In this document: piece by piece, positions 1 to 64,000 of the stretch | How the letters are laid out: the number at the start of each line of letters is the position of its first letter | Position numbering within the stretch: the first letter of the stretch is position 1 | Notes under the pieces: generated by a model | The model's database searches: none | What the model saw: only the letters and a program-made list of their open reading frames with translations | Told to the model about the DNA's origin: nothing | Position numbers and translations under genes: made by a program | Assembly: GCA_023701385.1 (NCBI GenBank) | Contig: JAMPXC010000010.1 | Span: 12,502-76,501 of the forward strand | Length of the DNA: 64,000 nucleotides | Reading direction: 5' to 3' | From: Pseudobdellovibrio sp. | Lineage (GTDB): Bacteria; Bdellovibrionota; Bdellovibrionia; Bdellovibrionales; Bdellovibrionaceae

Positions 1-2
1 AA

Positions 3-278
3 GGTTTTGCTTCGTGGATTCAATACCAGTTTGCACGCCGTTGGTGGTTACAAGTTCGCGGTGAAGAATTAACATTCAAAGAACAAGACCCAGCAGCCCT
101 TGAGCCGCTTCCAGAAAAGCAGAAAAAACAATCTATCTTAGTCGGTTATATTCCTTCAGAATTTTCTGGCATTCGCCTTCAATACGATCAATTGAATGAC
201 GGTGCAACAGACGATGAGAAACGTGTACTTCTGCAATTTAATTACAGTATTGGTGCTCACCCTGCGCACGCTTACTAA
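3..278 (+). CDS. 3' end of a putative outer-membrane porin/receptor associated with metal ABC uptake (5'-truncated by window edge)
   Basis: Open frame from base 3 to TAA 276-278, read by hand: ...SEFSGIRLQYDQ...RVLLQFNYSIGAHPAHAY*. The amphipathic terminal strand plus GAHxAHxY/F tail is typical of OM proteins encoded just before ZnuA-like binding proteins. Confidence 0.6.
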   Translation, partial: GFASWIQYQFARRWWLQVRGEELTFKEQDPAALEPLPEKQKKQSILVGYIPSEFSGIRLQYDQLNDGATDDEKRVLLQFNYSIGAHPAHAY

Positions 279-288
279 AGGATAAATC

Positions 289-1188
289 ATGAAATCTATT
301 TTAATTGGCCTATTCATATTCGTGGCGGCGTCTTTCGCTCAAGCGAAGCTGAACGTGGTGGCTACGACTGCCGATATTGCCGCTTTAGTGACTGTCGTTG
401 CTGGCGATAATATTCATCTTTCGCAAATTGCAAAGGGGTCGCAAGACCCCCACTATATCGAAGCTAAACCTTCGTTTATGGTTAAAATGCGCGATGCTGA
501 TTTAGTGATTACCAATGGCTTATCACTAGAAGTGGGTTGGCTTCCGACTTTAATAAAAGGGGCGCGTAATCCCAAGATTTCTGCCGGCTCAAAAGGTTAC
601 TTAGATCTTGGATCGCTAATCACACCGATTGAAAAACCGATGGGCTCGATCACAAGAGCTATGGGAGATGTTCATCCCGAAGGAAATCCGCATTTTACTC
701 TGGACCCGGTTCGCCGAAGTGAGTTGGCTTTAAAAATCGCCGATAAACTATCTGACTTAGATAATACGAATAAAGAAGTTTATCAGACGAACGCTAAAAA
801 ATATCAGGAAGCTATTACAAAAAAAATGGCTGACTGGTTAGTACGAATTAAAGCTTCAGGTGTAAAAACCGTTGTAACTTACCACCCGTCTATGAATTAT
901 TTTATGGATCGTTTTGAATTAAAAGTGCCGATTCATCTAGAAGCAAAGCCCGGTATTCCGCCATCAGCCCAGCATATTCTTTCAGTAATCGATACGGTAA
1001 AAAAAGAAAACACCAAATTAATTCTGGTGGATAGTTTTTTTGACACTAAGATTGCCGATCGCATCGTTAAAGAAGCTCCGAAAACTAAAGCCGTTTCGGT
1101 TGGCATCGCGGTTAATTCTTTACCTCAATTAAAAACTTTAGAAGATGTCACAGAGCAATTAGTTAAAGCTATCGAAAGTGCAAAGTAA
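289..1188 (+). CDS. Metal (Zn/Mn) ABC transporter substrate-binding protein, ZnuA/TroA family
   Basis: Signal peptide; QDPHYIEAKPS, GDVHPEGNPHFTLDP, TYHPS and EAKPGIPPS motifs. Confidence 0.9.
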   Translation: MKSILIGLFIFVAASFAQAKLNVVATTADIAALVTVVAGDNIHLSQIAKGSQDPHYIEAKPSFMVKMRDADLVITNGLSLEVGWLPTLIKGARNPKISAGSKGYLDLGSLITPIEKPMGSITRAMGDVHPEGNPHFTLDPVRRSELALKIADKLSDLDNTNKEVYQTNAKKYQEAITKKMADWLVRIKASGVKTVVTYHPSMNYFMDRFELKVPIHLEAKPGIPPSAQHILSVIDTVKKENTKLILVDSFFDTKIADRIVKEAPKTKAVSVGIAVNSLPQLKTLEDVTEQLVKAIESAK

Positions 1189-1189
1189 T

Positions 1190-1993
1190 ATGGACGCGGT
1201 ACAATTTTTATTAGCTCCTTTTGTTATGTGCCTTTTGTTAGTGGTTATTCACTGCTACTTAGGCCTGCATGTTTTAGCGCGTGGAGTTGTCTTTGTCGAT
1301 TTAAGCTTAGCACAGGTCGCCTCATTTGGGGCGACCGTAGCTTTACTATGGGACCCTGAACATGAATCTTCAACGGGTTATTTTGTAGCTCTTGCTGGAA
1401 CGTTTATCGCAGCCGCTATTTTTGCCATGGCCCGCAGGTTTGAAAAAAAACTTCCGCAAGAAGCTTTAATTGGCATTACCTACGCTTTTGCTTCAGCTGC
1501 GGTTGTACTTGTTATCGATAAACTCGCGCATGGTGCTGAACATTTAAAAGAAGCCTTAATTGGACAAATTCTTTGGGTGACATGGAGTGATGTTTTAAAA
1601 ACATTTTTAATCTACAGCGTAGTTGGTTTAATTCACTGGAAATTCAGAGATAAATTTTTACGAAACTCGTTTCAAAGTGAACACGGCCATTGGTTCTGGG
1701 ATTTTTTATTTTACGCTTTATTCGGTGTAGTGATTACCTCGTCAACATCAATTGCCGGAGTTCTACTGGTATTTTCGTTCTTAATTGTGCCCGCTGTATT
1801 AAGCTCATTGTTTGCAACCAGTATTGCCAAAAGACTTCTTTTTGGTTGGCTGTTAGGAGCCGTCGTTAGTCTTTTAGGAATGATTTTAAGTTACAAATTA
1901 GATCTTCCGGTGGGAGCGGTTTTAGTCGTGTTATTAACAAGTCTTCCAATTTTGGCCGTGCCCGTTCTTTTTTTAAAGCGCAGCCGCGTTTAA
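1190..1993 (+). CDS. Metal ABC transporter permease, ZnuB/ABC-3 family
   Basis: Multi-TM protein with HVLARGVVFVDLSLAQ and LLVFSFLIVPA motifs. ATG at 1190, 1 nt after the SBP stop, is preferred over the GTG at 1178. Confidence 0.88.
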   Translation: MDAVQFLLAPFVMCLLLVVIHCYLGLHVLARGVVFVDLSLAQVASFGATVALLWDPEHESSTGYFVALAGTFIAAAIFAMARRFEKKLPQEALIGITYAFASAAVVLVIDKLAHGAEHLKEALIGQILWVTWSDVLKTFLIYSVVGLIHWKFRDKFLRNSFQSEHGHWFWDFLFYALFGVVITSSTSIAGVLLVFSFLIVPAVLSSLFATSIAKRLLFGWLLGAVVSLLGMILSYKLDLPVGAVLVVLLTSLPILAVPVLFLKRSRV

Positions 1994-2070
1994 TTTAAGA
2001 ACCAAACTGCCCCGTTTCATTTGGCTCCGTCGTTTGCAGAAAATATTATGACGCAAACAAAGGAGTCAAA

Positions 2071-2337
2071 ATGGAAGAGCGTGGAATTATTGCGACCGTG
2101 ATCATTGGCTTTATTGTGGGCCTTGTCGCCCGCTTTGTAAAACCAGGTGATGATAAATCGGGATTAATCATGACAACGATCTTAGGTATTATCGGAGCCT
2201 TTGTCGGTTCTTTTCTAGGCCAAGCTTTCGGAATTTACGGTCCTAATGAAAGAGCTGGATTTATCGGCGCTGTCGTCGGTGCCATTGTTGTTTTAGCTTT
2301 GGTGAATACGTTTAATAAAAAGCGAGCACTTCCTTAA
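2071..2337 (+). CDS. GlsB/YeaQ/YmgE family stress-response membrane protein
   Basis: 88 aa, three Gly-rich TM helices (IIGFIVGLVARFVKPG...GFIGAVVGAIVVL); AAGGAG SD upstream. Confidence 0.88.
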   Translation: MEERGIIATVIIGFIVGLVARFVKPGDDKSGLIMTTILGIIGAFVGSFLGQAFGIYGPNERAGFIGAVVGAIVVLALVNTFNKKRALP

Positions 2338-2341
2338 AAGA

Positions 2342-5300
2342 CTATTTACAGAACGGCGCTGAAGGGTCTTTAGTGCATAAATAAAATTTAACAGATTGCA
2401 GCTCTTTAGACTGGGCTGCATTTTCTTCTTTAAGCTTCACATTTTCATCTTCTAGTTTTTGATTCAACGAGGCGATCTGACGAGCTTGGTTTACTTGTTC
2501 AGTTTGGAGCCCTAAAAATTCTTTATACAAATCTTTGATGGCATTGATCATCGCCCAAAAAATCGGTGTTGTATTCAGTGATAAAAAGCCATCTTTATCT
2601 TCTTTTACCGCTTCTGGAATTTGCTTTTGCACTTCTTGGGCAATTACACCCGTGTATTCTTCTGTCGAATTAATTCCTTTAGGATTGTTTTCTTTATAAC
2701 GGAATTTGATCATATTTAAATTCGTAATTTCGCGAAGTCCACGGTTGTAATCACTGGTAATATCTTTTAAGCGACGATCCGATGGCACAGTCCAACCCAC
2801 ATCACCACCGTTACGATACGGCGTTCCGGTAATGCGAAGATCACCACTAACATCCAGCGTGTAACCTGGAGTCGGTGTTCCTATACCGACGCGGCCTGTG
2901 TCGGTAATACGCATTCTTTCTGTTCCTGCATCTGTGTTTCCAGTTTTAGTATAAAAAGCAAAATTCGAAGTGGTGTTATTCACTGACCATAAACCAGCGG
3001 TATTAGTTCCACCATCAAAACTAAAAAATGTTCCACCGTAACTAGGTGCTGCCACACTGTGGGCCCCACCACCACGAATTAAAGCACTACCCGTAACATC
3101 AATATTATAAGCTGGAGTCGGCGTTCCAATCCCAACGTTACCATTTGATTTAACCGTAAGCCATTCAGTCCCATTTGCACCTGAGGTATCCAAACCTTGA
3201 CCTATTGATATTCTGTCTAAAGTATTTCCTGTAGATCCATGGGCCGTGAGACCACCTAGTTGACTTCCATCGTTCGAGAAAAATGCAAATTGTCTTTTCC
3301 ATACAGTCCATGTCGAGTCTGTACGGACACCTAAACCATAGGGATGAGATAGCGGTCGATCCGCGACTATATTTCCCGCGGTATGCAAAGTGTACGCTGG
3401 ACTTGACGTTCCAATACCGACATTACCGGAAGTATCTACTCTTATCCTTTCGAGCCCTGTGGTTCCCAAAGCTAAAAAGCCTCCCGAAGTTGATCCACCT
3501 CTGTAAAACTTAAGAAAACCGTTATTTTCATCTCCCTGAAAGCTGTGCACAAGCCCGAATGTCTGAACGATAGTTGGTTGCGTGTCCCACGATTTAACGA
3601 TGAGTTTATTGTTTTCATTACTTGTTGCTAAAATGGCAGCATCCGTATTTGCTCCGCTGTTAATTTCTAATCTAGCTGTTGGTGAAGATGTTCCTAAACC
3701 GACGTTTCCGCTTTCATTTCTAATTGTCATCACAGCAGTATCAGCACCAGCTGTTCTTCGTGAGATAGTCAATGGAACATTCCCACCTAAATTATCTCTT
3801 GTATCTATTTTCCAGCCATAATCATTATTCGATGAGGTTAATAAAAGATGATTGTCATTAAAGGCGCCTAGATGCAACTTCGCTCCTGGAGTCGTCGTTC
3901 CGATACCGACGTTTCCGGCATAGGTCGTTGTTAACACATCCGTTCCGGCTGTGACAGAACGAAGATGAAAATCGTTTAGTGAAGAATAAAATCCGTACTG
4001 GTTTCCGCCCGTTGTTGATCTAATCACTAATCCATCGGCAATGGTTCCACCAGAACCTTCAATGTGTAATTTAGCCGAAGGAGTCGTTGTTGCGATACCA
4101 ACATTACCTCCGTAGGCTTGAAGTGTGAGGTTTCTGATATTGCTGACGCCAGTTTCTGTCGATTGCAACCACGTGACCTTGTTACCACCGGTATCGGTTC
4201 CTACACCCACATTAAGGGCCATTAAAGAACTGGAATTCGCAATTTGGAACTGACCAGTTTGGGTCGTGAAACTAGTAGAACCTTTCAAGGCCAATAAGTG
4301 TGCGGGGCTTGTCGTACCGATTCCGACGTTGCCTGAACTATCGATACGCATTTTTTCTGAATTATCGACTTCAAAAGCTATGCGTGATGATGCATTGACA
4401 TTACCCTCATCAGCTTCAAGAACTAAATTACCACCAGAATCAGTATGCACTAGAGCATATTTTCCGGATGCCTCTTCCATTCGGGCACCAGCATTATTGC
4501 CATAAACATGTAACAAACTTCCAGGCGATGATGTCCCAATACCGACATTTCCGCCATTTGGTGCTAATAAAATATTTCCTTTTGTCGCGTGTGTCGTTGA
4601 ATCTAATGTCAGTGATCCGCCCGACACAATGGACCCCGCAATATACGGAGAAATCATTCCCGATGTGGCGGTGACCGATACCCCTTGGATAGTTCCGCCG
4701 GCGTTGATGTTACCCGCAACACCTAAGCCACCGTTAACAATTAAAGCTCCGGTGTTTGACGAAGTTGACGCCACCGTTGATGAAACAATTACGCTATTTG
4801 CTCCGTTATTTGGAGTCATGCTAATGTTTCCTGAAGAATTAATATTCGAAGCATTATCTATTGTTCCGGCACTTGAACCAGTTGCAATTGCTCTTCGCGT
4901 ATTTGTACTGTCTGTTAAATAAAAGTTTGTACCGTCATACTCCATCGTGCCTGATTGTGGTGATGAGAGTAACGTGCCTGAGGTAAATTTTAACGGCGCC
5001 ACTGATGCTGTTCCAGAAACTAAATGAAGTTTCGCAGTCGGTGCTATGATACCTATACCGACGTTACCATTTTTTAAAATGATCATTGCATTTGAACGGG
5101 ATCCGCTCGACATACCGTTACCGACAACAAGTAATGGGTCAGTTGCGATCCATGAATTTTTGTTTGCAGTAATTATGGTATTGTAGGTACCAAGTGTAGT
5201 AGAACGATAGGAATAAGCCAACGAACCAGCACCAATAGCCACTGCATAATCAGCATCAGTATCCGCATTTGAACCAAGCGCGATAGAATGGCTTCCTGAA

Positions 5301-7429
5301 GCGCTACTGCTGCCTGCTGCAAAACTATAATAGCCAGATGAATAACTACTATCAAAGGCTGTCGAGTGAGTTCCAGTGGCCTGACCCTCGTTGAAGGCGA
5401 CTGCGCCATACTCGGTAGCCTGAGCGTAGTGGCCGATCGCGATGGAATGATCTGCCGTCGCATATCCACCGTGCATGGCAATTGATCCATAGCCTGAAGC
5501 GACCGGCGAATTCGCACCGTAAGCAAAACTTCCTTCACCAATACTTGCATCATCCCATTCAGTTGAGCCAGCGTAACCGCCGCGAAATGCCGCTTTCTTC
5601 GCATAGAAGAACATTCTTGTGCCCGCACCAGAAACACTGAGGTTATTTCCGACTCCCCACGCTCCGCCATTAACAAGTAAATCACCTTCGACATGAAGTT
5701 TTTGAATGGGATTACTTGTTCCGATGCCTACGTTGCCAGAGGTGTAATAAATATCACTTCCGGTTGTCGTCCACTGCGTCGGTGTTACAGATCCACTCGC
5801 TGCTGGAGTGTACCCCAACGCACCGGTCACATCACCTGCCGTGATTTGTGATCCACTAGTGACACGGCCTTTACTATCGACTGTGACCTTCGTGTAAGTG
5901 CCAGCGGTCACACCTGAGTTTGATAAAATAATTGTATTTGATGCCGCAGCAATTGTGGCGTCACCAGTAAAACTTGGTAATCGCGCAATCGCCAATGTTC
6001 CTGTCGCCGAGGCACTTCCTAAATCAATCGTTGAAGCTGTTGCTAATGTACCTAAGCCTAAGTTAGTACGTGCCGTTGCGATATTTGTTAAATCAGAAAG
6101 GTTATTTGCTTTCTGCACGTAAGTTCCACTGACCGAATTATCTGCCGGAACATAACCTAATACCTGCGCGATACTCGCCGCACTTGATGTGATTTTATTA
6201 CTAAAGCTCACGTAATCTACATTAGAAATTAGTCCTGCAGTTACAGCTCCCGTTGAAGCGAGCGGAATATTTAAAGTATGCACTCCGTTTGAAGTATTAA
6301 AATTCGGGGCGGTGCCCCCCGCCCCGATAGCAAATGACTGTGTGCCGCTGGTTGAGCCGTTGAAATTTGTAATACCCGCGCCAGATACGCCGAATGCTTG
6401 CCATGAGGTTCCGTTACAGTATTCGATATTACTTGCGTTGTATCTTAAAGTTCCCGCTAGAGCTGGTGCACATGTCGTGCTTTCAGTACCGATACGCACA
6501 CCGCCTGATACATCAAGCGCAGTCACCGGCGTAGTTATACCAATACCAACATTTCCTGAAGAGTAAGAAATCGCTGTTCCCGAAGTTATCCATTGCGACG
6601 AGGTCATCGCAGCAAATGAAGCCGCTACCGAATTTTGTAGACTTGTCACTGTCGACGATACTGAAAATACAGTTGAACTTACACTTGAAGCATAACTTGA
6701 AACTCCGGCCACAGTCGAAGACACTGTTGAAAGATCAGCTGTTACTGCAGAAACACTTGCTCCATCAGCCGGAGTATAACCAAGAGCGGTAATCACCGTC
6801 GATGATGTGACCGATCCCCCGCTTCCGCCAACAGCTACGCAAGAAAAACTAGAACCGTTGTAGTGAACAGCTTCACTCGCCGCACAAGTTGGAATCGCAC
6901 TTATTTGCACAAAAGCAATGTCAGTTTTTCCGTTCAGTGTTAACGAATCATTGGCATACATTGCGTAAGGTACCGCATTGATATTCATCGCTGGCAACGT
7001 TTGCCAACCGCTGCCGTCATGAAATTGCATGACAATTTTTCTGATATCTGTAGACGTCGGAGAATAACTTGCAGGACCACCGGTATCGCAAGATAAGCTT
7101 GGAGTGATATTCGAAAAAACTTGTTCAAATGTTGTTGCCGATGCCGGATAAGTTTTAACTCCTGAGCCCAATGAAAAAGAAATTAATCCGCTTGTGCTGG
7201 ACATATTCACTGAAGAATAAGTTTCCGAATAAAGAATACAGCTTCCCGCAGGATCTAGAATGGTAAATTTAAAATTCACACTTGAAGCTTCAAGCGGATA
7301 ACCATCGGGCTTAATAATTTTAGCTTGATACGTAGTGCGTGATGGACCTGCAAAGGCTGATGTCGCGTTTACAAAAATAAACACAAAAAACAAAATGACA
7401 TGAATCAGCCAGTTACGTGCGGTTTTCAC
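2342..7429 (-). CDS. MAT-type phage-tail-fibre-like trimeric adhesin 1, with YadA-like head repeats and C-terminal peptidase S74 chaperone
   Basis: Signal peptide, then N-domain RTTYQAKI...GWQTLPAMxINAVPYAMYA; many GNVGIGTxxP repeats; SxAxG beta-roll repeats (GSFAYG...SIALG); SDRRLK S74 motif, coiled coil and YLCxKDPSAPFC tail. Start re-assigned to GTG 7429; the ORF track opens at 7489. Confidence 0.88.
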   Translation of the reverse strand: MKTARNWLIHVILFFVFIFVNATSAFAGPSRTTYQAKIIKPDGYPLEASSVNFKFTILDPAGSCILYSETYSSVNMSSTSGLISFSLGSGVKTYPASATTFEQVFSNITPSLSCDTGGPASYSPTSTDIRKIVMQFHDGSGWQTLPAMNINAVPYAMYANDSLTLNGKTDIAFVQISAIPTCAASEAVHYNGSSFSCVAVGGSGGSVTSSTVITALGYTPADGASVSAVTADLSTVSSTVAGVSSYASSVSSTVFSVSSTVTSLQNSVAASFAAMTSSQWITSGTAISYSSGNVGIGITTPVTALDVSGGVRIGTESTTCAPALAGTLRYNASNIEYCNGTSWQAFGVSGAGITNFNGSTSGTQSFAIGAGGTAPNFNTSNGVHTLNIPLASTGAVTAGLISNVDYVSFSNKITSSAASIAQVLGYVPADNSVSGTYVQKANNLSDLTNIATARTNLGLGTLATASTIDLGSASATGTLAIARLPSFTGDATIAAASNTIILSNSGVTAGTYTKVTVDSKGRVTSGSQITAGDVTGALGYTPAASGSVTPTQWTTTGSDIYYTSGNVGIGTSNPIQKLHVEGDLLVNGGAWGVGNNLSVSGAGTRMFFYAKKAAFRGGYAGSTEWDDASIGEGSFAYGANSPVASGYGSIAMHGGYATADHSIAIGHYAQATEYGAVAFNEGQATGTHSTAFDSSYSSGYYSFAAGSSSASGSHSIALGSNADTDADYAVAIGAGSLAYSYRSTTLGTYNTIITANKNSWIATDPLLVVGNGMSSGSRSNAMIILKNGNVGIGIIAPTAKLHLVSGTASVAPLKFTSGTLLSSPQSGTMEYDGTNFYLTDSTNTRRAIATGSSAGTIDNASNINSSGNISMTPNNGANSVIVSSTVASTSSNTGALIVNGGLGVAGNINAGGTIQGVSVTATSGMISPYIAGSIVSGGSLTLDSTTHATKGNILLAPNGGNVGIGTSSPGSLLHVYGNNAGARMEEASGKYALVHTDSGGNLVLEADEGNVNASSRIAFEVDNSEKMRIDSSGNVGIGTTSPAHLLALKGSTSFTTQTGQFQIANSSSLMALNVGVGTDTGGNKVTWLQSTETGVSNIRNLTLQAYGGNVGIATTTPSAKLHIEGSGGTIADGLVIRSTTGGNQYGFYSSLNDFHLRSVTAGTDVLTTTYAGNVGIGTTTPGAKLHLGAFNDNHLLLTSSNNDYGWKIDTRDNLGGNVPLTISRRTAGADTAVMTIRNESGNVGLGTSSPTARLEINSGANTDAAILATSNENNKLIVKSWDTQPTIVQTFGLVHSFQGDENNGFLKFYRGGSTSGGFLALGTTGLERIRVDTSGNVGIGTSSPAYTLHTAGNIVADRPLSHPYGLGVRTDSTWTVWKRQFAFFSNDGSQLGGLTAHGSTGNTLDRISIGQGLDTSGANGTEWLTVKSNGNVGIGTPTPAYNIDVTGSALIRGGGAHSVAAPSYGGTFFSFDGGTNTAGLWSVNNTTSNFAFYTKTGNTDAGTERMRITDTGRVGIGTPTPGYTLDVSGDLRITGTPYRNGGDVGWTVPSDRRLKDITSDYNRGLREITNLNMIKFRYKENNPKGINSTEEYTGVIAQEVQKQIPEAVKEDKDGFLSLNTTPIFWAMINAIKDLYKEFLGLQTEQVNQARQIASLNQKLEDENVKLKEENAAQSKELQSVKFYLCTKDPSAPFCK
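5763..6532. repeat. Copy 1 of a ~770 bp direct repeat shared by fibre genes 1 and 3
   Basis: Colinear with 16651-17420 at a constant offset of 10888; 6075-6217 is identical to 16963-17105 over 143 bp, checked by eye. Confidence 0.92.
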
Positions 7430-7436
7430 AGGTAAC

Positions 7437-7444
7437 TTATCGGT
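7437..7444 (-). promoter_or_regulatory. sigma28/FliA-like -10 box (ACCGATAA) of fibre gene 1
   Basis: 7/8 match to GCCGATAA, exactly 7 nt before in-frame GTG 7429; no SD; -35 is weak (TCGAG). Confidence 0.6.
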
Positions 7445-7661
7445 ATTATTCTGTTTTTTCTCGAATGCTCCGGTGCAATTCAATGACATTGAGAGCGCAG
7501 CTGAATTGTCTTAATGTTTCAATTTAAGACAAATGAGTTCAAACACTTATAAAAATCAGCAATATGTTGCCGAATACCGCGACTGTAAACCGAAAACACG
7601 ATGACGAAATGAATTACTGACAGCCAGTTGGGTTGTAGCGCGGCAGAAATAACAACTGCAC

Positions 7662-10600
7662 TTAGTTACAAAAAGGTGCTGAAGTATTTTGGTTACACAG
7701 GTAGGCTTTGATAGTTTCGTTTTGCTGCTTAAGCTGTAAATTTTCAGATTCAAGTTTTTCTGTTTTTGTTTTTAGCGCTTGTACTTCAGCACTGTCAGCT
7801 TTTGAAGCTATCTGTCGGTCTTGTTTTTCAAAACGATTCACGACGAACGCATACAATTCTTTAACCGCCTGGATAACTGGAGCCACTAAAACAGCGTAAT
7901 CTACTTTTTTGTAACCTGTATTTTTATCGTTCATCACAGCTGTCGGAAATACTTTTTCCACATCTTGCGCTATGACCCCGATATCGTGACGGCCATGGCT
8001 TAATGATTTTTCATTCCAATCAAATTCTACACCTTTTAAAGAATTAATTTTTTCTAAAGCATACGGAATTGGTTTAACATTTTCTTTTAACCGGGCATCA
8101 GATGAACAGTTCGTACCACCTGCACCATTTCCCAAAGTACAATCAGTTGAGCCTTGTACACGTAAGTTACCTACGACATGAAGTTTTTCATTCGGAGTTG
8201 TTATACCGATACCGACATAACCGGCCGAGCTAATATGTAGTGATTCAGGCACTGCTCCACTCCAAGTCACTGTTTGGTTCGCTGTTCCTATAGCTGTATT
8301 TCCTGTAAAAAACGAGATTGTTCCATCGCCTAATAAGATTCTGGACGCACCTCTTGCTCCGAGATATTTGTATCCAGTACCATCTGAAGCAATCACTGCA
8401 CCACCCACCAGATTCGTTAATCCTTGCCCCTGGCCGGTGTCGATGGTCATTCCTGAACCGGTGGTTCCGTTGATTGAATTTTCTACTTTAAAGCCCGGTA
8501 GAACATTCGGATTTGCCGTCGTATTATCGATATGCAATTTTGCAGTGGCACTGACCGTTGCAATACCTACATTACCATTGTACTTAATAGATAGCGCGGT
8601 GGTTTCTGTACCGGAGTCTTTAGCAACAAAATCGTAAGAGACATTACCCCAAGCTTGATGGTTTCTTTTGAGTGCAAGATTCCAGGTATCGGGGTGAGTT
8701 GAAAATCCCCAACGCTGAAGAGTGTTCACTCCTGTATTTTCATCTGTTACACCGCAAGTTCCAGTCGTGTCGCCGGAAGGACAGTTATATTTAGCCATAA
8801 CATCAAGACCTTTTTCGGCAGCTGCAAATCCATAAACTGAAACACGTGCCGAAGGATTTGTCGTTCCGACTCCGAAGTTACCATTCGCTGTCATTCTTGC
8901 TCTTTCTGTCACGACACCATTAGCATCATTGGTTTTGAACAACAGAGGTTCTGTGCCATCGTCTCCCCAGATAAGTGTGGCATATTTTTCGTTGCTGCCA
9001 TTATTTTCTAAACCGATATAAAAGTTGTCGCTATCGTCTCCCATCATCACGCCCATAGTTCGACTTACCGACCAACCAGTTACCACACCTGAAAAAGGTG
9101 AACCGATCTGCAATTTGGTCACGGGAGTATTCGTTCCGATACCGACATTTCCACTCGGAGCAATTTTTAATTTAGAGATTCCCCAAGCTGTGCCATCGGT
9201 TGATTGGTAAAAATCTAAACTTCCGGGGTTCGTCGAATCGCCATTACCTTGATGAATCAGCCAGTGATTACCACCACCGATAGTTCCACTGGTTGAACTA
9301 AAACGAATTGTCGGTTTATCACCTTGTAGAGTGACTGCGCCGTAAGAGCCGTTCCAATCACCGAGCACGTTTAATTTACCATTCGGAGAAACTGTTCCAA
9401 TTCCAACATTACCATTCGAGGTAATTCGCATTTGTTCAGTGAGTGTTGTTCCTGAAGCCGTTGTAAATTCGATAAAACTATTATGAACACTGGAGCTTTG
9501 ATTACTTTCAGCTATAACCCTAATGTGGCCAACCTCATTAAAAGATGTGCCATCATAGGCGCCGCCGATAAGATTCAGCAACGGATCTCCGGCTTGCACC
9601 GCTGTCGGCGCGCCACTGTTACCGCGGGCCGCTCTTCCCCAAATTTGTGCCGCATTTCCACCGACTGAATAATTGTCAATGACAAGATTTCTTGGCATAG
9701 CTGTCGATTCATCAACGATGTGTAATTTTGCCGAAGGACTCTGCGTGCCGATACCGACGTTGCCTGAGCCCTTGATGATCATTTTTGTTGAAACAGCGCC
9801 AGCCCCTGCATTAAAAAATTCTAAATCACCGGAATAGGTTGCGTGATTATGATCGGTAACTCGAGTGGCTACTCCACCCGCTTCTTGAAAAGCCGAAGCG
9901 CCAACACCAGTCGTATCAGATCTCATCGAAAAAACAATCGAAGCTCCCGTAGTCTGCGCATTATAAAGGGCTGTGTTGGTGCTTCCAGAATCTTCACGCA
10001 CGACAAGCCTTCTTTGAGGTGCGTTTGTGCCGATACCGACATTGCCTGTAGCCCGATTAATAGAAAAGTTAGTCGCTAAATATGCTCCCGCATCGTTGTA
10101 TGAATTTAAATAAAAATTTGATCCCGCATTACTTCCTGATTCAGATGCATCGTTTACACCCATAATCCATCGTGAAACACCACTCGTCATAAAAGACACT
10201 TCTCGATGCGTTCCTGCAGCACCATCAATACCAAGAGCATTTTCATTGGCGCCACCTTTATCAAAGACCGTTAAATCAGCTGTTGGATTTGCTGTGCCTA
10301 TACCGACGTTACCATTATTCTGTACTCTGAAAAGAGTATTTATTGTTGCTCCGCTATCAGGAGTTGTTCTGACCCAAAATGCTGCATTTGAAGATGGAGC
10401 ACCTTCTGATGTTTGAATAATTGCACCATATGGCGTTGTAGAGTTTGCAGTAATTGCATAGCCTGTTCCAATATTACTTCCGATCGATAGAACACTATTA
10501 GGAGTATTCGTTCCGATACCCACGTATCCGCTATTCGGTGCCAATAAGATATTTCCCTTATTTGCGTGAGTTGTCGAATCAAGAACTAGTGATCCGCCTG

Positions 10601-12692
10601 AAACAATTGATCCTGCAATATACGGCGAAATCATTCCTGATGTCGCGGTGACCGATACCCCTTGGATATTAGCCGAAGTTGTGATTGACCCGCTGGTATT
10701 GACATTACCGGCTACTCCTAAACCACCCCTAACAATCAACGCACCGGTGTCTGATGACGTAGAAGCGGTCGTCGAAGAGACAATTACTGATCCCGTTGGT
10801 GTGATCGTCATATTTCCAGAAGAATTAATATTTGAGGCGTTATCAAGCGTTCCTGCACTTGAACCGGTGGCAATCGCTCGGCGGGTGTTCGAGCCATCTG
10901 TTAAATAGAAAAAACTTCCGTCATACTCCATTGTTCCTGATTGCGGTGATGTCAGTAATGTTCCAGACGTGAACTTGAACGAAGCCATACTGGATGTGCC
11001 TGGTGCTAAATGTAATTTCGCTGAAGGAGACGATGTGCCAATACCGACATTACCATTCGGGTTAATAGTCAGATCTATTCCCCCAGTTGTGAAAATAAGT
11101 TTATTTACTGACGGAGAATAAATAGCCGGGCCATTTGAAAAAGAGTAACCCGTTGCTTGCGCCGATCCGTTCAATTGAAACGGATAATCTGAATACACGG
11201 TATAACCGTCAATTTCGAAACCTGATCCCAAATTGATAACGCCGCTGCCATCAATCCAAAGACGGTCTGTGCCTGAGGTCGCAATCGAAATTTGGTCAGC
11301 ACCTGAAGAATAAATTCCGGTATTTGTATCTCCGTTAAACGTATAAGCCGGAGCATTTGCATTGCCCGCGATAGCCTGCAGTTGTCCTGTCATTGCTACC
11401 GAGCCATCTTTTTTAAAATCACCTAATGAGGTGCCGCTTGCGGCCGGAGTATAACCCAATGCCGCAATGATCGCCGCACTTGTTGTTGATTGATTAATCC
11501 AAGATAAATTTCCTAAACCGTCAGTTGATAAAACTTGGCCTGCGGTGCCACTTGTAGTCGGTAAATTTAAAATGTAATTGGCACTTAGACTTGTGGGTGC
11601 TTGTAACCGAATATTAAAACTTGTGCTTGGTCTATAGATATCGGTGTAATTTATTTTTGCCGCGTTGGCATAAAGATCGTTAACTGTGACGTTGCCTGAA
11701 GAATTTCTTTTTACAATCGTATCAACTGTTGACGACGAAGTTGCTGCTAACGTGTCATCGACACTTGATGAAATTTGTGCAGCAGTTTTTCCGCCGACAT
11801 TAACCACACTGTTTGATGAAATTGAACCGCTCACATCACCCGATAAATTCGTTGAAGAAATTTGGGCGGCCACAGCACTGGCACTGACCGGGGCATAACC
11901 TAAAGTATTTGCAATCTGCGTAGCACTTGCAGAAAGTTTGGCCTTAAATTCGGCGTAATCAAGCGAAGTTAAATACCCGTCACTTGACATCGATGCCACA
12001 TTAATTGAAATCACCGGAGAACTTGCCGTTCCTGCCGTGGTCAAAACTGTTCCGCTTGTGGTTACACTGGTGATACCGCCACCGCCTCCACTAATAGCCA
12101 CACAACTAAAACTTACGCCATTAAAAGTAATCGCTTGTGTTGCCGGATTACAATTTAAAGCGGCTAATGTTGCATTTTCAACAAATGCCGTATCAGGCTT
12201 ACCGTTAAGTGTTTGTGCATCGTTTGATTTATTGGCGTACATTGCATACGGAACCGCATTGATCGCCATGGCGGGTAAAGTTTGCCAACCGCTGCCATCG
12301 TTAAACTGCATCACAATTTTACGCGTATCATTTGGGCCAGGATTATAAGCGCCCGGAGTTTGGCAGTTAAACAACGGCACTGAATTATCAAAAATTTGCG
12401 CAAATGTTTGCGACGTGCCACTGACCGGAAAAGAGCGAGTTCCGTTTCCTAAAGCAAAAGAAATTAAACCGCTACCACCTGACATATTAACGCCAGTGTA
12501 ATCTTCAACATAAAGAACACAGCTTCCAACAGAATCTAAAACTGTGAAACGGAAATTAACACTCGCCGCTTCAAGTGGATACCCATCAGGCTTAACGATT
12601 TTGGCCTGGTAGGTCGTTCTTCCGTTCATAGCAAACACTGTGGCCGCGAAGAAAACAGTGCTCATAATAATAAGAAGAAAAAAACTACGCAT
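7662..12692 (-). CDS. MAT-type phage-tail-fibre-like adhesin 2 with S74 chaperone
   Basis: Same N-domain; GNVGIGT repeats; CSSDARLKEN S74 motif; YLCNQNTSAPFC tail. ATG 12692 is preferred over TTG 12698. Confidence 0.88.
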   Translation of the reverse strand: MRSFFLLIIMSTVFFAATVFAMNGRTTYQAKIVKPDGYPLEAASVNFRFTVLDSVGSCVLYVEDYTGVNMSGGSGLISFALGNGTRSFPVSGTSQTFAQIFDNSVPLFNCQTPGAYNPGPNDTRKIVMQFNDGSGWQTLPAMAINAVPYAMYANKSNDAQTLNGKPDTAFVENATLAALNCNPATQAITFNGVSFSCVAISGGGGGITSVTTSGTVLTTAGTASSPVISINVASMSSDGYLTSLDYAEFKAKLSASATQIANTLGYAPVSASAVAAQISSTNLSGDVSGSISSNSVVNVGGKTAAQISSSVDDTLAATSSSTVDTIVKRNSSGNVTVNDLYANAAKINYTDIYRPSTSFNIRLQAPTSLSANYILNLPTTSGTAGQVLSTDGLGNLSWINQSTTSAAIIAALGYTPAASGTSLGDFKKDGSVAMTGQLQAIAGNANAPAYTFNGDTNTGIYSSGADQISIATSGTDRLWIDGSGVINLGSGFEIDGYTVYSDYPFQLNGSAQATGYSFSNGPAIYSPSVNKLIFTTGGIDLTINPNGNVGIGTSSPSAKLHLAPGTSSMASFKFTSGTLLTSPQSGTMEYDGSFFYLTDGSNTRRAIATGSSAGTLDNASNINSSGNMTITPTGSVIVSSTTASTSSDTGALIVRGGLGVAGNVNTSGSITTSANIQGVSVTATSGMISPYIAGSIVSGGSLVLDSTTHANKGNILLAPNSGYVGIGTNTPNSVLSIGSNIGTGYAITANSTTPYGAIIQTSEGAPSSNAAFWVRTTPDSGATINTLFRVQNNGNVGIGTANPTADLTVFDKGGANENALGIDGAAGTHREVSFMTSGVSRWIMGVNDASESGSNAGSNFYLNSYNDAGAYLATNFSINRATGNVGIGTNAPQRRLVVREDSGSTNTALYNAQTTGASIVFSMRSDTTGVGASAFQEAGGVATRVTDHNHATYSGDLEFFNAGAGAVSTKMIIKGSGNVGIGTQSPSAKLHIVDESTAMPRNLVIDNYSVGGNAAQIWGRAARGNSGAPTAVQAGDPLLNLIGGAYDGTSFNEVGHIRVIAESNQSSSVHNSFIEFTTASGTTLTEQMRITSNGNVGIGTVSPNGKLNVLGDWNGSYGAVTLQGDKPTIRFSSTSGTIGGGNHWLIHQGNGDSTNPGSLDFYQSTDGTAWGISKLKIAPSGNVGIGTNTPVTKLQIGSPFSGVVTGWSVSRTMGVMMGDDSDNFYIGLENNGSNEKYATLIWGDDGTEPLLFKTNDANGVVTERARMTANGNFGVGTTNPSARVSVYGFAAAEKGLDVMAKYNCPSGDTTGTCGVTDENTGVNTLQRWGFSTHPDTWNLALKRNHQAWGNVSYDFVAKDSGTETTALSIKYNGNVGIATVSATAKLHIDNTTANPNVLPGFKVENSINGTTGSGMTIDTGQGQGLTNLVGGAVIASDGTGYKYLGARGASRILLGDGTISFFTGNTAIGTANQTVTWSGAVPESLHISSAGYVGIGITTPNEKLHVVGNLRVQGSTDCTLGNGAGGTNCSSDARLKENVKPIPYALEKINSLKGVEFDWNEKSLSHGRHDIGVIAQDVEKVFPTAVMNDKNTGYKKVDYAVLVAPVIQAVKELYAFVVNRFEKQDRQIASKADSAEVQALKTKTEKLESENLQLKQQNETIKAYLCNQNTSAPFCN

Positions 12693-12699
12693 AAACAAC

Positions 12700-12707
12700 T
12701 CATCGGT
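12700..12707 (-). promoter_or_regulatory. sigma28-like -10 box (ACCGATGA) of fibre gene 2
   Basis: 7 nt before ATG 12692; TAGA lies 16 nt upstream; no SD. Confidence 0.5.
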
Positions 12708-12735
12708 TAAATATATAAATTGATCTATTCCGGAG

Positions 12736-12751
12736 TACGCTCCGGAGCGTA
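12736..12751. repeat. Perfect 16-bp palindrome TACGCTCCGGAGCGTA between fibre genes 3 and 2
   Basis: Self-complementary by inspection; it overlaps an alternative stem TCCGGAG-TACG-CTCCGGA. Confidence 0.85.
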
Positions 12752-12758
12752 AAAAGTC

Positions 12759-15700
12759 TTACTTGCTATTCAGTGCTTTTTCAATTTTCTCAAGACGAGA
12801 CTTTATGGCTTCATTCTCTTGTTCAAGACTTTGGATCTTTCGCTCTTTAGCTGCATTCTCAGTTTCTAGCTGCTGAACCTTAGCCTCGATACTTGCGATC
12901 TGTCTGTCTTGAGAAACATTTTGCTCTTTTTCTTTGACCACAAGGTTATACAATTCTTTAACTGCCTGGATAATCGGGGCCACTAAAATAGCATAATCCA
13001 CTTTTTTATAACCCGTATTTTTATCGTTCATCACCGCTGTCGGAAAAACTTTTTCTACATCTTGCGCGATCACACCGATATCATGTCGGCCATAGCTTAA
13101 TGATTTTTCATTCCAATCAAACTCAACACCTTTTAAAGAATTAATTTTTTCTAGAGCATATGGAATTGGTTTAATATTTTCTTTTAATCGCGCATCAGAT
13201 GAACAGTTCGTACCACCTGCACCATTTCCCAAAGTACAATCGGTTGAACCTTGCACACGTAAATTACCCACAACATGAAGTTTCTCAGATGGTGTCACCG
13301 TTCCTAGACCCATGCTTCCGGAACTTTTGATGATCACGGTGTCGGTACCCGCAGCGTTGGTCATATAGAAATCATAAAACTGATCAATTCGTGTACGAAA
13401 TTGTCCAGCAGCATCTGTTGTTCTAAACGTGTTGGTAGCATCATCACCTTTAACATCCAGTTTTGAACCAGGAGTTATCATACCAATACCGACGTTTCCA
13501 GTTGCAGTTCCGGCAATGAAGGCCCACTGCGTGTTACCTGCCGGATTCACAAACTGAATTGTTCCATAAGGAGAACCTTGTGAATTTCCTTTAATGCGAA
13601 TCGCTCCGTCAGTGGCTCCGCCAGTATTGGTATCGCGCGCTTCGATAGTTCCTGCTACTTCGAATAGACGATCAGGATACTGTGTTCCAACACCGACGTT
13701 ACCACCAAAAGGTTGCAACGATAAATTTCTATACGTGCCACTATCTGCCGAACTAAGCCCCCAGACATTTTCATTTGTCCAACCGATCGCTAAATAATCT
13801 CCGTCGGTTGATTGAGAATTTCTAAAATAGGTATTGGCACCGGTTCCATTTGATATCAAGGTATTTGAATTAGAAACATCAAGTTTTGCAGCGGGAGTGG
13901 TTGTTCCTATTCCAACGCCACCCGAATTTAAAACTGTCATAAGATATTTCGTGCCACCGTTAGCTCTGAAACTAAAACCTGCATTTGTGCCCGTATTAGG
14001 GTTGTCGGCATCAAAATAAAAGTTTCCATCTTGGTTATAAGTTATGGTCCCGACACTACCACTGGCATTTTCAGTGTCTTCAAAAGCGATATACGGATAC
14101 GGATCTTTAATATGTAACTTACGTGCTGGACTAGCCGTTCCGATTCCGACATTACCGTCTGCACGAATGGCCATGACAGGAGCTACACCCTGAAAACCAA
14201 AATCTAATCTGTTCTGATTTGAATTGTTACCAATATAAGTAAAAGCAATGTCAGCAGCATTATAGGTTGTACTTATGTCATGCCCTAATTTTATATAATT
14301 TGATGAGTTTGTCGGTTGATTTGGCTGTACAAAAAGGCCATTGACTAAGCCTGAGCCCGTGCCGTTGTTTTGAATATGAAGAGGAACCGTTGGAGAAGTT
14401 GTTCCGATACCGACGCTTCCGCTGCTGACCAAAAGATTGTTATTAACCATGAGTTCGGCCGTAGCAACGTACACACTTGCACTCGCAGCACCAGGATCAC
14501 TCACGCCAAAGTTTAATGTGCTTGTCCAGCTAGAACTAGCATCCGTATCAACAGAAAAGAAATTTCCAACACCGGTAAAAACCGGAACATACACATAAAC
14601 ATCAAAAGCTGTGGCTGCACATCCGGCAGCATTACTCACAATTTTAACTTGTTGGATCATTTGCGATTGTCCGTAACGGTTAAAAACCGCCGAAGCACAA
14701 AAACCATTGGCGTCAACTGACGTGGCATTGCTTGTTCGTATTCTAACTTCAGACCATCCCATCTGAGGCATTTGAGCATTAAAACCTTGCCCGCCCTCAA
14801 AGCGAATAACAATATTACGCCCTTGCTGAGGTGCCGTCCACGTACCCACTTTAATCCATTGAGCCGTTGACGACGAATCACCTAAAGTCGGATTAGCAAC
14901 TCCGCCTCGAATGATCATAGACCCATTGACATCAAGCTTTGCAGCCGGAGTTGTTGTGCCGATACCGATGTTACCGGAGCCACTTTGATAAAAACCTTGG
15001 GTACCCGTGCCAGTCAGCATCGAATACGTAATATTGTTCGATGCATCGGCATTGATCGTGAAGCCGTTGGTGACACCCGTGATCCCGGCCAAGAAAATCG
15101 AAGTTGTGGTTGCCGCAGGGCCAACAACTTGCAGTTTGTAACCAGGCGCTGTCGTTCCAATACCCACGTTGCCGTTATCTTGGATACGCACTTTCTCACT
15201 CATAGTCCCGCTATATCGCGTACCAAATGAAAGATGCCCTTCGTTGGCTGTGCCCGAGTTAATAAAATCTATCTGAGCTCCGCCACCTGTGTACGAGCCG
15301 TTGTCAAAACGAATACCTGCACCGCGCGCGCCGATCACACTGCTGTTGTTGCGAAGAACTAAAGTTTGTTCGCCCGAGCTGTAAGCCGTACCGGTGTTAC
15401 CACCGACAACTTCCAGCGGGCCACCGGGAGTAGCTGTTCCGATACCGACGTTACCGCCATTCGGTGCAAGAAAAATATTTCCTTTTGTCGCGTGAGTTGT
15501 TGAATCTAAAGTTAAATTTCCAGAGGCGCTCACACTGCCCGCAATATACGGAGAAATTATTCCGCTTGTAGCAGTGACCGATACCCCTTGGATAGTACCG
15601 CCAGAGTTGATACTGCCGGCAACACCTAAACCGCCTTTAACAACAAGGGCCCCGGTTGATGAGTTTGTCGATGCGGTTGTCGCCGATACAACAACGCTTC

Positions 15701-18311
15701 CGGCTCCGCCGTTCGGATACATCGTGATATTTTCCGACGAATTTGAAATGAGTGAAGCATTGTCGTAAGTGCCAGCACCCGCAGTTGATGTGATTGTTCG
15801 GCGAGTGCTTGTGCCGTCGGTGAAATATAAATTATTTCCATCATACTCGAGAGCTCCAGTTTGCGGAGCTGTTAGCAATGTTCCAGAAGTTAATTTGAAT
15901 GAGGCTGTTGCACTTGTTCCTGATTTTAAATGTAAAACTGCAGATGGAGTTGTTAAACCGATACCAACGTTGCCGTCATTTTTTATAACCATGCGAGTTT
16001 GTTCAGTCGATGAACCGTCAGGCGAAGTTGTGAATTCAATTCGGCCAGGTATATCACTTACGCCAGTGGCGCCATCAACAACCATTTTTATACGCGCCGC
16101 TGTCTGATAGGCCGAACCATCATAGCCTCTAGCCCATAAAGTCGTGATCTCATCGTTTGACGAAACAAGCGTTGGTGCCGCTGTAGAACCACGGGATTTT
16201 TGAAAAATTTGATGAGCACCGAAACTATCACTCGAATTTCTTTCGACGGTCACAATTCCATTGCTACCGGCAATGTGAAGAGTTGTCGCCGGTGCACTTG
16301 TTCCGATCCCGACATTACCACCGGCAAGAATCGTCATTCGCGCCGCCGCATTTGTACCAAGAACAAGAGGAGCCGCAGTTGAAGTTCCCATGACTAATCC
16401 CGCACCAGAACCGTACATGGCCATAAGATTGTTGTTGGATAAACCAAAAGTTGTTCCCGCACGCGAACCACCGTAAATACCAAAATCTAAAAATTTTCCT
16501 GTCTCATTTGAAAATTGATCAAACGCGTACCCGGTCGCCGAATCAGTTTCAACTTTAGCATAAACGCCAGAACCTTTGACATGTAAAGGCTCTGAAGGAC
16601 TTGTTGTTCCAATTCCCACTTTGCCGGCATCATAATAAATATCACTTGCAGTTGTCGTCCACTGCGTCGGTGTTACAGATCCACTCGCTGCTGGAGTGTA
16701 ACCTAAAGCTGCTGTGACATCACCTGATACTAATTGTGCACCGCTAGTTACGCGGCCTTTGTCATCTACTGTGACTTTCGGGTAAGTACCCGCTGTTACG
16801 CCAGAGTTTGCTAAAATAATTGTATTTGACGCCGCAGCGATTGTGGCATCACCGATAAAACTTGGAAGTCGCGCGATGGCTAAGGTTCCTGTGGCCGAGG
16901 CACCGCCCAGATCAATGGTTGAAGCTGTTGCCAATGTGCCTAACCCTAAATTAGTTCTCGCTGTTGCGATATTTGTTAAATCAGAAAGGTTATTTGCTTT
17001 CTGCACGTAAGTTCCACTGACCGAATTATCTGCCGGAACATAACCTAATACCTGCGCGATACTCGCCGCACTTGATGTGATTTTATTACTAAAGCTCACG
17101 TAATCGGCGTTGGAAAGTAAACCCGCTGTCACAGTTCCTGTTGAAGCTAACGGAATATTTAAAGTATGCACTCCGTTTGAAGTATTAAAATTCGGGGCGG
17201 TGCCCCCCGCCCCAATGGCAAACGACTGTGTGCCGCTGGTTGAGCCGTTGAAATTTGTAATACCCGCGCCAGATACGCCGAATGCTTGCCATGAAGTGCC
17301 GTTACAGTATTCGATATTACTTGCGTTGTATCTTAATGTTCCCGCTAGAGCTGGTGCACATGTCGTGCTTTCAGTACCGATACGTACTCCGCCTGATACA
17401 TCAAGCGCAGTCACCGGCGTTGTAGTGCCGATGCCAACGTTACCCGTGTTATAAAAAATATTGGTTCCCGATGTCGTCCACTGTGAACTTGTTATCGTCG
17501 CAAAGCTTGCTGCTACTGAATTTTGTAAACTTGTGACTGAGCCTGATAGAGAGGCCACTGTTGATGAAACAGAAAATACTGTCGAAGAAACTGAAGAAAT
17601 ATTCGTCGTCGCTGAACTTAACGAATTTGACAGCGTGGTAAAGCTGACCGCATCTGCTGGCGTGTAGCCTAAAGCTGTTACGACACTTCCTGAAGTGACC
17701 CCGCCACCTACGGTTAAACAGCTGAAACTTACGCCGTTAAAATGAATGGCTTCATTAGCTTGGCAGTTAAGCGCTGCCAGCGTTGAGTATTCAACAAATG
17801 ATGTATCTGATTTTCCGTTAAGTTGAATTGAGTTTTCAGATTTACCCGCATACATCGAGTAAGGAACAGCATTGATCGTCATCGCCGGTAATGTTTGCCA
17901 ACCGGTTCCATCGTTAAACTGCATGACAATTTTTCGACCATCATTTGACGTTGGTAAATACACACCCATTGTCTGACATGAAAATGAAGGCGTTGAATTA
18001 TCAAAAATCGCAGCAAACGTAGCAGCAGTTCCACTGGTTGGAAATGATCTAACGCCGGCGCCCAATGCAAAGGCCACCACTCCGCCGCTGTCATACATAT
18101 TCACGGCCGTGTAGTCTTCAATATAAACTATGCAAGAAGCTGCGGGATCTAAGATCGTAAATCTGAAATTCACTGACGAAGATTGCAAAGGTTGGCCGTC
18201 GGGCTTAATAATTTTAGCTTGATAAGTTGTGCGAAATGGCGCCGCAAAAGCCAATGCTTTTGCTAAAAAAACCATAGCAAAAATAACGATTCGAATAAAC
18301 GTCCAGTTCAC
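12759..18311 (-). CDS. MAT-type phage-tail-fibre-like adhesin 3 with S74 chaperone
   Basis: GTG start; signal peptide; same N-domain; GNVGIGT repeats; a ~115 aa globular insert (QWIKVGTW...SSWTS); CSSDARLKEN S74 motif. Confidence 0.88.
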   Translation of the reverse strand: MNWTFIRIVIFAMVFLAKALAFAAPFRTTYQAKIIKPDGQPLQSSSVNFRFTILDPAASCIVYIEDYTAVNMYDSGGVVAFALGAGVRSFPTSGTAATFAAIFDNSTPSFSCQTMGVYLPTSNDGRKIVMQFNDGTGWQTLPAMTINAVPYSMYAGKSENSIQLNGKSDTSFVEYSTLAALNCQANEAIHFNGVSFSCLTVGGGVTSGSVVTALGYTPADAVSFTTLSNSLSSATTNISSVSSTVFSVSSTVASLSGSVTSLQNSVAASFATITSSQWTTSGTNIFYNTGNVGIGTTTPVTALDVSGGVRIGTESTTCAPALAGTLRYNASNIEYCNGTSWQAFGVSGAGITNFNGSTSGTQSFAIGAGGTAPNFNTSNGVHTLNIPLASTGTVTAGLLSNADYVSFSNKITSSAASIAQVLGYVPADNSVSGTYVQKANNLSDLTNIATARTNLGLGTLATASTIDLGGASATGTLAIARLPSFIGDATIAAASNTIILANSGVTAGTYPKVTVDDKGRVTSGAQLVSGDVTAALGYTPAASGSVTPTQWTTTASDIYYDAGKVGIGTTSPSEPLHVKGSGVYAKVETDSATGYAFDQFSNETGKFLDFGIYGGSRAGTTFGLSNNNLMAMYGSGAGLVMGTSTAAPLVLGTNAAARMTILAGGNVGIGTSAPATTLHIAGSNGIVTVERNSSDSFGAHQIFQKSRGSTAAPTLVSSNDEITTLWARGYDGSAYQTAARIKMVVDGATGVSDIPGRIEFTTSPDGSSTEQTRMVIKNDGNVGIGLTTPSAVLHLKSGTSATASFKLTSGTLLTAPQTGALEYDGNNLYFTDGTSTRRTITSTAGAGTYDNASLISNSSENITMYPNGGAGSVVVSATTASTNSSTGALVVKGGLGVAGSINSGGTIQGVSVTATSGIISPYIAGSVSASGNLTLDSTTHATKGNIFLAPNGGNVGIGTATPGGPLEVVGGNTGTAYSSGEQTLVLRNNSSVIGARGAGIRFDNGSYTGGGAQIDFINSGTANEGHLSFGTRYSGTMSEKVRIQDNGNVGIGTTAPGYKLQVVGPAATTTSIFLAGITGVTNGFTINADASNNITYSMLTGTGTQGFYQSGSGNIGIGTTTPAAKLDVNGSMIIRGGVANPTLGDSSSTAQWIKVGTWTAPQQGRNIVIRFEGGQGFNAQMPQMGWSEVRIRTSNATSVDANGFCASAVFNRYGQSQMIQQVKIVSNAAGCAATAFDVYVYVPVFTGVGNFFSVDTDASSSWTSTLNFGVSDPGAASASVYVATAELMVNNNLLVSSGSVGIGTTSPTVPLHIQNNGTGSGLVNGLFVQPNQPTNSSNYIKLGHDISTTYNAADIAFTYIGNNSNQNRLDFGFQGVAPVMAIRADGNVGIGTASPARKLHIKDPYPYIAFEDTENASGSVGTITYNQDGNFYFDADNPNTGTNAGFSFRANGGTKYLMTVLNSGGVGIGTTTPAAKLDVSNSNTLISNGTGANTYFRNSQSTDGDYLAIGWTNENVWGLSSADSGTYRNLSLQPFGGNVGVGTQYPDRLFEVAGTIEARDTNTGGATDGAIRIKGNSQGSPYGTIQFVNPAGNTQWAFIAGTATGNVGIGMITPGSKLDVKGDDATNTFRTTDAAGQFRTRIDQFYDFYMTNAAGTDTVIIKSSGSMGLGTVTPSEKLHVVGNLRVQGSTDCTLGNGAGGTNCSSDARLKENIKPIPYALEKINSLKGVEFDWNEKSLSYGRHDIGVIAQDVEKVFPTAVMNDKNTGYKKVDYAILVAPIIQAVKELYNLVVKEKEQNVSQDRQIASIEAKVQQLETENAAKERKIQSLEQENEAIKSRLEKIEKALNSK
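16651..17420. repeat. Copy 2 of the ~770 bp direct repeat shared by fibre genes 1 and 3
   Basis: See 5763-6532. Confidence 0.92.
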
Positions 18312-18318
18312 ATATTTC

Positions 18319-18326
18319 TTATCGGT
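18319..18326 (-). promoter_or_regulatory. sigma28-like -10 box (ACCGATAA) of fibre gene 3
   Basis: 7 nt before GTG 18311; no SD. Confidence 0.6.
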
Positions 18327-18391
18327 TCAAAGTGAAGTTTTCACCACTGCTCCGGGGCACTTAAGCAAAAAAATTGTGTTTCAAAATGAGA

Positions 18392-21300
18392 TTAATGGCA
18401 TGAAAATGGCGTTGCACCGACTTGGCCTTGCATATGCTCTAAACTCCAAACTGAACCATTCCAGTAAAGAGTGGCTTGCACCGTACCTTGATTACTAGCA
18501 GTACCTACAAGAGCATTAGCAGCATCCCGTAAATTTGTTCCCCACCCACGCCATTCAATTTCTGCAATGTAGCCTGTCGCATTTAGTTTTCCTAAAGTCA
18601 TTCGGTAAGTTCCATTCCAAGTGGTATCATAACCATCAAACAAATAGCTTGCGTGTGGACCCGCTGCACAGCCCACAGTGTCTTTTAATCGCGGAGCAAT
18701 TCCACGCCACGTGTAAGTTTCATCTTGATGAGCATCGATGTATGTTGAAGTTAAAAATGCCGGCATCGAAACTGTTCTGGTTGTTCCATCAAATGTCAGA
18801 ACCAGTTGTCCGTAGTTTGGTTGTTTAATACCACCGTTCACTTGTAATTTTGAAGTTGGCGTTGTTACACCGATACCCACATTACCTGTTGTTGGAGCCA
18901 GCGCTACTTGATCGTACTGAACTTTCACCATATCAACATTTGATCCACCTGATTGGGCATTTGTACGTAAAACGATTTGATCATTCACATTATCAAAAAT
19001 TTCAATCACTAAACGACTGACTTCAGAATTCACATCGTGTTCACCAAAAATCGAACCCGCATCGGTGCTCGCAATCCCTGCTGTTCCTGATTGCGTGCTG
19101 GCGTTAAACATCATTCTGCCTGTTGGCACATTTACATCACCACCAGCCACTTCTAACCGTGTTGTAGGGTTTGATGTGCCGATACCGACTGAACCACTGT
19201 TTGCATTTAAAATTGTATTGTTACCAACTTTATTAATGTAGAGCGGACGTGTTCCATGTGATTGAATCCACGCATATTCGGCACTGGCTGCTGTATCATC
19301 AGTACCTAATAGTAAAGCCGCCACACCTCCGCCATTAATCGCAATAGTTCCACTTGTGTAAGACGATGGGCTTCCATTCGGACCGCGCACATCTAATTTA
19401 GTGACTGGAGAAGTTGTTCCAATACCAATGTTACCTGAAGGTTTAAAAGTCATCATCGTGGTACTGCTTGTACCCAGTGTTAAATCAGCATTTAAATAAT
19501 TGTAAACACCAAAACCATTTGTACTGCCACCATCACCAAAGCCAACATACCCAGTATCACTTCCGCCATGGCGAAACATCAAAAGTGGATGTGCATTTGC
19601 ATTCGTTGTTTCAAGCTTCATCACGGAATTCCAACCAGCCACACCACCCGTGGCTACGTGTAACGGTGCGGTTGGAGTTGAATTACCGATACCGACATTA
19701 CCATTCTGTGTAATGCGCAAGCGTTCTGTCGCATCAGCGGCAGAATCATTTGTGTAAATTCTAACATCAGCACCAAGCTGACTTACACCAGGTGCGCTGG
19801 TGACATAAGAAGAAATTCTGGCTCCGCGAATATAAGAACCATCACTGCTTAACCCACGAAATCCGATATGACCGATCGTATCGCCATTGATGACAGGTGT
19901 ACTGGCTCCACGATCTTTTTGTAAGTAAATATCAGGCGATGACGGGGAAGAAACTGATCGTGTTAAAGTTAAAGCGGCCACCGAACCCTTAATTTCTAAA
20001 TCTGTAGCCGGTGAAGTCGTCCCGATTCCCACTTTACCATCACCTTTAATAATCATTTTTGTTGAGATCAATGGAGACGAAGCCACAGCTTCAAATGTGC
20101 CACTTGGCGCGTCAGGCGATGCGTACGTATCGAAAACTATATTCCCCGCAGCCATACGGATGCGATCAGGCCCTGAAGTATTATCAGAATCATTGCCTTT
20201 GAAAAGCAACAACTCCGAACTTTCCGTCGGAGCATAAACACGTTCGCCGATGTAAGTGTGGTTGTAAGATCCCGCCCCATCGCCGGTAGTTCCTCTGAAG
20301 GCGATGTAATTCGAATCAGAATTACCGATGCGCATGTTACCTAAGACATCTAATTTTTCACCCGGTGTAGCTGTGCCCACACCAAGGCTTCCGCTGGTTG
20401 TCAGATTTCCGTTCGCTGTGAGGTTACCTTGCACTGACATCGGACTTGAAACAACCACTGACCCTGCCGGATTTAAAGTTAAATTACTTGTTGAATTAAT
20501 TTGTGAAGTGTTATCAATCGAACCTTGTGAAGAACCCGTCGCAATAATGCGGCGTTGATTAGCGCCATCAGTAAGATAAAAATTAGAACCGTCATATTCC
20601 ATTGTTCCTGATTGCGGTGAAGTCAGTAAAGTTCCTGAGGTAAATTTTAATGAGGCTGTGGCTGATGTTCCCGCAGCTAAAGATAATAGAGCTGTTGGAC
20701 GAAGACCGAGACCAAACATCGCCCCGTTCATCTCTAAAGTATCGTCACCCGACAGAATAAAACGCGCATCAAAGTCGGTACTGCTGTCATTTGCAAAATC
20801 AATGTAAGGGCTACCGGCATTATCATATTCGCGCAGCTCAATGAAAGCGTTACCATCATTACCCATGGAGACAGAGCCATTATTCGCAGCCCCTGCTCGA
20901 ACTGTCCCAAGCACATCAAGAGCATGGACTGGATTAGATACGCCGATACCGACATCTCCCCCACTATAAAAAATGTCTGTTCCGTTTGTTGTCCACTGTG
21001 TGGCACTTGTCGCATTTGCCGGAGTATAACCTAACGTCGCGATGATTGCCGCACTGGTAGCCTGCTGTTTATTATTAAATGTATTCCAATCACTTGCTGA
21101 TAAATAACCATTTGTAGCCGACGTTGCTTGTGAAATCGAAAGTGTTGGCGTAGCGCCACCTGTTGATGACAGCGGTGCTGTCGCACTGACACTCGTCACG
21201 CTTCCCGTAGATGGACTAATCCATGATAAACTTCCAGAGCCATCTGTTGATAGGACTTGGCCAGATGTTCCACTGGTGGTTGGTAAATTTAAAGTATAAT

Positions 21301-22420
21301 TGGCCGCCAAACTTGTTGGCGCCTGCAAACGAATATTAAAGCTTGTGCTAGGTTTATAGATATCAACATAATTCACTTTTGCGGCGTTCGCGTAAATATC
21401 ATTAACCGTGATATTTCCTGAAGAGTTTCTTTTTACGATCGTGTCCACCGTCGCAGAAGTTGTTGCGGCTAATGTTTCATCAACGCTTGTTGACAATTGT
21501 GCCGCTGTTTTACCACCAACACTTTGAACAACGTTTGCCGAAACAGTTCCGCTCACATCACCTGATAGTTGCGACGCTTGAATTTGTGAATTAACCGCAG
21601 TTCCGCTGACCGGTGCATAACCTAATGTGTTTATAATCTGCGTGCTGCTCGCAGAAAGTTTTGATTTGAACTCGGCGTAATCAACTGATGTCAAATAACC
21701 ATCACTCGACATTGATGCGACATTAATTGAAATCACCGGCGCACTCGCAGTTCCGGCGGTTGTAAGTACAGTTCCGCTGGTGGTCACACTTGAAATACCG
21801 CTGCTGGATACACCCACAGCGATACAACTAAAATTCGCGCCATTAAATTTAATCGCCTCGTTGGCTTGGCAATTCAATGTCGCTAAAGTTGAATATTCAA
21901 CAAATGAAGTATCTGCTTTTCCATTGAGAGATTGTGAGTTTTGCGCTTTTGCAGAATACATCGCATAAGGCACAGAGTTAATAGCCATCGCTGGCAGCGT
22001 TTGCCAACCATTACCTTCGTTAAACTGCATCACGATTTTTCTATTATCAGTTGAAATTGGATTATACACACCCGGTGCTTGGCACACAAATGATGGTATC
22101 GAGTTATCAAAGACTGAAGCAAACGTCACCGGGCCACTAGCAGGATATGTTCTTGTTCCCATCCCTAAACTAAACGAAGTGAAACCACCACTTCCGATCA
22201 TATTCACGGCAGCATAATCTTCTATATATAGAACGCAGGATGAAGATGGATCTAAAACCGTAAACCGAAAATTAACACTGACTGATTCAAGTGGATATCC
22301 ATCGGGTTTATAGATTTTAGCTTGATAGGTTGTCCGCCCGTTGATTGCAAATGCAGATGTAGAAAGCAATAGTATGCTTCCAAGCGCGAAATAATAAACG
22401 TGCCTCAACCACTTATTCAC
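18392..22420 (-). CDS. MAT-type fibre adhesin 4, no S74 chaperone, unique C-terminal tip domain
   Basis: Same N-domain and GNVGIGT repeats. No SDxRLK motif; it ends in ~140 aa of unique sequence (...WSLEHMQGQVGATPFSCH). Start re-assigned to GTG 22420; the ORF track opens at 22513. Confidence 0.85.
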   Translation of the reverse strand: MNKWLRHVYYFALGSILLLSTSAFAINGRTTYQAKIYKPDGYPLESVSVNFRFTVLDPSSSCVLYIEDYAAVNMIGSGGFTSFSLGMGTRTYPASGPVTFASVFDNSIPSFVCQAPGVYNPISTDNRKIVMQFNEGNGWQTLPAMAINSVPYAMYSAKAQNSQSLNGKADTSFVEYSTLATLNCQANEAIKFNGANFSCIAVGVSSSGISSVTTSGTVLTTAGTASAPVISINVASMSSDGYLTSVDYAEFKSKLSASSTQIINTLGYAPVSGTAVNSQIQASQLSGDVSGTVSANVVQSVGGKTAAQLSTSVDETLAATTSATVDTIVKRNSSGNITVNDIYANAAKVNYVDIYKPSTSFNIRLQAPTSLAANYTLNLPTTSGTSGQVLSTDGSGSLSWISPSTGSVTSVSATAPLSSTGGATPTLSISQATSATNGYLSASDWNTFNNKQQATSAAIIATLGYTPANATSATQWTTNGTDIFYSGGDVGIGVSNPVHALDVLGTVRAGAANNGSVSMGNDGNAFIELREYDNAGSPYIDFANDSSTDFDARFILSGDDTLEMNGAMFGLGLRPTALLSLAAGTSATASLKFTSGTLLTSPQSGTMEYDGSNFYLTDGANQRRIIATGSSQGSIDNTSQINSTSNLTLNPAGSVVVSSPMSVQGNLTANGNLTTSGSLGVGTATPGEKLDVLGNMRIGNSDSNYIAFRGTTGDGAGSYNHTYIGERVYAPTESSELLLFKGNDSDNTSGPDRIRMAAGNIVFDTYASPDAPSGTFEAVASSPLISTKMIIKGDGKVGIGTTSPATDLEIKGSVAALTLTRSVSSPSSPDIYLQKDRGASTPVINGDTIGHIGFRGLSSDGSYIRGARISSYVTSAPGVSQLGADVRIYTNDSAADATERLRITQNGNVGIGNSTPTAPLHVATGGVAGWNSVMKLETTNANAHPLLMFRHGGSDTGYVGFGDGGSTNGFGVYNYLNADLTLGTSSTTMMTFKPSGNIGIGTTSPVTKLDVRGPNGSPSSYTSGTIAINGGGVAALLLGTDDTAASAEYAWIQSHGTRPLYINKVGNNTILNANSGSVGIGTSNPTTRLEVAGGDVNVPTGRMMFNASTQSGTAGIASTDAGSIFGEHDVNSEVSRLVIEIFDNVNDQIVLRTNAQSGGSNVDMVKVQYDQVALAPTTGNVGIGVTTPTSKLQVNGGIKQPNYGQLVLTFDGTTRTVSMPAFLTSTYIDAHQDETYTWRGIAPRLKDTVGCAAGPHASYLFDGYDTTWNGTYRMTLGKLNATGYIAEIEWRGWGTNLRDAANALVGTASNQGTVQATLYWNGSVWSLEHMQGQVGATPFSCH

Positions 22421-22427
22421 ATCATAC

Positions 22428-22454
22428 TTATCGGCGTTAATTGCAGAAAATTTA
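22428..22454 (-). promoter_or_regulatory. Consensus sigma28/FliA promoter TAAA-N15-GCCGATAA
   Basis: Minus strand reads TAAA ttttctgcaattaac GCCGATAA gtatgat GTG: a perfect match to the enterobacterial sigma28 consensus including spacing. Confidence 0.8.
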
Positions 22455-22634
22455 AACCGGATCTGCTGTGGTCTTGTTTTTAAAGCAACTTTAACAGCTG
22501 TAGAGCGACTCATTGTGAGAATCTAACAACAAATTTAATTTGCGAATTAGCGCAGTAGGCGTCTTAGTGTCAAAACCCTAGACGCACTTTTTACTTGGGT
22601 GAACAGCTGAATGGCTTCAACGCTATCTCAGCTG

Positions 22635-22650
22635 TGGCACATTGCTCGCT
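22635..22650 (+). promoter_or_regulatory. Candidate sigma54 -24/-12 promoter TGGCACATTGCTCGCT
   Basis: GG-N10-GC spacing is correct and TGGCAC is perfect; the -12 is TCGCT rather than TTGCT. The predicted +1 (~22661) abuts ATG 22662. Confidence 0.4.
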
Positions 22651-22661
22651 AGGTAAAAGGC

Positions 22662-23708
22662 ATGTTTAAGACAGTCCGCCTTTTACCTTTAGTTTTGTTT
22701 ACTCTTATAAGTACTGCGGCTATCGCGGCACCTCTGTCGCTGTACACAGAATTAGATCAAAAGTTTAATCAAGCCGAATCGCAAAAAGTTCGCGTGATTC
22801 CTAAAGGCAATGTGGGCATGACTGAAATTCCTGAAGTAGCCCGCCTTCGTGTGTACTCACGCGCGGTTCTTAACGGCGAATGGGAAGCTTTATTAAAATC
22901 AGGACGCGAAACTGAGTTTGCGTTAACACTTGGTAAAAATAAAATTCCGAAAATTCTAGATGCTTTAAATGAACAAGGGTTAATTGCCGAATCAATCAGA
23001 TTAGGTAAAGCCTTTAATATTCATCCTATGCACATTCTAGGTCCGATCATTGGCGAAAATTCTTTTAACGGAGCTATCGATCAAACTATTCAAGATAGTT
23101 TTGCGAAAATGTTTAACGAGTCAGACTTTAAAACAATGTCGGCGCGTATGAAAATGATTTCTGAAGAACCTTCGACTGTGGGCTGCATGAGTTTAAATAT
23201 TTCTAACTACTGGAAGTGGCGCTGTATTCTTCATAAGTCAGGTTACTTAGCTAATGGTTCGAACCGTGATTTTATCTTCTGGTTCTATCAAATTTCAAAT
23301 AAGGGCCAAGGCACATTTGGTTTAGGTCAGATTCAACCGTTCTTATTATGGAGCGTGAATGACCTTGTGGTCGAAAAAACAAAAGCTTTAGGTTACAACT
23401 ACAAAAAATTTAACCTAACTGATATGAAAACGCCGTTTCAGGTTATTTTTAATAACAAAGAAATGTTAGCCTACATCGCAGCTATGGCCCATGTATCGAT
23501 CAATGTTTATAAACAGATCGCGCAAGTTGATATCAGCAAAAATCCAGGTCTCACAACAACACTTTATAACTTAGGCGATGAATACCAAAGAGCTTATATG
23601 TCTACAGTTCGCGGCGGCGACCCACAGGTTAATTTTATGGGTTGGTATGTAAACCGCTTTGAAGATTCGATTAATAACTATTTAAAAAACACAGAAATAA
23701 AAAATTAA
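22662..23708 (+). CDS. Secreted DUF1402-like protein (possibly lysozyme-like fold)
   Basis: Signal peptide; IHPMHILGPIIGEN, TFGLGQ, DISKNPGLTTTLYNLG and NFMGWYVN match recalled DUF1402 motifs. Confidence 0.65.
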   Translation: MFKTVRLLPLVLFTLISTAAIAAPLSLYTELDQKFNQAESQKVRVIPKGNVGMTEIPEVARLRVYSRAVLNGEWEALLKSGRETEFALTLGKNKIPKILDALNEQGLIAESIRLGKAFNIHPMHILGPIIGENSFNGAIDQTIQDSFAKMFNESDFKTMSARMKMISEEPSTVGCMSLNISNYWKWRCILHKSGYLANGSNRDFIFWFYQISNKGQGTFGLGQIQPFLLWSVNDLVVEKTKALGYNYKKFNLTDMKTPFQVIFNNKEMLAYIAAMAHVSINVYKQIAQVDISKNPGLTTTLYNLGDEYQRAYMSTVRGGDPQVNFMGWYVNRFEDSINNYLKNTEIKN

Positions 23709-23724
23709 TACGAGGAGTAAAATT

Positions 23725-24348
23725 ATGAAAAAAATCGCACTTACCGTGCTATCACTTATGACAGCACAGACAGTTATGGCCAATAGTTACTTACAAGAAC
23801 TTAATAAAATTGAAGAACAAGTTAAAGTGTCGGTGACTGTTCAGTATCAATGTAAAGGCGACGCTCAAGAAGCTGGGCGCATTGGTTTTGTAACTTTTGA
23901 TAAAAGCCATATTTTTAACAATCAAAGCAATATGAACGATCGCACCGGCTGGTCGAAATCTGGCCGTAACGATTTATTAACGGCGAAGCTGGTTCCTGCA
24001 GCCCCTATCAACCACTCTTACACATCTTTAGATCTAAAAGTTTGGGAATACATGCCTGAAACGATCAAGGGGATCCGCGCCGTGGGGAACGACAACACTC
24101 AAGATATGATTTTAACTTTTGATAAAGCGACAACAAGTGCTTTTTCTTCAGAAGCAAAAATGTTTGCGAGCGAATTAACTGAGGAATTACAAACAACAGG
24201 TACGCTCGTAGTCGTTGATCACGTAACTGGCCAAGCGCAAAAACAAAGCTGCGATATCATCTTACAAAAATGCGCTGGTACGAACTGTGTTACTCGTGTT
24301 GTTTTACAAAACTACCACAAACCGTTCTTAATGAACTCAATCAAATAG
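23725..24348 (+). CDS. Secreted hypothetical protein
   Basis: GAGGAG SD; signal peptide (...AQTVMA); four Cys; no family recognised. Confidence 0.75.
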   Translation: MKKIALTVLSLMTAQTVMANSYLQELNKIEEQVKVSVTVQYQCKGDAQEAGRIGFVTFDKSHIFNNQSNMNDRTGWSKSGRNDLLTAKLVPAAPINHSYTSLDLKVWEYMPETIKGIRAVGNDNTQDMILTFDKATTSAFSSEAKMFASELTEELQTTGTLVVVDHVTGQAQKQSCDIILQKCAGTNCVTRVVLQNYHKPFLMNSIK

Positions 24349-24360
24349 TCTTAGATTTAA

Positions 24361-24396
24361 AAAAGAGTCCAGAGTGTTTCACTCTGAGACTCTTTT
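24361..24396. terminator. Intrinsic terminator hairpin
   Basis: AAAAGAGTC-CAGAGT / ACTCTG-(A)-GACTCTTTT stem with one bulge and A/T flanks, 12 nt after the stop at 24348. Confidence 0.8.
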
Positions 24397-24409
24397 GTTT
24401 GCGTTAATT

Positions 24410-24437
24410 TAAAGATGGCCTAGACTAGCACCGACAA
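24410..24437 (+). promoter_or_regulatory. sigma28-like promoter TAAAG-N15-ACCGACAA before the diguanylate cyclase
   Basis: The -10 box ends 6 nt before ATG 24444; no SD. Confidence 0.55.
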
Positions 24438-24443
24438 GAAGTT

Positions 24444-26264
24444 ATGCGTTTTACTTTCTTGGTCAGCCTTATTTTATGGGTTAATCCTATAGCTTTTGCT
24501 TCTAGCACAGCGGCCCTGAAAATTTTAGAACAGGCTGACGAGTTAGCCGGCGATAATCCAAAAGCCAGTCTTGAACTACTCGCTTCTCTCGACAAAACAA
24601 TCCCTTCCTCTGAAATCGACGCGCATTTACGTAAGAATATTCTTAAATGCGAAATTTTAGTTGATAACGATGATCCGCGTGAAGCTTTAAAAATTAGCGA
24701 AAGCCCATTGAGAGAACTTAATGTTAAATCTGAACTAGGTTTAAAAATGCGTCTTTGCCGCAGCTCTGCGTTAGAAGGCGTTGGTGAATCTGTTAAAGCT
24801 GAAACTGAATTAATAAAAATTCTTTCTGAAAGCCGTAATGAAGGTTTTCGCGAAGTTGAAGGCCAGGCTCATCTTAAACTGGGGCAGATCCAATCTTTTA
24901 AAAATCAGTTCTCTTCAAGCCTTAATCACCTAACGTCAGCTAAGCAGATTTTTTCTTTGCTGAAATTAGCTCATAAAGAAAGAATCACTTTAAACTCGAT
25001 TGCCGTTCTTTACGGACGTATGGGCGAAAATGCAAAAGCCATTACGTATTTTGAAGAAGTCTTAGCGCAGAATAAAAGCTTAGGTAAAAACAGAAATATC
25101 GCAGTCGTGCTTTATAACATCGGGCGCAGATACGAAGATTTAAAAAATTACGATAAAGCCCTAGCTTATTTAAATGATTCTTTAAAAATTCATAGCGAGA
25201 TGAAAAATGAAAAAAGCTTAGCTGTCGTTGAAAGAGCACTAGGTGGTGTTTACAACAGCCTCGGAAAACCAGAAGAAGCTCTAAAACATCTTACAAATGC
25301 CTTAGGTACACTGGAACGAAAAAATCTTGTTAAATCCCAGGCGCAGCTGCATTTAGAGCTTGGAAAAACTTATACCTTAATGAAGAAGCCTAAAGAAGCG
25401 CTGGCGAGTTTAGCTAAAGCCGAAGAGTTAAATGTTAAATCTTTTTCACAGCAGCTGGCTTCAGATATCTTTCAAGCTCGCAGTCAAATTTATGAAAGCA
25501 CAGGGCAATGGAAACAAGCTTATGAATCTTTAAGTCAGCTAAAGAAAAGTTCTGATAGCCTATTTAAAATGAAAGCTGACGAACAATTAAGCCGTATGAA
25601 TGCGCTGTTTGATGTTGAAATGTTACAAAAAGAACTTTCAAACTCACAGCGTATACAAAATTTACAGCTTTTAGCCCTAGCTTTAGCTGCTGGGTTATTA
25701 ATTTTTGGCGTTTTCTTTACGATCAAGCAAATCAAGATGGCTCGCACTATGCGTGCCTTAGCTTTAACCGATGAAATGACTAAGATTCCTAATCGCCGTC
25801 ATATTATTGAATACGGAAAACAGATGTTAAATACCTGCCAACGCCAGGATAAAGCGTTGTCAGTGGTTATCTTTGATATCGATCACTTTAAAAAGATTAA
25901 CGATACTTTCGGTCATGCGGTTGGCGATGAAGTTATTAAAAAAGTAGCCTTTATCGGCCGCAATTCACTTCGCCAAGAAGATATGATTGGTCGTATCGGT
26001 GGCGAAGAGTTCTTAGCTATTTTACCTTTTACCGGAGCTGAAGCGGCCAAAGAAGTGGCTGAGCGTATTCGTTTACAGATTCAAAAATATAACTTTTCTA
26101 ATATCTCTGATAAACTGCAAGTGACAGTCAGTGTGGGCGTAGTCACACAAGAACTACCTCGTAGCTCAGTAAGCCTTGATCAATTAATTCACGATGCCGA
26201 TGAAGCTTTATACAACGTTAAACAAAATGGCCGTAATGGTGTAAGTTTACGTTTAATTTCATAG
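24444..26264 (+). CDS. Membrane diguanylate cyclase: periplasmic TPR region, TM, GGDEF domain
   Basis: Signal peptide, TPR-like helical repeats, TM (LLALALAAGLLIFGVFF), DIDHFKKINDTFGH, intact GGEEF, and RQED I-site 5 residues before it. Confidence 0.92.
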   Translation: MRFTFLVSLILWVNPIAFASSTAALKILEQADELAGDNPKASLELLASLDKTIPSSEIDAHLRKNILKCEILVDNDDPREALKISESPLRELNVKSELGLKMRLCRSSALEGVGESVKAETELIKILSESRNEGFREVEGQAHLKLGQIQSFKNQFSSSLNHLTSAKQIFSLLKLAHKERITLNSIAVLYGRMGENAKAITYFEEVLAQNKSLGKNRNIAVVLYNIGRRYEDLKNYDKALAYLNDSLKIHSEMKNEKSLAVVERALGGVYNSLGKPEEALKHLTNALGTLERKNLVKSQAQLHLELGKTYTLMKKPKEALASLAKAEELNVKSFSQQLASDIFQARSQIYESTGQWKQAYESLSQLKKSSDSLFKMKADEQLSRMNALFDVEMLQKELSNSQRIQNLQLLALALAAGLLIFGVFFTIKQIKMARTMRALALTDEMTKIPNRRHIIEYGKQMLNTCQRQDKALSVVIFDIDHFKKINDTFGHAVGDEVIKKVAFIGRNSLRQEDMIGRIGGEEFLAILPFTGAEAAKEVAERIRLQIQKYNFSNISDKLQVTVSVGVVTQELPRSSVSLDQLIHDADEALYNVKQNGRNGVSLRLIS

Positions 26265-27719
26265 TCTCTCTACGAGCGGTAATTTTAACCGCGTATTTTC
26301 AACAACCAAACCGATATAAGTCGCAATATCTTCAGCCACCGCATAATCATACTTTTCAAATGAACGTTGATAGTTTTCAAAAATAATTTTTCCTAAATCT
26401 TTATCAAAAACAATCACTGGCGTTTCTATTTTTGCTTTAGCCTGCCCTTCACCGCTTTTAGCTATCACTTCTTTTTCACCGGTCACTTGAATTGAACAGT
26501 TATCACAGAAAAACATAATGGCAATTTCAGCAACTTTATGAAGGCGTTCATCCAAAGACACCATTTCACACAGGTGTTTGGCTGATTCAGATAAAAACTG
26601 TAGACGTTTATTTTCAGCCTCAATTTGTGAAGCCATATTGTCAAAAGTGTTAGCTAGTCTTTCAATTTCTCCAAATCCGGCTTTTAAGTTTGTACGCGCC
26701 GTTAAATCACCTTCTTTGATTTTAGTCGCGGCCTTGTCTAGTTTTTTTAATTGCCACAAAAATAAAAATCCTGCGGCCCAGGCAAAAAGAATTTGAACAA
26801 ATGTGGATAAACCTTCGTGCCATAACCTTGTTTTTAGAATGGTATCAAACTTTGATAAAAGCACGAATTTAGGAACACCCACCGCAATGTAAATAGCGCC
26901 CGCTTCAGGGGCCGATGTGAGTTTTGTGGCTGCATACATTTTATCTAGTTCAAATATCTGTTCACCACCAGTTTTAAGTTTGGCTAAAATACTTGGATCT
27001 TGAATGGCGTGTCCCATCTTATCTTCCGATTCTGGATAACGAACTAAAAATTTTCCGTTTTCATCTAAAATAAAAAAACTGGCCTGCATCGGAAGCCCGG
27101 CTTTAACAGTCATTTGTTTTAATATATTTAAATCAATGGCCGCAAATAATACTCCGCGAATATTTTTTTGCGCATCTAACAGCGGATAACCAAAGTTCAC
27201 TGTGGGCTTTCCGGTAATACGGCCTACTTGAAACTCGCCGATTGAAAAACGTTGAGATTCTAAAACTTTGGTAAAATAAAGACGATCACTGAGATTTGTT
27301 TTTGATTTTAATTCAACACCGCTACAAACAGCATCGCCGTTTAAAGCAATCACACCTAAATTCGCATACACCGGATACTGCAGACGAATTTTATCAAGAA
27401 ACTGACTGCATTTCGGTGAAGCCGGGTTATTGAGTTCAGGCACTTCAGCTAACACCATTAAAAGCTGTTCTACTTTTTCTAAAATACGTTCGTAATCATA
27501 AGAAGCTAAATGCAAAAGATTAACGGCCTCTTGGTTGGCAAAATTTACCGCTTCTTTTTTAGTTTCGCGGGCCGTGTACCAAAACTCCCCGAGATTGGGG
27601 ATCACTTCAAAAAACACCACGAGCAGGATACTGACCTTAAAACTTTTTGCGACCAGGCCCTTTGCTTTATCCCATTTAATTGAGCGTAAATTTTGTCTTA
27701 GCCACTGTAGCCATTCCAC
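26259..27719 (-). CDS. Membrane sensor: dCache, TM, HAMP, C-terminal GAF-like domain, no catalytic output domain
   Basis: SDRLYFTKV...GRITGKPTVNFGYP Cache signature; HAMP (EIERLANTFDNMA); ends ...AEDIATYIGLVVENTRL after a short GAF-like segment. Confidence 0.7.
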   Translation of the reverse strand: MEWLQWLRQNLRSIKWDKAKGLVAKSFKVSILLVVFFEVIPNLGEFWYTARETKKEAVNFANQEAVNLLHLASYDYERILEKVEQLLMVLAEVPELNNPASPKCSQFLDKIRLQYPVYANLGVIALNGDAVCSGVELKSKTNLSDRLYFTKVLESQRFSIGEFQVGRITGKPTVNFGYPLLDAQKNIRGVLFAAIDLNILKQMTVKAGLPMQASFFILDENGKFLVRYPESEDKMGHAIQDPSILAKLKTGGEQIFELDKMYAATKLTSAPEAGAIYIAVGVPKFVLLSKFDTILKTRLWHEGLSTFVQILFAWAAGFLFLWQLKKLDKAATKIKEGDLTARTNLKAGFGEIERLANTFDNMASQIEAENKRLQFLSESAKHLCEMVSLDERLHKVAEIAIMFFCDNCSIQVTGEKEVIAKSGEGQAKAKIETPVIVFDKDLGKIIFENYQRSFEKYDYAVAEDIATYIGLVVENTRLKLPLVERL

Positions 27720-27758
27720 AGTGGTTTATTAAGCACGATTTGTGCCGTACGTAATAGA

Positions 27759-28505
27759 TTACTTAATCTTAAGCCAGCCGCTTAACTGCTGGTTGATTTT
27801 ATCAATAACTAACGACTGTTTAAAATCAGCATCGGCGGTAAAATCACAATATAAATTATAATCGCGGTTTTCGATCACTGAATAACGTTGAACCGCTTTA
27901 TTCGGGAAATCTATTTTTTCAATTTTTGTTGTGAACTTTTTCTTTGGTTTAATTGATAACTTTTGCAGTTTAATATTTTCAATCACGCAGTACGAACCAC
28001 CTGCTTCTAACTGGGTACTCGTTTCATAACCGCGTTTACCATTTCGAAAGCTCATATACTTTTGATTTTTATCAAATTTAATCGCATAAGCGATACGGCC
28101 TTGCGCAGAAGCTAAATCTTTCGGATTAAAAATCGGTAACATGTAAACCACATCATTACCCGTTACATTTTCGCGCGCCATGCTCAAAGATAACTTTTTA
28201 CCTTTTTTAATATTTAAGCCGCGTGGGTAACATTCAAAGTAAGTTTTTTGGGCCACACAAAGAATTTCAACTTTTGTTCCGCCATTAGATTCAAAAAAGC
28301 CCGTCACGTATGAATAACGTACCGATGGTTTTTTAGTTTCTTTATCTAAAAGGTAAACATCAAACGACCCGTCTTTATTAGTTAAAACTTCGGAATAAAA
28401 TTCGCCGACTGATTTTAACTGACCACCGTTGGGGCCAAGATCATTTTCTTGCGCAAAAGCCGCAAGCGGAGACAAAAACATCAAGATGCCAATAATCAAT
28501 TTCAT
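27759..28505 (-). CDS. Secreted hypothetical protein
   Basis: Signal peptide. The N-terminal GPNGG...EVL...DVYLLD segment resembles a small beta domain seen in metal-efflux accessory proteins, but lacks His ligands. Confidence 0.6.
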   Translation of the reverse strand: MKLIIGILMFLSPLAAFAQENDLGPNGGQLKSVGEFYSEVLTNKDGSFDVYLLDKETKKPSVRYSYVTGFFESNGGTKVEILCVAQKTYFECYPRGLNIKKGKKLSLSMARENVTGNDVVYMLPIFNPKDLASAQGRIAYAIKFDKNQKYMSFRNGKRGYETSTQLEAGGSYCVIENIKLQKLSIKPKKKFTTKIEKIDFPNKAVQRYSVIENRDYNLYCDFTADADFKQSLVIDKINQQLSGWLKIK

Positions 28506-28540
28506 ATTGATATTTCAAAGAAAAATCAGGATTGAGTCAA

Positions 28541-29014
28541 CTAGCTTAATTCGTCAACAATGGCTTCCATCGTTGATTCGATCTTTTTCATCGATGCTGG
28601 AGCCACAAAAATCGTGTCATCGCCAGCAATAGTTCCTAAAATGCCGTCTGGTTTAGTTAAATCTAAGTGATGGGCCACTAAACTTGCCGATCCTGGCGGA
28701 GTTTTAATGACGATCATAGAACCATTGTTTTCGATACTTAACAAAAGACCTTTAATACCCGTCGTTAATGCCGGAACCGGAGCCGCAATCATTAACTCTT
28801 CAGGTAAACGGTAAACCACATCGCCTGATGACGAGATCGTCTTCGCCGCGCCGATTCGGCGTAAATCGCGCGAAACGGTGCTTTGAGTAACGCTAAAGTT
28901 TTTCTTTTGCAGAGCCTCGCAAAGCTCCTCTTGGGTGCTTACAGTGCCTTCTTCTAAAAGTTTGCGAAGGATTTGTAATCTTGCGCGGGCGTCAGCTTGT
29001 GATGTGGCTGCCAT
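28541..29014 (-). CDS. argR: Arginine repressor
   Basis: TQEEL...VTQSTVSRDL HTH and GTIAGDDTIF arginine-binding motif; GAGGA SD lies inside the argF tail. Confidence 0.96.
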   Translation of the reverse strand: MAATSQADARARLQILRKLLEEGTVSTQEELCEALQKKNFSVTQSTVSRDLRRIGAAKTISSSGDVVYRLPEELMIAAPVPALTTGIKGLLLSIENNGSMIVIKTPPGSASLVAHHLDLTKPDGILGTIAGDDTIFVAPASMKKIESTMEAIVDELS

Positions 29015-29940
29015 GTTTTCATTTCCTCAGATGTGTAAAGACCAGTCAACAAAGCTTTTTGCGCATGCATGCGATTTTCGCTTTGTTGGAATAAAACCGA
29101 GCACGGATGCTCAATCATTTCGCGAGTTATCTCCTGATTTTCATGAATTGGCATGCAGTGCATGATAACTGCTGAAGACTCAGCCAACGCATAAAGTTCA
29201 GTATTTACTTGGTAGCCGGCAAAAGCCTGTAATCTTTCAGCCGACTCTTCTTCTTGTCCCATCGAAGTCCATACATCCGTGTAAATCGCGTTAACTCCTG
29301 CGACCGCTTCTTGCGGAGTTTTAAATTCCTTAATCTTAGCGCCCCCTAAATGCGCACGTTCATGCGCACGCGCTAAGATTTCTGGATTTGGTTTGTAACC
29401 TTCTGGACAAGCAAAGTGAACATCAACACCCACATAAGGTGCTAAGAGCAATAAGCTATGTAAAACGTTGTTACCGTCACCAACATAACAAAGTTTTAAA
29501 CCTTTGAGCTTACCGAATTTTTCTAAAAGCGTTTGTAAATCAGCTAACGCCTGACACGGGTGATGAAGATCTGAAAGACCATTGATCACCGGAATTTTAG
29601 CATGTTTGACCATTTCTTCTAAAATTTCGTGCTCGAAAGTTCTAATCATTAAACCATCAACATAACCCTGCATAACACGAATTGTGTCTGCCGGAGTTTC
29701 TTTTTTACGTTGTGTCGAATTGATTTCAAAAACGTTACCTGAAAGCTGCTCGATACCTACAGAAAAACTCATACGTGTACGTAATGACGATTTTTCAAAA
29801 AGCAAGGCAATCGTTTTATCTTTTAAAAAAGCTTGGCGTTTATTTTTTTTAAGTTCGATCGCGAAAAATAAAAGCTGAACAAGTTCATCTTGTGATAATT
29901 CTTCGCCCGTTAAAAAATGGGGTGTTGTTAAGTTAAACAT
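28954..29940 (-). CDS. argF: Ornithine carbamoyltransferase
   Basis: SSLRTRMSF, HPCQALAD, DVWTSMG loop, HCMP. Start re-assigned to ATG 29940 (GAGGTG SD; overlaps the argB stop). Confidence 0.95.
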   Translation of the reverse strand: MFNLTTPHFLTGEELSQDELVQLLFFAIELKKNKRQAFLKDKTIALLFEKSSLRTRMSFSVGIEQLSGNVFEINSTQRKKETPADTIRVMQGYVDGLMIRTFEHEILEEMVKHAKIPVINGLSDLHHPCQALADLQTLLEKFGKLKGLKLCYVGDGNNVLHSLLLLAPYVGVDVHFACPEGYKPNPEILARAHERAHLGGAKIKEFKTPQEAVAGVNAIYTDVWTSMGQEEESAERLQAFAGYQVNTELYALAESSAVIMHCMPIHENQEITREMIEHPCSVLFQQSENRMHAQKALLTGLYTSEEMKTWQPHHKLTPAQDYKSFANF

Positions 29941-30730
29941 ATTGCACCTCGTTTTGACCTTTGCACATTGTGCCGACGTAATCACTCCAAAGACCGTCAT
30001 AGGCTTGTGTTCCGCGTAAAATTCTTACTTGAGAAACACCGTGCACTAAAGCATCAACCACTGTTAATACTTTCGTGTACATACCACCGCTGACTGTTCC
30101 GTCATTGATAAGTTGTTGCAATTGCACATAGTCCGTATGTTCAATTAACTTTTTGTCTTGATCTAAAATTCCATTTTGATCGGTTAAGAAAATTAATTTT
30201 TTCGCTTTTAATGCTGAAGCAATTTTAGCCGCCGCCCAGTCAGCATTAATATTAAAAACTTGAGCGTCTTCACCAATACCAATTGGTGCAATCACCGGAA
30301 CTACATTTTTTTCTGGAGCAATAAGGGCCTGAACAAATTCAGCATTTACTGATTCAACTAAGCCCACTTGGCCTAGTTCAGCGCTGGCTTTTTTGCACTG
30401 AAGTAAATTGTTCTTAGCACCTGATAAGCCGATAGCCGGAACGCCGCCTTCGTTTAAGGCTGCCACCAGCTCAGCATTAATCTGACCAAATAAAACATTT
30501 TCGATCACATTGATCATTTCAACGCTTGTCACACGCTGGCCGTTAATAAAACTCCAAGAAATATTTCTTTTGGTTAATTCAGCGTTAATCGCAGGTCCAC
30601 CGCCGTGAACTAAAACCACGTCGTAGTCGTATCTGCGATAATCACGCACCGTCTTAACCACTTGATCACGAGTTGCCGGATCAAGTAATGAAGCGCCACC
30701 TAATTTGATAACTACTAAATCTTGTCTCAT
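29933..30730 (-). CDS. argB: Acetylglutamate kinase
   Basis: VIKLGG, VHGGGPAIN, NINADWAA and GGMYTKV motifs; ATG 30730 preferred. Confidence 0.94.
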   Translation of the reverse strand: MRQDLVVIKLGGASLLDPATRDQVVKTVRDYRRYDYDVVLVHGGGPAINAELTKRNISWSFINGQRVTSVEMINVIENVLFGQINAELVAALNEGGVPAIGLSGAKNNLLQCKKASAELGQVGLVESVNAEFVQALIAPEKNVVPVIAPIGIGEDAQVFNINADWAAAKIASALKAKKLIFLTDQNGILDQDKKLIEHTDYVQLQQLINDGTVSGGMYTKVLTVVDALVHGVSQVRILRGTQAYDGLWSDYVGTMCKGQNEVQYV

Positions 30731-30749
30731 CTTCTCTAACCTAAACCCT

Positions 30750-31946
30750 TTATGAATAATCAGTGTTAATATCAACGTACTTCTTCGACAGATCACAGCC
30801 CCATGCGGTAGCTGTATGTGGACCGGATTTTAAATCGATCTCAATTTTTACATTGGCCGATTTTAAGAGGGTCCTGACCTCGTCTTTGTTAAACGTTGCG
30901 GGTTCACCGTTAGTGAATAATTTAATACCTTGTAAAGTCAGATCCATTTGCGCGAGTGCCGCTGCCGGAACTTTTTCTGCTCCAAGACGCGCTAAGATTC
31001 TGCCCCAATTTGGATCTTCACCATGAATGGCTGTTTTAATTAATGGCGATAGTGTTACTCCACGCGCAGCTGTTTTAGCTAATTGCTCTTCCGGAGAACC
31101 TTTGATGGCCACTTCGATAAGTTTAGTCGCGCCTTCACCGTCAGCAGCAATTGATTTAGCTAAGTAAACCATAACTTCTGTGACGGCAGTCTTGAAAGCG
31201 TTGTAATCTTGATCGTTTTTAAGTTCAACCCCTGATTCGCCGTTAGCCATTAAAAAGCAGCAGTCATTTGTTGATGAATCACCGTCAACGCTGATCATAT
31301 TAAAGCTAACATCAGTCGCGGCTTTTAAAACTGTGTGCGCCACATCTTTAGAGATTTTCACATCTGTTAAAATGTAGCCCAGCATTGTCGCCATATTCGG
31401 GTGAATCATACCTGAACCTTTGCAGATTCCTGTGATACGGATTTCACCCTGGCTAAGTTTCACGGCTGTCGTTACAGTTTTTGGAACTAAGTCAGTTGTA
31501 AGAATCGCTAAAGCAAAACTTTCCGCGTGTTCTTGCGCGCGCTCAACCAAATCCGGTAACGCCGGAATAATTTTATCAGTATGCATTTGCACACCGATCA
31601 CACCCGTAGAGGCAATCAACACTTGCTCTGGAGTACATTTTAAAGCTTCAGCTGTGGCATTGATCACTTCTTGGTTGCGTTTAAAACCTTCTGCACCTGT
31701 GGCCGCATTAGCTTGACCTGAATTTGTAAAAATCGCGCGCACGTTATCAGCCGGCAAAACTTTTGCGCAATGTTGCACAGGAGCCGCTTTACATTCATTT
31801 AATGTAAATACACCTGCGGCTACGGCATCAACTTCAGAAATAATCACGCCGATATCTGGACGGTACTTACGTACGCCACAGTTGGCTCCACTGGCTAAAA
31901 ATCCTTTGGGAAGTGGTGTTCTGTGTAAACCTGGTCCTGGTGTCAT
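30750..31946 (-). CDS. argJ: Ornithine acetyltransferase / N-acetylglutamate synthase
   Basis: NSGQANAATG, KGSGMIHPNMATML, DGDSSTND autocleavage motif, DGEGATK. Confidence 0.96.
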   Translation of the reverse strand: MTPGPGLHRTPLPKGFLASGANCGVRKYRPDIGVIISEVDAVAAGVFTLNECKAAPVQHCAKVLPADNVRAIFTNSGQANAATGAEGFKRNQEVINATAEALKCTPEQVLIASTGVIGVQMHTDKIIPALPDLVERAQEHAESFALAILTTDLVPKTVTTAVKLSQGEIRITGICKGSGMIHPNMATMLGYILTDVKISKDVAHTVLKAATDVSFNMISVDGDSSTNDCCFLMANGESGVELKNDQDYNAFKTAVTEVMVYLAKSIAADGEGATKLIEVAIKGSPEEQLAKTAARGVTLSPLIKTAIHGEDPNWGRILARLGAEKVPAAALAQMDLTLQGIKLFTNGEPATFNKDEVRTLLKSANVKIEIDLKSGPHTATAWGCDLSKKYVDINTDYS

Positions 31947-32986
31947 ATGAAAGCCTCCATATCTTCAAGTCCTGTCTCATGAGGCAGATCATACAGGCGG
32001 TTGAAATTTTCAATCGCTTGGCTGGCTGCCCCTTTCATCAGGTTATCAATTGTTGAAAATAGAAAAAGCTGGTCGCCTTTAAGATGATAACTAAGGTGTG
32101 TATGCGCGGTTCCCACGACTTTTTTTAGTGATAATAATTGCGGTTGTTTATCGCTCTCAGCGAAAAACACAAGCGGATTACCTGCGTATGCCAGCGCATA
32201 AGCTTCAGTGATCTGCTCGGTAGTTACGCCTGGTTTTACCTTCATGTACATGCTTGATAAAATTCCACGACGGGTTGGTAATAAGTGAGTTGTAAAAAAC
32301 GGATTAATATTCACGCCAGTGAATTGTTCAACCGCTTCAATAATTTCTGGTAAATGCTGATGCTTTCCGATTTTGTACGGAAGACATTCGCCTTCAACTT
32401 CAGTGAATAATAAATTTTCGACAGCTTTTTTTCCGCCGCCAGTTGTTCCCGATTTTGCATCGATCACAATAGTTTCAGTTTGGATTAAATCCTTTTTGAT
32501 TAATGGGATTAACGCCATTAATACACTCGATGCATAACAACCTGGGTTTGCAACTAAAGGATTAGAGCTAAAATTTGCAAAAGGCACCAATCCGTAGGTA
32601 GCCGATTGCAAAAGATCATTTTGTTCATGCGTAAAGCCATACCATTTCGGGTAATCGCTTTTTTTCAAACGAAAGGCACCTGATAGATCGATAACTTTTT
32701 TACCTTGCTTTAAAATTTCTGGCGCAAGTTTTAATGAAGCTTCAGCCGGCGTTGCTAAAAACACAACGTCCGTTAAATTGTTCATTAATTCTTTTTCAGG
32801 AAAACATTTAACATCTGTAATTTTTTTATTTTGAATAAATTGATTTAACGAAAAATCATTCGTTGCAAACGCATGCGCTAACTTCGCAAACGGATGACGA
32901 AGCAACTGTTTTACAGTTTCTAAACCCGTGTAACCACGCGCACCTACTACGGAAACCGTAATAGAAGTGTTCGAAATATCTGTCAT
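31943..32986 (-). CDS. argC: N-acetyl-gamma-glutamyl-phosphate reductase
   Basis: VVGARGYTG, NPGCY, SGTTGGG and DNLMKGAASQA motifs. Start re-assigned to ATG 32986 because the ORF-track extension runs through the ARG boxes. Confidence 0.95.
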   Translation of the reverse strand: MTDISNTSITVSVVGARGYTGLETVKQLLRHPFAKLAHAFATNDFSLNQFIQNKKITDVKCFPEKELMNNLTDVVFLATPAEASLKLAPEILKQGKKVIDLSGAFRLKKSDYPKWYGFTHEQNDLLQSATYGLVPFANFSSNPLVANPGCYASSVLMALIPLIKKDLIQTETIVIDAKSGTTGGGKKAVENLLFTEVEGECLPYKIGKHQHLPEIIEAVEQFTGVNINPFFTTHLLPTRRGILSSMYMKVKPGVTTEQITEAYALAYAGNPLVFFAESDKQPQLLSLKKVVGTAHTHLSYHLKGDQLFLFSTIDNLMKGAASQAIENFNRLYDLPHETGLEDMEAFI

Positions 32987-33002
32987 CGGCTCTGCTGCCG
33001 TG

Positions 33003-33041
33003 CGTGAATAATTATGCACCATATATGCATAATTATGTCGT
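33003..33041. promoter_or_regulatory. Tandem ARG boxes (ArgR operator), argC side
   Basis: cgTGAATAATTATGCAcc, 3 bp spacer, taTGCATAATTATGTCgt: two 18-bp boxes separated by 3 bp, the canonical geometry. A minus-strand TTGACA at 33058-33053 lies just beside them. Confidence 0.85.
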
Positions 33042-33082
33042 ATAAGCTTATATGTCAACCATTAAATTTTATATTTCTATTG

Positions 33083-33121
33083 ACTGCATAATTATTCGCA
33101 TATAAATAAGGTTTATGCATG
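33083..33121. promoter_or_regulatory. Second ARG box pair, argG side, overlapping a TTGACT -35
   Basis: acTGCATAATTATTCGca, 3 bp, then a degenerate box with an intact TTATGCA half; further TGCAT half-sites run to ~33170. Confidence 0.7.
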
Positions 33122-33186
33122 CATATTTCACGCATAAGAATACCGCTTATGCATTCACATTTGCATAAATGCTTAAGGAGAAAAGA

Positions 33187-34398
33187 ATGAGCGATAAAAA
33201 AGTTCTACTGGTCTATTCAGGTGGTCTAGATACATCGATTTGTATTCCGCTTATGCGTCAAGAGTACGGTTACGAAGAAGTCATCACTGTTACTATTGAT
33301 GTGGGACAAGATCCTGCTGACATCGCACAAGCACAAGAGAAAGCAAAAATTCTTGGCACAACTCACTACACTGTTGATGCTAAAGAAGAATTTATTAAAG
33401 ACTATTGCTTCAAAGCTTTACAAGCTAACGGCGATTACCAAGGTTACCCCATGTCGACTTCGATCGCCCGCCCACTGATCGCAGCAAAAGCTGCCGAAGT
33501 GGCGAACAAACTTGGCGTAAAACACTTCGCGCATGGTTGTACTGGCAAAGGTAACGATCAATTCCGTATTGAGTTTGGTCTTCGTTCATTAGTTGAAGGT
33601 GCCGTTATTCACGCTCCGATCCGCGAACGCAACATGACTCGTTCATGGGAAATCGAATATGCAAAGAAAAATAATGTTCCTATTCAACAGTCTTTAGAAA
33701 AAATCTGGAGTATTGATGAAAACCTTTGGGGCCGTTCAATCGAAGGTGGTCGCTTAGAAGAACCAGATTTCGCGCCACCTGAAGAAATTTTCCAATGGAC
33801 TAAATCTTTAGAAAACGCCAAAGATAAAGCTGAAGAAATCGTTCTTACATTTGAAAATGGCGTTCCAACGCATATCAATGGCACAGCTTACACGCCAGGC
33901 AACATGGTTATCGCATTAAATAAAATTGCGGGCGATCATGGTATCGGTCGTATTGATATTATGGAAGATCGTATGATGGGATTAAAAGTTCGTGAAAACT
34001 ACGAATGCCCAGCTTCGACTTTACTATTAAAGGCGCATAAAGCTTTAGAAAACTTAGTTTTAACTCGTGATGAAATTCGTTTTAAATCAACGATTGATCT
34101 TGAGTGGAGCAAATTAGCTTACGAAGGTCTTTGGTGGGATCCGTTCAAAACTGATCTTGAAGCCTTTATAGCCGCTACGCAAACTCGTGTTGCCGGTACT
34201 GTAAAATTAAAACTTTACAAAGGTAATGTGGTTGTTCAAGGCCGTACTTCTCCATGGGCTTTATACTCTGAAGATTTAGCAAGCTTTGATACAACAACTT
34301 TCGTTCAATCTGAAAGCACAGGCGCGGTTAAAAACTTCGGTTTACAACCAAGAATGTTCTTTAGCTTAAAAGACAAATTAACTTTAAACCAACACTAG
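33187..34398 (+). CDS. argG: Argininosuccinate synthase
   Basis: YSGGLDTS, HGCTGKGNDQ and SIDENLWGRSIEG motifs; AAGGAG SD before ATG 33187. Confidence 0.97.
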   Translation: MSDKKVLLVYSGGLDTSICIPLMRQEYGYEEVITVTIDVGQDPADIAQAQEKAKILGTTHYTVDAKEEFIKDYCFKALQANGDYQGYPMSTSIARPLIAAKAAEVANKLGVKHFAHGCTGKGNDQFRIEFGLRSLVEGAVIHAPIRERNMTRSWEIEYAKKNNVPIQQSLEKIWSIDENLWGRSIEGGRLEEPDFAPPEEIFQWTKSLENAKDKAEEIVLTFENGVPTHINGTAYTPGNMVIALNKIAGDHGIGRIDIMEDRMMGLKVRENYECPASTLLLKAHKALENLVLTRDEIRFKSTIDLEWSKLAYEGLWWDPFKTDLEAFIAATQTRVAGTVKLKLYKGNVVVQGRTSPWALYSEDLASFDTTTFVQSESTGAVKNFGLQPRMFFSLKDKLTLNQH

Positions 34399-34409
34399 AG
34401 GATTCTTAG

Positions 34410-35777
34410 ATGAAACTTTGGGGCGGATTATTTCTAGAACAAACTCACTTTGAAGTTGAAGACTTTTCGTCTTCACTTGAAGTTGATGCACGACTTTGGG
34501 AAGTAGATATTTTTGGCTCGATAGCGCATGCTAAAATGCTGGGGAATGTGGGAATTATTCCTTCAGCAGAAGCTGGCGCTATTGTAGTCGCTTTACAACA
34601 AATGCATGAAGAGTTTAAGCTTGGTAAAATTCAAATTGATCCGACCTCAGAAGATATTCATTCGGATATCGAGAAAAAACTTTATGTTAAAGTGGGTGTA
34701 CTGGCTGGTAAATTACATACAGCCAGAAGCCGTAATGACCAAGTGGCCACCGATACCCGTCTTTACTTAGCTGGCGAAATTAATCATTTAGTGACGCACT
34801 TAAAAGCGTTACAAAATTATTTTATTAAAACAGCTGAAAAACATATTGAAACACTTCTTCCGGGCCTTACGCATATGCAACATGCGCAGCCCGTAAGTCT
34901 TGCGCATCATTTGATGGCGTACTTCTGGATGTTTCAACGTGATATCGAACGTTTACTTGAGACGCAAAAAAGAGTTTTACATTTACCTTTAGGTTCTGCG
35001 GCATTAGCGGGAACAGGTTTTCCGTTAAACCGCGAGCAAGTGGCTAAAGATTTAAATTTTAATTCTGTCTCTGAAAATTCGTTAGATGCGGTTTCTGACC
35101 GTGACTATATCATTGAATTTTTATCTGATTCAGCAACGATCATGATGCACCTATCACGTTTAAGTGAAGAGTTAGTTTTATGGTCAATGCCAGAATTTAA
35201 ATTCGTAGAATTATCTGACAAAGTCACAACTGGCTCGAGCATCATGCCACAGAAGAAAAATCCTGACGTGGCCGAACTTATTCGCGGAAAAGTTGGCCGT
35301 GTAAATGGCGCTTTAATCGGAATTCTGACAACTCTTAAAGCTCTGCCACTGGCGTATAACCGTGATTTACAAGAAGATAAGTTTCACTTATTCACAGGTC
35401 TTGATACGGTAAAAAGTTGCGCGCGTTTAATGCTTGTGATGCTTGAAGAAGCTACGTGGAATACAGCCAATATGAAAAAATCATTAGCCGGAGATTTTTC
35501 AAACGCCACTGATCTAGCTGATGATTTAGTAAAAAAAGGTTTACCATTTCGTGAAGCGCACGAAGTGATTGGCCGTACTGTTCAGTACTGCATTAAAAAT
35601 AAAATAGCTCTTGAACAGATTTCTTTAAATGAACTTAAAGCCTTGCACCCGCTATTTGATGAAGCCAGTCTTGCAATACTTCCTCACTTAGCGGTCATGC
35701 AGGCCCGTCATAGCCAAGGTGGCACATCACCTAAAGCTGTAGCTGTTCAACTTGAGCAAGCCAAAGCCCTGCTTTAA
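34410..35777 (+). CDS. argH: Argininosuccinate lyase
   Basis: KLWGG, LHTARSRNDQ, GSSIMPQKKNPD and PFREAH motifs. Confidence 0.97.
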   Translation: MKLWGGLFLEQTHFEVEDFSSSLEVDARLWEVDIFGSIAHAKMLGNVGIIPSAEAGAIVVALQQMHEEFKLGKIQIDPTSEDIHSDIEKKLYVKVGVLAGKLHTARSRNDQVATDTRLYLAGEINHLVTHLKALQNYFIKTAEKHIETLLPGLTHMQHAQPVSLAHHLMAYFWMFQRDIERLLETQKRVLHLPLGSAALAGTGFPLNREQVAKDLNFNSVSENSLDAVSDRDYIIEFLSDSATIMMHLSRLSEELVLWSMPEFKFVELSDKVTTGSSIMPQKKNPDVAELIRGKVGRVNGALIGILTTLKALPLAYNRDLQEDKFHLFTGLDTVKSCARLMLVMLEEATWNTANMKKSLAGDFSNATDLADDLVKKGLPFREAHEVIGRTVQYCIKNKIALEQISLNELKALHPLFDEASLAILPHLAVMQARHSQGGTSPKAVAVQLEQAKALL

Positions 35778-35836
35778 CAAGCCAAGGGCCGGAGCCCGTT
35801 AGATTCAATGACTAAATAGCGCAAATTCTTCGCTTT

Positions 35837-35888
35837 TGTTTTCGGTTTACACTTTTTATAGATCTTATTTTTTTGTAAACCGAAAACA
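35837..35888. repeat. Perfect 15-bp inverted repeat with a 22-nt AT-rich spacer
   Basis: TGTTTTCGGTTTACA (35837-35851) and TGTAAACCGAAAACA (35874-35888). Confidence 0.9.
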
Positions 35889-36081
35889 GGAGCAAGATAT
35901 AAAGCACTTCAATACTTTAAGTAGGTCTCCTATCCAATGGTCTGGACACTACCCAAAAGTTAAAATAACTGTTAAAAAGTTAGTCGATTTTCTTTGATTT
36001 CGTTGTGCAAGTTTTCTTTTGACTCATTGCTTTCCAAAAAGTAACGGCCTACCGAAAAAAATGTGATTTTTCACTCTCAAA

Positions 36082-38625
36082 ATGACGATAAATACCTCAG
36101 TCATGACGAAGCTTTTTTGGGCCTTTTTGAAGCGCCATTTTTATTTAATCGGACTTTGCAACTTTGCCTTTTTTATGGTGCTGGCATTAGGTTATCAATC
36201 GGGCCTAAACCAAAGTTTAAGTTCACTTTTTATCACTCAAGAAGTTTTAACGACTGACGAACAATTTCTTTTTGAAAAAGTAAATGCGTGGCAGGAAAAT
36301 GTCGTTGAACTTAAAGCCTACGTTGAAAGTTCGCAATACACCGCTGATCCAAAAATGGAGCGTTCGAAAAAGTTCAATGATTTTTCAACACGCAATAATT
36401 CCTTAATGGTGCAAGCTTTAGCGTCTCCCCTTTCAAAACAAAAGGCCTCTATTTACAACACGCTAGCCAAAAGATCATTAAACTACGCTGACTACTTTGA
36501 AGCTGTTAAAAGCTTTATCGCGTCGGGAGCCACGATCAACGTTAAACTTTCAACCGAGCCGATGGATCTATTTAAGAAAAACGTCGGTGAATTTAAATTT
36601 AATCCACAGTCGCTTTTCTTAGTGATCAGTTTAATGTCTCTGACTTTAGCGGTTATGCATCTACTGGTTTTATACCGCATCACGAGAAAACAAAATATTG
36701 GTCTTGTTTCGCAAGTTGATACTTTCAAAAAAGTGATCAGCAATATGTCTGAAGGTGTAATTGTGACTGATAAGTACGGCTTTTTCACATTCAGCAATGA
36801 ATCTGCTAAAAACATTATCGGTCCTGTAGTAAATGACATTTTTTATTCGAGCTCAATTGATGTGATGGGTTTTCAATCCCCTGACGGACGTAAGCTTTCT
36901 AAAGAAGAACTTCCGATGTACACAGCCCTTAAAAAAGGCTTAGTGAACGATCAGGAATATATCGTGAAAAACCAACTTCACCCCGATGGTATTTTCGTTT
37001 CAGCTTCAAACGGTTTTTTCGTGAACGACAAAGGTTTAACATCAGGCTCTGTGGTGGTTCTAAAAAATATCACCGCTAAAAAACAATTAGAGCAATTCTG
37101 GAAGTCAGAAAAAGAACGCGCTTTAGAAAATTCAAAACTAAAATCAGATTTCTTAGCATCGATGTCTCATGAAATCAGAACACCGATGAATGCGGTCTTG
37201 GGTTTAACCACTTTACTTAAAGACACTAAACTGAACGAAGATCAAAAAGATTATGTCGTAACTATCCAACGTTCAGCAAAATCACTTTTAACATTAATTA
37301 ACGATATTCTGGATCATTCAAAAATCGAAGCTGGTAAACTTGAAATTACCAATGCGCCTTTTAGTTTAAAAGCCTTAGCTAACGATGTGGCCGATAACTT
37401 TAAGCCCATGGTGATGGAAAAAGGCCTTGAGCTTAAATTGGATTTTTCAGAACTTAAAAACGAACATTTTAATTCGGATTCAAACCGTATTCGCCAAGTG
37501 ATGATTAACTTAATCGGTAATGCGATGAAGTTTACCAAAGTGGGCTTTGTCGAATTAAAATTCGTGACTGAAGGTCCAAATACAAAAATTATCGTGAAAG
37601 ATACCGGAAGCGGTATGACTCCAGTTGAAGTCAGCCACCTTTTCCAAAAATACTTTCAAACGAAAAACGGACAGACTGTGGGCGGTACAGGTTTAGGCTT
37701 AAGTATCTGTAAACAGTTAGTTGACCTTTTAAAAGGTGAAATTGGCGTAGCGAGTGAATTAGGTAAAGGCACCCAATTCTGGTTTAGCTTACCACTTGAA
37801 GTGTGCGCGCCAACTGTTGGTAGTGAACAAACTGAACACGATGAAGAGAGTATTTTATTCAGTCATCAGTTCCAGGGTTTAATCCTGATTGCTGAAGATA
37901 GTACGGTAAATCAAAAAGTTATTACGAACTATTTATCTAAATTAGGCTTTCAGACTGTAGTCGCTAATAACGGTGAAGAAGCCGTTCAACTTTATCAAAC
38001 TCACCACCCCGATTTAATTTTAATGGATTCTAACATGCCGGTGATGAGTGGCTTAGAGGCGACTAAGAAAATTATCGCGCTTCAACAAGACCAACAAATG
38101 AAAAAAACACCGATCGTTGGCCTTTCTGCCGACGTCAGACAAACTAACTTTGATGATAACAGTAAAGCTGGTATGACCGCGTTTTTAACTAAGCCGATTG
38201 AGTTAAATAAACTTGTGGCCTTATTAAAACAGTATTTTACAGCCACAATGGCATCCCCTAGCCAAATTGAAAAAATCAAACATCTTATGGTGGGCGATCA
38301 GTTATTAATTGAAATCTTACTTAAAGATTTTACGACCCAAGCTCCCACTAAACTTTCAAAATTACCTGAATTATTACAAGCGCAGAACTTTACCGAGCTT
38401 TACCAAACAGCGCACAGCTTAAAATCAGCATCAGCGGAATTAGATGCGCATGAACTTCACCAGATTTTAGCTAAAATTGAATCTTTAGCTGATGAAAATA
38501 ACCCAGCCCACACTGACACTTTAAAACAAGAAATCAGTAAAGCGCAGTTATGTTATTCATTAGCGATTGCCGGTATCGAGGAGCGCATTTACGACATTAA
38601 ACAAAGTCAAAGGAAGGCGTCATGA
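36082..38625 (+). CDS. Hybrid (unorthodox) sensor histidine kinase: TM, PAS, HisKA, HATPase, REC, HPt
   Basis: [15 protein letters not shown]-box, [36 protein letters not shown], HPt AHSLKSAS. Confidence 0.93.
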
Positions 38626-39314
38626 AGACCGTACTGATTGTGGATGATCAAACAAGTGTGCTTTTAACTTTAGAAGCGATTTTAAAAAAAGAAAACTTTA
38701 TCGTCGTGTCTTGCACTAACTCGCTCGATGCCTTTGAACATATCCAACGTGAAAAATTTGATGTGGTGATTACCGATGCGGTAATGCCCATGGGAACAAG
38801 TGGTTTTAGCTTAATTTCAACGATTCGTTCACAGCCTAGCAACAATCAAAAAGTTCCTATTTTAATGTTAACTGGTAAACGTGATCCTGCTGACGTTGAA
38901 AAAGCGATTTCAGTGGGAGCTAACGATTACATGATTAAACCGATTGATCCCGATGTGCTTTTAACAAAGCTTAATAAACTTTTAGTAAACAAAAGTAATC
39001 AAGAAGACTTTGTGCACGCCATCGTGAATAAGCCAGCTTCAATTCCGATGAAGTTAACTCTGATCTCAAGTTCAGAAGTCAGCGCCAAATTTTCTTCAGA
39101 TGTAGGACTAATCCCCGGTCAGATTTATAAGATTACGAGTGATTTTTTTAATATCTTTGAAAGAACAACGGTTTCAATTCGCGTAAACACGTCAGATTTA
39201 AAAACCGATCACTATGAAATTTCGGCAAACTATGTGGGCTTATCTGAAAAAGAGTTATCACATATCAGAACCTGGGTTCGTAATAAACTGATTCAAGATA
39301 AACCCACTGAATAA
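38622..39314 (+). CDS. Response regulator with a possible degenerate PilZ-like C-terminal domain
   Basis: REC motifs (VDD, ITDAVMP, LTG, KP); ATGA overlap with the kinase; C-terminal beta region plus helix (ISANYVGLSEKELSHIRTWV). Confidence 0.8.
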   Translation: MKTVLIVDDQTSVLLTLEAILKKENFIVVSCTNSLDAFEHIQREKFDVVITDAVMPMGTSGFSLISTIRSQPSNNQKVPILMLTGKRDPADVEKAISVGANDYMIKPIDPDVLLTKLNKLLVNKSNQEDFVHAIVNKPASIPMKLTLISSSEVSAKFSSDVGLIPGQIYKITSDFFNIFERTTVSIRVNTSDLKTDHYEISANYVGLSEKELSHIRTWVRNKLIQDKPTE

Positions 39315-39315
39315 T

Positions 39316-40299
39316 CTAGTGAGTCACTGACGCCTGACCGCCCATTTTCATAGAGTTCATTTTCTTTTTGAAATTAGAAGCTAACTGGTCAACCTCACGG
39401 CGGAATTGTTTTTCATCGGGAGCTACACCATTTAAAACGGTACTCCAATTACGAACCATCGCTGCCATAATAACGGCCTCTTTGATTTCATCGCTGCTTG
39501 CACCGTCAAATTTTGCAAACTCAGTATCAAAGTGCGTGCAGTATTCACAAGGAACTTGGGCAGATACGGCCAGACTTACTAAATCCTTCACCTTCACCGG
39601 AAGTGCCGTGTTCGGATTATTAAAAAAGTCACGTAACTCTTTCCACGCTCCCACAACAGAAGGTTTATGATACTCGGTCAAAAAAACCGGCGTTAAACCA
39701 AAAAGATTCTGCGAATCTTTTAAAACAGCGTCTGCTGTCATCATTTCGGCGGCAGGCATAGCCATCGGTGCCGGTGTATTTTTTTGTGCCATGGCCTTAG
39801 CGTTAGATATCATCTGATTGACATCTTTTTTTAATGTATCAAGACTGATCTGATTGCCATAAAGAACTGTACTCCATTTACGAGTACTGGCCGCAACTGC
39901 AATGGCTTCATTGATTTCACGTTCAGAAGCTCCTTGTGTCATCGCCATTTTTTTATGAAAGTACACACAGTATTTACACGGAATCTGCGCTGAAACAGCT
40001 AAACCGATTAGCTCTTTGTATTTTCCAGAAATGGCTGAATTAGGATTCATCTGCACACTTTTCATTTCTTCCCACGCACCAGGAAGCGCTTCTTGCGGGT
40101 AATGTTTAAACATCGTCGGCACCATACCTAACGATGATTTAATGTCATCCATCGTTGCTGTGTAAGCCACTGAAGGTTTCATCATTTCTTTTTTGGTTTT
40201 TTCTTCAGTCGCTGCTGCGGTCGTTCTTTCTACTTGCGCAAAGGCCGTACACGATAAAAAAGTAGTTAAAATAAGGATAAGTTGGGACTTGGTTTTCAT
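39316..40299 (-). CDS. Secreted tandem carboxymuconolactone decarboxylase / AhpD-like protein
   Basis: Two internal repeats with ELIGLAVSAQIPCKYCVYFH and DLVSLAVSAQVPCEYCTHFD; signal peptide from ATG 40299 (AAGGAG SD). Confidence 0.85.
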   Translation of the reverse strand: MKTKSQLILILTTFLSCTAFAQVERTTAAATEEKTKKEMMKPSVAYTATMDDIKSSLGMVPTMFKHYPQEALPGAWEEMKSVQMNPNSAISGKYKELIGLAVSAQIPCKYCVYFHKKMAMTQGASEREINEAIAVAASTRKWSTVLYGNQISLDTLKKDVNQMISNAKAMAQKNTPAPMAMPAAEMMTADAVLKDSQNLFGLTPVFLTEYHKPSVVGAWKELRDFFNNPNTALPVKVKDLVSLAVSAQVPCEYCTHFDTEFAKFDGASSDEIKEAVIMAAMVRNWSTVLNGVAPDEKQFRREVDQLASNFKKKMNSMKMGGQASVTH

Positions 40300-40501
40300 T
40301 AAAATCTCCTTGGTGATTTTTGGGTTTGATGGCCCCTGATTTTGCAAATACTCAGCCACGACCCTGCTTTGATTTTGATGTGGCAAATTGGTCTAGGTTG
40401 TTTTTTATTTACATACTAACTTGCACACGACCACAGTCTAAAAAATCACTAAGTCAGTCAATTCAGCCTCATGTAATTTTATAAATATCCGATTATTTAG
40501 T

Positions 40502-41128
40502 ATGAAAAAAATCATCTTAGTTTTTGCAATGTTACTAACTCCGCACGCTATCGCCGCTGATGCAAAATGGTCTTTTGGATTTCATGTAGGTTACAGCCCA
40601 ACTTACTTTTCAATGATGAACATCACGGGCACCCAAGGAACAACTCCTTATACAGATTCATATCTTATGGAGTTTGAAGGTGCTCCAGAAATTGGGATTG
40701 ATATCTTTAAAATGCCAAAAAATGATTGGGGATTTATTTTTGCTGCCGAAGGTGGCAAAGCACGCAAGCTCACTAAATTAACCGATAAAAATAATCAAAC
40801 CTACACGCCACAACCCGGGCAAGAAGTGGCCACTTTTCAAACTGGATTTATCCGCATAGGTGCTGTCTATCGCTGGGATATCGCCTATATTCCGGTGGGC
40901 TTAGCTTACGGCGTAACCGCGATGACGATGCCAAGCTCAGGAACTTTGGAAGTTAAAGGTGGCCCTGGAATGTTTTTTGGAATTGGCTGGAACCTTAACG
41001 ACACGATCGCCATTGAATACATTGGCCGTTCGGCGCTCACGCAGTACACATATAAAAATGGCACGACAACTGAAAACGGCACTGGTGTTATCGGAGCTAA
41101 TCTTCTTAATTTAAAAATTCTGTTCTAA
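40502..41128 (+). CDS. Outer-membrane beta-barrel protein
   Basis: Signal peptide, amphipathic strands, terminal ...LNLKILF. A TCCGATTA sigma28-like box ends 6 nt before the ATG. Confidence 0.7.
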   Translation: MKKIILVFAMLLTPHAIAADAKWSFGFHVGYSPTYFSMMNITGTQGTTPYTDSYLMEFEGAPEIGIDIFKMPKNDWGFIFAAEGGKARKLTKLTDKNNQTYTPQPGQEVATFQTGFIRIGAVYRWDIAYIPVGLAYGVTAMTMPSSGTLEVKGGPGMFFGIGWNLNDTIAIEYIGRSALTQYTYKNGTTTENGTGVIGANLLNLKILF

Positions 41129-41138
41129 GTTTTTCTTA

Positions 41139-41714
41139 CTAATTCGAAAAACAAGTAGCAAATACTTCATCTGGGGGACCATCCGGTGGAGGCATCTTCC
41201 CAGATAGAAAAGCTCTCTGAAGTATTCGCAATTCAGATGCATGAAGATCATCACAGCTTTTTCCAAAGTTGGTATAACACAAAGAACTTAAATCTTTTTC
41301 GTGAAAAACATTCGCAAGCATCGCAAAGTAAATTGAACTTACTACTGGTTCCTCATATTTCATTGATACAGCTTTCGTTAGGTAGGCATTGCTTAAATGC
41401 CAAGACAGCATACTATTTGGGACGTCCGCAAGATTTTTCGCAACAAAATATGACATACCTTTAATGCAAGCTTTTGACGAACTAGCGTTTGGTAAGCAAC
41501 TTAAACAAAGCATCTCCTTTGACACATCATCGCTATTTACTGACGAACTAAACTGTTTGTCAAAACTCAAAAATAGTTGAGTAAGATTCACACCTGGTTT
41601 TACTTCACCTGCAGGAGGTAATTTAGAGTAGTAAAACACCAAAGGAAAGATCGCACCAGCAACAGCTATTAGTAACGCGATCCCACCAGATAAAAAGAAT
41701 CTATTCGTCATCAC
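41139..41714 (-). CDS. Membrane-anchored protein resembling a degenerate GT51 transglycosylase domain
   Basis: N-terminal TM. VAKNL...KY-x8-Y...NFGKSCDDLHASE follows GT51 motif II-V spacing, but no EDxxFxxHxG catalytic motif is present. Confidence 0.45.
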   Translation of the reverse strand: MMTNRFFLSGGIALLIAVAGAIFPLVFYYSKLPPAGEVKPGVNLTQLFLSFDKQFSSSVNSDDVSKEMLCLSCLPNASSSKACIKGMSYFVAKNLADVPNSMLSWHLSNAYLTKAVSMKYEEPVVSSIYFAMLANVFHEKDLSSLCYTNFGKSCDDLHASELRILQRAFLSGKMPPPDGPPDEVFATCFSN

Positions 41715-41777
41715 AAGTCTTTACCTTCCGCCTAATCCTCAAAGTTAGAACTTCGCGCATTTGCGCCACAGTTGAAT

Positions 41778-42179
41778 TCACGAAACTACATTCTTACGAC
41801 TGAAATCATACTTTTTATAAAAAAATACACAGAAGAAAAGTAGTACGCAAACGGCAATAAACAACCCAATCAAAGATTTATTAACCACAGCCACGATATA
41901 TAATCCGACAATTAATTTAAACAAAAAAAGTACAAGGCCAATTAAGACAATCGAAATATTTATTATTTTACGATCTTTAATGTTACCTATAGGTAAGAGT
42001 ATACTGCTTGAGATCAAAAATACAAAAAGCGTATCTAGGGCTTTATCCACAATTGTAGACGAACCTTCTACCTCTGAATGTGTTTCTGGCCCAAGAAAAA
42101 AAAAGAGTGAAGCAAGAATAGTAATTACACCAATCAAACTCCATGCTTTACTCTCATTAATTTTAAAAAGTGAATTCAA
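41778..42179 (-). CDS. Small multi-TM hypothetical protein (orphan immunity candidate)
   Basis: TTG start with GAGG SD, four hydrophobic segments, AT-rich, downstream of the RHS gene. Confidence 0.6.
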   Translation of the reverse strand: MNSLFKINESKAWSLIGVITILASLFFFLGPETHSEVEGSSTIVDKALDTLFVFLISSSILLPIGNIKDRKIINISIVLIGLVLFLFKLIVGLYIVAVVNKSLIGLFIAVCVLLFFCVFFYKKYDFSRKNVVS

Positions 42180-42327
42180 TTAAACCTCATCTTTTAGTAA
42201 CCTGACTTACATTCTTTTGGCTCAGAAATCCCGTTTATAAAAATCTAATTATTCGGGATCCAAAATACACTTAAATGCTCTTTTTGAAGAGGACTCCTCT
42301 ATCCAACTAAGTGGCGATGACTTAATT

Positions 42328-42720
42328 TCATAACTGCTTTTGATCAAGATCAATCGGTATAATCGACTTTGGATTCAGAGTATCAACATAGATTAAATAG
42401 CTATGCTTCAATTTATAGTTGAATTCAATATTACAAGACTTACCATACGAAACAACATCTGAATTAGTTTTCTGAACATTGCGAATATATACGATGTCGT
42501 TTTTTTTCTTCTTCCCTTTTTTTGTCTCGATTATTTGAAATTTAAGATCTGCTAGACCATTTTTAGAAACGGCTATATTAACTAATTTTGCAATAATAAC
42601 ATTAGATGCCGCTATCTCAAGTTCACGTTCAGAAAAATTCCATTTAGAATTTGGCCCCATTTTACAAGCAAAAGAAAAGCTGGAATATAACAAAATGCAA
42701 AAGATTACTTTGACGGGCAT
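42328..42720 (-). CDS. Small secreted hypothetical protein (immunity candidate)
   Basis: AAGGA SD; signal peptide ending SFA followed by C; second Cys near the C-terminus. Confidence 0.6.
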   Translation of the reverse strand: MPVKVIFCILLYSSFSFACKMGPNSKWNFSERELEIAASNVIIAKLVNIAVSKNGLADLKFQIIETKKGKKKKNDIVYIRNVQKTNSDVVSYGKSCNIEFNYKLKHSYLIYVDTLNPKSIIPIDLDQKQL

Positions 42721-42746
42721 GATCGTGATCCTTTCAGATTACGTCT

Positions 42747-42983
42747 TTATTTTCTTTGATCCATTTCCAGTTGCTTTCGCGCGCCTTCATTCATTAGATT
42801 TCTTAGCATAACCACCCGAATTATCCCCACAATACAAATTATGATTGATGCCGTTAACATTACTTTATTCGAAGCTGGAGTGCCTTTTTTAAGTTTAATA
42901 CGCAATAACGTTCCCACCAAAGCAAAAGGCCCAACAGCTATCGAAACTAACATTAATATATCCAGTAACTGAATTAAATCCAT
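42747..42983 (-). CDS. Two-TM small protein, cognate immunity candidate for the RHS tip
   Basis: Starts 12 nt after the RHS stop with a GAGGG SD; two hydrophobic helices. Confidence 0.6.
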   Translation of the reverse strand: MDLIQLLDILMLVSIAVGPFALVGTLLRIKLKKGTPASNKVMLTASIIICIVGIIRVVMLRNLMNEGARKQLEMDQRK

Positions 42984-42995
42984 GAAACCCTCTGC

Positions 42996-45900
42996 TTATT
43001 TACATACATTTTTACAGACTTCTGAAGTGAAGCTGAAGCAATTTTTTCCACTTTCACTTCCAAACAGTCCCGTAAGTCCAGGAATGACAGTATATTTGTA
43101 TTTTCCAGAGTTGATTAGATCGCCAAGTGCATCGGCTCTATTTCGTAATAGCGCGTCCTCGCTAGCAGTCAGCGAAAAAGAAGATCTTTTTATCAGGCCT
43201 TCGTAAGAGTTCGTCGTATAAAAAACGCCTTTAGCTGGACTGAATAAACCAAGTCCGTCTTCTCCTGGTCCAAAATCATAAAAAGTTTTTCCCGTTTTAG
43301 AATTAGGATCTGTGATAGCAATTACGGAGTGCATGGTTTTCGGATCAAGAAAAATTTCTGCATCGAGCCCCGTCGGATCCACGTAATTCATCGGATTCCC
43401 GCCAACATAACCATATAAATTCGTATCCCCACCAGCAAATCCAATCGGATCCTTGCTAATCCATCTTCCAACTTCAGGATTGTACCATCTAGCTCCGAAC
43501 TGTACTAAGTTTGTATTAACATCATACAGCCCACCCGCAAATCCAAACGGCTGAAATCCTAGCGAACTAGATTTTTCGATTCTACCAAACTCATCATGAA
43601 CCATAGCTTGAACAACAGCGCCATCAGTTAATCTAATTACTAATCTGACACTTCCTAAGTGGTCGGTAATGATTCGGTATCTTTCGCCATTCATTAAAAT
43701 ATAATCCGGAACATGAAATTTAGTCCCGTAAATAAAGCGCTGTAATACTTTACCATCTGCACTGAGAATCCCTGCCAAACGAATTTGATCTTGATAAATA
43801 TAAGTGTTCTGCAACTTACCGTTAATGCGGTTTTGAATTCTTCGCCCAAAGCCATCAATTTCATAATTGTAATTTGTTGAACCAACTTTTACAGAACTAA
43901 CTTGTCCAAATGAATTGTAGGCAAATGGTGTAACTTGATTAGAAATATTATTTTTTTTCGATTCAAGTTCACCGTTTAAATTATACTGAAAAGAATCGGC
44001 GTTGTAGGCTATAAGACGGTCTTGAGCATCATATGTTGCAGTAATAGCCTGGCCACTTGCAGTTCCAGAAATTCGATTTCCATTAGAATCGTAATTGTAT
44101 TTGCTGACTGTAACACCATTTTTTCTAACTTCGTTTAATCTATTTCGAGCGTCGTAAGAATAATCGTAAGTTGTAGAACTTCCTTTAATACCTTCAACTT
44201 TTTTTACTATTCGGCCCAAATCATCATAACTAAGATCAAGCGAATAAATGACTGAATCCTTGTATTTGGCAACATATGAACTAAGTTCTCCGTAAGAACT
44301 GTATTTATAGCTATCAGTAATCACAGATGTTCCTGAAGCCATTGATGTTCCCAGAATTCGTCCTGAGTCTTTATAATAAGAAAAACCTAGTCTACCTGCG
44401 GACTCTAATTTTCCATCAATGGCATAGACATAAGAAACATGAGGCGATTCACCTGCAGCCCCATTCACATAATCCACTGAGGTGCGACCTTGATTATCAG
44501 AAGTAGCATAATAGTAACCCAGATCACCGGCAGGTGCTCCTAAAACATCGTAGTTTAAAAATCCAGCTTCTTGACGATTTCTTTTAGCTATAAATCCAGA
44601 AGGTGTTACGACTCTGTAGTAACCACTCCCCCGTGGATTGAAGTCGAACAAGTAATTTCCTTGAGAGGTTCTGATACTTTTCAGAATTCCCTTTACAGGG
44701 TCATAATCATAATCGAGTCTCTGACCATTTGGCTTAGTGATCGTCGAAATCTGCTTGTCAGCATTATAAACATACTCTGTTTCTGCTGAAACGCTATTGT
44801 CTAACAATGGCGGTGAATAGCTAGTAAGCAACTCAAGTGCATTGAACACATAGTTATGAGTCGGTTTACCAGCAGGAGTGATACCGAGCAAATTGCCGTT
44901 GTCGTCGTAATTATATTCGATTTTCTTTGCATCTGGTAAAATAACCGAAGTCATTCTTCCTGCATCGTCGTAATAATAGGCGGTGCTTTGTCCTAATACA
45001 TTCGTTACCGAAGATAGTCTTTGCGAATTTTGATCATAGGCATAATCAATAAAACGATTTCCTTTTGAGACGCGAATTAATTTGTCTTTTTCATAGGTAA
45101 AAATGGTGGGTAATTCGTTAGCTATTTGTATTGAGACTGGTCTTTCCCAAGAATCAATTTTTGTAGCAACAGTACTTCGGCGAGGTGATTGCATAACGAA
45201 GGTTCTTGTAGATGCATCAAACTTCGTAATCGTTTTAGAATCTAAACCTCTATCTTCAGTCAAAACGTACGATTTAACTGAAAACGGCTGATTTGGATCA
45301 GCCAAAACCCAATTTTCTGTTCTAGTTATACTTTTAAATAGAGTCGTACCTGAAACAGCACTATACGAAATCATTTTAGCTAAATTTTTAAATCTAGCAT
45401 CTGGTTCATAAGAGGTACTGTGGAGAATATATTTGTCTTCTTCTGAAATATTCTGAGTCGCTACATTTTTAAAAGTATCTGCTTGCACAATATACCGATA
45501 AGTATCATCAGCTCCGAATTCATCTCTCGTATAAATTGGGATATTCTGAGAATTTACTCTATTTTTAGTAGTGACCTGATCCACTCTACCCATCTGAGTT
45601 TTAGAAAACACAACTGTTTGGGCACCACTGACAGTCCTAGATAAAGTTGAGTAATAACCTCCAGAGTGCGAATCAAGAATTAAGTTGCCTAAGTTATCAT
45701 AGGAAAAAGTATTTTCTTGGCCCAAGGTTTTTTTAAACGTTTTTATTAATCCATTAGCATCATAGTAAGTTACTGCATGAACTTGGTTTGCCGGACTTAT
45801 AATCGCCGAGATATATTTATTCGCATCAAGTGCAATCTGCGTTACTTGGCCATTCGGAGCGGTAATCGATGTTAAATCGCCTGAACTATTTCTGTTGAAA

Positions 45901-46910
45901 ATAGTTTTGATCTCGAAAGGCTCTGTTATTTGTACAAGAAAACCGTTTGTATCATGGCTGAACTCGAGTAAATTTTTTCCAAAAAGAAAAGTTTGCGTAA
46001 CTAAATGCTTGCCTGTGGCCGGATCGAATCCATACACCAGCGATCTTTCAGAATCCACAACGCGCAACATTCCGGAACTCAAAAGCTCAGAAGCAGCTGA
46101 AAAACTAGAGCCATCACCTCTTAAAACCTGTTTTCTTGCAATATCATAGAAATGATAATTTGTAGGAACCCAACCACCAAATCCAAGATTTTTAGCCTGA
46201 AGGCTTCCAATAGGAACGACAAACGACGAAACTTCGCCACTAGGCATTTTTTCGATAGCTACTTCTGCAAAACCAGAGCCGTAATTAATTTTTCCGGGCG
46301 TCAATCCATTCCAAGCATAATCAACACTTAGGTTAGGCGATATCGCTAAAGTTTTTGATTCGACTAATACTCTATTAATACTAACAGAGTATTTTACGTG
46401 AGTTAATTTAGGATCATAAAAGTTTCCAGTTAATGGAATACGAAGTTTGTAATCACCTTTTCGACCCAAAACTTTATTAGTAAAATACGCCAATTCGAAA
46501 TCAGCACCAACTATCGCAACAGATTCGCCAACGACTTGGTTATCTGTTAAGATGATGGAACCTTTCATACATGCAGCACCATCCACGGCAGGTTTAGTTT
46601 CCGTCCGAGGAACTTCTTCTGGCTTTGGTGTAGGAGCAGGGTTAGGTGTTGGCCCATGCATAGGCCCCGTACAGATTCTTGGAGGCATTTCGTCTACATC
46701 TACGTTAGATGAAAACGTTCTATAACAATCACACTGAATGCCTAGATCAACCGTTCTACACTTTAATTCGGCTTTAATGGGCTGATCCCCAAATGGATGC
46801 TTACATAACTGTAATTCTGCCGCATACGCTTCGGCACAAGTCTCCGCAAAGGAATAAGAACTAAAGGCAATAACGACTGCTACGCTTAACATCCGAATAA
46901 AGAAATTCAT
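42996..46910 (-). CDS. Sec-exported teneurin-like RHS/YD-repeat protein with a 122-aa C-terminal toxin-like domain
   Basis: Signal peptide; YD repeats; RHS core end [45 protein letters not shown]; FN-plug-like N-region; AGGAG SD. Confidence 0.88.
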   Translation of the reverse strand: [1304 protein letters not shown]

Positions 46911-47134
46911 TTATGCTCCTGAGATTGCAACTGTATAAATACTTATTCATTTACACGTCAAACAGTATCAAAAAAAACAGAACATTAATGCCCCAAAGCA
47001 GATCTAAATTACTAAAATTCAAGTAAAATATGTGTGGATTGCGAGCAAAACGGAGCGAAAAGGTCGCCTTTACCCGCTGCAACAAGCGCTTTTATGGGTG
47101 ATTCTTTAATAATCCGTTGGCTATGATTTTTTCT

Positions 47135-48811
47135 ATGAGAAATCACATCGCTTTATTCGGAACAGCCTTTTTATTAACAACTTCTATTTTCGCCCAAAAT
47201 ATTTGGGATGAAGGTGTTCCAGTACCAGCTGGTGGCCGTACGAATATTCATAATTATTCAATTCAAGATTTTACCGTTTACCGTGATATGGGAAAATTGC
47301 ATGCGCAGTTTTACCCAGTCACTGTGACAGGCGCTCTTCCGCCGTACCAACCGATGATTAACGTGATCGAAGATGGCCAAGATAATCCGTTACGTATTGT
47401 TTTAAGTAAAATCGTGCAAGAGATTTCTAGAATTAATAGTTTTGATCAAGTGATGGCTGATCTTGGTCTTCACCAATACCCTGCAGTTACAGACACTGGC
47501 GTATATCAAGTGCCAGTGCCGCGCACGGGTCGCCCTGAACACCGTATGGGTTTAGGATTTATCGAACGTCATGGCGCTACGGGTTTTACTTTTTCTTGCG
47601 CTGCTTGCCACTCAAGTAATCTTTTCGGAAAAACCGTTTTAGGCATGACAAACCGTTTTCCGACGGCGAATGATTTTTTTGTTAAAGCTAAAAAATTAGC
47701 TCCGGCTGTAGATCTTTGGTTATTTAAATCAGCTTCGGGTGCTACGAATGAAGAAGTTCAATTGATGAAAGAACTTAAAACCAACATTCAGCGTGTGGGC
47801 GTAAAAGAGCCGATCCAGTTAGGTCTTGATACCTCATTAGCGCAAGTGTCGTTATCACTAAACCACAGAAATAAAGACGCTTACGCAACACCAAGTAATT
47901 GGTTTGAGTTATTCCCACGTTCAGATGAAATTTTAGATCACAACCCGGCTGATTCAAAACCGATGGTTTGGTGGAACGTGAAATACAAAAACCGTTGGTT
48001 ATCTGACGGAAGCGTGATTAGCGGTAACCCGATTTTTACAAATATTATCTGGAACGAAGTTGGTCGCGGTGTTGATTTAAAAGTTTTAGAAGCTTGGCTT
48101 AAAGACAATCAAAAAATCATCGATGAACTAACAACAGCCGTATTTTCTTCCGAAGCTCCTAGATTTACAGATTTCTACCCGGCAGAATTAATTGATATCG
48201 ACGTAGCCAAACAAGGTGAAAAAGTTTTTAACCAAACTTGTTCTAAATGCCACGGCACTTACGAAAAAGCGTGGAATTTACCTAACGCTGATCAGTTAAC
48301 TCACGCGCAAAAACTTGCTACGACACTGGTGATTCCAAAAACAAAAACTCCGGTGATTGATGTGGGCACAGATCCTTACCGCCGCCAAGGTATGAAATCG
48401 CTTGAAAAGCTAAATGACTTATCAATTTCAAAAGCTAATAACATCGTGATCAAAGAACAAAAAGGTTACGTGCCACCACCACTTGTGGGTATCTGGGCAC
48501 GCTGGCCGTATTTTCATAATAACTCAGTTCCGTCATTATGTGCGGTACTGACACCAGCTACGCAAAGACCTAAAGCTTATTACGCCGGTGATGCTTTAAG
48601 TACAGCGACTGATTTTGATCCGGATTGCAATGGCTACCCGGCTGGCGAAGATGTGCCCTTTGCGTGGAAGCAACCGCAATACTACTTCGATACCAACCGT
48701 AAAGGTATGAGCAACAGCGGCCATGATGTGGATATTTTTATTAAAGACGGCCAGGAAATCCTGACCGCTTCAGATAAGAAAGCTTTAATTAAGTTTTTAC
48801 AAACGCTTTAA
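47135..48811 (+). CDS. Secreted dihaem c-type cytochrome, RoxA (rubber oxygenase)-like
   Basis: CAACH and CSKCH haem motifs; PMVWWN; PPLVGIWARWPYFHNNSVP; signal peptide. ATG 47135 preferred over TTG 47117. Confidence 0.78.
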   Translation: MRNHIALFGTAFLLTTSIFAQNIWDEGVPVPAGGRTNIHNYSIQDFTVYRDMGKLHAQFYPVTVTGALPPYQPMINVIEDGQDNPLRIVLSKIVQEISRINSFDQVMADLGLHQYPAVTDTGVYQVPVPRTGRPEHRMGLGFIERHGATGFTFSCAACHSSNLFGKTVLGMTNRFPTANDFFVKAKKLAPAVDLWLFKSASGATNEEVQLMKELKTNIQRVGVKEPIQLGLDTSLAQVSLSLNHRNKDAYATPSNWFELFPRSDEILDHNPADSKPMVWWNVKYKNRWLSDGSVISGNPIFTNIIWNEVGRGVDLKVLEAWLKDNQKIIDELTTAVFSSEAPRFTDFYPAELIDIDVAKQGEKVFNQTCSKCHGTYEKAWNLPNADQLTHAQKLATTLVIPKTKTPVIDVGTDPYRRQGMKSLEKLNDLSISKANNIVIKEQKGYVPPPLVGIWARWPYFHNNSVPSLCAVLTPATQRPKAYYAGDALSTATDFDPDCNGYPAGEDVPFAWKQPQYYFDTNRKGMSNSGHDVDIFIKDGQEILTASDKKALIKFLQTL

Positions 48812-51800
48812 TAGTATTCTACATTACCTGTAGGCATTGGGCCGAAGATATCGTCAAAATTAATTTCGCCGTTAATATAAATACTTTCTTGCGTGATCGA
48901 ATGATTATTTAAGAATTTTCTTAACGGTGGAATTTTATAAGTTCCCCAGCTTTTACCGGCGAATCTGCGACCTGCGTACTGCTCGTCTTGGTTCATCGTT
49001 GAAAAGCTTGGGTACACACCGTAAATTTCACCCATCACAAACATTTTATCTTCAGAAACAACCGCTTTGGCTAAACCAATACCGTTTTCGCGAATGCCCA
49101 TTGACGCTAACACTTTGTAATACTGTTTTAAGAATTTCTGGTCTTTCACAGTTAATTTTTTAATGTCATGAACCGCATCTAAGAATTTATTTAAGTCATA
49201 ACTGTACGAACAGTTCGTGCCACTTTGTTTTTGTGAGCTATAGTGGCAAGACGTATCACCTTTATAGTTTTTAGCAAACAGACCTTCTAGTTGTTTTTCT
49301 GTTAACGATTTTAAGTTATTTAACAGTGTATCACCGTAGAAATAGATACGCGTATGACCGTAAATCTTACGATACTTATCCATTTGTTCTTTCGCTGGTA
49401 AATAATAATCTGAATAGAATGGCGTGTTTGCATCTTTAGAGTAGAACTTATTTAAATCAGTAATGTAATCCACTAAGCCTTTACGGTTTAATTTTCTTTC
49501 ATAGTTCCACACTTCAAGGTAAGCCACCATTTTATCTGGCTCTGCCTCATCCATTTCAATTGAAATATTTGTGGTGTCTTTAGAAACTACGGTCGCCATC
49601 TTATCAATCAATAAAACAGCCTTATCAGCTCCGAATAAACTAGATTCTTCACGGCTATAGCGCTGAAAGTTTCTTACTTCTTTATTAGAAGTTTTAACTG
49701 TGGCTTTTGAATAACCCGTAGCTTTTTCTTTTTTGAATAAGAATAAAAAGCTAAATGCTGATTTTTTAACTTCGCCTTTGGCTTTAATATCTAAATCTTT
49801 TTTAGCTAATACTAGCGGATCACTATCACCTGATTCTAAATAACGGCTTAAGAGTTCGCGCTCTTCTTTAGCGCGCATTTGTTCTAGAACACTAAAGTTT
49901 TCAACCGACTTGGGTGCCGAGAATCTATATAAAGCTGATTTATGATCATAGAAATACGATGTTTTACTAAACTCTAGAAACGGAAGATTGAATAAGATTA
50001 AATCTAATCCCGCATCTAATCCCGCTGTCGCTGAATAGCCAAACATCGTGTTTTCAGCTTCGTAAATGATGAGCTGGTTAAAATGATCGCGTGAAAAGTA
50101 AGTTGGTTTTGAATTTTGCCAAAATACACTCGCTCCTAAAGTTAATGGCACTCCGGCTACGGCTCCCACTGGAACCTTAGCACCTGCAGAAACACCATAA
50201 CTATCAGAAATTTTTAAAACTTCGCCTCTGTCAATACAATCCACGATGCACGACTTCCAGTGTGGAATAAATTTAAATAATTTAACCGGGCTTCTGTAGC
50301 CCTCAAGCCAAGTATTAGCAAAGTGAATAAACTCAAATTCACGGCGCCAGACTTTAATGTTTCCATTCACGGCTAACTGATCTGGAAATAATCCTTTTAA
50401 CGTTGTGAAAATTGAAGAACCTACATTGATCTCAACAGCAAAGCGGTCTTTAACAACGAAACCTTGCGATTGATCACCGCGCATAACATATTGGTTATTG
50501 ATTTCAACACTACGATTTAGTTCTAAACCGATACCACCAGAAATGTCTTTAACGTTAAGCACTTTACCAAGGCCTTCTGATTGATACCCTACTGAAATAT
50601 CACTCGAAACTTTGGCTTTAAGTTGTTTATCTAAAGCTTCTAGTTTTACCAGTGAAGCCGCACCTTGAAGAATAAATGGCAATAACGTGTTACGTGGTAA
50701 TTCATAACTTACATAACCATCAAAGTGGCTGACAACCACATCCCCGTTTTTTACTTTTTTGCTAGGGCTGTAAGTTTTAAAATCAACAACTGGATATAAA
50801 GTAAATTCACCTGTTAAATCAAAAGCGCGCACAATTTCGTTACGGCGGTTAGTGATTTTGTGAATGTATAGATCTTCGATCTCTGGCGGAAAGTCAGCAC
50901 TTTTAACTGCGTACTTGATATCCTCATGGCTAAGTTTGGCAATTTTGCGCGCCATCCATTTTAGATCGGCGTAAGTTGTTGTATTAAAGCGATCGCGGTT
51001 AAATAAAATATCGGCCCAGTTAATATGAATTTTATCAGCTGACCATTCTAAGAAAGTATGATCATAAGTGTTCACACCCCAAGACTGGGCTGAACGTAAA
51101 ATTTCAAAAGGACGTAACGGATTAATCTGGAATTGTAATGAATAACCCGCGTCTTGCATTGAATAACGTGGTTTTAGACCCGTTGGCGTTTGTTCAAATA
51201 ACAACATATGATTACCCGTTTTTGAGTCGATCATATTCACTAAACCAAACCATAAAATCTGCGCGCGGTGTTCACGGCGGTTAGGCAAATCCCAGCCAGC
51301 TGGATCATACGGAGCAATACGCAAAAATTTAGGATCATTAATAGATAACTGCACATCTTGTAGAGTGACGTAATTACCGTGACCATCGCGGCCATAATCT
51401 AAAACAAATGATGAAAGTTCTTTATTTAAACCTGAGTATTTACGTTTCCATTGGGCTCTGAAAGCGTCGTAGTCTGTTTCACCTTTAAAATGCACACGTA
51501 AGGTTTTACGCATAACTGAGGTATCTTGAAACATACCGATCATCTTAGCTAAAATAGACGAAGTGATTTCAACATGTGTTTCATGACCCATTTTGATTTT
51601 CACATCTACATCTTCACCATTACGCTCAAATTCACCTTCCATCTTAGGAGAACCAGCTGATGAGAATTTTACTTTTTTGAAATAGATAATTTCATTTTCA
51701 TTCGGAAACCAGTCATGGTGACGATCTTTAGCTTCTGCCAGAGTTTCGGGAGTTTGTTTTCTGACTAGTGATTCTTCAGCTGGGTTGTAGATTGAAATAT

Positions 51801-52491
51801 CAACGTTACAAGCTTTAAGTTTAGCGATTTGCACTTGGTCTAATAAGTCATTGGCGCGCACTTCTGGCAAACAAGCTTTGGTGCGGGCTAAGTTTTCAGT
51901 TTCAACTTTTAAGTTAGCAGCTTCAACTTTGCTATCATGACGTTTAAACGAATAACCAAAAAAGTTTTTACCGATAAATAAAACATCTAAATCCTGATGA
52001 AAGATATTACGAGGAGCTTCTGGTAAATAAAACCCCGAATAACCATCGATAAACTGATCCATAAGTCCTTCACACAGAAACTGTGGACGGTGCTGGCCTA
52101 CACAATCACGTAAGGCTGTCATTTTAGGAATAAGATATTGGTCATAGGCGATAATGTATTTTGATTTATTTTCATCTAATTCTTTTTTAGCTGATTGGAT
52201 CGCATCTTTGTGTGATTCGATTTCGAGCTCAAGCTTTTCAATGATTTTAGTTTCATACATATCATTGGCTAAAGATTTCTTTTCAATCTGTAAGCGTTCG
52301 ATAAATTGATTGATCTTGGCTAAATCAAAGCTTCCGTTAGTTTTTAAATTCTGTGCAGTAAAGCGTTCGGATGTCTGATTATGCTGTGGTGTCAGCAACG
52401 AATGATTTTGTGCTGATACAGTTTGTGAAAGAACCGTTAAAGCAAATAAAACACCGACTGAAGTTTTGATTTTTTTTGTCATAAACAACAA
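48808..52491 (-). CDS. Large secreted hypothetical protein with an atypical kinase-like N-terminal half
   Basis: Signal peptide; GSPK, VKIK...E, DSKTGN and QDAG motifs in kinase order; beta-rich C-half. Confidence 0.6.
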   Translation of the reverse strand: MLFMTKKIKTSVGVLFALTVLSQTVSAQNHSLLTPQHNQTSERFTAQNLKTNGSFDLAKINQFIERLQIEKKSLANDMYETKIIEKLELEIESHKDAIQSAKKELDENKSKYIIAYDQYLIPKMTALRDCVGQHRPQFLCEGLMDQFIDGYSGFYLPEAPRNIFHQDLDVLFIGKNFFGYSFKRHDSKVEAANLKVETENLARTKACLPEVRANDLLDQVQIAKLKACNVDISIYNPAEESLVRKQTPETLAEAKDRHHDWFPNENEIIYFKKVKFSSAGSPKMEGEFERNGEDVDVKIKMGHETHVEITSSILAKMIGMFQDTSVMRKTLRVHFKGETDYDAFRAQWKRKYSGLNKELSSFVLDYGRDGHGNYVTLQDVQLSINDPKFLRIAPYDPAGWDLPNRREHRAQILWFGLVNMIDSKTGNHMLLFEQTPTGLKPRYSMQDAGYSLQFQINPLRPFEILRSAQSWGVNTYDHTFLEWSADKIHINWADILFNRDRFNTTTYADLKWMARKIAKLSHEDIKYAVKSADFPPEIEDLYIHKITNRRNEIVRAFDLTGEFTLYPVVDFKTYSPSKKVKNGDVVVSHFDGYVSYELPRNTLLPFILQGAASLVKLEALDKQLKAKVSSDISVGYQSEGLGKVLNVKDISGGIGLELNRSVEINNQYVMRGDQSQGFVVKDRFAVEINVGSSIFTTLKGLFPDQLAVNGNIKVWRREFEFIHFANTWLEGYRSPVKLFKFIPHWKSCIVDCIDRGEVLKISDSYGVSAGAKVPVGAVAGVPLTLGASVFWQNSKPTYFSRDHFNQLIIYEAENTMFGYSATAGLDAGLDLILFNLPFLEFSKTSYFYDHKSALYRFSAPKSVENFSVLEQMRAKEERELLSRYLESGDSDPLVLAKKDLDIKAKGEVKKSAFSFLFLFKKEKATGYSKATVKTSNKEVRNFQRYSREESSLFGADKAVLLIDKMATVVSKDTTNISIEMDEAEPDKMVAYLEVWNYERKLNRKGLVDYITDLNKFYSKDANTPFYSDYYLPAKEQMDKYRKIYGHTRIYFYGDTLLNNLKSLTEKQLEGLFAKNYKGDTSCHYSSQKQSGTNCSYSYDLNKFLDAVHDIKKLTVKDQKFLKQYYKVLASMGIRENGIGLAKAVVSEDKMFVMGEIYGVYPSFSTMNQDEQYAGRRFAGKSWGTYKIPPLRKFLNNHSITQESIYINGEINFDDIFGPMPTGNVEYY

Positions 52492-52663
52492 TCACTTCGA
52501 AAAACAGGCCAAGTTTTATTAAGGTTAGCGTTTAAAATTGAGATGCGAAAACGAATACAGGATATTTTAAGTAAACAAAACTGCCTTTGCTCTTTACATG
52601 AATTTGATAACGACAACTTTCGGCGACAGTGTCGTCATGCTCGCCGCAGTATTGGTCATCATC

Positions 52664-52969
52664 TCAAAATGAGACAGAGGGACAAACAGCTCCAGGACCG
52701 CTCTGCAGGCGCTCTATACGGTGATTGAAGTCACTCTTTACTTTATCGATCACTTCAAAAAAGTTTGAAGCCTTGTTATCGATAATCGCTTCAAACTTTA
52801 ATCCACGAATAAATGTAACGGCATTAAATTCACCTAAATGCTTTTCGACCGATAGACTGATCTGGCACTCAGGTGAAGTGTGTTGTTTAATATAGTGAAC
52901 TAAACGTTGAGCGTACTCATCCATTTCCATACTGACTGAGAATTTACTGTAGGCAATATCTTCGAACAT
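52664..52969 (-). CDS. Small protein, possibly a divergent HPF/RaiA-like fold
   Basis: GAGGAG SD; helix-strand pattern (MDEYAQRLVHY, ISLSVEK, SNFFEVIDKV) loosely resembles HPF. Confidence 0.4.
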   Translation of the reverse strand: MFEDIAYSKFSVSMEMDEYAQRLVHYIKQHTSPECQISLSVEKHLGEFNAVTFIRGLKFEAIIDNKASNFFEVIDKVKSDFNHRIERLQSGPGAVCPSVSF

Positions 52970-52995
52970 ACGTACTCCTCGCGCCTAGAGCGCGA

Positions 52996-53523
52996 CTAAT
53001 GCGATTTATAGATTAAGAATTTCTTAAACGATAACATCGCTTTAATAGTTTCAACGGCCACCGCTTTTTTAATCGGTTTTTTCATAAAAAACGGAACATA
53101 GTCGTTTTCATATTTTTTAATAACATTGGCGAATTCTTTAATTCCCATTGAGCTTGTGAATAAAAATAAAGAATCACTAAAACGGTATTTTTCCCATAAA
53201 TCGATTCCCGTTTTAAAGCCTGAAAGATAAATATCAGCGATCACTAAATCGAAATCTTGATCTTGGGTGATTTTTTGATTCATCAGAATCTCGGCTCCTT
53301 CTTCTGACTTAGACCATTTAATAGAGACCTGTGGCGAGACTTCTCTTAAGATGCTTTCCCAGATGGGCTGCATCGCAAAATCGTCCTCAACGATTAACAC
53401 GCTGAGTTTTTGCTTGTGCGGCGAAACACTCATAAAGTTTTCATCTAGGTTCTTTTTATACGGCACTCCGGCCTCTAATAACGATTCATTCTCGATATAA
53501 TGAAGATAATCCAATTCACCCAT
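52996..53523 (-). CDS. Single-domain response regulator with N-terminal extension
   Basis: LIVEDD, DLVIADIYL, FTSS and MKKP REC motifs; AAGGAGG SD. Confidence 0.85.
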   Translation of the reverse strand: MGELDYLHYIENESLLEAGVPYKKNLDENFMSVSPHKQKLSVLIVEDDFAMQPIWESILREVSPQVSIKWSKSEEGAEILMNQKITQDQDFDLVIADIYLSGFKTGIDLWEKYRFSDSLFLFTSSMGIKEFANVIKKYENDYVPFFMKKPIKKAVAVETIKAMLSFKKFLIYKSH

Positions 53524-53776
53524 ACAGCCCTCCTTGTATTTCTGAAATGTAGTGAAATAATGAGACCACAGGGCTTTTGCGATAATTGGGAATCCATTTT
53601 AAGAAATCTCAACATCGCATTTTTTTTCTTTACCTAAATATTTCGGTGATTACTTCTGTTGCACAATTCTTAAGAAATGCCTGATTATCAACACTTTCCT
53701 GGTCTAGGTTTGTTTGTTTTTTGTTGAAACAATAAAGTGCATGCGGACTGTGCTTTTTGCTGATACCTTTGATGCT

Positions 53777-55624
53777 GTGGCTACATTAATCTCGGCATTT
53801 CAAATTTCCAAATCCTTCGCATCTAAAAATCTTTTTCAATCCATCTCGTTTGCGATTGATACAGAACAAAAAATTGGTTTAGTCGGCCCTAACGGCGCCG
53901 GAAAATCTACGCTTTTAAAAATTTTAAGCGGAACAATGAAGCCAGACTCAGGTAAACTGTCTTTTTCAAACAGTTTACGTTTAGGTTACTTAGAACAAAA
54001 GCCACAACTCACTCCAGGTAAGTCAATTTACGAAACTTTAGTTGAAGTGACAGGCGATCCTTACGATGGTGTAAACATCGCGCACGCTTTTGAGTTAATC
54101 ACAAAACTTTCGTTAGATGAAATGGCTGAAGGCGAAAACACCGATGTCGGCACCCTATCTGGTGGTTGGCAAAAACGTGTCGCTCTAGCGCGTGAATTAA
54201 TGAAGCGCCCGACTCTACTTATGTTGGATGAGCCGACGAATCACTTAGATATTCAAAGTATTCTTTGGCTTGAAGATTTTATTTCGAATGAAAATCAAAT
54301 TTCATTTTTTATCGTGACCCATGACCGTGCGTTTTTACAAAACACGTGTAATGCGATTTTTGATTTAGACCCCCGCAATCCGGATGGGCTTATTAAGTCT
54401 TACGGCGATTACGCCAAATATTTAGAAACAAAACAAATGCTTTTAGACAGCCAACGCCGTTTAGAAGAAAAAAAGCGTAACACGATGCTGATCGAAAAAG
54501 CGTGGTTAGCACGTGGCCCTCAGGCCCGTTTAACCAAACAAAAAGCCCGCCAAAACCGTGCGCATGAATTAATTGATGAAGTTAAAAATTTAGAAAATAA
54601 AAATCAGCTGCGCAAAGCAGATTTCGATTTCTCAGCAGGCACTGGCAATACGCCAAAACGTTTAGTTGAGCTTACCAAGGTCAGCAAAAGTTTTACCGGC
54701 CGCAATTTATTTTCAGATCTATCAGGTTTAGTAAGGCCTAAAGCGCGCATTGGTTTATTAGGCGCTAACGGTTGTGGTAAGTCGACATTGATTAAATTGA
54801 TGTTAGGCAAAGAACAAGCCACGTCTGGTGAAGTGTTTGTAAATCCAGATATTCAGATTAATTATTTCGAGCAAGGTAAAGAAACACTTAACCAAAATGC
54901 GACAGTTTTAAAAGTGATCTGCCCTGAAGGTGATTATGTGCATTTAGCGGGTTCACCGGTATTTGCCAGAAGTTACTTAAGTCGCTTTCACTTTAATGGC
55001 TTTCAAATGGATATGCCCGTTTCAAAACTTTCAGGTGGCGAGCAAAGCCGTCTATTGCTTGCGAAACTAATGTTAACATCAGCGCACGTTTTAATTCTGG
55101 ATGAGCCCACGAATGACTTAGACGTTGAAACACTAGATGTTTTATCTGAGTGTTTAGCTGATTACCCGGGTGCCGTTATCTTAGTATCGCATGATCGCTT
55201 TTTCTTAGATCAAAATTCAAACGAACTTTGGGCTTTTACTGAAAACGAAAAAGGCGAAATCATTAAATTTGCTGATTATTACCAGTGGGAAACTTGGTAC
55301 CGCCAAGAAGGTGAAGAAAACCGCAGAGCCGGAAAAGCGGCCACAGAAGCCGCTCTAAAACAGGCGCAAGCCCCTGCAAAGACAGGCTCTAGTTCTAATA
55401 AAAAACTTTCGTATAAAGAGACTCTTGAATACGAAAATATCGAAAAAAATATCGCTATCAAAGAAGAAGAATTAACAAAGGTTCAATCTGCGTTAGCGTT
55501 ACCGGAAAACCAAGCCAATTACAGTAAACTGCAAGAGCTCACTTCATTATCTGCAAGCCTTGAAGCTGAAGTGGCGCAAATGTATGAGCGTTGGCAGCTC
55601 TTAGAAGCTAAGACAAAAAGCTAG
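53777..55624 (+). CDS. uup: ABC-F family ATPase, Uup-like
   Basis: Two ABC cassettes (GPNGAGKST/LSGGW/DEPTNHLD and GANGCGKST/LSGGE/DEPTNDLD), WLARGPQAR linker, KKLSYKE C-terminal coiled coil; GTG 53777 preferred. Confidence 0.88.
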   Translation: MATLISAFQISKSFASKNLFQSISFAIDTEQKIGLVGPNGAGKSTLLKILSGTMKPDSGKLSFSNSLRLGYLEQKPQLTPGKSIYETLVEVTGDPYDGVNIAHAFELITKLSLDEMAEGENTDVGTLSGGWQKRVALARELMKRPTLLMLDEPTNHLDIQSILWLEDFISNENQISFFIVTHDRAFLQNTCNAIFDLDPRNPDGLIKSYGDYAKYLETKQMLLDSQRRLEEKKRNTMLIEKAWLARGPQARLTKQKARQNRAHELIDEVKNLENKNQLRKADFDFSAGTGNTPKRLVELTKVSKSFTGRNLFSDLSGLVRPKARIGLLGANGCGKSTLIKLMLGKEQATSGEVFVNPDIQINYFEQGKETLNQNATVLKVICPEGDYVHLAGSPVFARSYLSRFHFNGFQMDMPVSKLSGGEQSRLLLAKLMLTSAHVLILDEPTNDLDVETLDVLSECLADYPGAVILVSHDRFFLDQNSNELWAFTENEKGEIIKFADYYQWETWYRQEGEENRRAGKAATEAALKQAQAPAKTGSSSNKKLSYKETLEYENIEKNIAIKEEELTKVQSALALPENQANYSKLQELTSLSASLEAEVAQMYERWQLLEAKTKS

Positions 55625-55646
55625 GCTAAGCGTTAGCTTCGGCTAA
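55625..55646. repeat. Alternating hairpin GCTAA-gcg-TTAGC-TTCG-GCTAA next to the transposase 3' end
   Basis: Three 5-bp arms; one stem closes a C(UUCG)G tetraloop. Confidence 0.6.
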
Positions 55647-55650
55647 ACAT

Positions 55651-56238
55651 TTACTCCCAGAGTATTTCCCATTCCGACGAAGAAAGTCCGCGCAAACGCT
55701 GTGGCTTGTATCGAATCTGGCCGGAAGCTTCTTTTTTATTAAGTTGAATATAATTTCTAACAGTTAAATAAGATCTCCACCCTTGAATAACCCTCGTAAA
55801 AGGCCTGTGTTTCCACAGCTTTAAAACTTTTTGCGTAGCTTCTGGGGTATCGGTCACCACGGCAGATTTTAAAAAGCCATTTTTTTGAAACTCTTGTGCA
55901 ATTTGCCCAGCCACAACCCGCAAAAAATAAAGCCCTTGTGACCTTCTAGAAAAGCGCACCATTAAATGTAGATGATCATGGTTAATTGCTACTTGTTCTA
56001 TTTTCACGAAGAACCTACGGGCATATTTTTTTACAATTGAATGAATAAGAAAATAACCAAGTGGTGATCTTAGTCCGCGACGTAATGAGTTTACATTGGT
56101 CTTAAAAACTAAGTGAATTGGAGCACGCGTAGAGATCGGCCGAGCCTTCCGGCCCTGCCTTTTCTTGCGCAAAATACCGCCATGATTATAGCGGAATTGC
56201 CAATGTGTTTTTGTTAATTGAAGTTGCTGGTGACCCAT
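55651..56238 (-). mobile_element. HUH (Y1) transposase, IS200/REP-associated (RAYT)-like
   Basis: PIHLVFK, NHDHLHL HUH motif, LWKHRPFTRVI, RNYIQLN catalytic Tyr helix; start probably ATG 56238. Confidence 0.75.
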
Positions 56239-56455
56239 ACCCCAACAGGTTCGCAAGACTTGAGCACAACTCGAAAAGAGTTTAATCGTGAAGAAGATCC
56301 GGCAGGTGAATTTGAATACATATTTTGGCTTTAAAAGTGAATATACAGATAGAACACGTATCAGCGGTGTCAAAATTAGTTACAGTTCAGAATGTTTTAC
56401 CTGAGCTTCATTTTACCTCTGTGAACAATCTCAACTTGTAGTAATTTGCTCCCAT

Positions 56456-57334
56456 ATGCGGGGGCATACTATGTGGGGAATTAAACAAAAATCTAAACTA
56501 TCAATTGTCGTATACCTGACTATCCATGTGTTAGCGGCTACCCTTGTTTTCGGTTGTGAAAACCGTAAATCTTTCTACGATGTAAACGGAAAAAATATCG
56601 ATCAGGCGCCGATGCGCATGGAAAACCCGGAAGATCCAATTCCAGATATGATGGAAGAGGAAGAACCTATCGTTGTTGATTTAGATCAAAAAGCATCGCC
56701 AGAAGATGATACAAATCTAATTCCACCGGCTCCACCAGTGGCTGAGCCAGTAAAAGAACAACCGAAAAAAACTGAGCCTGTGGTTCAACAAAAACCAAGA
56801 ACACCTGAGCGTCCAGCCAAAGAAGAACCTAAAGCTAAGACTGAACCTTCTGTAACAAAACCTAGTTCTGTGGGCGAGGCTTCACGTTTTATTAAAGTGG
56901 CTTACTGGGTTGTGCAAAATGAAGCTAAAAAAATCGGTACACCTTGCAACTTCTACGTTTCACGCGTTTTAGAATTAACAGGCTATAGCGATGATGGCTT
57001 TTTAGCGAACGACTTTGATATTTATGCGAAAAAGCACTTTTCATCATATAAAGATGAAAAGTTCGTAACAACGAATCTGCAAGCTGAGCGTTTACGTTTA
57101 AAACGTCACTTATGGTCTTACCCTTCGCGTACACCATTTATTCTACAATGGGAGCGCCAAGCGCCTAAACCGGGCCATATCGCGATCGTAGAGCGTATTG
57201 GAGACCAATTAGTAATTTACCAAGCAAGCTTAAACCGCCATATCGCGCGCCGCGAGCAAACCACAATTGACCGTCTATTAAGTGCTTCACGTGCACCACG
57301 TATGACTGTTTATTCCGAATATGTCGCACGTTAA
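56456..57334 (+). CDS. Lipoprotein with Pro-rich linker and C-terminal papain-like (CHAP/NlpC-P60-like) domain
   Basis: Lipobox VFGC; PE/PK-rich linker; GTPCNFYVSRVL (Cys) and PGHIAIV (His), followed by YQAS. Confidence 0.6.
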   Translation: MRGHTMWGIKQKSKLSIVVYLTIHVLAATLVFGCENRKSFYDVNGKNIDQAPMRMENPEDPIPDMMEEEEPIVVDLDQKASPEDDTNLIPPAPPVAEPVKEQPKKTEPVVQQKPRTPERPAKEEPKAKTEPSVTKPSSVGEASRFIKVAYWVVQNEAKKIGTPCNFYVSRVLELTGYSDDGFLANDFDIYAKKHFSSYKDEKFVTTNLQAERLRLKRHLWSYPSRTPFILQWERQAPKPGHIAIVERIGDQLVIYQASLNRHIARREQTTIDRLLSASRAPRMTVYSEYVAR

Positions 57335-57365
57335 TATCTAATACATTTATTTGAGTCCATTTATG

Positions 57366-57406
57366 CCTCGGCAATCGTGTTTCGCGTCTTGCCGAGGTTG
57401 CTTTTT
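57366..57406 (+). terminator. Probable intrinsic terminator
   Basis: CCTCGGCAA / TTGCCGAGG 9-bp stem followed by TTGCTTTTT. Confidence 0.6.
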
Positions 57407-57471
57407 ATTGACCAAAGCCCAGCAATTAGCTGCAATAAAGGAGTTGTTTAAACAAACTAAGAAAGGTTTTT

Positions 57472-59004
57472 ATGAAACACGGATTACTTGTTACTGCTCT
57501 ACTTTCTTCTCTTGTTGGTTTTTCGTTCACGGGATGCGCCGAAGATCATAGCCAAGTTTCACAATCACTGAACCGTGTGGCTGATTTTAAAATTTCACGC
57601 CGTTTTGATTTAATTACTCCTCAAGCTACACCAACTGTTCAGGTGTTCAATCAAGCTAACCAACCTATCGCCAATGCACAGGTATTAATTGGCTCATCAG
57701 TCAACGACCCGTTTCGTGGTAATTTAAAAATCACTGATAAAAACGGAATGGTTTCTCTTGGTGAATGGACTGATGTGGCTCACGTGACAGTGAATGCCCA
57801 AGGTTATATTCGCCAAACTTTATTAAATCAAAAACCTGGCACGATTCAAATGAAGTTAAGCACAGCTTACATGACATCTCGTCCGATGGTAAAAGGCCAA
57901 GTTAGTGGCTTGCCAGTTAAAGATGGCGACAAGATGATAGATTTTTCTTTAGTGATTCCAACGATTGCTAAAGGTGATCTGATGAACTTTGATTTAGATT
58001 CTGTGATCAGCCCATTTACCGATGTGGTTGATGTGATCTTTGGAAAGACAGCTGAACTTCCAAGTAACGTTTCATTACCGACTCAAAAAGAAAAATATAA
58101 CTTTTTAGTATCTGTGACGTTATCAAAACCTGATTACCGCGCTTACGCTTTAAATTATGGCCCTAAAACTTTTTATGCCTTAACAGGTCGTTTTCCGTTT
58201 AAAGAAACTGTTGATCAGTTACAAGCTGACAAAAAATTCTATGAAATTTTAAATTACTTTCAGTTCACAAATGGTGGTCTTCGAGAAACAACTGTGACAG
58301 GCCCTTCGACTTCATTAAATATTCCAGGTATGGAAATTAAATTCGATGGTCCTGCAGCCGCTATTAAAGGCGCCGCTATTCAAGCTGATGAAGTTGTGAT
58401 GGCCATGACGATGAACGATTTATCTGGCGGACGTTTTGTGCCTTCAGATGTTAAACGTTTAAATTCAAACGAAGGTGCTAGCTTAAAAACAATCGCTGGC
58501 AAACCAGTTTACATTGTCAACTTACTTAAAAAAGCCACTGACTTCGATTCTGCGACTCAAGATGTTGCTAACCGTTCAAGTGCTTCAATGGTTCCGTTCA
58601 AAGCCGGAATGCAATCAAGCTTACTTCCATTATTACCTTCGGGCCCAACAGTTAGCCAATCTGGTGGCGCTTATAAAATCGTGGTGCCACAAGCTTCAAA
58701 TAAAACAATCGATGCTCAAGCTATCAATGAATTAGCTGTGACGGTGGCGATTTCAAATGTGAACGTTGTGCAAGATGGTGCATTTCAAGTTGAAATGCTG
58801 GATCGCAAATGGGAAGTTTTAGGAACTTCTTGGCCAGCAGAAATCACTTTACCAGCATGGCCACTTGAAGAAGCTGACAGTGCTGCTGTAAAACGTAAAT
58901 TCGAATTAAATCTCATCGGTAGCCAAACATCAAAACAAACAGACCTTGGTGATGATTTAGTAAAAGCAGCCACGCACGTAACTAAAGGTGCTGCCGAACT
59001 GTAG
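57472..59004 (+). CDS. Lipoprotein with an N-terminal carboxypeptidase-regulatory-like beta-sandwich
   Basis: Lipobox FTGC; VQVFNQANQPIANAQVLIG...TDKNG pattern; AAGG SD. Confidence 0.65.
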   Translation: MKHGLLVTALLSSLVGFSFTGCAEDHSQVSQSLNRVADFKISRRFDLITPQATPTVQVFNQANQPIANAQVLIGSSVNDPFRGNLKITDKNGMVSLGEWTDVAHVTVNAQGYIRQTLLNQKPGTIQMKLSTAYMTSRPMVKGQVSGLPVKDGDKMIDFSLVIPTIAKGDLMNFDLDSVISPFTDVVDVIFGKTAELPSNVSLPTQKEKYNFLVSVTLSKPDYRAYALNYGPKTFYALTGRFPFKETVDQLQADKKFYEILNYFQFTNGGLRETTVTGPSTSLNIPGMEIKFDGPAAAIKGAAIQADEVVMAMTMNDLSGGRFVPSDVKRLNSNEGASLKTIAGKPVYIVNLLKKATDFDSATQDVANRSSASMVPFKAGMQSSLLPLLPSGPTVSQSGGAYKIVVPQASNKTIDAQAINELAVTVAISNVNVVQDGAFQVEMLDRKWEVLGTSWPAEITLPAWPLEEADSAAVKRKFELNLIGSQTSKQTDLGDDLVKAATHVTKGAAEL

Positions 59005-59026
59005 CAAATAGTCTATACTTTTACCT

Positions 59027-59524
59027 ATGAAGTTACTCAGTCTTATTATTGCCGGTTTATTAGTTTCAGGTTGTGGATCACAAGTTTTACAACCTGAAAC
59101 TCCTGAAGCGATTATCGAACGCTCTTCACAACAAAGAATTTTCTACGCCCCTTACGACGAAGTTTGGAAGGCGGCTCACTCAGTGATCAAATATACGATT
59201 GCGGCTGAAAACCAAGATTTCGGCGTGATCGAAACAGATTACATTAAAGCTGTGGATGGCTGGCTTCCGCCTTTTCGCACGCGCCCACAGTACCCGAGTT
59301 CACGTTATAAAATCGTGATTAGTTTTGCCCGTGGTAAAAAGAGTGAGGCTCAAGAAAATGTGCGTGTCACGATTGAAAAGAAAATTGAAGTTTTTAAAGA
59401 CTTTATTTCTGAAGTTAAAACCGTTAATAGCGATGGTTTTGAAGAGAAAACAATTTTTTACCGTATTGAGCGTGAATTAGTGATCGCTAAAGCGCTAAGA
59501 AAAGCTTCTGAAAATCCGAACTAA
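59027..59524 (+). CDS. Outer-membrane lipoprotein, BamC/NlpB-like helix-grip domain
   Basis: Lipobox VSGC; YDEVWKAA...FGVIETDY pattern. Confidence 0.55.
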   Translation: MKLLSLIIAGLLVSGCGSQVLQPETPEAIIERSSQQRIFYAPYDEVWKAAHSVIKYTIAAENQDFGVIETDYIKAVDGWLPPFRTRPQYPSSRYKIVISFARGKKSEAQENVRVTIEKKIEVFKDFISEVKTVNSDGFEEKTIFYRIERELVIAKALRKASENPN

Positions 59525-59574
59525 CGGTGCCAGGCCTTTTTTACTACGGTTATATTTGATCTTAAATAAATAAT

Positions 59575-59609
59575 AAAAAAGCAGCCTTATCTGATCAGCT
59601 GCTTTTTTT
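59575..59609. terminator. Bidirectional intrinsic terminator between convergent genes
   Basis: AAAAAAGCAGC / GCTGCTTTTTT arms with a 12-nt loop. Confidence 0.8.
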
Positions 59610-59650
59610 ACTTTGGCACATTGCTCCCGAAAAAGGGACGGCCTATCTAT

Positions 59651-60280
59651 TTAGAACCACTTTTGTTCTTTAACGAATTTTTTCCAAGAACCTAAAGCGT
59701 TTTCGCCTTCGAAATGCACTTGAGAAATTTTTTCTAGCGCTTGCATACTCATCGCAGAAATCTCTGGATCGTTATCAAATAATAACTTCGAGAAATATTC
59801 TCTTTCAGATTGGTACGGCTTTTTAACTAAGTTCTTCATGATCTGTGCACGAATCCATAAGCTTTTTTTGCCAACAAAGTTATAATTGCGGTTTAGCTCT
59901 TTCGCTAAAAGCTCACGAACTTCCTGACTTTCTAAACGAGTTAAAATATCAACGGCCGCCGAGCGAACCACTAAAGCTTTATCTGAAACTAACACTTTAG
60001 CTTTATCGTAAACTAAATCTGTTCCCACTTTATCTAAAGCCACTAATAAAGCGTTACGCATGTACCAGTCTTTGCTTTTTGCAAATTCTAAGACTTGCTT
60101 GATTTGTGTACCGTCAGCGTCTTCAGCCGATTTAATTAAGGCATCCCAACGTTGGGCCATAGGTAATGATTGATTTTTTGCGCGAGCAATCTGAGTTGTA
60201 AAATTTTGATCGTTTTCGCTTTGCACATAAGACCAAACATTCACAGAAAAAAGAAACACTAAAAGACTTAATGCTTTCAT
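59651..60280 (-). CDS. Secreted HEAT-repeat protein
   Basis: WYMRNALLVAL and LVVRSAAVDIL HEAT repeats; start ATG 60280 (GAGGA SD, 1 nt after the upstream stop). Confidence 0.75.
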   Translation of the reverse strand: MKALSLLVFLFSVNVWSYVQSENDQNFTTQIARAKNQSLPMAQRWDALIKSAEDADGTQIKQVLEFAKSKDWYMRNALLVALDKVGTDLVYDKAKVLVSDKALVVRSAAVDILTRLESQEVRELLAKELNRNYNFVGKKSLWIRAQIMKNLVKKPYQSEREYFSKLLFDNDPEISAMSMQALEKISQVHFEGENALGSWKKFVKEQKWF

Positions 60281-60281
60281 A

Positions 60282-61319
60282 CTAATCCTCATCCTTTGCG
60301 AAATGTTTTTCAAATTCGTCTAATAAACTTTTATCTTCTTTTTTAACTTCTTTAGAAACTTCACGGGTTTCTTCGTTATCTAGCTCTTCTGGCCCAGTCA
60401 CTTCTGGCATCTCTTCAGCCTGAGTTTCAGCTGATGGAATATCACTTAAGACGTCATTAGCGGCTGTTAAGATATCGTCTGGAACAATCGGTACTTCAAA
60501 AACATCTTCATTCGTTAAAGCATCCATTTCGTCTGCGACAACTTCAGCTTTCGGCTCTTCGACTTCAGGTTCTGGATCCGGAATAGCTTCAAGATTTGGT
60601 TCTGCCGCTGCTTCAATCGGCGCAGGTTCTTCTGTTACTGGCTCAGGAGCTGGAGCTGGGGCCGCAGCTGGTGCTGCAGGTTGCTGATTCGCCAATTGAT
60701 TTTTAAGATCAGCATTTTCTTTTTTATAAGCCTGAAGATCGGCGATATCTTCAGCGATAATTTCATAATCTGATAAACGATTTTTAAGAGCTTCGATTTC
60801 TTTTTCGTAATCGGTAATCTTACCGCTTAGATCAGCTAGCTGTGCATCTTGTTGAGCTGTGTCAGCCGATTGAGCAACTTGCTCTTTAGCTGAAGTAATT
60901 TCTACTTCTTTACGTTTTAATGAATCTTTTAAAGTTGAAATTTCAGCGCGTAAACGACTTAATTCAGCCACTTGTTCTGTAGCCGCTGTTCCCGCTTCTC
61001 CGCCTGCTGCGGCCGCCGCTGCAGCTTCTGGGTCACCCGATAAGGCCGCCATAGCGTCAGCGCCCAATAAGCCATCGGCACTACCTTCAGTAACAGCATT
61101 AACAGAGACTTTCATTTGCGATTGCTGTTCTAAAAGTTTATTTAACTTTTCTTCAAGCTGCGCAAAAGTCACATCTTTAGGTAAACCAGCGGTTGCAGCC
61201 TGCTGATTGGCAAATAATAAGCGAAAAATAAGAACGACGATAAGCAACGCAACGATAGCTGCGAGTGACTGAATTACCAGTGTATTATGCGATGCAAACC
61301 AATCTAAGAAAGTGGCCAT
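60282..61319 (-). CDS. Membrane-anchored coiled-coil protein with an acidic Pro/Ala-rich tail
   Basis: N-terminal TM, heptad region, low-complexity acidic tail, terminal helix SLLDEFEKHF. Confidence 0.75.
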   Translation of the reverse strand: MATFLDWFASHNTLVIQSLAAIVALLIVVLIFRLLFANQQAATAGLPKDVTFAQLEEKLNKLLEQQSQMKVSVNAVTEGSADGLLGADAMAALSGDPEAAAAAAAGGEAGTAATEQVAELSRLRAEISTLKDSLKRKEVEITSAKEQVAQSADTAQQDAQLADLSGKITDYEKEIEALKNRLSDYEIIAEDIADLQAYKKENADLKNQLANQQPAAPAAAPAPAPEPVTEEPAPIEAAAEPNLEAIPDPEPEVEEPKAEVVADEMDALTNEDVFEVPIVPDDILTAANDVLSDIPSAETQAEEMPEVTGPEELDNEETREVSKEVKKEDKSLLDEFEKHFAKDED

Positions 61320-61399
61320 ATTTATATCATCAAGTAAGGTGTATCTCTTTGCAATACGACACTGGTCCAGCTAGACTCGACTTATACAAAGGAAATCAA

Positions 61400-62767
61400 G
61401 TGGCTACTTTCGATCTTATTATCAAAAACGCAGATATTGTTACATTCTCTGAATCGCAGAACCAAATGGTCCAGGAAAAAACAGATATCGCCGTTAAAAA
61501 TGGAAAAATCGAAAAATTAGGAACCCTCAACGCAGCCGATGCGGCCAAAGCGATTGATGCCACTCACCTAACAGTTCTTCCTGGAGTGATTGATTCTCAA
61601 GTGCATTTTCGCGAACCGGGATTAACCCATAAAGAAGATATCGAGTCAGGTTCACGTGCCGCGATCTTAGGTGGAGTCACAACTTACTTTGAAATGCCAA
61701 ACACCAACCCACCGACAACAACAAAAACGTTATTTGAAGATAAATTAAAAATCGCTTCTGAAAAATCATCAGCCAATTACGCTTTTTTTATCGGTGGTGG
61801 TTCTGAAAACTTTGACCAATTAGCTGAGTTAGAAAAACTTCCGCATTGTTCGGGTATTAAAATTTTCTTAGGCAGTTCGTTTGGTACACTGTTAGTTGAT
61901 CAAGATGAGTTGTTAGAAAAAATTATGAAAAACGGCCGCAGACGTTTAGTGATTCATGCTGAAGATGAAGCACGCTTAAAAGAGCGTAAGCAAATCGCCA
62001 TTGATGCCGCCGATGCTAAAGTTCACCATATCTGGCGCGATGAAGAAAGCGCCCTGATTGCCACGAAAAAATCGGTGCATTTTTCTGAAAAGCACCAACG
62101 CAATATTCATATTCTGCATATTTCTTCGAGCGAAGAAATGGCTTTCTTACGAAATGCGAAAGAACAGCAATCACGCACACACGGAAAATCTTTTGTAACG
62201 GTTGAAATTTTACCACAGTATTTAACTTTATCAGCGCCTGAATGTTACGAGAGTTTAGGGTCACTGTGGCAACAAAATCCGCCGATTCGCGATAAACGCC
62301 ATATGGATTTTTTGTGGAAAGCGGTTCTTGATGGCACCGTGGATGTGATTGGTTCGGATCATGCGCCACACACATTAGAAGAAAAAGCCAAAACATATCC
62401 GAACTCACCGTCTGGAGTTCCAGGTGTACAAACGTTAGTTCCACTCATGTTAGATCAAGTGAATAAAAACAAATTACCACTTAAACGCTTTGTTGAACTA
62501 GTGACAGAAAATCCGCGCAAAATTTTTAATTTAAAAAATAAAGGCCGTATTCAAGTGGGATACGATGCTGACTTTACAATTATCGATATGAAAAAAGAAA
62601 AAATTGTCGAGAAAAAATGGTTAGCTTCTAAAATCGGATGGTCACCGTTTGAAGGACAAAGTTTTAAAGGTTGGCCGGTGATGACACTCCTTCGTGGCGA
62701 AGTTGTTGTTGATGGTGATACTTTAATTAAACCACGCGCAGGCACTGCTTGTGACTTCGATATCTAA
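61400..62767 (+). CDS. pyrC: Dihydroorotase
   Basis: IDSQVHFREPG, GIKIFLG, IHAED, HILHIS and GSDHAPH motifs; AAGGA SD before GTG 61400. Confidence 0.88.
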   Translation: MATFDLIIKNADIVTFSESQNQMVQEKTDIAVKNGKIEKLGTLNAADAAKAIDATHLTVLPGVIDSQVHFREPGLTHKEDIESGSRAAILGGVTTYFEMPNTNPPTTTKTLFEDKLKIASEKSSANYAFFIGGGSENFDQLAELEKLPHCSGIKIFLGSSFGTLLVDQDELLEKIMKNGRRRLVIHAEDEARLKERKQIAIDAADAKVHHIWRDEESALIATKKSVHFSEKHQRNIHILHISSSEEMAFLRNAKEQQSRTHGKSFVTVEILPQYLTLSAPECYESLGSLWQQNPPIRDKRHMDFLWKAVLDGTVDVIGSDHAPHTLEEKAKTYPNSPSGVPGVQTLVPLMLDQVNKNKLPLKRFVELVTENPRKIFNLKNKGRIQVGYDADFTIIDMKKEKIVEKKWLASKIGWSPFEGQSFKGWPVMTLLRGEVVVDGDTLIKPRAGTACDFDI

Positions 62768-63365
62768 TCCGCCACCACGCCAAAACCCCAAGCTGTCTAA
62801 TAGCCCTTCTCCGAAGGGACAGGCATTATCACTTTTCTTTGGCGGTTTACTTCCGGTCATAGCTTTCACCGTCATCGAAGAAAAATACGGGCCGCAAGCA
62901 GGTCTTATCGCCGGTCTTATTTTCGGAGTCGGTGAAATTATCTATGAACTTGCGCGCTACAAAAAAGTAAGTCAGATCACATGGATCGGAAATGGACTCC
63001 TTTTAGGACTTGGTTTAATTTCACTCTTTTTTAACGACGGCATCTGGTTCAAACTGCAACCAGCCATTATGGAATTTGGCATGTTTGTTTTTCTACTGGG
63101 ATCTTGGGCGTTAAAAAAACCATTTTTAAAAATTATGGTCGAAAAACAAAATCCAGAAATTCCCCAAATTATGAAAGATAGCCTCAGCGGTATTACACTT
63201 CGAATGGCACTGTTTTTTCTAGCTCACGCGGTTATCGCTACTTATGCCGCATTTTACTGGTCAACCGAAGCTTGGGCCGTTTTAAAAGGCATAGGCCTTA
63301 CTGTTTCAATGATTGTGTATATGATCGGCGAAATGTTCTGGATCAGAGCGAAACAACAACGTTAA
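62751..63365 (+). CDS. yciB: Inner-membrane septation protein YciB/IspA family
   Basis: Five TMs; WFKLQPAI and WSTEAWAVLKG motifs; true start may lie downstream of the GTG. Confidence 0.75.
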   Translation: MTSISNPPPRQNPKLSNSPSPKGQALSLFFGGLLPVIAFTVIEEKYGPQAGLIAGLIFGVGEIIYELARYKKVSQITWIGNGLLLGLGLISLFFNDGIWFKLQPAIMEFGMFVFLLGSWALKKPFLKIMVEKQNPEIPQIMKDSLSGITLRMALFFLAHAVIATYAAFYWSTEAWAVLKGIGLTVSMIVYMIGEMFWIRAKQQR

Positions 63366-63386
63366 GATTTATCTCTTCAAAACAAA

Positions 63387-63414
63387 AAAAGGCCAGTCTT
63401 TCGACTGACCTTTT
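63387..63414. terminator. Bidirectional intrinsic terminator
   Basis: AAAAGGCCAGTC-TTTC-GACTGACCTTTT with one mismatch (G-U on the minus strand), between convergent genes. Confidence 0.8.
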
Positions 63415-63446
63415 CACACAAACTTACCAGTTTTAACTGACGTTGA

Positions 63447-63998
63447 TTAGTTACAACGACGTAATTGGAAGTGGTATAACATACCAGCGCTGATGTCGAT
63501 AGAGTCAACGATCATCATAGTTTGATCCATACGAGCGTTTGACATAGAAGTCGCAGAAGCGTTGATCGAGAAGATCACTTCTTTAGAACATGCTGACCAG
63601 ATTAAGTTAGATGCGATTAAGTTATTTCTGATTTGGAAAGAATCAGCTTGTGGGCCAACGAAACGTTTTTGGAAAACCGGACCACGAGAACCAGCGTAGA
63701 AGTACTCAGCACGGAAATCATTGTATGCGCCAGAACCTGGGATCGCATTGAAACCACGGTAATCAACACCGATTAATGCTACAGAGTATCCGTTTGGAAC
63801 ACGTACTGGAACACGTAAGTTACAAGATTTACGGTCTACACGGCGACCTGTAGTGTTACCTGCTTCGGCTGCGAAGCTGTCGAATAATACTGACATTGTT
63901 GTACCATCACCAGTTACAGTGATTGAAGCTGATCCAGCTGGACAACCGTTACCACCGTAAGCTGGTTCACCTAAAGTGATTCTTGAAGCCTCAGCAGA
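63447..63998 (-). CDS. DUF4360 family secreted protein (5'-truncated by window edge)
   Basis: The frame stays open upstream of the ORF-track ATG and reads ...LGEPAYGGNGCPAGSASITVTGDGTTMSVLFD; RKSCNL and VDYRG motifs follow. Confidence 0.8.
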   Translation of the reverse strand, partial: SAEASRITLGEPAYGGNGCPAGSASITVTGDGTTMSVLFDSFAAEAGNTTGRRVDRKSCNLRVPVRVPNGYSVALIGVDYRGFNAIPGSGAYNDFRAEYFYAGSRGPVFQKRFVGPQADSFQIRNNLIASNLIWSACSKEVIFSINASATSMSNARMDQTMMIVDSIDISAGMLYHFQLRRCN

Positions 63999-64000
63999 AG

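What the first reader, a model, noticed from the sequence alone, without database searches (positions are those of the whole stretch)
2342..22420. Four-gene fibre array is a B-A-B-A mosaic with independently assorted stalk, head and chaperone modules
Seen: all four share the N-terminal domain and a central module (KFTSGTLLxSPQSGTMEYDG...DNASNINS). Genes 1 and 3 share stalk A (TALDVSGGVRIG...KANNLSDL...VTPTQWTT); genes 2 and 4 share stalk B (SVTTSGTVLTTAGTAS...PSTSFNIRLQAPTSL). Genes 2 and 3, which have different stalks, share the terminal tip and S74 (EKLHVVGNLRVQGSTDCTLGNGAGGTNCSSDARLKEN). Gene 1 has a different S74 and gene 4 has none. Genes 1 and 3 also share an upstream TGCxCCGGAGCA element at the same 21-nt distance from the -10 box. 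Established: Bdellovibrio MAT proteins are chimeric phage-fibre-like prey-recognition adhesins. Inference: a (B-A) pair duplicated and then exchanged modules, giving a local prey-range diversification cassette.
Basis: partly seen in the sequence, partly recalled or inferred. Interest (0 to 1): 0.7.

Follow-up and report, generated by a model that had tools for sequence, protein, structure and literature searches.

The report
Mosaic predator fibre-adhesin gene array
Four neighbouring genes of a predatory Pseudobdellovibrio bacterium encode long phage-like surface fibres of the known MAT family. They have swapped whole sections with each other and with about 20 sister genes, so this is a good new example of a known kind of prey-adhesin diversification, not a new system.

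Summary
Window 2342-22420 (minus strand) holds four intact tandem MAT-family fibre genes. All four match NCBIfam Bdello_MAT_N. g1-g3 end in Peptidase_S74. g4 ends in a tip homologous to the solved Bd1334 tip.

The mosaic is real:
- Stalk A is shared by g1 and g3 (86% nt, dS about 0.45, with 97-100% identical patches including a 143-nt exact match).
- A last-rung plus S74 cassette is shared by g2 and g3 (91% nt, dS about 0.55).
- N-domains, stalk B and the central module are saturated (dS above 1.2).
- Module trees conflict. g1 and g3 are sisters (100/100) for stalk A but fall in different major N-domain clades.

The proposed single duplication of a B-A pair is not supported. The B-B and A-A divergences differ three-fold. 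Stalk B of g2 is no closer to g4 than to unlinked paralogues. Only g4 has a positional orthologue in every relative compared.

The same locus holds 1, 2, 3 and 4 MAT genes in four related species. One HCB154 gene combines the g3-type 5' end with the g1-type 3' end.

Exchange is genome-wide (about 25 paralogues). The cleanest junctions lie on the conserved GNVGIGT motif.

The MAT family and its tip swapping are already published, so this is a new member of a known kind.

The parts
2342..7429 (-). g1: MAT fibre gene. Order of parts: clade-I N-domain, stalk A, YadA-head-like insert, central module, unique distal beta-helix, S74 of clade alpha. The longest ORF starts at ATG 7489; the likely start is GTG 7429.
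7662..12692 (-). g2: MAT fibre gene. Order of parts: clade-II N-domain, stalk B, central module, about 730 aa of unique distal region, last rung plus S74 shared with g3.
12759..18311 (-). g3: MAT fibre gene. Order of parts: clade-II N-domain (orthologous to HCB154 Ha, Hb and to Ua), stalk A, central module, unique distal region, S74 shared with g2, coiled-coil tail of its own.
18392..22420 (-). g4: MAT fibre gene without S74. It has stalk B and a Bd1334-type tip. It is the only member with a positional orthologue in all four related genomes compared.
5735..6565 (-). Stalk A of g1 (aa 309-585), bounded by GNVGIG motifs at aa 312 and 585.
16623..17453 (-). Stalk A of g3 (aa 287-563).
6075..6217 (-). 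143-nt stretch of g1 that is exactly identical to g3 16963-17105. It is a recent conversion tract inside stalk A.
16963..17105 (-). Partner in g3 of the 143-nt exact match.
11499..12086 (-). Stalk B of g2 (aa 205-400).
21221..21802 (-). Stalk B of g4 (aa 238-431, numbered from ATG 22513).
7851..8222 (-). g2 last beta-helix rung plus S74 chaperone (aa 1493-1616), shared with g3. The catalytic SDARLK motif is at aa 1533.
12948..13319 (-). g3 copy of the same cassette (aa 1665-1788). SDARLK is at aa 1705.
2603..2782 (-). g1 Peptidase_S74 domain (SDRRLK at aa 1570). It belongs to a different S74 clade and is orthologous to the HCB154 Ha S74.
18398..18898 (-). g4 terminal beta-sandwich tip, homologous to the Bd1334 tip (PDB 8ON4/8OML, E=1e-31). 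Both Cys residues and two of the three Trp-cage residues are kept.
3122..3427 (-). g1 cassette (aa 1355-1456) that runs exactly from one GNVGIGT to the next. It is 96.4% nt identical to a MAT fragment on contig C10.
4535..5062 (-). Central module of g1. Counterparts: g2 10512-11048, g3 15438-15971, g4 (partial) 20495-20677.
7436..7443 (-). Sigma28-type -10 box CCGATAAG, 6 nt before the g1 GTG. The same arrangement occurs at 12699-12706 (g2), 18318-18325 (g3) and 22427-22434 (g4).
7466..7477 (-). Palindrome TGCACCGGAGCA upstream of g1. Counterparts: 18348-18359 (g3) and 12736-12751 (g2, 16-bp variant).

Best explanation
The interval is a tandem array of four separately promoted genes. They encode mosaic adhesive trimer (MAT) fibres of a Pseudobdellovibrio, a genus of bacterial predators.

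Each protein has, in order: a Sec signal peptide; the family's N-domain, thought to be the cell-proximal anchor; a stalk built from a small library of reusable cassettes (stalk A or B, then a central module); a long gene-specific distal beta-helix; and a terminus. The terminus is either an S74 self-cleaving chaperone (g1-g3) or a Bd1334-type beta-sandwich tip (g4).

The B-A-B-A pattern did not arise by one pair duplication. It came from repeated homologous recombination or gene conversion among the roughly 25 MAT paralogues of the genome. The clearest junctions fall on the DNA that encodes the recurring GNVGIGTxxP motif, which keeps frame and beta-helix register.

g4 is the old resident of the locus. 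The other genes were added and rebuilt within the genus. The g1-g3 stalk A and g2-g3 S74 cassettes were copied at about the time this species split from strain HCB154, and short stalk-A tracts were converted again much more recently.

Shown here: family membership, module boundaries, unequal module ages, conflicting trees, and different gene counts and combinations in relatives.

Inferred: recombination at the motif as the mechanism, the order of events, expression in the attack phase from sigma28 promoters, and the role in binding prey.
For: Family:
- NF053851 Bdello_MAT_N scores 141-160 bits against a cut-off of 60 in all four genes.
- S74 is present in g1-g3.
- There are PDB sequence hits to chains named bd2133 and 'cell wall surface anchor family protein'; the MAT paper assigns these PDB codes to Bd1334, Bd2133, Bd3182 and Bd2439.

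Unequal module ages (dS):
- N-domains 1.6-3, stalk B 1.57, central module 1.2-1.5.
- Stalk A 0.43-0.49, with a core of 0.25.
- Tip/S74 0.52-0.59.
- Flanking genes against HCB154 0.39-0.70.
- Within stalk A there are 97-100% identical windows and a 143-nt exact match inside a region that is 86% identical overall.

Conflicting trees:
- Stalk A gives g1+g3 at 100/100 and tip/S74 gives g2+g3 at 100/100.
- The N-domain tree separates g1 from g2-g4 at 99/99. g4 groups with its orthologues (100/99) and g3 with Ha, Hb and Ua (100/100).
- The AU test rejects g1+g3 as an N-domain clade (p=0.0023).

Relatives:
- The locus between the ABC-3 and DUF1402 genes holds 1 MAT gene in LC001, 2 in an uncultured relative, 3 in HCB154 and 4 here.
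- HCB154 Ha combines a g3-type promoter and N-domain with the g1-type middle and tip/S74, plus a g2-like piece.
- Uc, the g4 orthologue, has lost stalk B.
- The g2 and g3 S74 cassettes are closer to each other (90.6% nt) than either is to Hb or Ua (80-85%).

Genome-wide exchange.

Junctions:
- The g1/C10 cassette runs exactly from one GNVGIGT to the next. The stalk A ends and the tip start also sit on motifs.
- 22% of high-identity segment ends lie within 15 nt of a motif, against 5.8% for random positions.
- Codons inside the motif are more uniform than the genes' own usage predicts: Val is GTC in 46-50% of motifs against 14-16% elsewhere, p about 1e-9, in two genomes.

Assortment: N-domain clade, stalk A presence and S74 clade show no association across 41 MAT genes of two genomes (Fisher p 1.0, 0.53, 0.41).
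Against: - When orthologues are added, the fairer AU tests are only borderline: g1 plus the g3 group p=0.054, and g2 plus the g4 group p=0.053. N-domain incongruence therefore rests mainly on branch support and on dS.
- About 60% of high-identity segment ends are not at motifs. Alignment ends are also somewhat drawn towards conserved motifs, so the motif-junction rule is a tendency and not a law.
- dS values above 1 are imprecise. Clear orthologues (g4 and Hc, N-domain plus stalk) give dS 1.1 against 0.5 for the flanks, so MAT genes may simply run faster and absolute dating is loose.
- Direction is not resolved: gain here or loss in relatives.
- The genome is a 96-contig draft and reads could not be inspected.
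- There is no expression or binding data.
Confidence: 0.8

Rival explanations
1. One reading: a local (B-A) gene pair was duplicated once in tandem, and the copies later exchanged heads and chaperones.
For: - The B-A-B-A order is real.
- g1 and g3 are each other's closest stalk A copies.
- A g2 plus g4-group N-domain clade is not firmly rejected (p=0.053).
Against: - B-B divergence (dS 1.57, 75% nt) is far older than A-A divergence (dS 0.45, 86-88% nt).
- Stalk B of g2 is equidistant from g4 and from the unlinked C10_3164 and C38.
- The g1 N-domain lies in the other major clade, next to C44.
- Relatives show 1, 2 and 3 genes with only g4 conserved, which fits stepwise change rather than a pair event.
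Confidence: 0.08
2. There was no exchange. The four genes diverged from one ancestor, and the modules differ only in the strength of purifying selection.
For: Shared modules are highly conserved at the protein level (dN 0.015-0.065).
Against: - Selection on the protein cannot lower synonymous divergence three- to six-fold, nor produce a 143-nt exact match.
- Module trees conflict.
- Orthologous loci carry other combinations of the same pieces.
Confidence: 0.02
3. The mosaic is an assembly artefact: a short-read assembler joined paralogous fibre genes at shared repeats.
For: - The genome is a draft of 96 contigs.
- Several contigs end inside MAT genes.
- Reads could not be checked.
Against: - The shared modules are 86-91% identical, not identical. 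The longest exact matches are 143 nt and 50 nt.
- Two direct repeats on one contig allow only one linear path through the assembly graph.
- The complete HCB154 chromosome and the LC001 contigs show the same kind of mosaic.
Confidence: 0.03
4. The pieces came mainly by horizontal transfer from other Pseudobdellovibrio strains or their phages, and not by recombination among resident paralogues.
For: - The distal regions of g2 and g3 have no close relative in 51 genomes of the genus, and the g2 distal region has none above 38% identity in 5.8 billion proteins.
- The proteins match PHROG tail-fibre families.
Against: - The recent exchange partners that can be identified are resident genes: g1-g3, g2-g3 and g1-C10.
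- GC content across the array (41-49%) shows no sharp foreign block.
- No integrase or other mobile-element ORF of 150 aa or more lies within the array.
Confidence: 0.07

Closest known systems
MAT (mosaic adhesive trimer) fibres of Bdellovibrio bacteriovorus HD100 (Caulton et al. 2024, PMC10769870), especially the Bd1334/Bd2133 pair
   Same: - Signal peptide followed by the conserved N-domain (NF053851).
- A long trimeric-fibre-type repeat with the V-G-x-G...P...L capping-loop motif.
- Both S74 and non-S74 subclasses are present.
- The g4 tip is homologous to the Bd1334 tip.
- That paper already infers evolutionary tip swapping from the 75% identical Bd1334 and Bd2133 fibres, which carry different tips.
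   Different: - The host genus, Pseudobdellovibrio, is different.
- The genes are larger (1342-1850 aa against about 1000 aa).
- Here four genes sit in tandem at a locus whose gene number varies from 1 to 4 between species.
- Stalk cassettes and S74 chaperones are exchanged as well, not only tips.
- Junctions can be placed on the capping-loop motif, and the events can be dated against flanking genes.
Distal tail-fibre loci of T-even phages, where recombination between short conserved motifs swaps adhesin segments (recalled from the literature, not re-read here)
   Same: - Fibre genes are mosaic.
- Segment ends lie at short conserved motifs.
- Exchange changes the receptor-binding parts while the proximal parts remain compatible.
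   Different: - These are chromosomal genes of a bacterium, present in about 25 copies.
- They carry a bacterial export signal and an anchor domain.
- There are no virion genes nearby.
Endosialidase / phage K1F and T5 tail-fibre S74 intramolecular chaperones (Pfam PF13884)
   Same: - A C-terminal domain with the Ser-Lys SDxxxK motif in g1-g3.
- It is expected to assist trimer folding and then cleave itself off.
   Different: - Here the chaperone cassette itself is shared between neighbouring genes whose fibre ends are otherwise unrelated.
- Sister S74 pairs within a genome are adjacent genes in all three cases seen.
FliA (sigma28) attack-phase promoters of B. bacteriovorus, TTAAG-N16-CCGATA (Karunker et al. 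2013, PMC3627812)
   Same: - CCGATAA or CCGATGA lies upstream of all four genes.
- g4 also has TTAAA at N16.
- That paper lists cell-surface anchor genes among the FliA targets.
   Different: - The -10 box lies only 6-7 nt before a GTG or ATG start and there is no Shine-Dalgarno sequence, which suggests leaderless mRNAs.
- g1-g3 lack a good -35 box and instead have a palindrome further upstream.

Membership tests
MAT (mosaic adhesive trimer) superfamily | Signal peptide followed at once by the conserved beta-rich N-terminal domain of about 130 aa | tested here: met
   NCBIfam NF053851 Bdello_MAT_N scores 141-160 bits against a cut-off of 60 in all four genes. Hydrophobic leaders ending in xFA precede the domain.
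MAT (mosaic adhesive trimer) superfamily | Fibre body of beta-helix repeats carrying the capping-loop motif V-G-x-G..P...L | tested here: met
   There are 7-13 GNVGIG-type motifs per gene. There are PDB sequence hits to chains whose codes the MAT paper assigns to the Bd3182, Bd2133, Bd1334 and Bd2439 fibre parts, E 1e-6 to 1e-13.
MAT (mosaic adhesive trimer) superfamily | C-terminus is either an S74 domain with SDxxxK or an alternative adhesive tip | tested here: met
   S74 is present with SDRRLK in g1 and SDARLK in g2 and g3. g4 has a Bd1334-type tip, E=1e-31.
MAT (mosaic adhesive trimer) superfamily | Forms an intertwined trimer displayed on the predator surface and binds prey surface molecules | not testable with these tools
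   Only single-chain structure prediction is on offer, and there are no expression or binding data.
Peptidase_S74 intramolecular chaperone autoprotease | Pfam PF13884 match above the gathering score, with a catalytic Ser and a Lys five residues downstream | tested here: met
   Scores are 42-69 bits against a cut-off of 22. The motifs lie at aa 1570, 1533 and 1705. Self-cleavage itself was not tested.
FliA/sigma28 attack-phase promoter (TTAAG-N16-CCGATA) | Both boxes present with N16 spacing upstream of the gene | tested here: inconclusive
   g4 has TTAAA-N16-CCGATA. g1-g3 have the -10 box only (consensus). 13 of the 20 genome-wide CCGAYRAG-N6-RTG sites are MAT gene starts. No transcript data were available.
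Trimeric autotransporter adhesin head (YadA_head) | Repeated YadA-head motifs above the Pfam cut-off, together with a C-terminal membrane anchor | tested here: not met
   g1 aa 600-800 scores 25.3 bits against a cut-off of 25, and no autotransporter anchor is present. It is a borrowed module, and g1 is not a member of this family.

The most novel reading that the evidence does not exclude
The DNA that encodes the recurring GNVGIGT motif may be a selected, in-frame recombination signal. Under this reading the roughly 25 MAT genes work as a cassette-shuffling system: they produce new fibre combinations, and expand or contract arrays, often enough to matter within populations. This would be a bacterial-predator counterpart of phage tail-fibre motif recombination or pilin minicassettes. 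The codon uniformity inside the motif, the exact motif-to-motif cassettes and the 1-to-4 gene series at one locus fit this reading but do not prove it.
Probability: 0.2. Interest if true: 0.75.

Novelty: new member of a known kind. Interest (0 to 1): 0.45.

Why it matters
MAT fibres are the leading candidates for how Bdellovibrio-like predators recognise many kinds of prey. How the repertoire changes is not known.

This locus gives a dated, stepwise picture. One conserved anchor gene is present throughout. Neighbours are added and rebuilt within a genus. Stalk and chaperone cassettes move as well as tips, and the junctions sit at a structural motif that keeps the fibre in register.

That suggests where engineered fibre swaps in laboratory predators are most likely to fold, namely from one motif to the next. 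It also gives a concrete place to look for variation in prey range between strains.

It does not reveal a new type of system.

Tried and rejected
- Exact-protein look-up of g3 in public assemblies: nothing on record.
- Search for closer relatives of the g2 distal region in 5.8 billion proteins: nothing above 38% identity. Nothing useful turned up in 51 genomes of the genus for the g2 or g3 distal regions either.
- Rfam on 1-27000: no family matched.
- The palindrome as an RNA hairpin or terminator: the g1 and g3 copies do not fold better than shuffled sequence, so a DNA-level site is more likely.
- PDB sequence search for the central module and stalk B: no hits. Stalk A matches only a phage short tail fibre, through short repeats.
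- The complete single-contig genome G003 of the same genus, which has a more distant DUF1402 match (65%): no MAT gene at the locus, so it gave no information on synteny.
- A strict rule that every junction lies at a motif: rejected, because only about 40% of segment ends lie near motifs.
- A full step-by-step history of the array: several routes fit the data, so none is asserted.
- Structure prediction: not run. Single-chain models of intertwined trimers would add little.

Full report
**What is there.**
The interval holds four intact ORFs on the minus strand.

| Gene | Window coordinates | Length |
|---|---|---|
| g1 | 2342-7489 | 1715 aa |
| g2 | 7662-12698 | 1678 aa |
| g3 | 12759-18311 | 1850 aa |
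| g4 | 18392-22513 | 1373 aa |

Transcription runs g4, g3, g2, g1. All four match the curated NCBIfam model NF053851, 'Bdello_MAT_N, mosaic adhesive trimer family chimeric fiber protein', at 141-160 bits against a cut-off of 60. Pfam finds Peptidase_S74 in g1, g2 and g3 and nothing in g4. PHROGs gives only tail-fibre families.

The last 165 residues of g4 align at E=1e-31 with the solved tip of B. bacteriovorus Bd1334 (PDB 8ON4/8OML). The alignment keeps both cysteines and two of the three Trp-cage residues; the terminal Trp is His here. So g4 is a non-S74 MAT with a known tip type, not an unrecognised fold.

The window lies on contig C17 of a 96-contig, 3.18-Mb genome. Its closest named relatives are Pseudobdellovibrio sp. 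HCB154, an uncultured Pseudobdellovibrio, and the MAGs labelled Bdellovibrio sp. LC001 and LC033.

**Checking the observation.**
Every quoted motif is present. Gene-against-gene blastn gives the following:

| Module | Genes compared | nt identity |
|---|---|---|
| N-domain | all pairs | 66-72% |
| Stalk A | g1 aa 280-602 vs g3 258-580 | 85.6% over 970 nt |
| Stalk B (with N-domain) | g2 vs g4 | 72% |
| Central module | g1, g2, g3 in full; g4 first third only | 67-72% |
| Tip plus S74 | g2 aa 1504-1616 vs g3 1676-1788 | 90.6% over 340 nt |

The upstream TGCxCCGGAGCA element stands 21 nt before ACCGATAA in both g1 and g3.

Three refinements apply:
- The piece shared by g2 and g3 starts at the GNVGIG-type motif 40 residues before the catalytic serine (SDARLK). 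It runs through the S74 domain and about 28 residues beyond. After self-cleavage the two mature fibres would share only their last rung. The hundreds of residues in front of it are unrelated. What is shared is essentially a chaperone cassette, not a receptor-binding head.
- g2 also carries the palindrome, as a perfect 16-mer, 30 nt from its -10 box.
- Nearly all MAT genes of the genome carry CCGAYRAG, six bases, then GTG or ATG. 13 of the 20 such sites in the genome are MAT starts. This puts the likely starts at 7429 (g1), 12692 (g2, agreeing with the 1676-aa length under which the collection lists the window's own g2 protein), 18311 (g3) and 22420 (g4).

**Do the modules have different histories?**
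Yes, on three independent grounds.

(1) Synonymous divergence differs between modules:

| Comparison | dS |
|---|---|
| N-domain pairs | 1.6 to above 3 |
| Stalk B, g2-g4 | 1.57 |
| Central module | 1.2-1.5 |
| Stalk A, g1-g3 | 0.43-0.49 (core 0.25) |
| g2-g3 cassette | 0.52-0.59 |

Within stalk A there are windows of 97-100% nucleotide identity and a 143-nt exact match, inside a region that is 86% identical overall. Protein-level selection cannot produce that. It is the signature of recent gene conversion.

(2) Trees built with all MAT paralogues of this genome and of LC001 conflict. g1+g3 are sisters for stalk A and g2+g3 for tip/S74, both at 100/100. The N-domain tree splits into two major clades, with g1 in one and g2, g3, g4 in the other. 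The split scores 98/88 in the first tree and 99/99 with orthologues added.

An AU test rejects g1+g3 as an N-domain clade (p=0.0023) and g2+g4 as a clade (p=6e-5). The fairer tests include the orthologue groups, and they are only borderline (p=0.054 and 0.053). I therefore rely on branch support and on dS rather than on the AU test alone.

(3) Related genomes carry the same pieces in other combinations, as described below.

**The pair-duplication idea.**
Duplication of a B-A unit predicts equal ages for the two B copies and the two A copies. They differ about three-fold (dS 1.57 against 0.45).

Stalk B of g2 is 73-75% identical to g4, to the orthologues of g4 in two other species, and to the unlinked paralogues C10_3164 and C38 alike. 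g4 is closest to its own orthologues, at 78-81%.

A sliding-window map of the best paralogue shows the following:
- The g1 N-domain is closest to C44, C60 and C63 (80-93% aa).
- The g2 N-domain is closest to C63_1 and C38 (about 80%).
- g1 aa 1355-1456 is 96% nt identical to a MAT fragment on contig C10.
- g4 aa 691-840 matches C10_3164.

The mosaic is therefore genome-wide, among about 25 paralogues, and not a closed local system. Across 41 MAT genes of two genomes, N-domain clade, presence of a stalk-A-type module and S74 clade show no association (Fisher p 1.0, 0.53, 0.41). Stalk-A-type and central modules occur up to three times within one protein.

**The locus in relatives.**
The flanking genes are a ZnuA/ABC-3 transporter on one side and DUF1402 plus a GGDEF protein on the other. 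They identify the same locus in four genomes:

| Genome | MAT genes at the locus | Genes |
|---|---|---|
| LC001 | 1 | g4 orthologue only |
| Uncultured Pseudobdellovibrio | 2 | Uc, Ua |
| HCB154 | 3 | Hc, Hb, Ha |
| This genome | 4 | g4, g3, g2, g1 |

The HCB154 flanks are 88-98% aa identical to ours (dS 0.39-0.70).

g4 is the only gene with a positional orthologue throughout. Even this gene has been remodelled. Uc has lost stalk B, and Hc carries a C10_3164-type insert.

HCB154 Ha is built from these pieces:
- the g3-type promoter, including the same palindrome at the same 21-nt spacing;
- the g3-type N-domain;
- a shortened stalk-A-type piece closest to paralogue C12;
- the g1-type middle (YadA-like insert and central module, 77% nt);
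- a g2-like piece;
- the g1-type tip and S74 (89% nt, dS 0.53, which is the orthologous level).

Hb and Ua are orthologues of each other. They share with g3 the 5' end, two internal pieces and the S74 cassette. They share with g2 only the S74 cassette and its tail.

The g2 and g3 cassettes are closer to each other (90.6% nt) than either is to Hb or Ua (80-85%). They were therefore copied or homogenised after, or about when, the species split.

The distal regions of g2 and g3 have no close counterpart in 51 other genomes of the genus. The g2 distal region has none above 38% identity in 5.8 billion proteins.

**Where the junctions lie.**
A motif of 45 nt encoding GNVGIGTxxPxxxL recurs more than 30 times in the array. 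It corresponds to the capping-loop motif described for MAT and S74 fibres.

The g1/C10 cassette runs exactly from one GNVGIGT to the next. The 3' end of stalk A, the start of its near-identical part, and the start of the g2/g3 cassette all sit on such motifs. Among all high-identity segments between MAT genes of two genomes, the youngest ones (90% nt or more) end 3-33 nt from a motif.

Overall, 22% of segment ends lie within 15 nt of a motif, against 5.8% for random positions. About 60% do not lie near motifs, and alignment ends are somewhat biased towards conserved sites.

Codons inside the motif are more uniform than the genes' own usage predicts. Val is GTC in 46-50% of motifs against 14-16% elsewhere, and the fourth-position Gly is GGT in 71% against 45%. 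This holds in both genomes.

I read this as follows. The motif provides short homology and, above all, junctions that keep frame and fold register, so recombinants there survive. Whether the DNA motif is itself selected as a recombination signal remains open.

**Expression signals (side result).**
The -10 box matches the FliA consensus reported for attack-phase genes of B. bacteriovorus, TTAAG-N16-CCGATA. That paper lists cell-surface anchor genes among the targets.

g4 has both boxes (TTAAA-N16-CCGATA). g1-g3 have the -10 box only, and instead carry the palindrome 21-30 nt upstream. The palindrome occurs in no other MAT promoter of this genome. There are 32 GCNCCGGNGC sites in 3.18 Mb, and three of them lie in these three short spacers. 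It does not form a convincing RNA hairpin in g1 or g3. A binding site for a dimeric regulator is the most economical reading, but this was not tested.

The 6-7 nt between the -10 box and the start codon, with no Shine-Dalgarno sequence, suggests leaderless mRNAs.

**Comparison with what is known, and verdict.**
The family, its S74 and non-S74 subclasses, the invariant N-domain and evolutionary tip swapping are all published. A curated NCBIfam model for the family's N-domain exists.

This locus adds a tandem array whose size changes stepwise within a genus. It adds exchange of stalk and chaperone cassettes as well as tips. It also adds junctions at the capping-loop motif and a rough time scale. 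These are useful but incremental.

The prey-range role remains an inference from family membership.

Noticed in passing
window 7436-7443, 12699-12706, 18318-18325, 22427-22434 (minus strand), and MAT genes on other contigs: Nearly all MAT genes of the genome have a sigma28-type -10 box (CCGAYRAG), then 6 nt, then a GTG or ATG start, with no Shine-Dalgarno sequence. 13 of the 20 such sites in the genome are MAT starts. This suggests leaderless, FliA-dependent transcripts.
   Followed up: partly
window 7466-7477, 12736-12751, 18348-18359; HCB154 locus upstream of Ha (L120): The palindrome TGCnCCGGAGCA occurs only upstream of g1, g2 and g3, and of HCB154 Ha with the same 21-nt spacing. g3-type promoters (g3, Ha, Hb; Ua in a degenerate form, GGTGA-N8-TCGCT) also carry AGTGA-N8-TCACT over the -35 region. 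These are candidate operator sites of unknown regulators.
   Followed up: partly
window 6304-6327 (g1) and 17192-17215 (g3), minus strand: A GC-rich, terminator-like hairpin GGGGCGGGGGGCACCGCCCC followed by AATTTT (dG -21 kcal/mol, z -3.4) lies inside the stalk A coding sequence, at the edge of a 97% identical tract. Other stalk-A copies have only weak versions.
   Followed up: partly
window 5090-5692 (g1 aa 600-800): A YadA-head-like repeat block, of the trimeric autotransporter adhesin type, is inserted in a MAT fibre. The same block is present in HCB154 Ha and in an LC001 paralogue.
   Followed up: partly
G000 contig C17 7124-9271 (about 3.2 kb before the window) and C17 76805-80668 (after it); contigs C69, C18, C63: There are further MAT genes close to the window, plus other tandem arrays: three genes on C69, and two each on C18 and C63. 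LC001 has a six-gene array. In all three within-genome sister pairs of S74 domains, the two genes are neighbours.
   Followed up: partly
window 7662-10418 (g2 aa 760-1490): The distal 730 residues of g2 have no relative above 38% identity in 5.8 billion public proteins, although the repeat architecture itself is widespread (Kaiserbacteria, Margulisbacteria, Verrucomicrobia, Moorena).
   Followed up: yes
window 22662-23708: A DUF1402 protein is transcribed divergently from g4. It is 98% identical in HCB154 and marks the conserved edge of the array.
   Followed up: no
genus-wide: Only a handful of the 52 genomes of the genus give large numbers of MAT-like candidates (17-54 in the first-look counts). 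Most give fewer than 10, including the complete single-contig genome G003. Large MAT repertoires therefore look clade-specific within the genus.
   Followed up: no

Follow-up and report, generated by a model that had tools for sequence, protein, structure and literature searches.

Four fibre genes in the Pseudobdellovibrio window

The window (the whole 64,000-nucleotide stretch of Pseudobdellovibrio sp. DNA that was analyzed) carries four long fibre genes on the minus strand, each with a putative sigma-28 -10 element just ahead of its start codon. The genes, their promoter elements, and the hairpins between them are as follows.

18392..22420, minus strand: fibre gene 4, 1342 aa; GTG at 22420 is the predicted +1; lacks the S74 chaperone domain
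22451..22455, minus strand: gene 4 promoter -35 element TTAAA; fits the family consensus TTAA(g), 16 nt 5' of CCGATAA
22428..22435, minus strand: gene 4 sigma-28 -10 element GCCGATAA; kept in orthologues L001 and L002, where the spacer differs
12759..18311, minus strand: fibre gene 3, 1850 aa; GTG at 18311 is the predicted +1; C-terminal Peptidase_S74 chaperone
18319..18325, minus strand: gene 3 sigma-28 -10 element CCGATAA; weak -35; kept in L016 and L020
12729..12746, minus strand: 7-bp GC-rich hairpin UCCGGAG-CGUA-CUCCGGA, located past the gene 3 stop and ahead of the gene 2 promoter; z = -2.06
7662..12692, minus strand: fibre gene 2, 1676 aa; ATG at 12692 is the predicted +1; Peptidase_S74 chaperone
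12700..12706, minus strand: gene 2 sigma-28 -10 element CCGATGA
7556..7573, minus strand: terminator-like hairpin with a U-run after it, located past the gene 2 stop and ahead of the gene 1 promoter
2342..7429, minus strand: fibre gene 1, 1695 aa; GTG at 7429 is the predicted +1; YadA_head repeats and Peptidase_S74 chaperone
7437..7443, minus strand: gene 1 sigma-28 -10 element CCGATAA

The four proteins share 58 to 66% identity over their N-terminal 200 aa. A profile of this region retrieved 19 paralogues in a Bdellovibrio genome (G009) and found matches in 29 of the 40 other sampled genera of the family. Peptidase_S74 was detected in genes 1 to 3 (E values of 8e-11 to 3e-19) and YadA_head in gene 1, and a beta-helix stretch of gene 3 resembles Bd2133 (PDB entry 8OND; E value of 3.9e-7). 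In all four genes, a conserved (R)TTYQAKI motif follows the signal peptide; it is homologous to the LTYQGRI found in the N termini of mosaic adhesive trimer (MAT) proteins of Bdellovibrio bacteriovorus HD100. Judged from sequence, the window proteins have the makings of MAT proteins: a Sec signal peptide, a conserved N-terminal domain, a predicted trimeric fibre body, and a variable tip. The MAT family described by Caulton et al. (2024; PMC10769870) has the same plan (signal peptide, conserved N-terminal domain, long fibre, and variable tips), and its S74 intramolecular chaperone end is present in three of the four window genes. The window proteins differ in being bigger (1342 to 1850 aa versus about 1000 aa) and in forming a four-gene tandem array. 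Promoters are not discussed in that paper. The four genes probably encode MAT-type prey-recognition fibres of Pseudobdellovibrio, a relative of Bdellovibrio exovorus.

Start regions of the fibre genes

The sequence-only reading of this DNA had placed CCGAT[AG]A exactly 7 nt 5' of the GTG or ATG codons at 7429, 12692, 18311, and 22420 on the minus strand, and this arrangement was borne out. Gene 4 reads TTAAA (22455-22451), 16 nt, G, CCGATAA (22434-22428), gtatgat, and the GTG at 22420. Gene 3 reads a, CCGATAA (18325-18319), gaaatat, and the GTG at 18311; gene 2 reads a, CCGATGA (12706-12700), gttgttt, and the ATG at 12692; and gene 1 reads a, CCGATAA (7443-7437), gttacct, and the GTG at 7429. 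The CCGATGA variant seen at gene 2 is also flagged as a FliA site in HD100 (Bd0367 and Bd3766; PMC3627812). In total, the window contains 28 CCGATRA sites against 12.8 expected from shuffles, none of which reached 28 (0/100). Just four of these 28 sites have a start codon at 7 nt, and they are those of the four fibre genes.

The same reading had stated that Shine-Dalgarno (SD) sequences are absent and that each start yields a normal signal peptide. Indeed, GGAG, GAGG, and AGGA were not found in the 16 nt 5' of any of the four starts, and all four signal peptides (4/4) have a K/R n-region, a hydrophobic core, and an AFA-type cleavage site. The longer open reading frames (ORFs) listed for genes 1 and 4, beginning at ATGs at 7489 and 22513, add 20 and 31 residues, respectively, before the signal peptide, as had been suspected. 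The listed ORF of gene 2 begins at a TTG two codons early, and an in-frame stop lies five codons upstream of the GTG start of gene 3. When examined as sigma-28 promoters, all four genes have the -10 element (4/4) and gene 4 alone has a full -35. The -35 elements therefore differ in quality, as had been claimed: only that of gene 4 fits TTAAG-N16-CCGATA well, and those of genes 1 to 3 agree at two to three of five positions.

Genome-wide spacing of the -10 element and start codons

The sequence-only reading had proposed a genome-wide histogram of distances from CCGATAA to start codons. Counting CCGATAA upstream of the starts of ORFs of at least 100 aa gave a peak at 7 nt (n = 22), with 0 to 5 cases at other distances. 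Among 419 permuted 7-mers used as controls, the mean at 7 nt was 0.6 and the maximum 6, with a maximum of 9 at any distance. Thus, the 7-nt spacing of CCGATAA is not due to chance. The genome encodes FliA, as judged by a match to TIGR02479 (FliA_WhiG) at G000:C44:2944-3615 that scored 274 bits against a cutoff of 189.6. Other genes with the box 7 nt before the start encode FliL, a subtilase, an SLT protein, a PilZ protein, and an HD-domain (HD_5) protein, and these nonfibre genes are typical of an attack-phase and flagellar regulon.

SD sequences are generally used by this organism, with distance histograms of GGAG and AGGAG showing a GGAG peak 5 to 8 nt before starts. A regular-expression search of the 96-contig assembly for the 16S 3' end (anti-SD tail) gave no match.

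Conservation among paralogues and homologous loci

Within the genome, 20 of the 22 fibre paralogues have a CCGAyAA-type box 6 to 7 nt before the start, which is GTG in 17 of the 20. Homologous loci (n = 77) were taken from Pseudobdellovibrio sp. HCB154, strain qaytius, LC001, LC033, and other metagenome-assembled genomes. The layout is shared by 76 of the 77, representing at least five relatives of the genome, although paralogues and orthologues share ancestry and such counts are not of independent events. A box with at most one mismatch was found at 6 to 7 nt in 64 of the 77 loci, followed by GTG in 57, ATG in 7, and TTG in none. When counting began from the box, so that the start was not presupposed, the triplet at 7 nt was GTG or ATG in 56 of 75 homologous boxes and was in frame in 59 of 75. 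The -35 consensus over these 75 boxes is TTAA(g)-N16-CCGATAA, and an SD-like 4-mer was found at none of the 75 loci.

In alignments of orthologues, the -35, the box, and the GTG are retained and the spacers vary. The earlier observation of a varying spacer of fixed length thus holds over 22 paralogues and 77 homologous loci. A family-level search also retrieved this layout from other genera, where the start is ATG. Taken together, the layout of box, 7-nt spacer, and start codon is real and conserved, and all checks at the sequence level that the earlier reading had suggested favoured it.

A CCGGAG(C) motif lies approximately 22 nt 5' of the gene 1 and gene 3 boxes and is also found within the hairpin before gene 2. 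We considered this motif as a shared operator and set the idea aside; it recurs in a few orthologues (L016, L010, and L023) but gives no signal in the upstream profile of the 75 boxes.

Comparison with the HD100 transcription start site map

Transcription start sites (TSSs) of B. bacteriovorus HD100 have been mapped by a TAP-based 5'-end method (Karunker 2013; PMC3627812), and we compared Table S2 of that study against the HD100 genome sequence. Across the 86 putative FliA promoters, the box-to-TSS spacing was 7 nt in 65, 6 nt in 14, and 8 nt in 3; the 6- and 8-nt spacings allow for a 1-nt leader or a 1-nt truncation of the transcript. The +1 base at these promoters was A in 55 and G in 24 cases, and the -1 base was T in 39 and C in 33. 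At nine HD100 fibre genes homologous to those of the window, including the characterized MAT proteins Bd1334 and Bd2133, the TSS is the A of the ATG. In the products of these nine leaderless genes, LTYQGRI or LNYQG comes after the signal peptide, and these stretches are homologous to the window N termini.

More broadly, 25 HD100 genes have their TSS exactly at the annotated start, which was ATG in 20 of 20 checked. A further 28 of the 140 TSSs fall inside annotated ORFs, 12 of them on an in-frame ATG or GTG. Approximately 37 of the 140 mapped attack-phase TSSs are leaderless (25 exact and 12 reannotatable). The key inference of the sequence-only reading, that +1 falls on the start codon, is thus supported by analogy with the TSSs of HD100 homologues. 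Published HD100 data already show the layout, and its novelty is lower than that reading assumed.

Proposed individual leaderless sigma-28 units

A 7-nt spacer separates the -10 sequence (g/a)CCGAT(A/G)A from the start codon; the last base of the spacer is a pyrimidine, and a purine comes next. Given this spacing and the pyrimidine/purine step, sigma-28 RNA polymerase should initiate at the first nucleotide of the start codon. Each fibre mRNA would then have neither a 5' leader nor an SD sequence, and ribosomes with initiator tRNA would bind directly to a 5'-terminal GUG (genes 1, 3, and 4) or AUG (gene 2). We consider it very probable that each fibre gene has its own FliA (sigma-28) promoter and a leaderless mRNA whose 5' end is the start codon itself. 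Analogy with HD100 lends strong support to the leaderless reading. The same TSS in Pseudobdellovibrio sp., efficient translation of GUG-leaderless mRNAs, and attack-phase timing are inferred. A fibre ORF lacking an SD should be poorly translated on read-through RNA from an upstream gene; the amount made of each fibre would then depend on the gene's own promoter, and these promoters differ in -35 quality. That -35 quality desynchronizes fibre display, as previously suggested, is speculation.

The main competing explanation is a single long operon, or transcription from promoters farther upstream, in which genes are translated internally without an SD (from an A/U-rich unstructured start or with the aid of ribosomal protein S1) and the boxes at genes 1 to 3 are inherited and have little activity. 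Such an arrangement would suit the poor -35 elements of these genes and the short intergenic gaps, two of which are 66 to 80 nt. It would also suit the lack of a convincing intrinsic terminator in the gap between genes 4 and 3 and the hairpin at 12729..12746, in the gap between genes 3 and 2, which has no adjacent U-tract and is a weak terminator at best. The terminator scan found 26 sites versus 20.7 +/- 4.8 in shuffles, which is no excess, and the only plausible intergenic terminator it returned is that at 7556-7573 in the gap between genes 2 and 1. However, roughly 100 diverged orthologues and paralogues, some of them single nontandem genes, keep the box and its spacing. In HD100, the tandem genes Bd0704 and Bd0705 each have one primary TSS at their own ATG, and promoters with poor -35 elements can still be very active (e.g., Bd1130, with 9304 5'-end reads; PMC3627812). 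We therefore regard the operon as unlikely, noting that a promoter for each gene does not exclude read-through between genes.

Slightly less likely again is that transcription starts from the box as proposed but translation begins at a downstream codon, or that the GUG transcripts are largely untranslated or regulatory. In Escherichia coli, a 5'-terminal GUG has <10% of the activity of AUG in leaderless initiation (cited in PMC4633059), and ATG is used at the same position in HD100 and other sampled genera. HD100 leaderless starts are nearly all AUG, such that precedent for GUG-leaderless genes in the family consists of three candidates (Bd1283, Bd1936, and Bd3241). Against a downstream start, the +1 triplet is GTG or ATG, in frame, at 56 of the 75 homologous boxes counted above, and the TG behind the +1 purine would drift if the transcription start alone mattered. 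Starting at a codon farther downstream would also cost the protein its charged n-region or the larger part of its signal peptide. Moreover, TTG is never used at this position (0/64), whereas it accounts for approximately 6% of SD-led starts in the genome; this pattern fits mycobacteria, in which only ATG or GTG supports leaderless initiation (PMC4633059). We also considered whether GTG is a general trait of leaderless genes in this genome, which it is not: nonfibre sigma-28 cases have ATG in 12 and GTG in 5, and leaderless candidates with a sigma-70-type box have 77% ATG, near the 80% of SD-led genes. The GTG bias thus belongs to the fibre family.

Finally, initiation at the ATGs that open the longest ORFs (7489 and 22513), which would give ordinary leaders and put the box within coding sequence, is hardly tenable: the ORF listing does give longer ORFs for genes 1 and 4, but these ATGs lack an SD and precede the signal peptide by 20 to 31 residues, gene 3 has its nearby in-frame stop, indels break the extension frame in L001 (the gene 4 orthologue), and no other in-frame start lies farther upstream in 61 of 75 homologues (median upstream open stretch of 10 codons).

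Relation to known systems

The individual leaderless units proposed here most closely resemble the FliA promoters of HD100 (PMC3627812). Both have the TTAAG-N16-CCGATA consensus, with a 7-nt box-to-TSS distance that is predicted here and mapped in HD100, and both serve the same gene class, termed "cell wall surface anchor family" in HD100 and equivalent to MAT fibres. Pseudobdellovibrio is another genus, with about 40% GC, and nearly all of its fibre starts are GTG, in contrast to ATG in HD100.

Class 3 sigma-28 promoters of E. coli and Salmonella (fliC, tar, and motA type) have the form TAAA-N15-GCCGATAA and produce mRNAs that have a leader and an SD and encode flagellar and chemotaxis proteins. 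The fibre promoters have the same -35/-10 consensus, and gene 4 is a perfect match. With mycobacterial leaderless mRNAs (Shell et al. 2015; PMC4633059), the fibre transcripts would share a 5'-terminal ATG or GTG as the sole signal and a -10 element at a fixed short distance. The mycobacterial mRNAs arise from housekeeping sigma promoters and cover about a quarter of all genes, whereas those predicted here depend on an alternative sigma factor and are concentrated in one adhesin family.

The word "leaderless" is not applied to fibre transcripts by Karunker 2013 (PMC3627812), nor was it found in the other Bdellovibrio papers examined. A literature search for an explicit account of leaderless mRNAs in Bdellovibrio returned incidental co-occurrences only, and no paper reporting the combination of leaderless mRNAs and an alternative sigma factor for the fibre family was found in the searchable literature. 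The novel points are that the layout extends to another genus and that the start there is GUG almost throughout.

Implications

About one-quarter of the mapped HD100 attack-phase promoters give rise to leaderless mRNAs under a putative alternative sigma factor, and, if the proposed reading is correct, so would those of virtually every fibre gene in two genera. A broader proposal is that sigma-28 promoters fused to start codons constitute a dedicated attack-phase mode of expression in Bdellovibrionaceae, with leaderless mRNAs (GUG in Pseudobdellovibrio) translated preferentially or exclusively by the ribosomes of the nongrowing predator. A hint toward such a mode is that the HD100 FliA regulon includes the ribosome-associated protein Y (Bd0848). 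Because an SD-less fibre ORF would be silent on read-through RNA, each tandem fibre would be an insulated unit, and -35 strength together with a weak GUG would set, and possibly randomize, fibre display. We view this larger scheme as improbable.

The near-fixed GUG in Pseudobdellovibrio calls into question the view, drawn from E. coli, that AUG is required for leaderless initiation, and its fibres may offer a tractable Gram-negative system for probing that view. There are also practical consequences. A recent toolbox paper placed an added RBS behind such promoters of approximately 100 bp, among them Pbd1130, whose leaderless TSS has the most reads, and does not mention that the native Pbd1130 transcript has no leader. 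Gene finders lengthen or misplace fibre starts, as with genes 1, 2, and 4 of the window; a rule of box, 7 nt, and RTG would correct the N termini and signal peptides of the main prey-recognition adhesins family-wide.

Promoter and start codon layout of the four fibre genes

The sequence-only reading had placed a sigma-28 (FliA) −10 element (box) exactly 7 nt before a start codon lacking a Shine-Dalgarno (SD) sequence in each of the four tandem fibre-adhesin genes, and the minus-strand sequence bears this out. The common layout is a (g/a)CCGAT(A/G)A box, exactly 7 nt, and the start codon of each of the following genes.

2342-7429, minus strand: fibre gene 1, proposed start GTG
7662-12692, minus strand: fibre gene 2, proposed start ATG
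12759-18311, minus strand: fibre gene 3, proposed start GTG
18392-22420, minus strand: fibre gene 4, proposed start GTG

As also claimed, the spacers vary in sequence at a constant length of 7; they are unrelated to one another, all four end in T, and the next base is a purine. No SD-like motif precedes the start codons of genes 1 to 4. Every proposed start gives a typical Sec signal peptide and, after it, a conserved (R)TTYQAKI, unlike the longer listed open reading frames (ORFs) of genes 1 and 4, which would add 20 and 31 residues, respectively, ahead of the signal peptide. In gene 3, an in-frame stop lies 5 codons upstream of the proposed start. The predicted perfect sigma-28 consensus of gene 4 was confirmed (TTAAA-N16-CCGATAA, identical to TAAA-N15-GCCGATAA), while −35 quality differs among the genes, being weak in genes 1 to 3. 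Across the window, a start codon stands 7 nt after CCGATRA at 4 of 28 sites, namely those of genes 1 to 4 only.

Other elements were observed near these promoters and elsewhere in the window. Upstream of the gene 4 promoter, in the region that separates gene 4 from the divergent gene at 22662, a block of ∼45 nt (22480-22525, minus strand) is conserved above the level of the promoter spacer among three species and may be a regulatory site. On the minus strand, the motif CCGGAGC(A) sits 22 nt ahead of the −10 boxes of genes 1 and 3 (7463-7470 and 18348-18355), builds a hairpin upstream of gene 2 (12741-12747, minus strand), and is found in some orthologues (loci L016, L010, and L023). When all 75 homologous boxes are profiled together, the motif leaves no signal. 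It may represent an operator or what remains of a terminator. A complete sigma-28-type promoter (TTTAA-N16-CCGATAA; box at 41088-41094, minus strand), with no start codon 7 nt downstream, lies antisense to or within the ORF at 40502-41128 and could give rise to a small or antisense RNA.

Genome-wide spacing and conservation

The sequence-only reading had proposed a genome-wide histogram of CCGATAA-to-start distances. In the source assembly (3.18 Mb, 40% GC), distances to the starts of ORFs of at least 100 aa peak at 7 nt with 22 cases, against 0 to 5 at other distances. Across all 419 permutations of the seven letters, counts at 7 nt averaged 0.6 and never exceeded 6, and the highest count at any distance was 9. 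SD sequences are in general use in this organism, with GGAG and AGGAG peaking 5 to 8 nt before starts. Sigma-70-type extended −10 boxes (TGnTAnnnT) form a smaller peak 6 to 7 nt upstream of starts without an SD (39 and 36 cases versus a background of ∼13); thus, a minority of mRNAs in this genome may be leaderless more generally, not only under sigma-28.

Among the 22 fibre paralogues of this genome, 20 carry a CCGAyAA-type box 6 to 7 nt before the start, which is GTG in 17 of these 20. In related genomes, a box lies 6 to 8 nt before the start at 76/77 homologous loci if up to 2 mismatches are allowed; 64/77 remain at a limit of 1 mismatch, with the box 7 nt away in 56 and 6 nt away in 8 (57 GTG and 7 ATG starts). 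When 75 boxes were analyzed without presupposing a start codon, the triplet 7 nt downstream was GTG in 50 and ATG in 6 (56/75), and 59/75 were in frame. No SD-like 4-mer precedes the start at any of the 75 loci, and 61 lack an alternative in-frame start upstream. The upstream profile yields TTAA(g)-N16, the Bdellovibrio bacteriovorus consensus. Orthologue alignments of genes 4 and 3 retain the −35 region, box, and GTG as the spacer changes. A family-level search showed that the layout recurs with an ATG start in other genera, and one Bdellovibrio genome (G009) has it in at least 11 of 19 paralogues.

This genome encodes FliA. Non-fibre genes with the box-N7-start layout here encode FliL, a subtilase, an SLT transglycosylase, a PilZ protein, an HD-domain (HD_5) protein, and a C92 amidase, a set that fits an attack-phase and flagellar regulon; the four fibre genes are presumably also timed to the attack phase. 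The fliA gene (contig C44:2944-3615, minus strand, outside the window) lies directly upstream of a fibre paralogue with its own CCGACAA-N7-GTG (N-terminal domain at C44:1671-2237, minus strand).

Mapped transcription start sites in HD100

Karunker et al. 2013 (PMC3627812) mapped 140 attack-phase transcription start sites (TSSs) in B. bacteriovorus HD100 by TAP-differential 5′-end sequencing and reported a FliA-like consensus at 92 of them. We read their Table S2 against the HD100 genome, which was recognized by an exact match to a promoter at its published coordinates. Box and TSS were separated by 7 nt in 65 of 86 promoters, by 6 nt in 14, and by 8 nt in 3. At +1, A occurred in 55 and G in 24; at −1, T occurred in 39 and C in 33. 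For 25 genes, 21 of them with a FliA site, the TSS coincides with the annotated first base. All 20 sequences checked among these begin with ATG, and in 8 of the 20 the encoded signal peptide leads into LTYQGRI (Bd0705, Bd0884, Bd1130, Bd1334, Bd1712, Bd2133, Bd2582, and Bd3266). A further 28/140 TSSs are internal to annotated ORFs; 20 are in frame, and 12 of the 20 coincide exactly with an ATG or GTG, including those of fibre gene Bd0704 and of Bd0551, Bd1283, Bd1355, and Bd3548. GTG cases among the 12 include Bd1283 and Bd1936. The annotated starts of these 12 genes are probably too far upstream. Bd2088 is listed as having no FliA site, yet CCGATAA-N7-ATG is present. In total, ∼37/140 attack-phase TSSs are leaderless, 9 of them at fibre genes, and the tandem fibre genes Bd0704 and Bd0705 have separate TSSs.

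The word "leaderless" is absent from Karunker et al. 2013 (PMC3627812) and from a 2025 toolbox paper (PMC12622784), in which Pbd1130 was joined to an added RBS, and "promoter" is absent from the paper on mosaic adhesive trimer (MAT) fibres (PMC10769870). No explicit account of leaderless mRNAs in Bdellovibrio was found in the literature searched. Because the layout is already visible, if unremarked, in published HD100 data, its novelty is modest; what this analysis adds is the presence in Pseudobdellovibrio, the scale across the family, and the GUG start.

Proposed mechanism and read-through

Taken together, the 7-nt genome peak, conservation among homologues, and HD100 TSSs on start codons support the original proposal, and we consider it quite probable that genes 1 to 4 are leaderless sigma-28 units. 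Sigma-28 holoenzyme would recognize TTAA(g)-N16-CCGATAA and, in this organism too, presumably begin transcription at the eighth nucleotide past the box, the purine that opens the start codon. The transcript would carry a 5′-terminal GUG or AUG without a leader, so that translation, including that from GUG, would have to follow a leaderless route.

The fibre genes would presumably be insulated from read-through. The intergenic gaps contain one credible candidate terminator.

7556-7573: terminator-like hairpin in the gene 2 to gene 1 gap, the only gap with one

The gene 3 to gene 2 gap holds a GC hairpin that lacks a U-tract, and the terminator scan returned no convincing candidate between genes 4 and 3. 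Since the evidence comprises the genes' own promoters and a credible terminator-like hairpin in a single gap, it supports describing genes 1 to 4 as individually promoted, a claim that covers promoters and not absence of co-transcription.

GTG start codons

SD-led starts in this genome are ∼80% ATG, 14% GTG, and 6% TTG, whereas ∼85 to 90% of fibre-family starts are GTG and none of 64 is TTG. Sigma-28 leaderless candidates outside the family mostly use ATG, as do fibre-gene boxes in HD100 and other genera; the GTG bias is therefore a fibre-family trait of this lineage. In HD100, the fibre genes whose TSS lies on the start codon use ATG, and the bias has no precedent in published HD100 data. For leaderless initiation in mycobacteria, a 5′-terminal ATG or GTG is both required and sufficient, which does not hold for TTG or CTG; in Escherichia coli, leaderless GTG yields <10% of ATG (PMC4633059). 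Either GTG is tolerated by the ribosomes of this organism, or it holds fibre output low.

Encoded proteins

Genes 1 to 4 encode fibres of the MAT type (Caulton et al. 2024, PMC10769870), with pairwise identities of 58 to 66% across the N-terminal 200 aa. The organism is a Pseudobdellovibrio, and the closest loci belong to Pseudobdellovibrio sp. HCB154, "Bdellovibrio sp. qaytius," and related MAGs. Pfam places a Peptidase_S74 intramolecular chaperone at the C termini of genes 1 to 3 and YadA_head repeats in gene 1; gene 4, with its tip domain at 18392-18830, has neither this chaperone nor any other Pfam match. Gene 3 has a beta-helix stretch with a match to Bd2133 (PDB 8OND). Genes 1 and 3 also share a GC-rich hairpin, TCGGGGCGGGGGGCACCGCCCCGA, that is identical in both along with its tail (6304-6327 and 17192-17215, minus strand), a pattern that would fit recent gene conversion between these paralogues.
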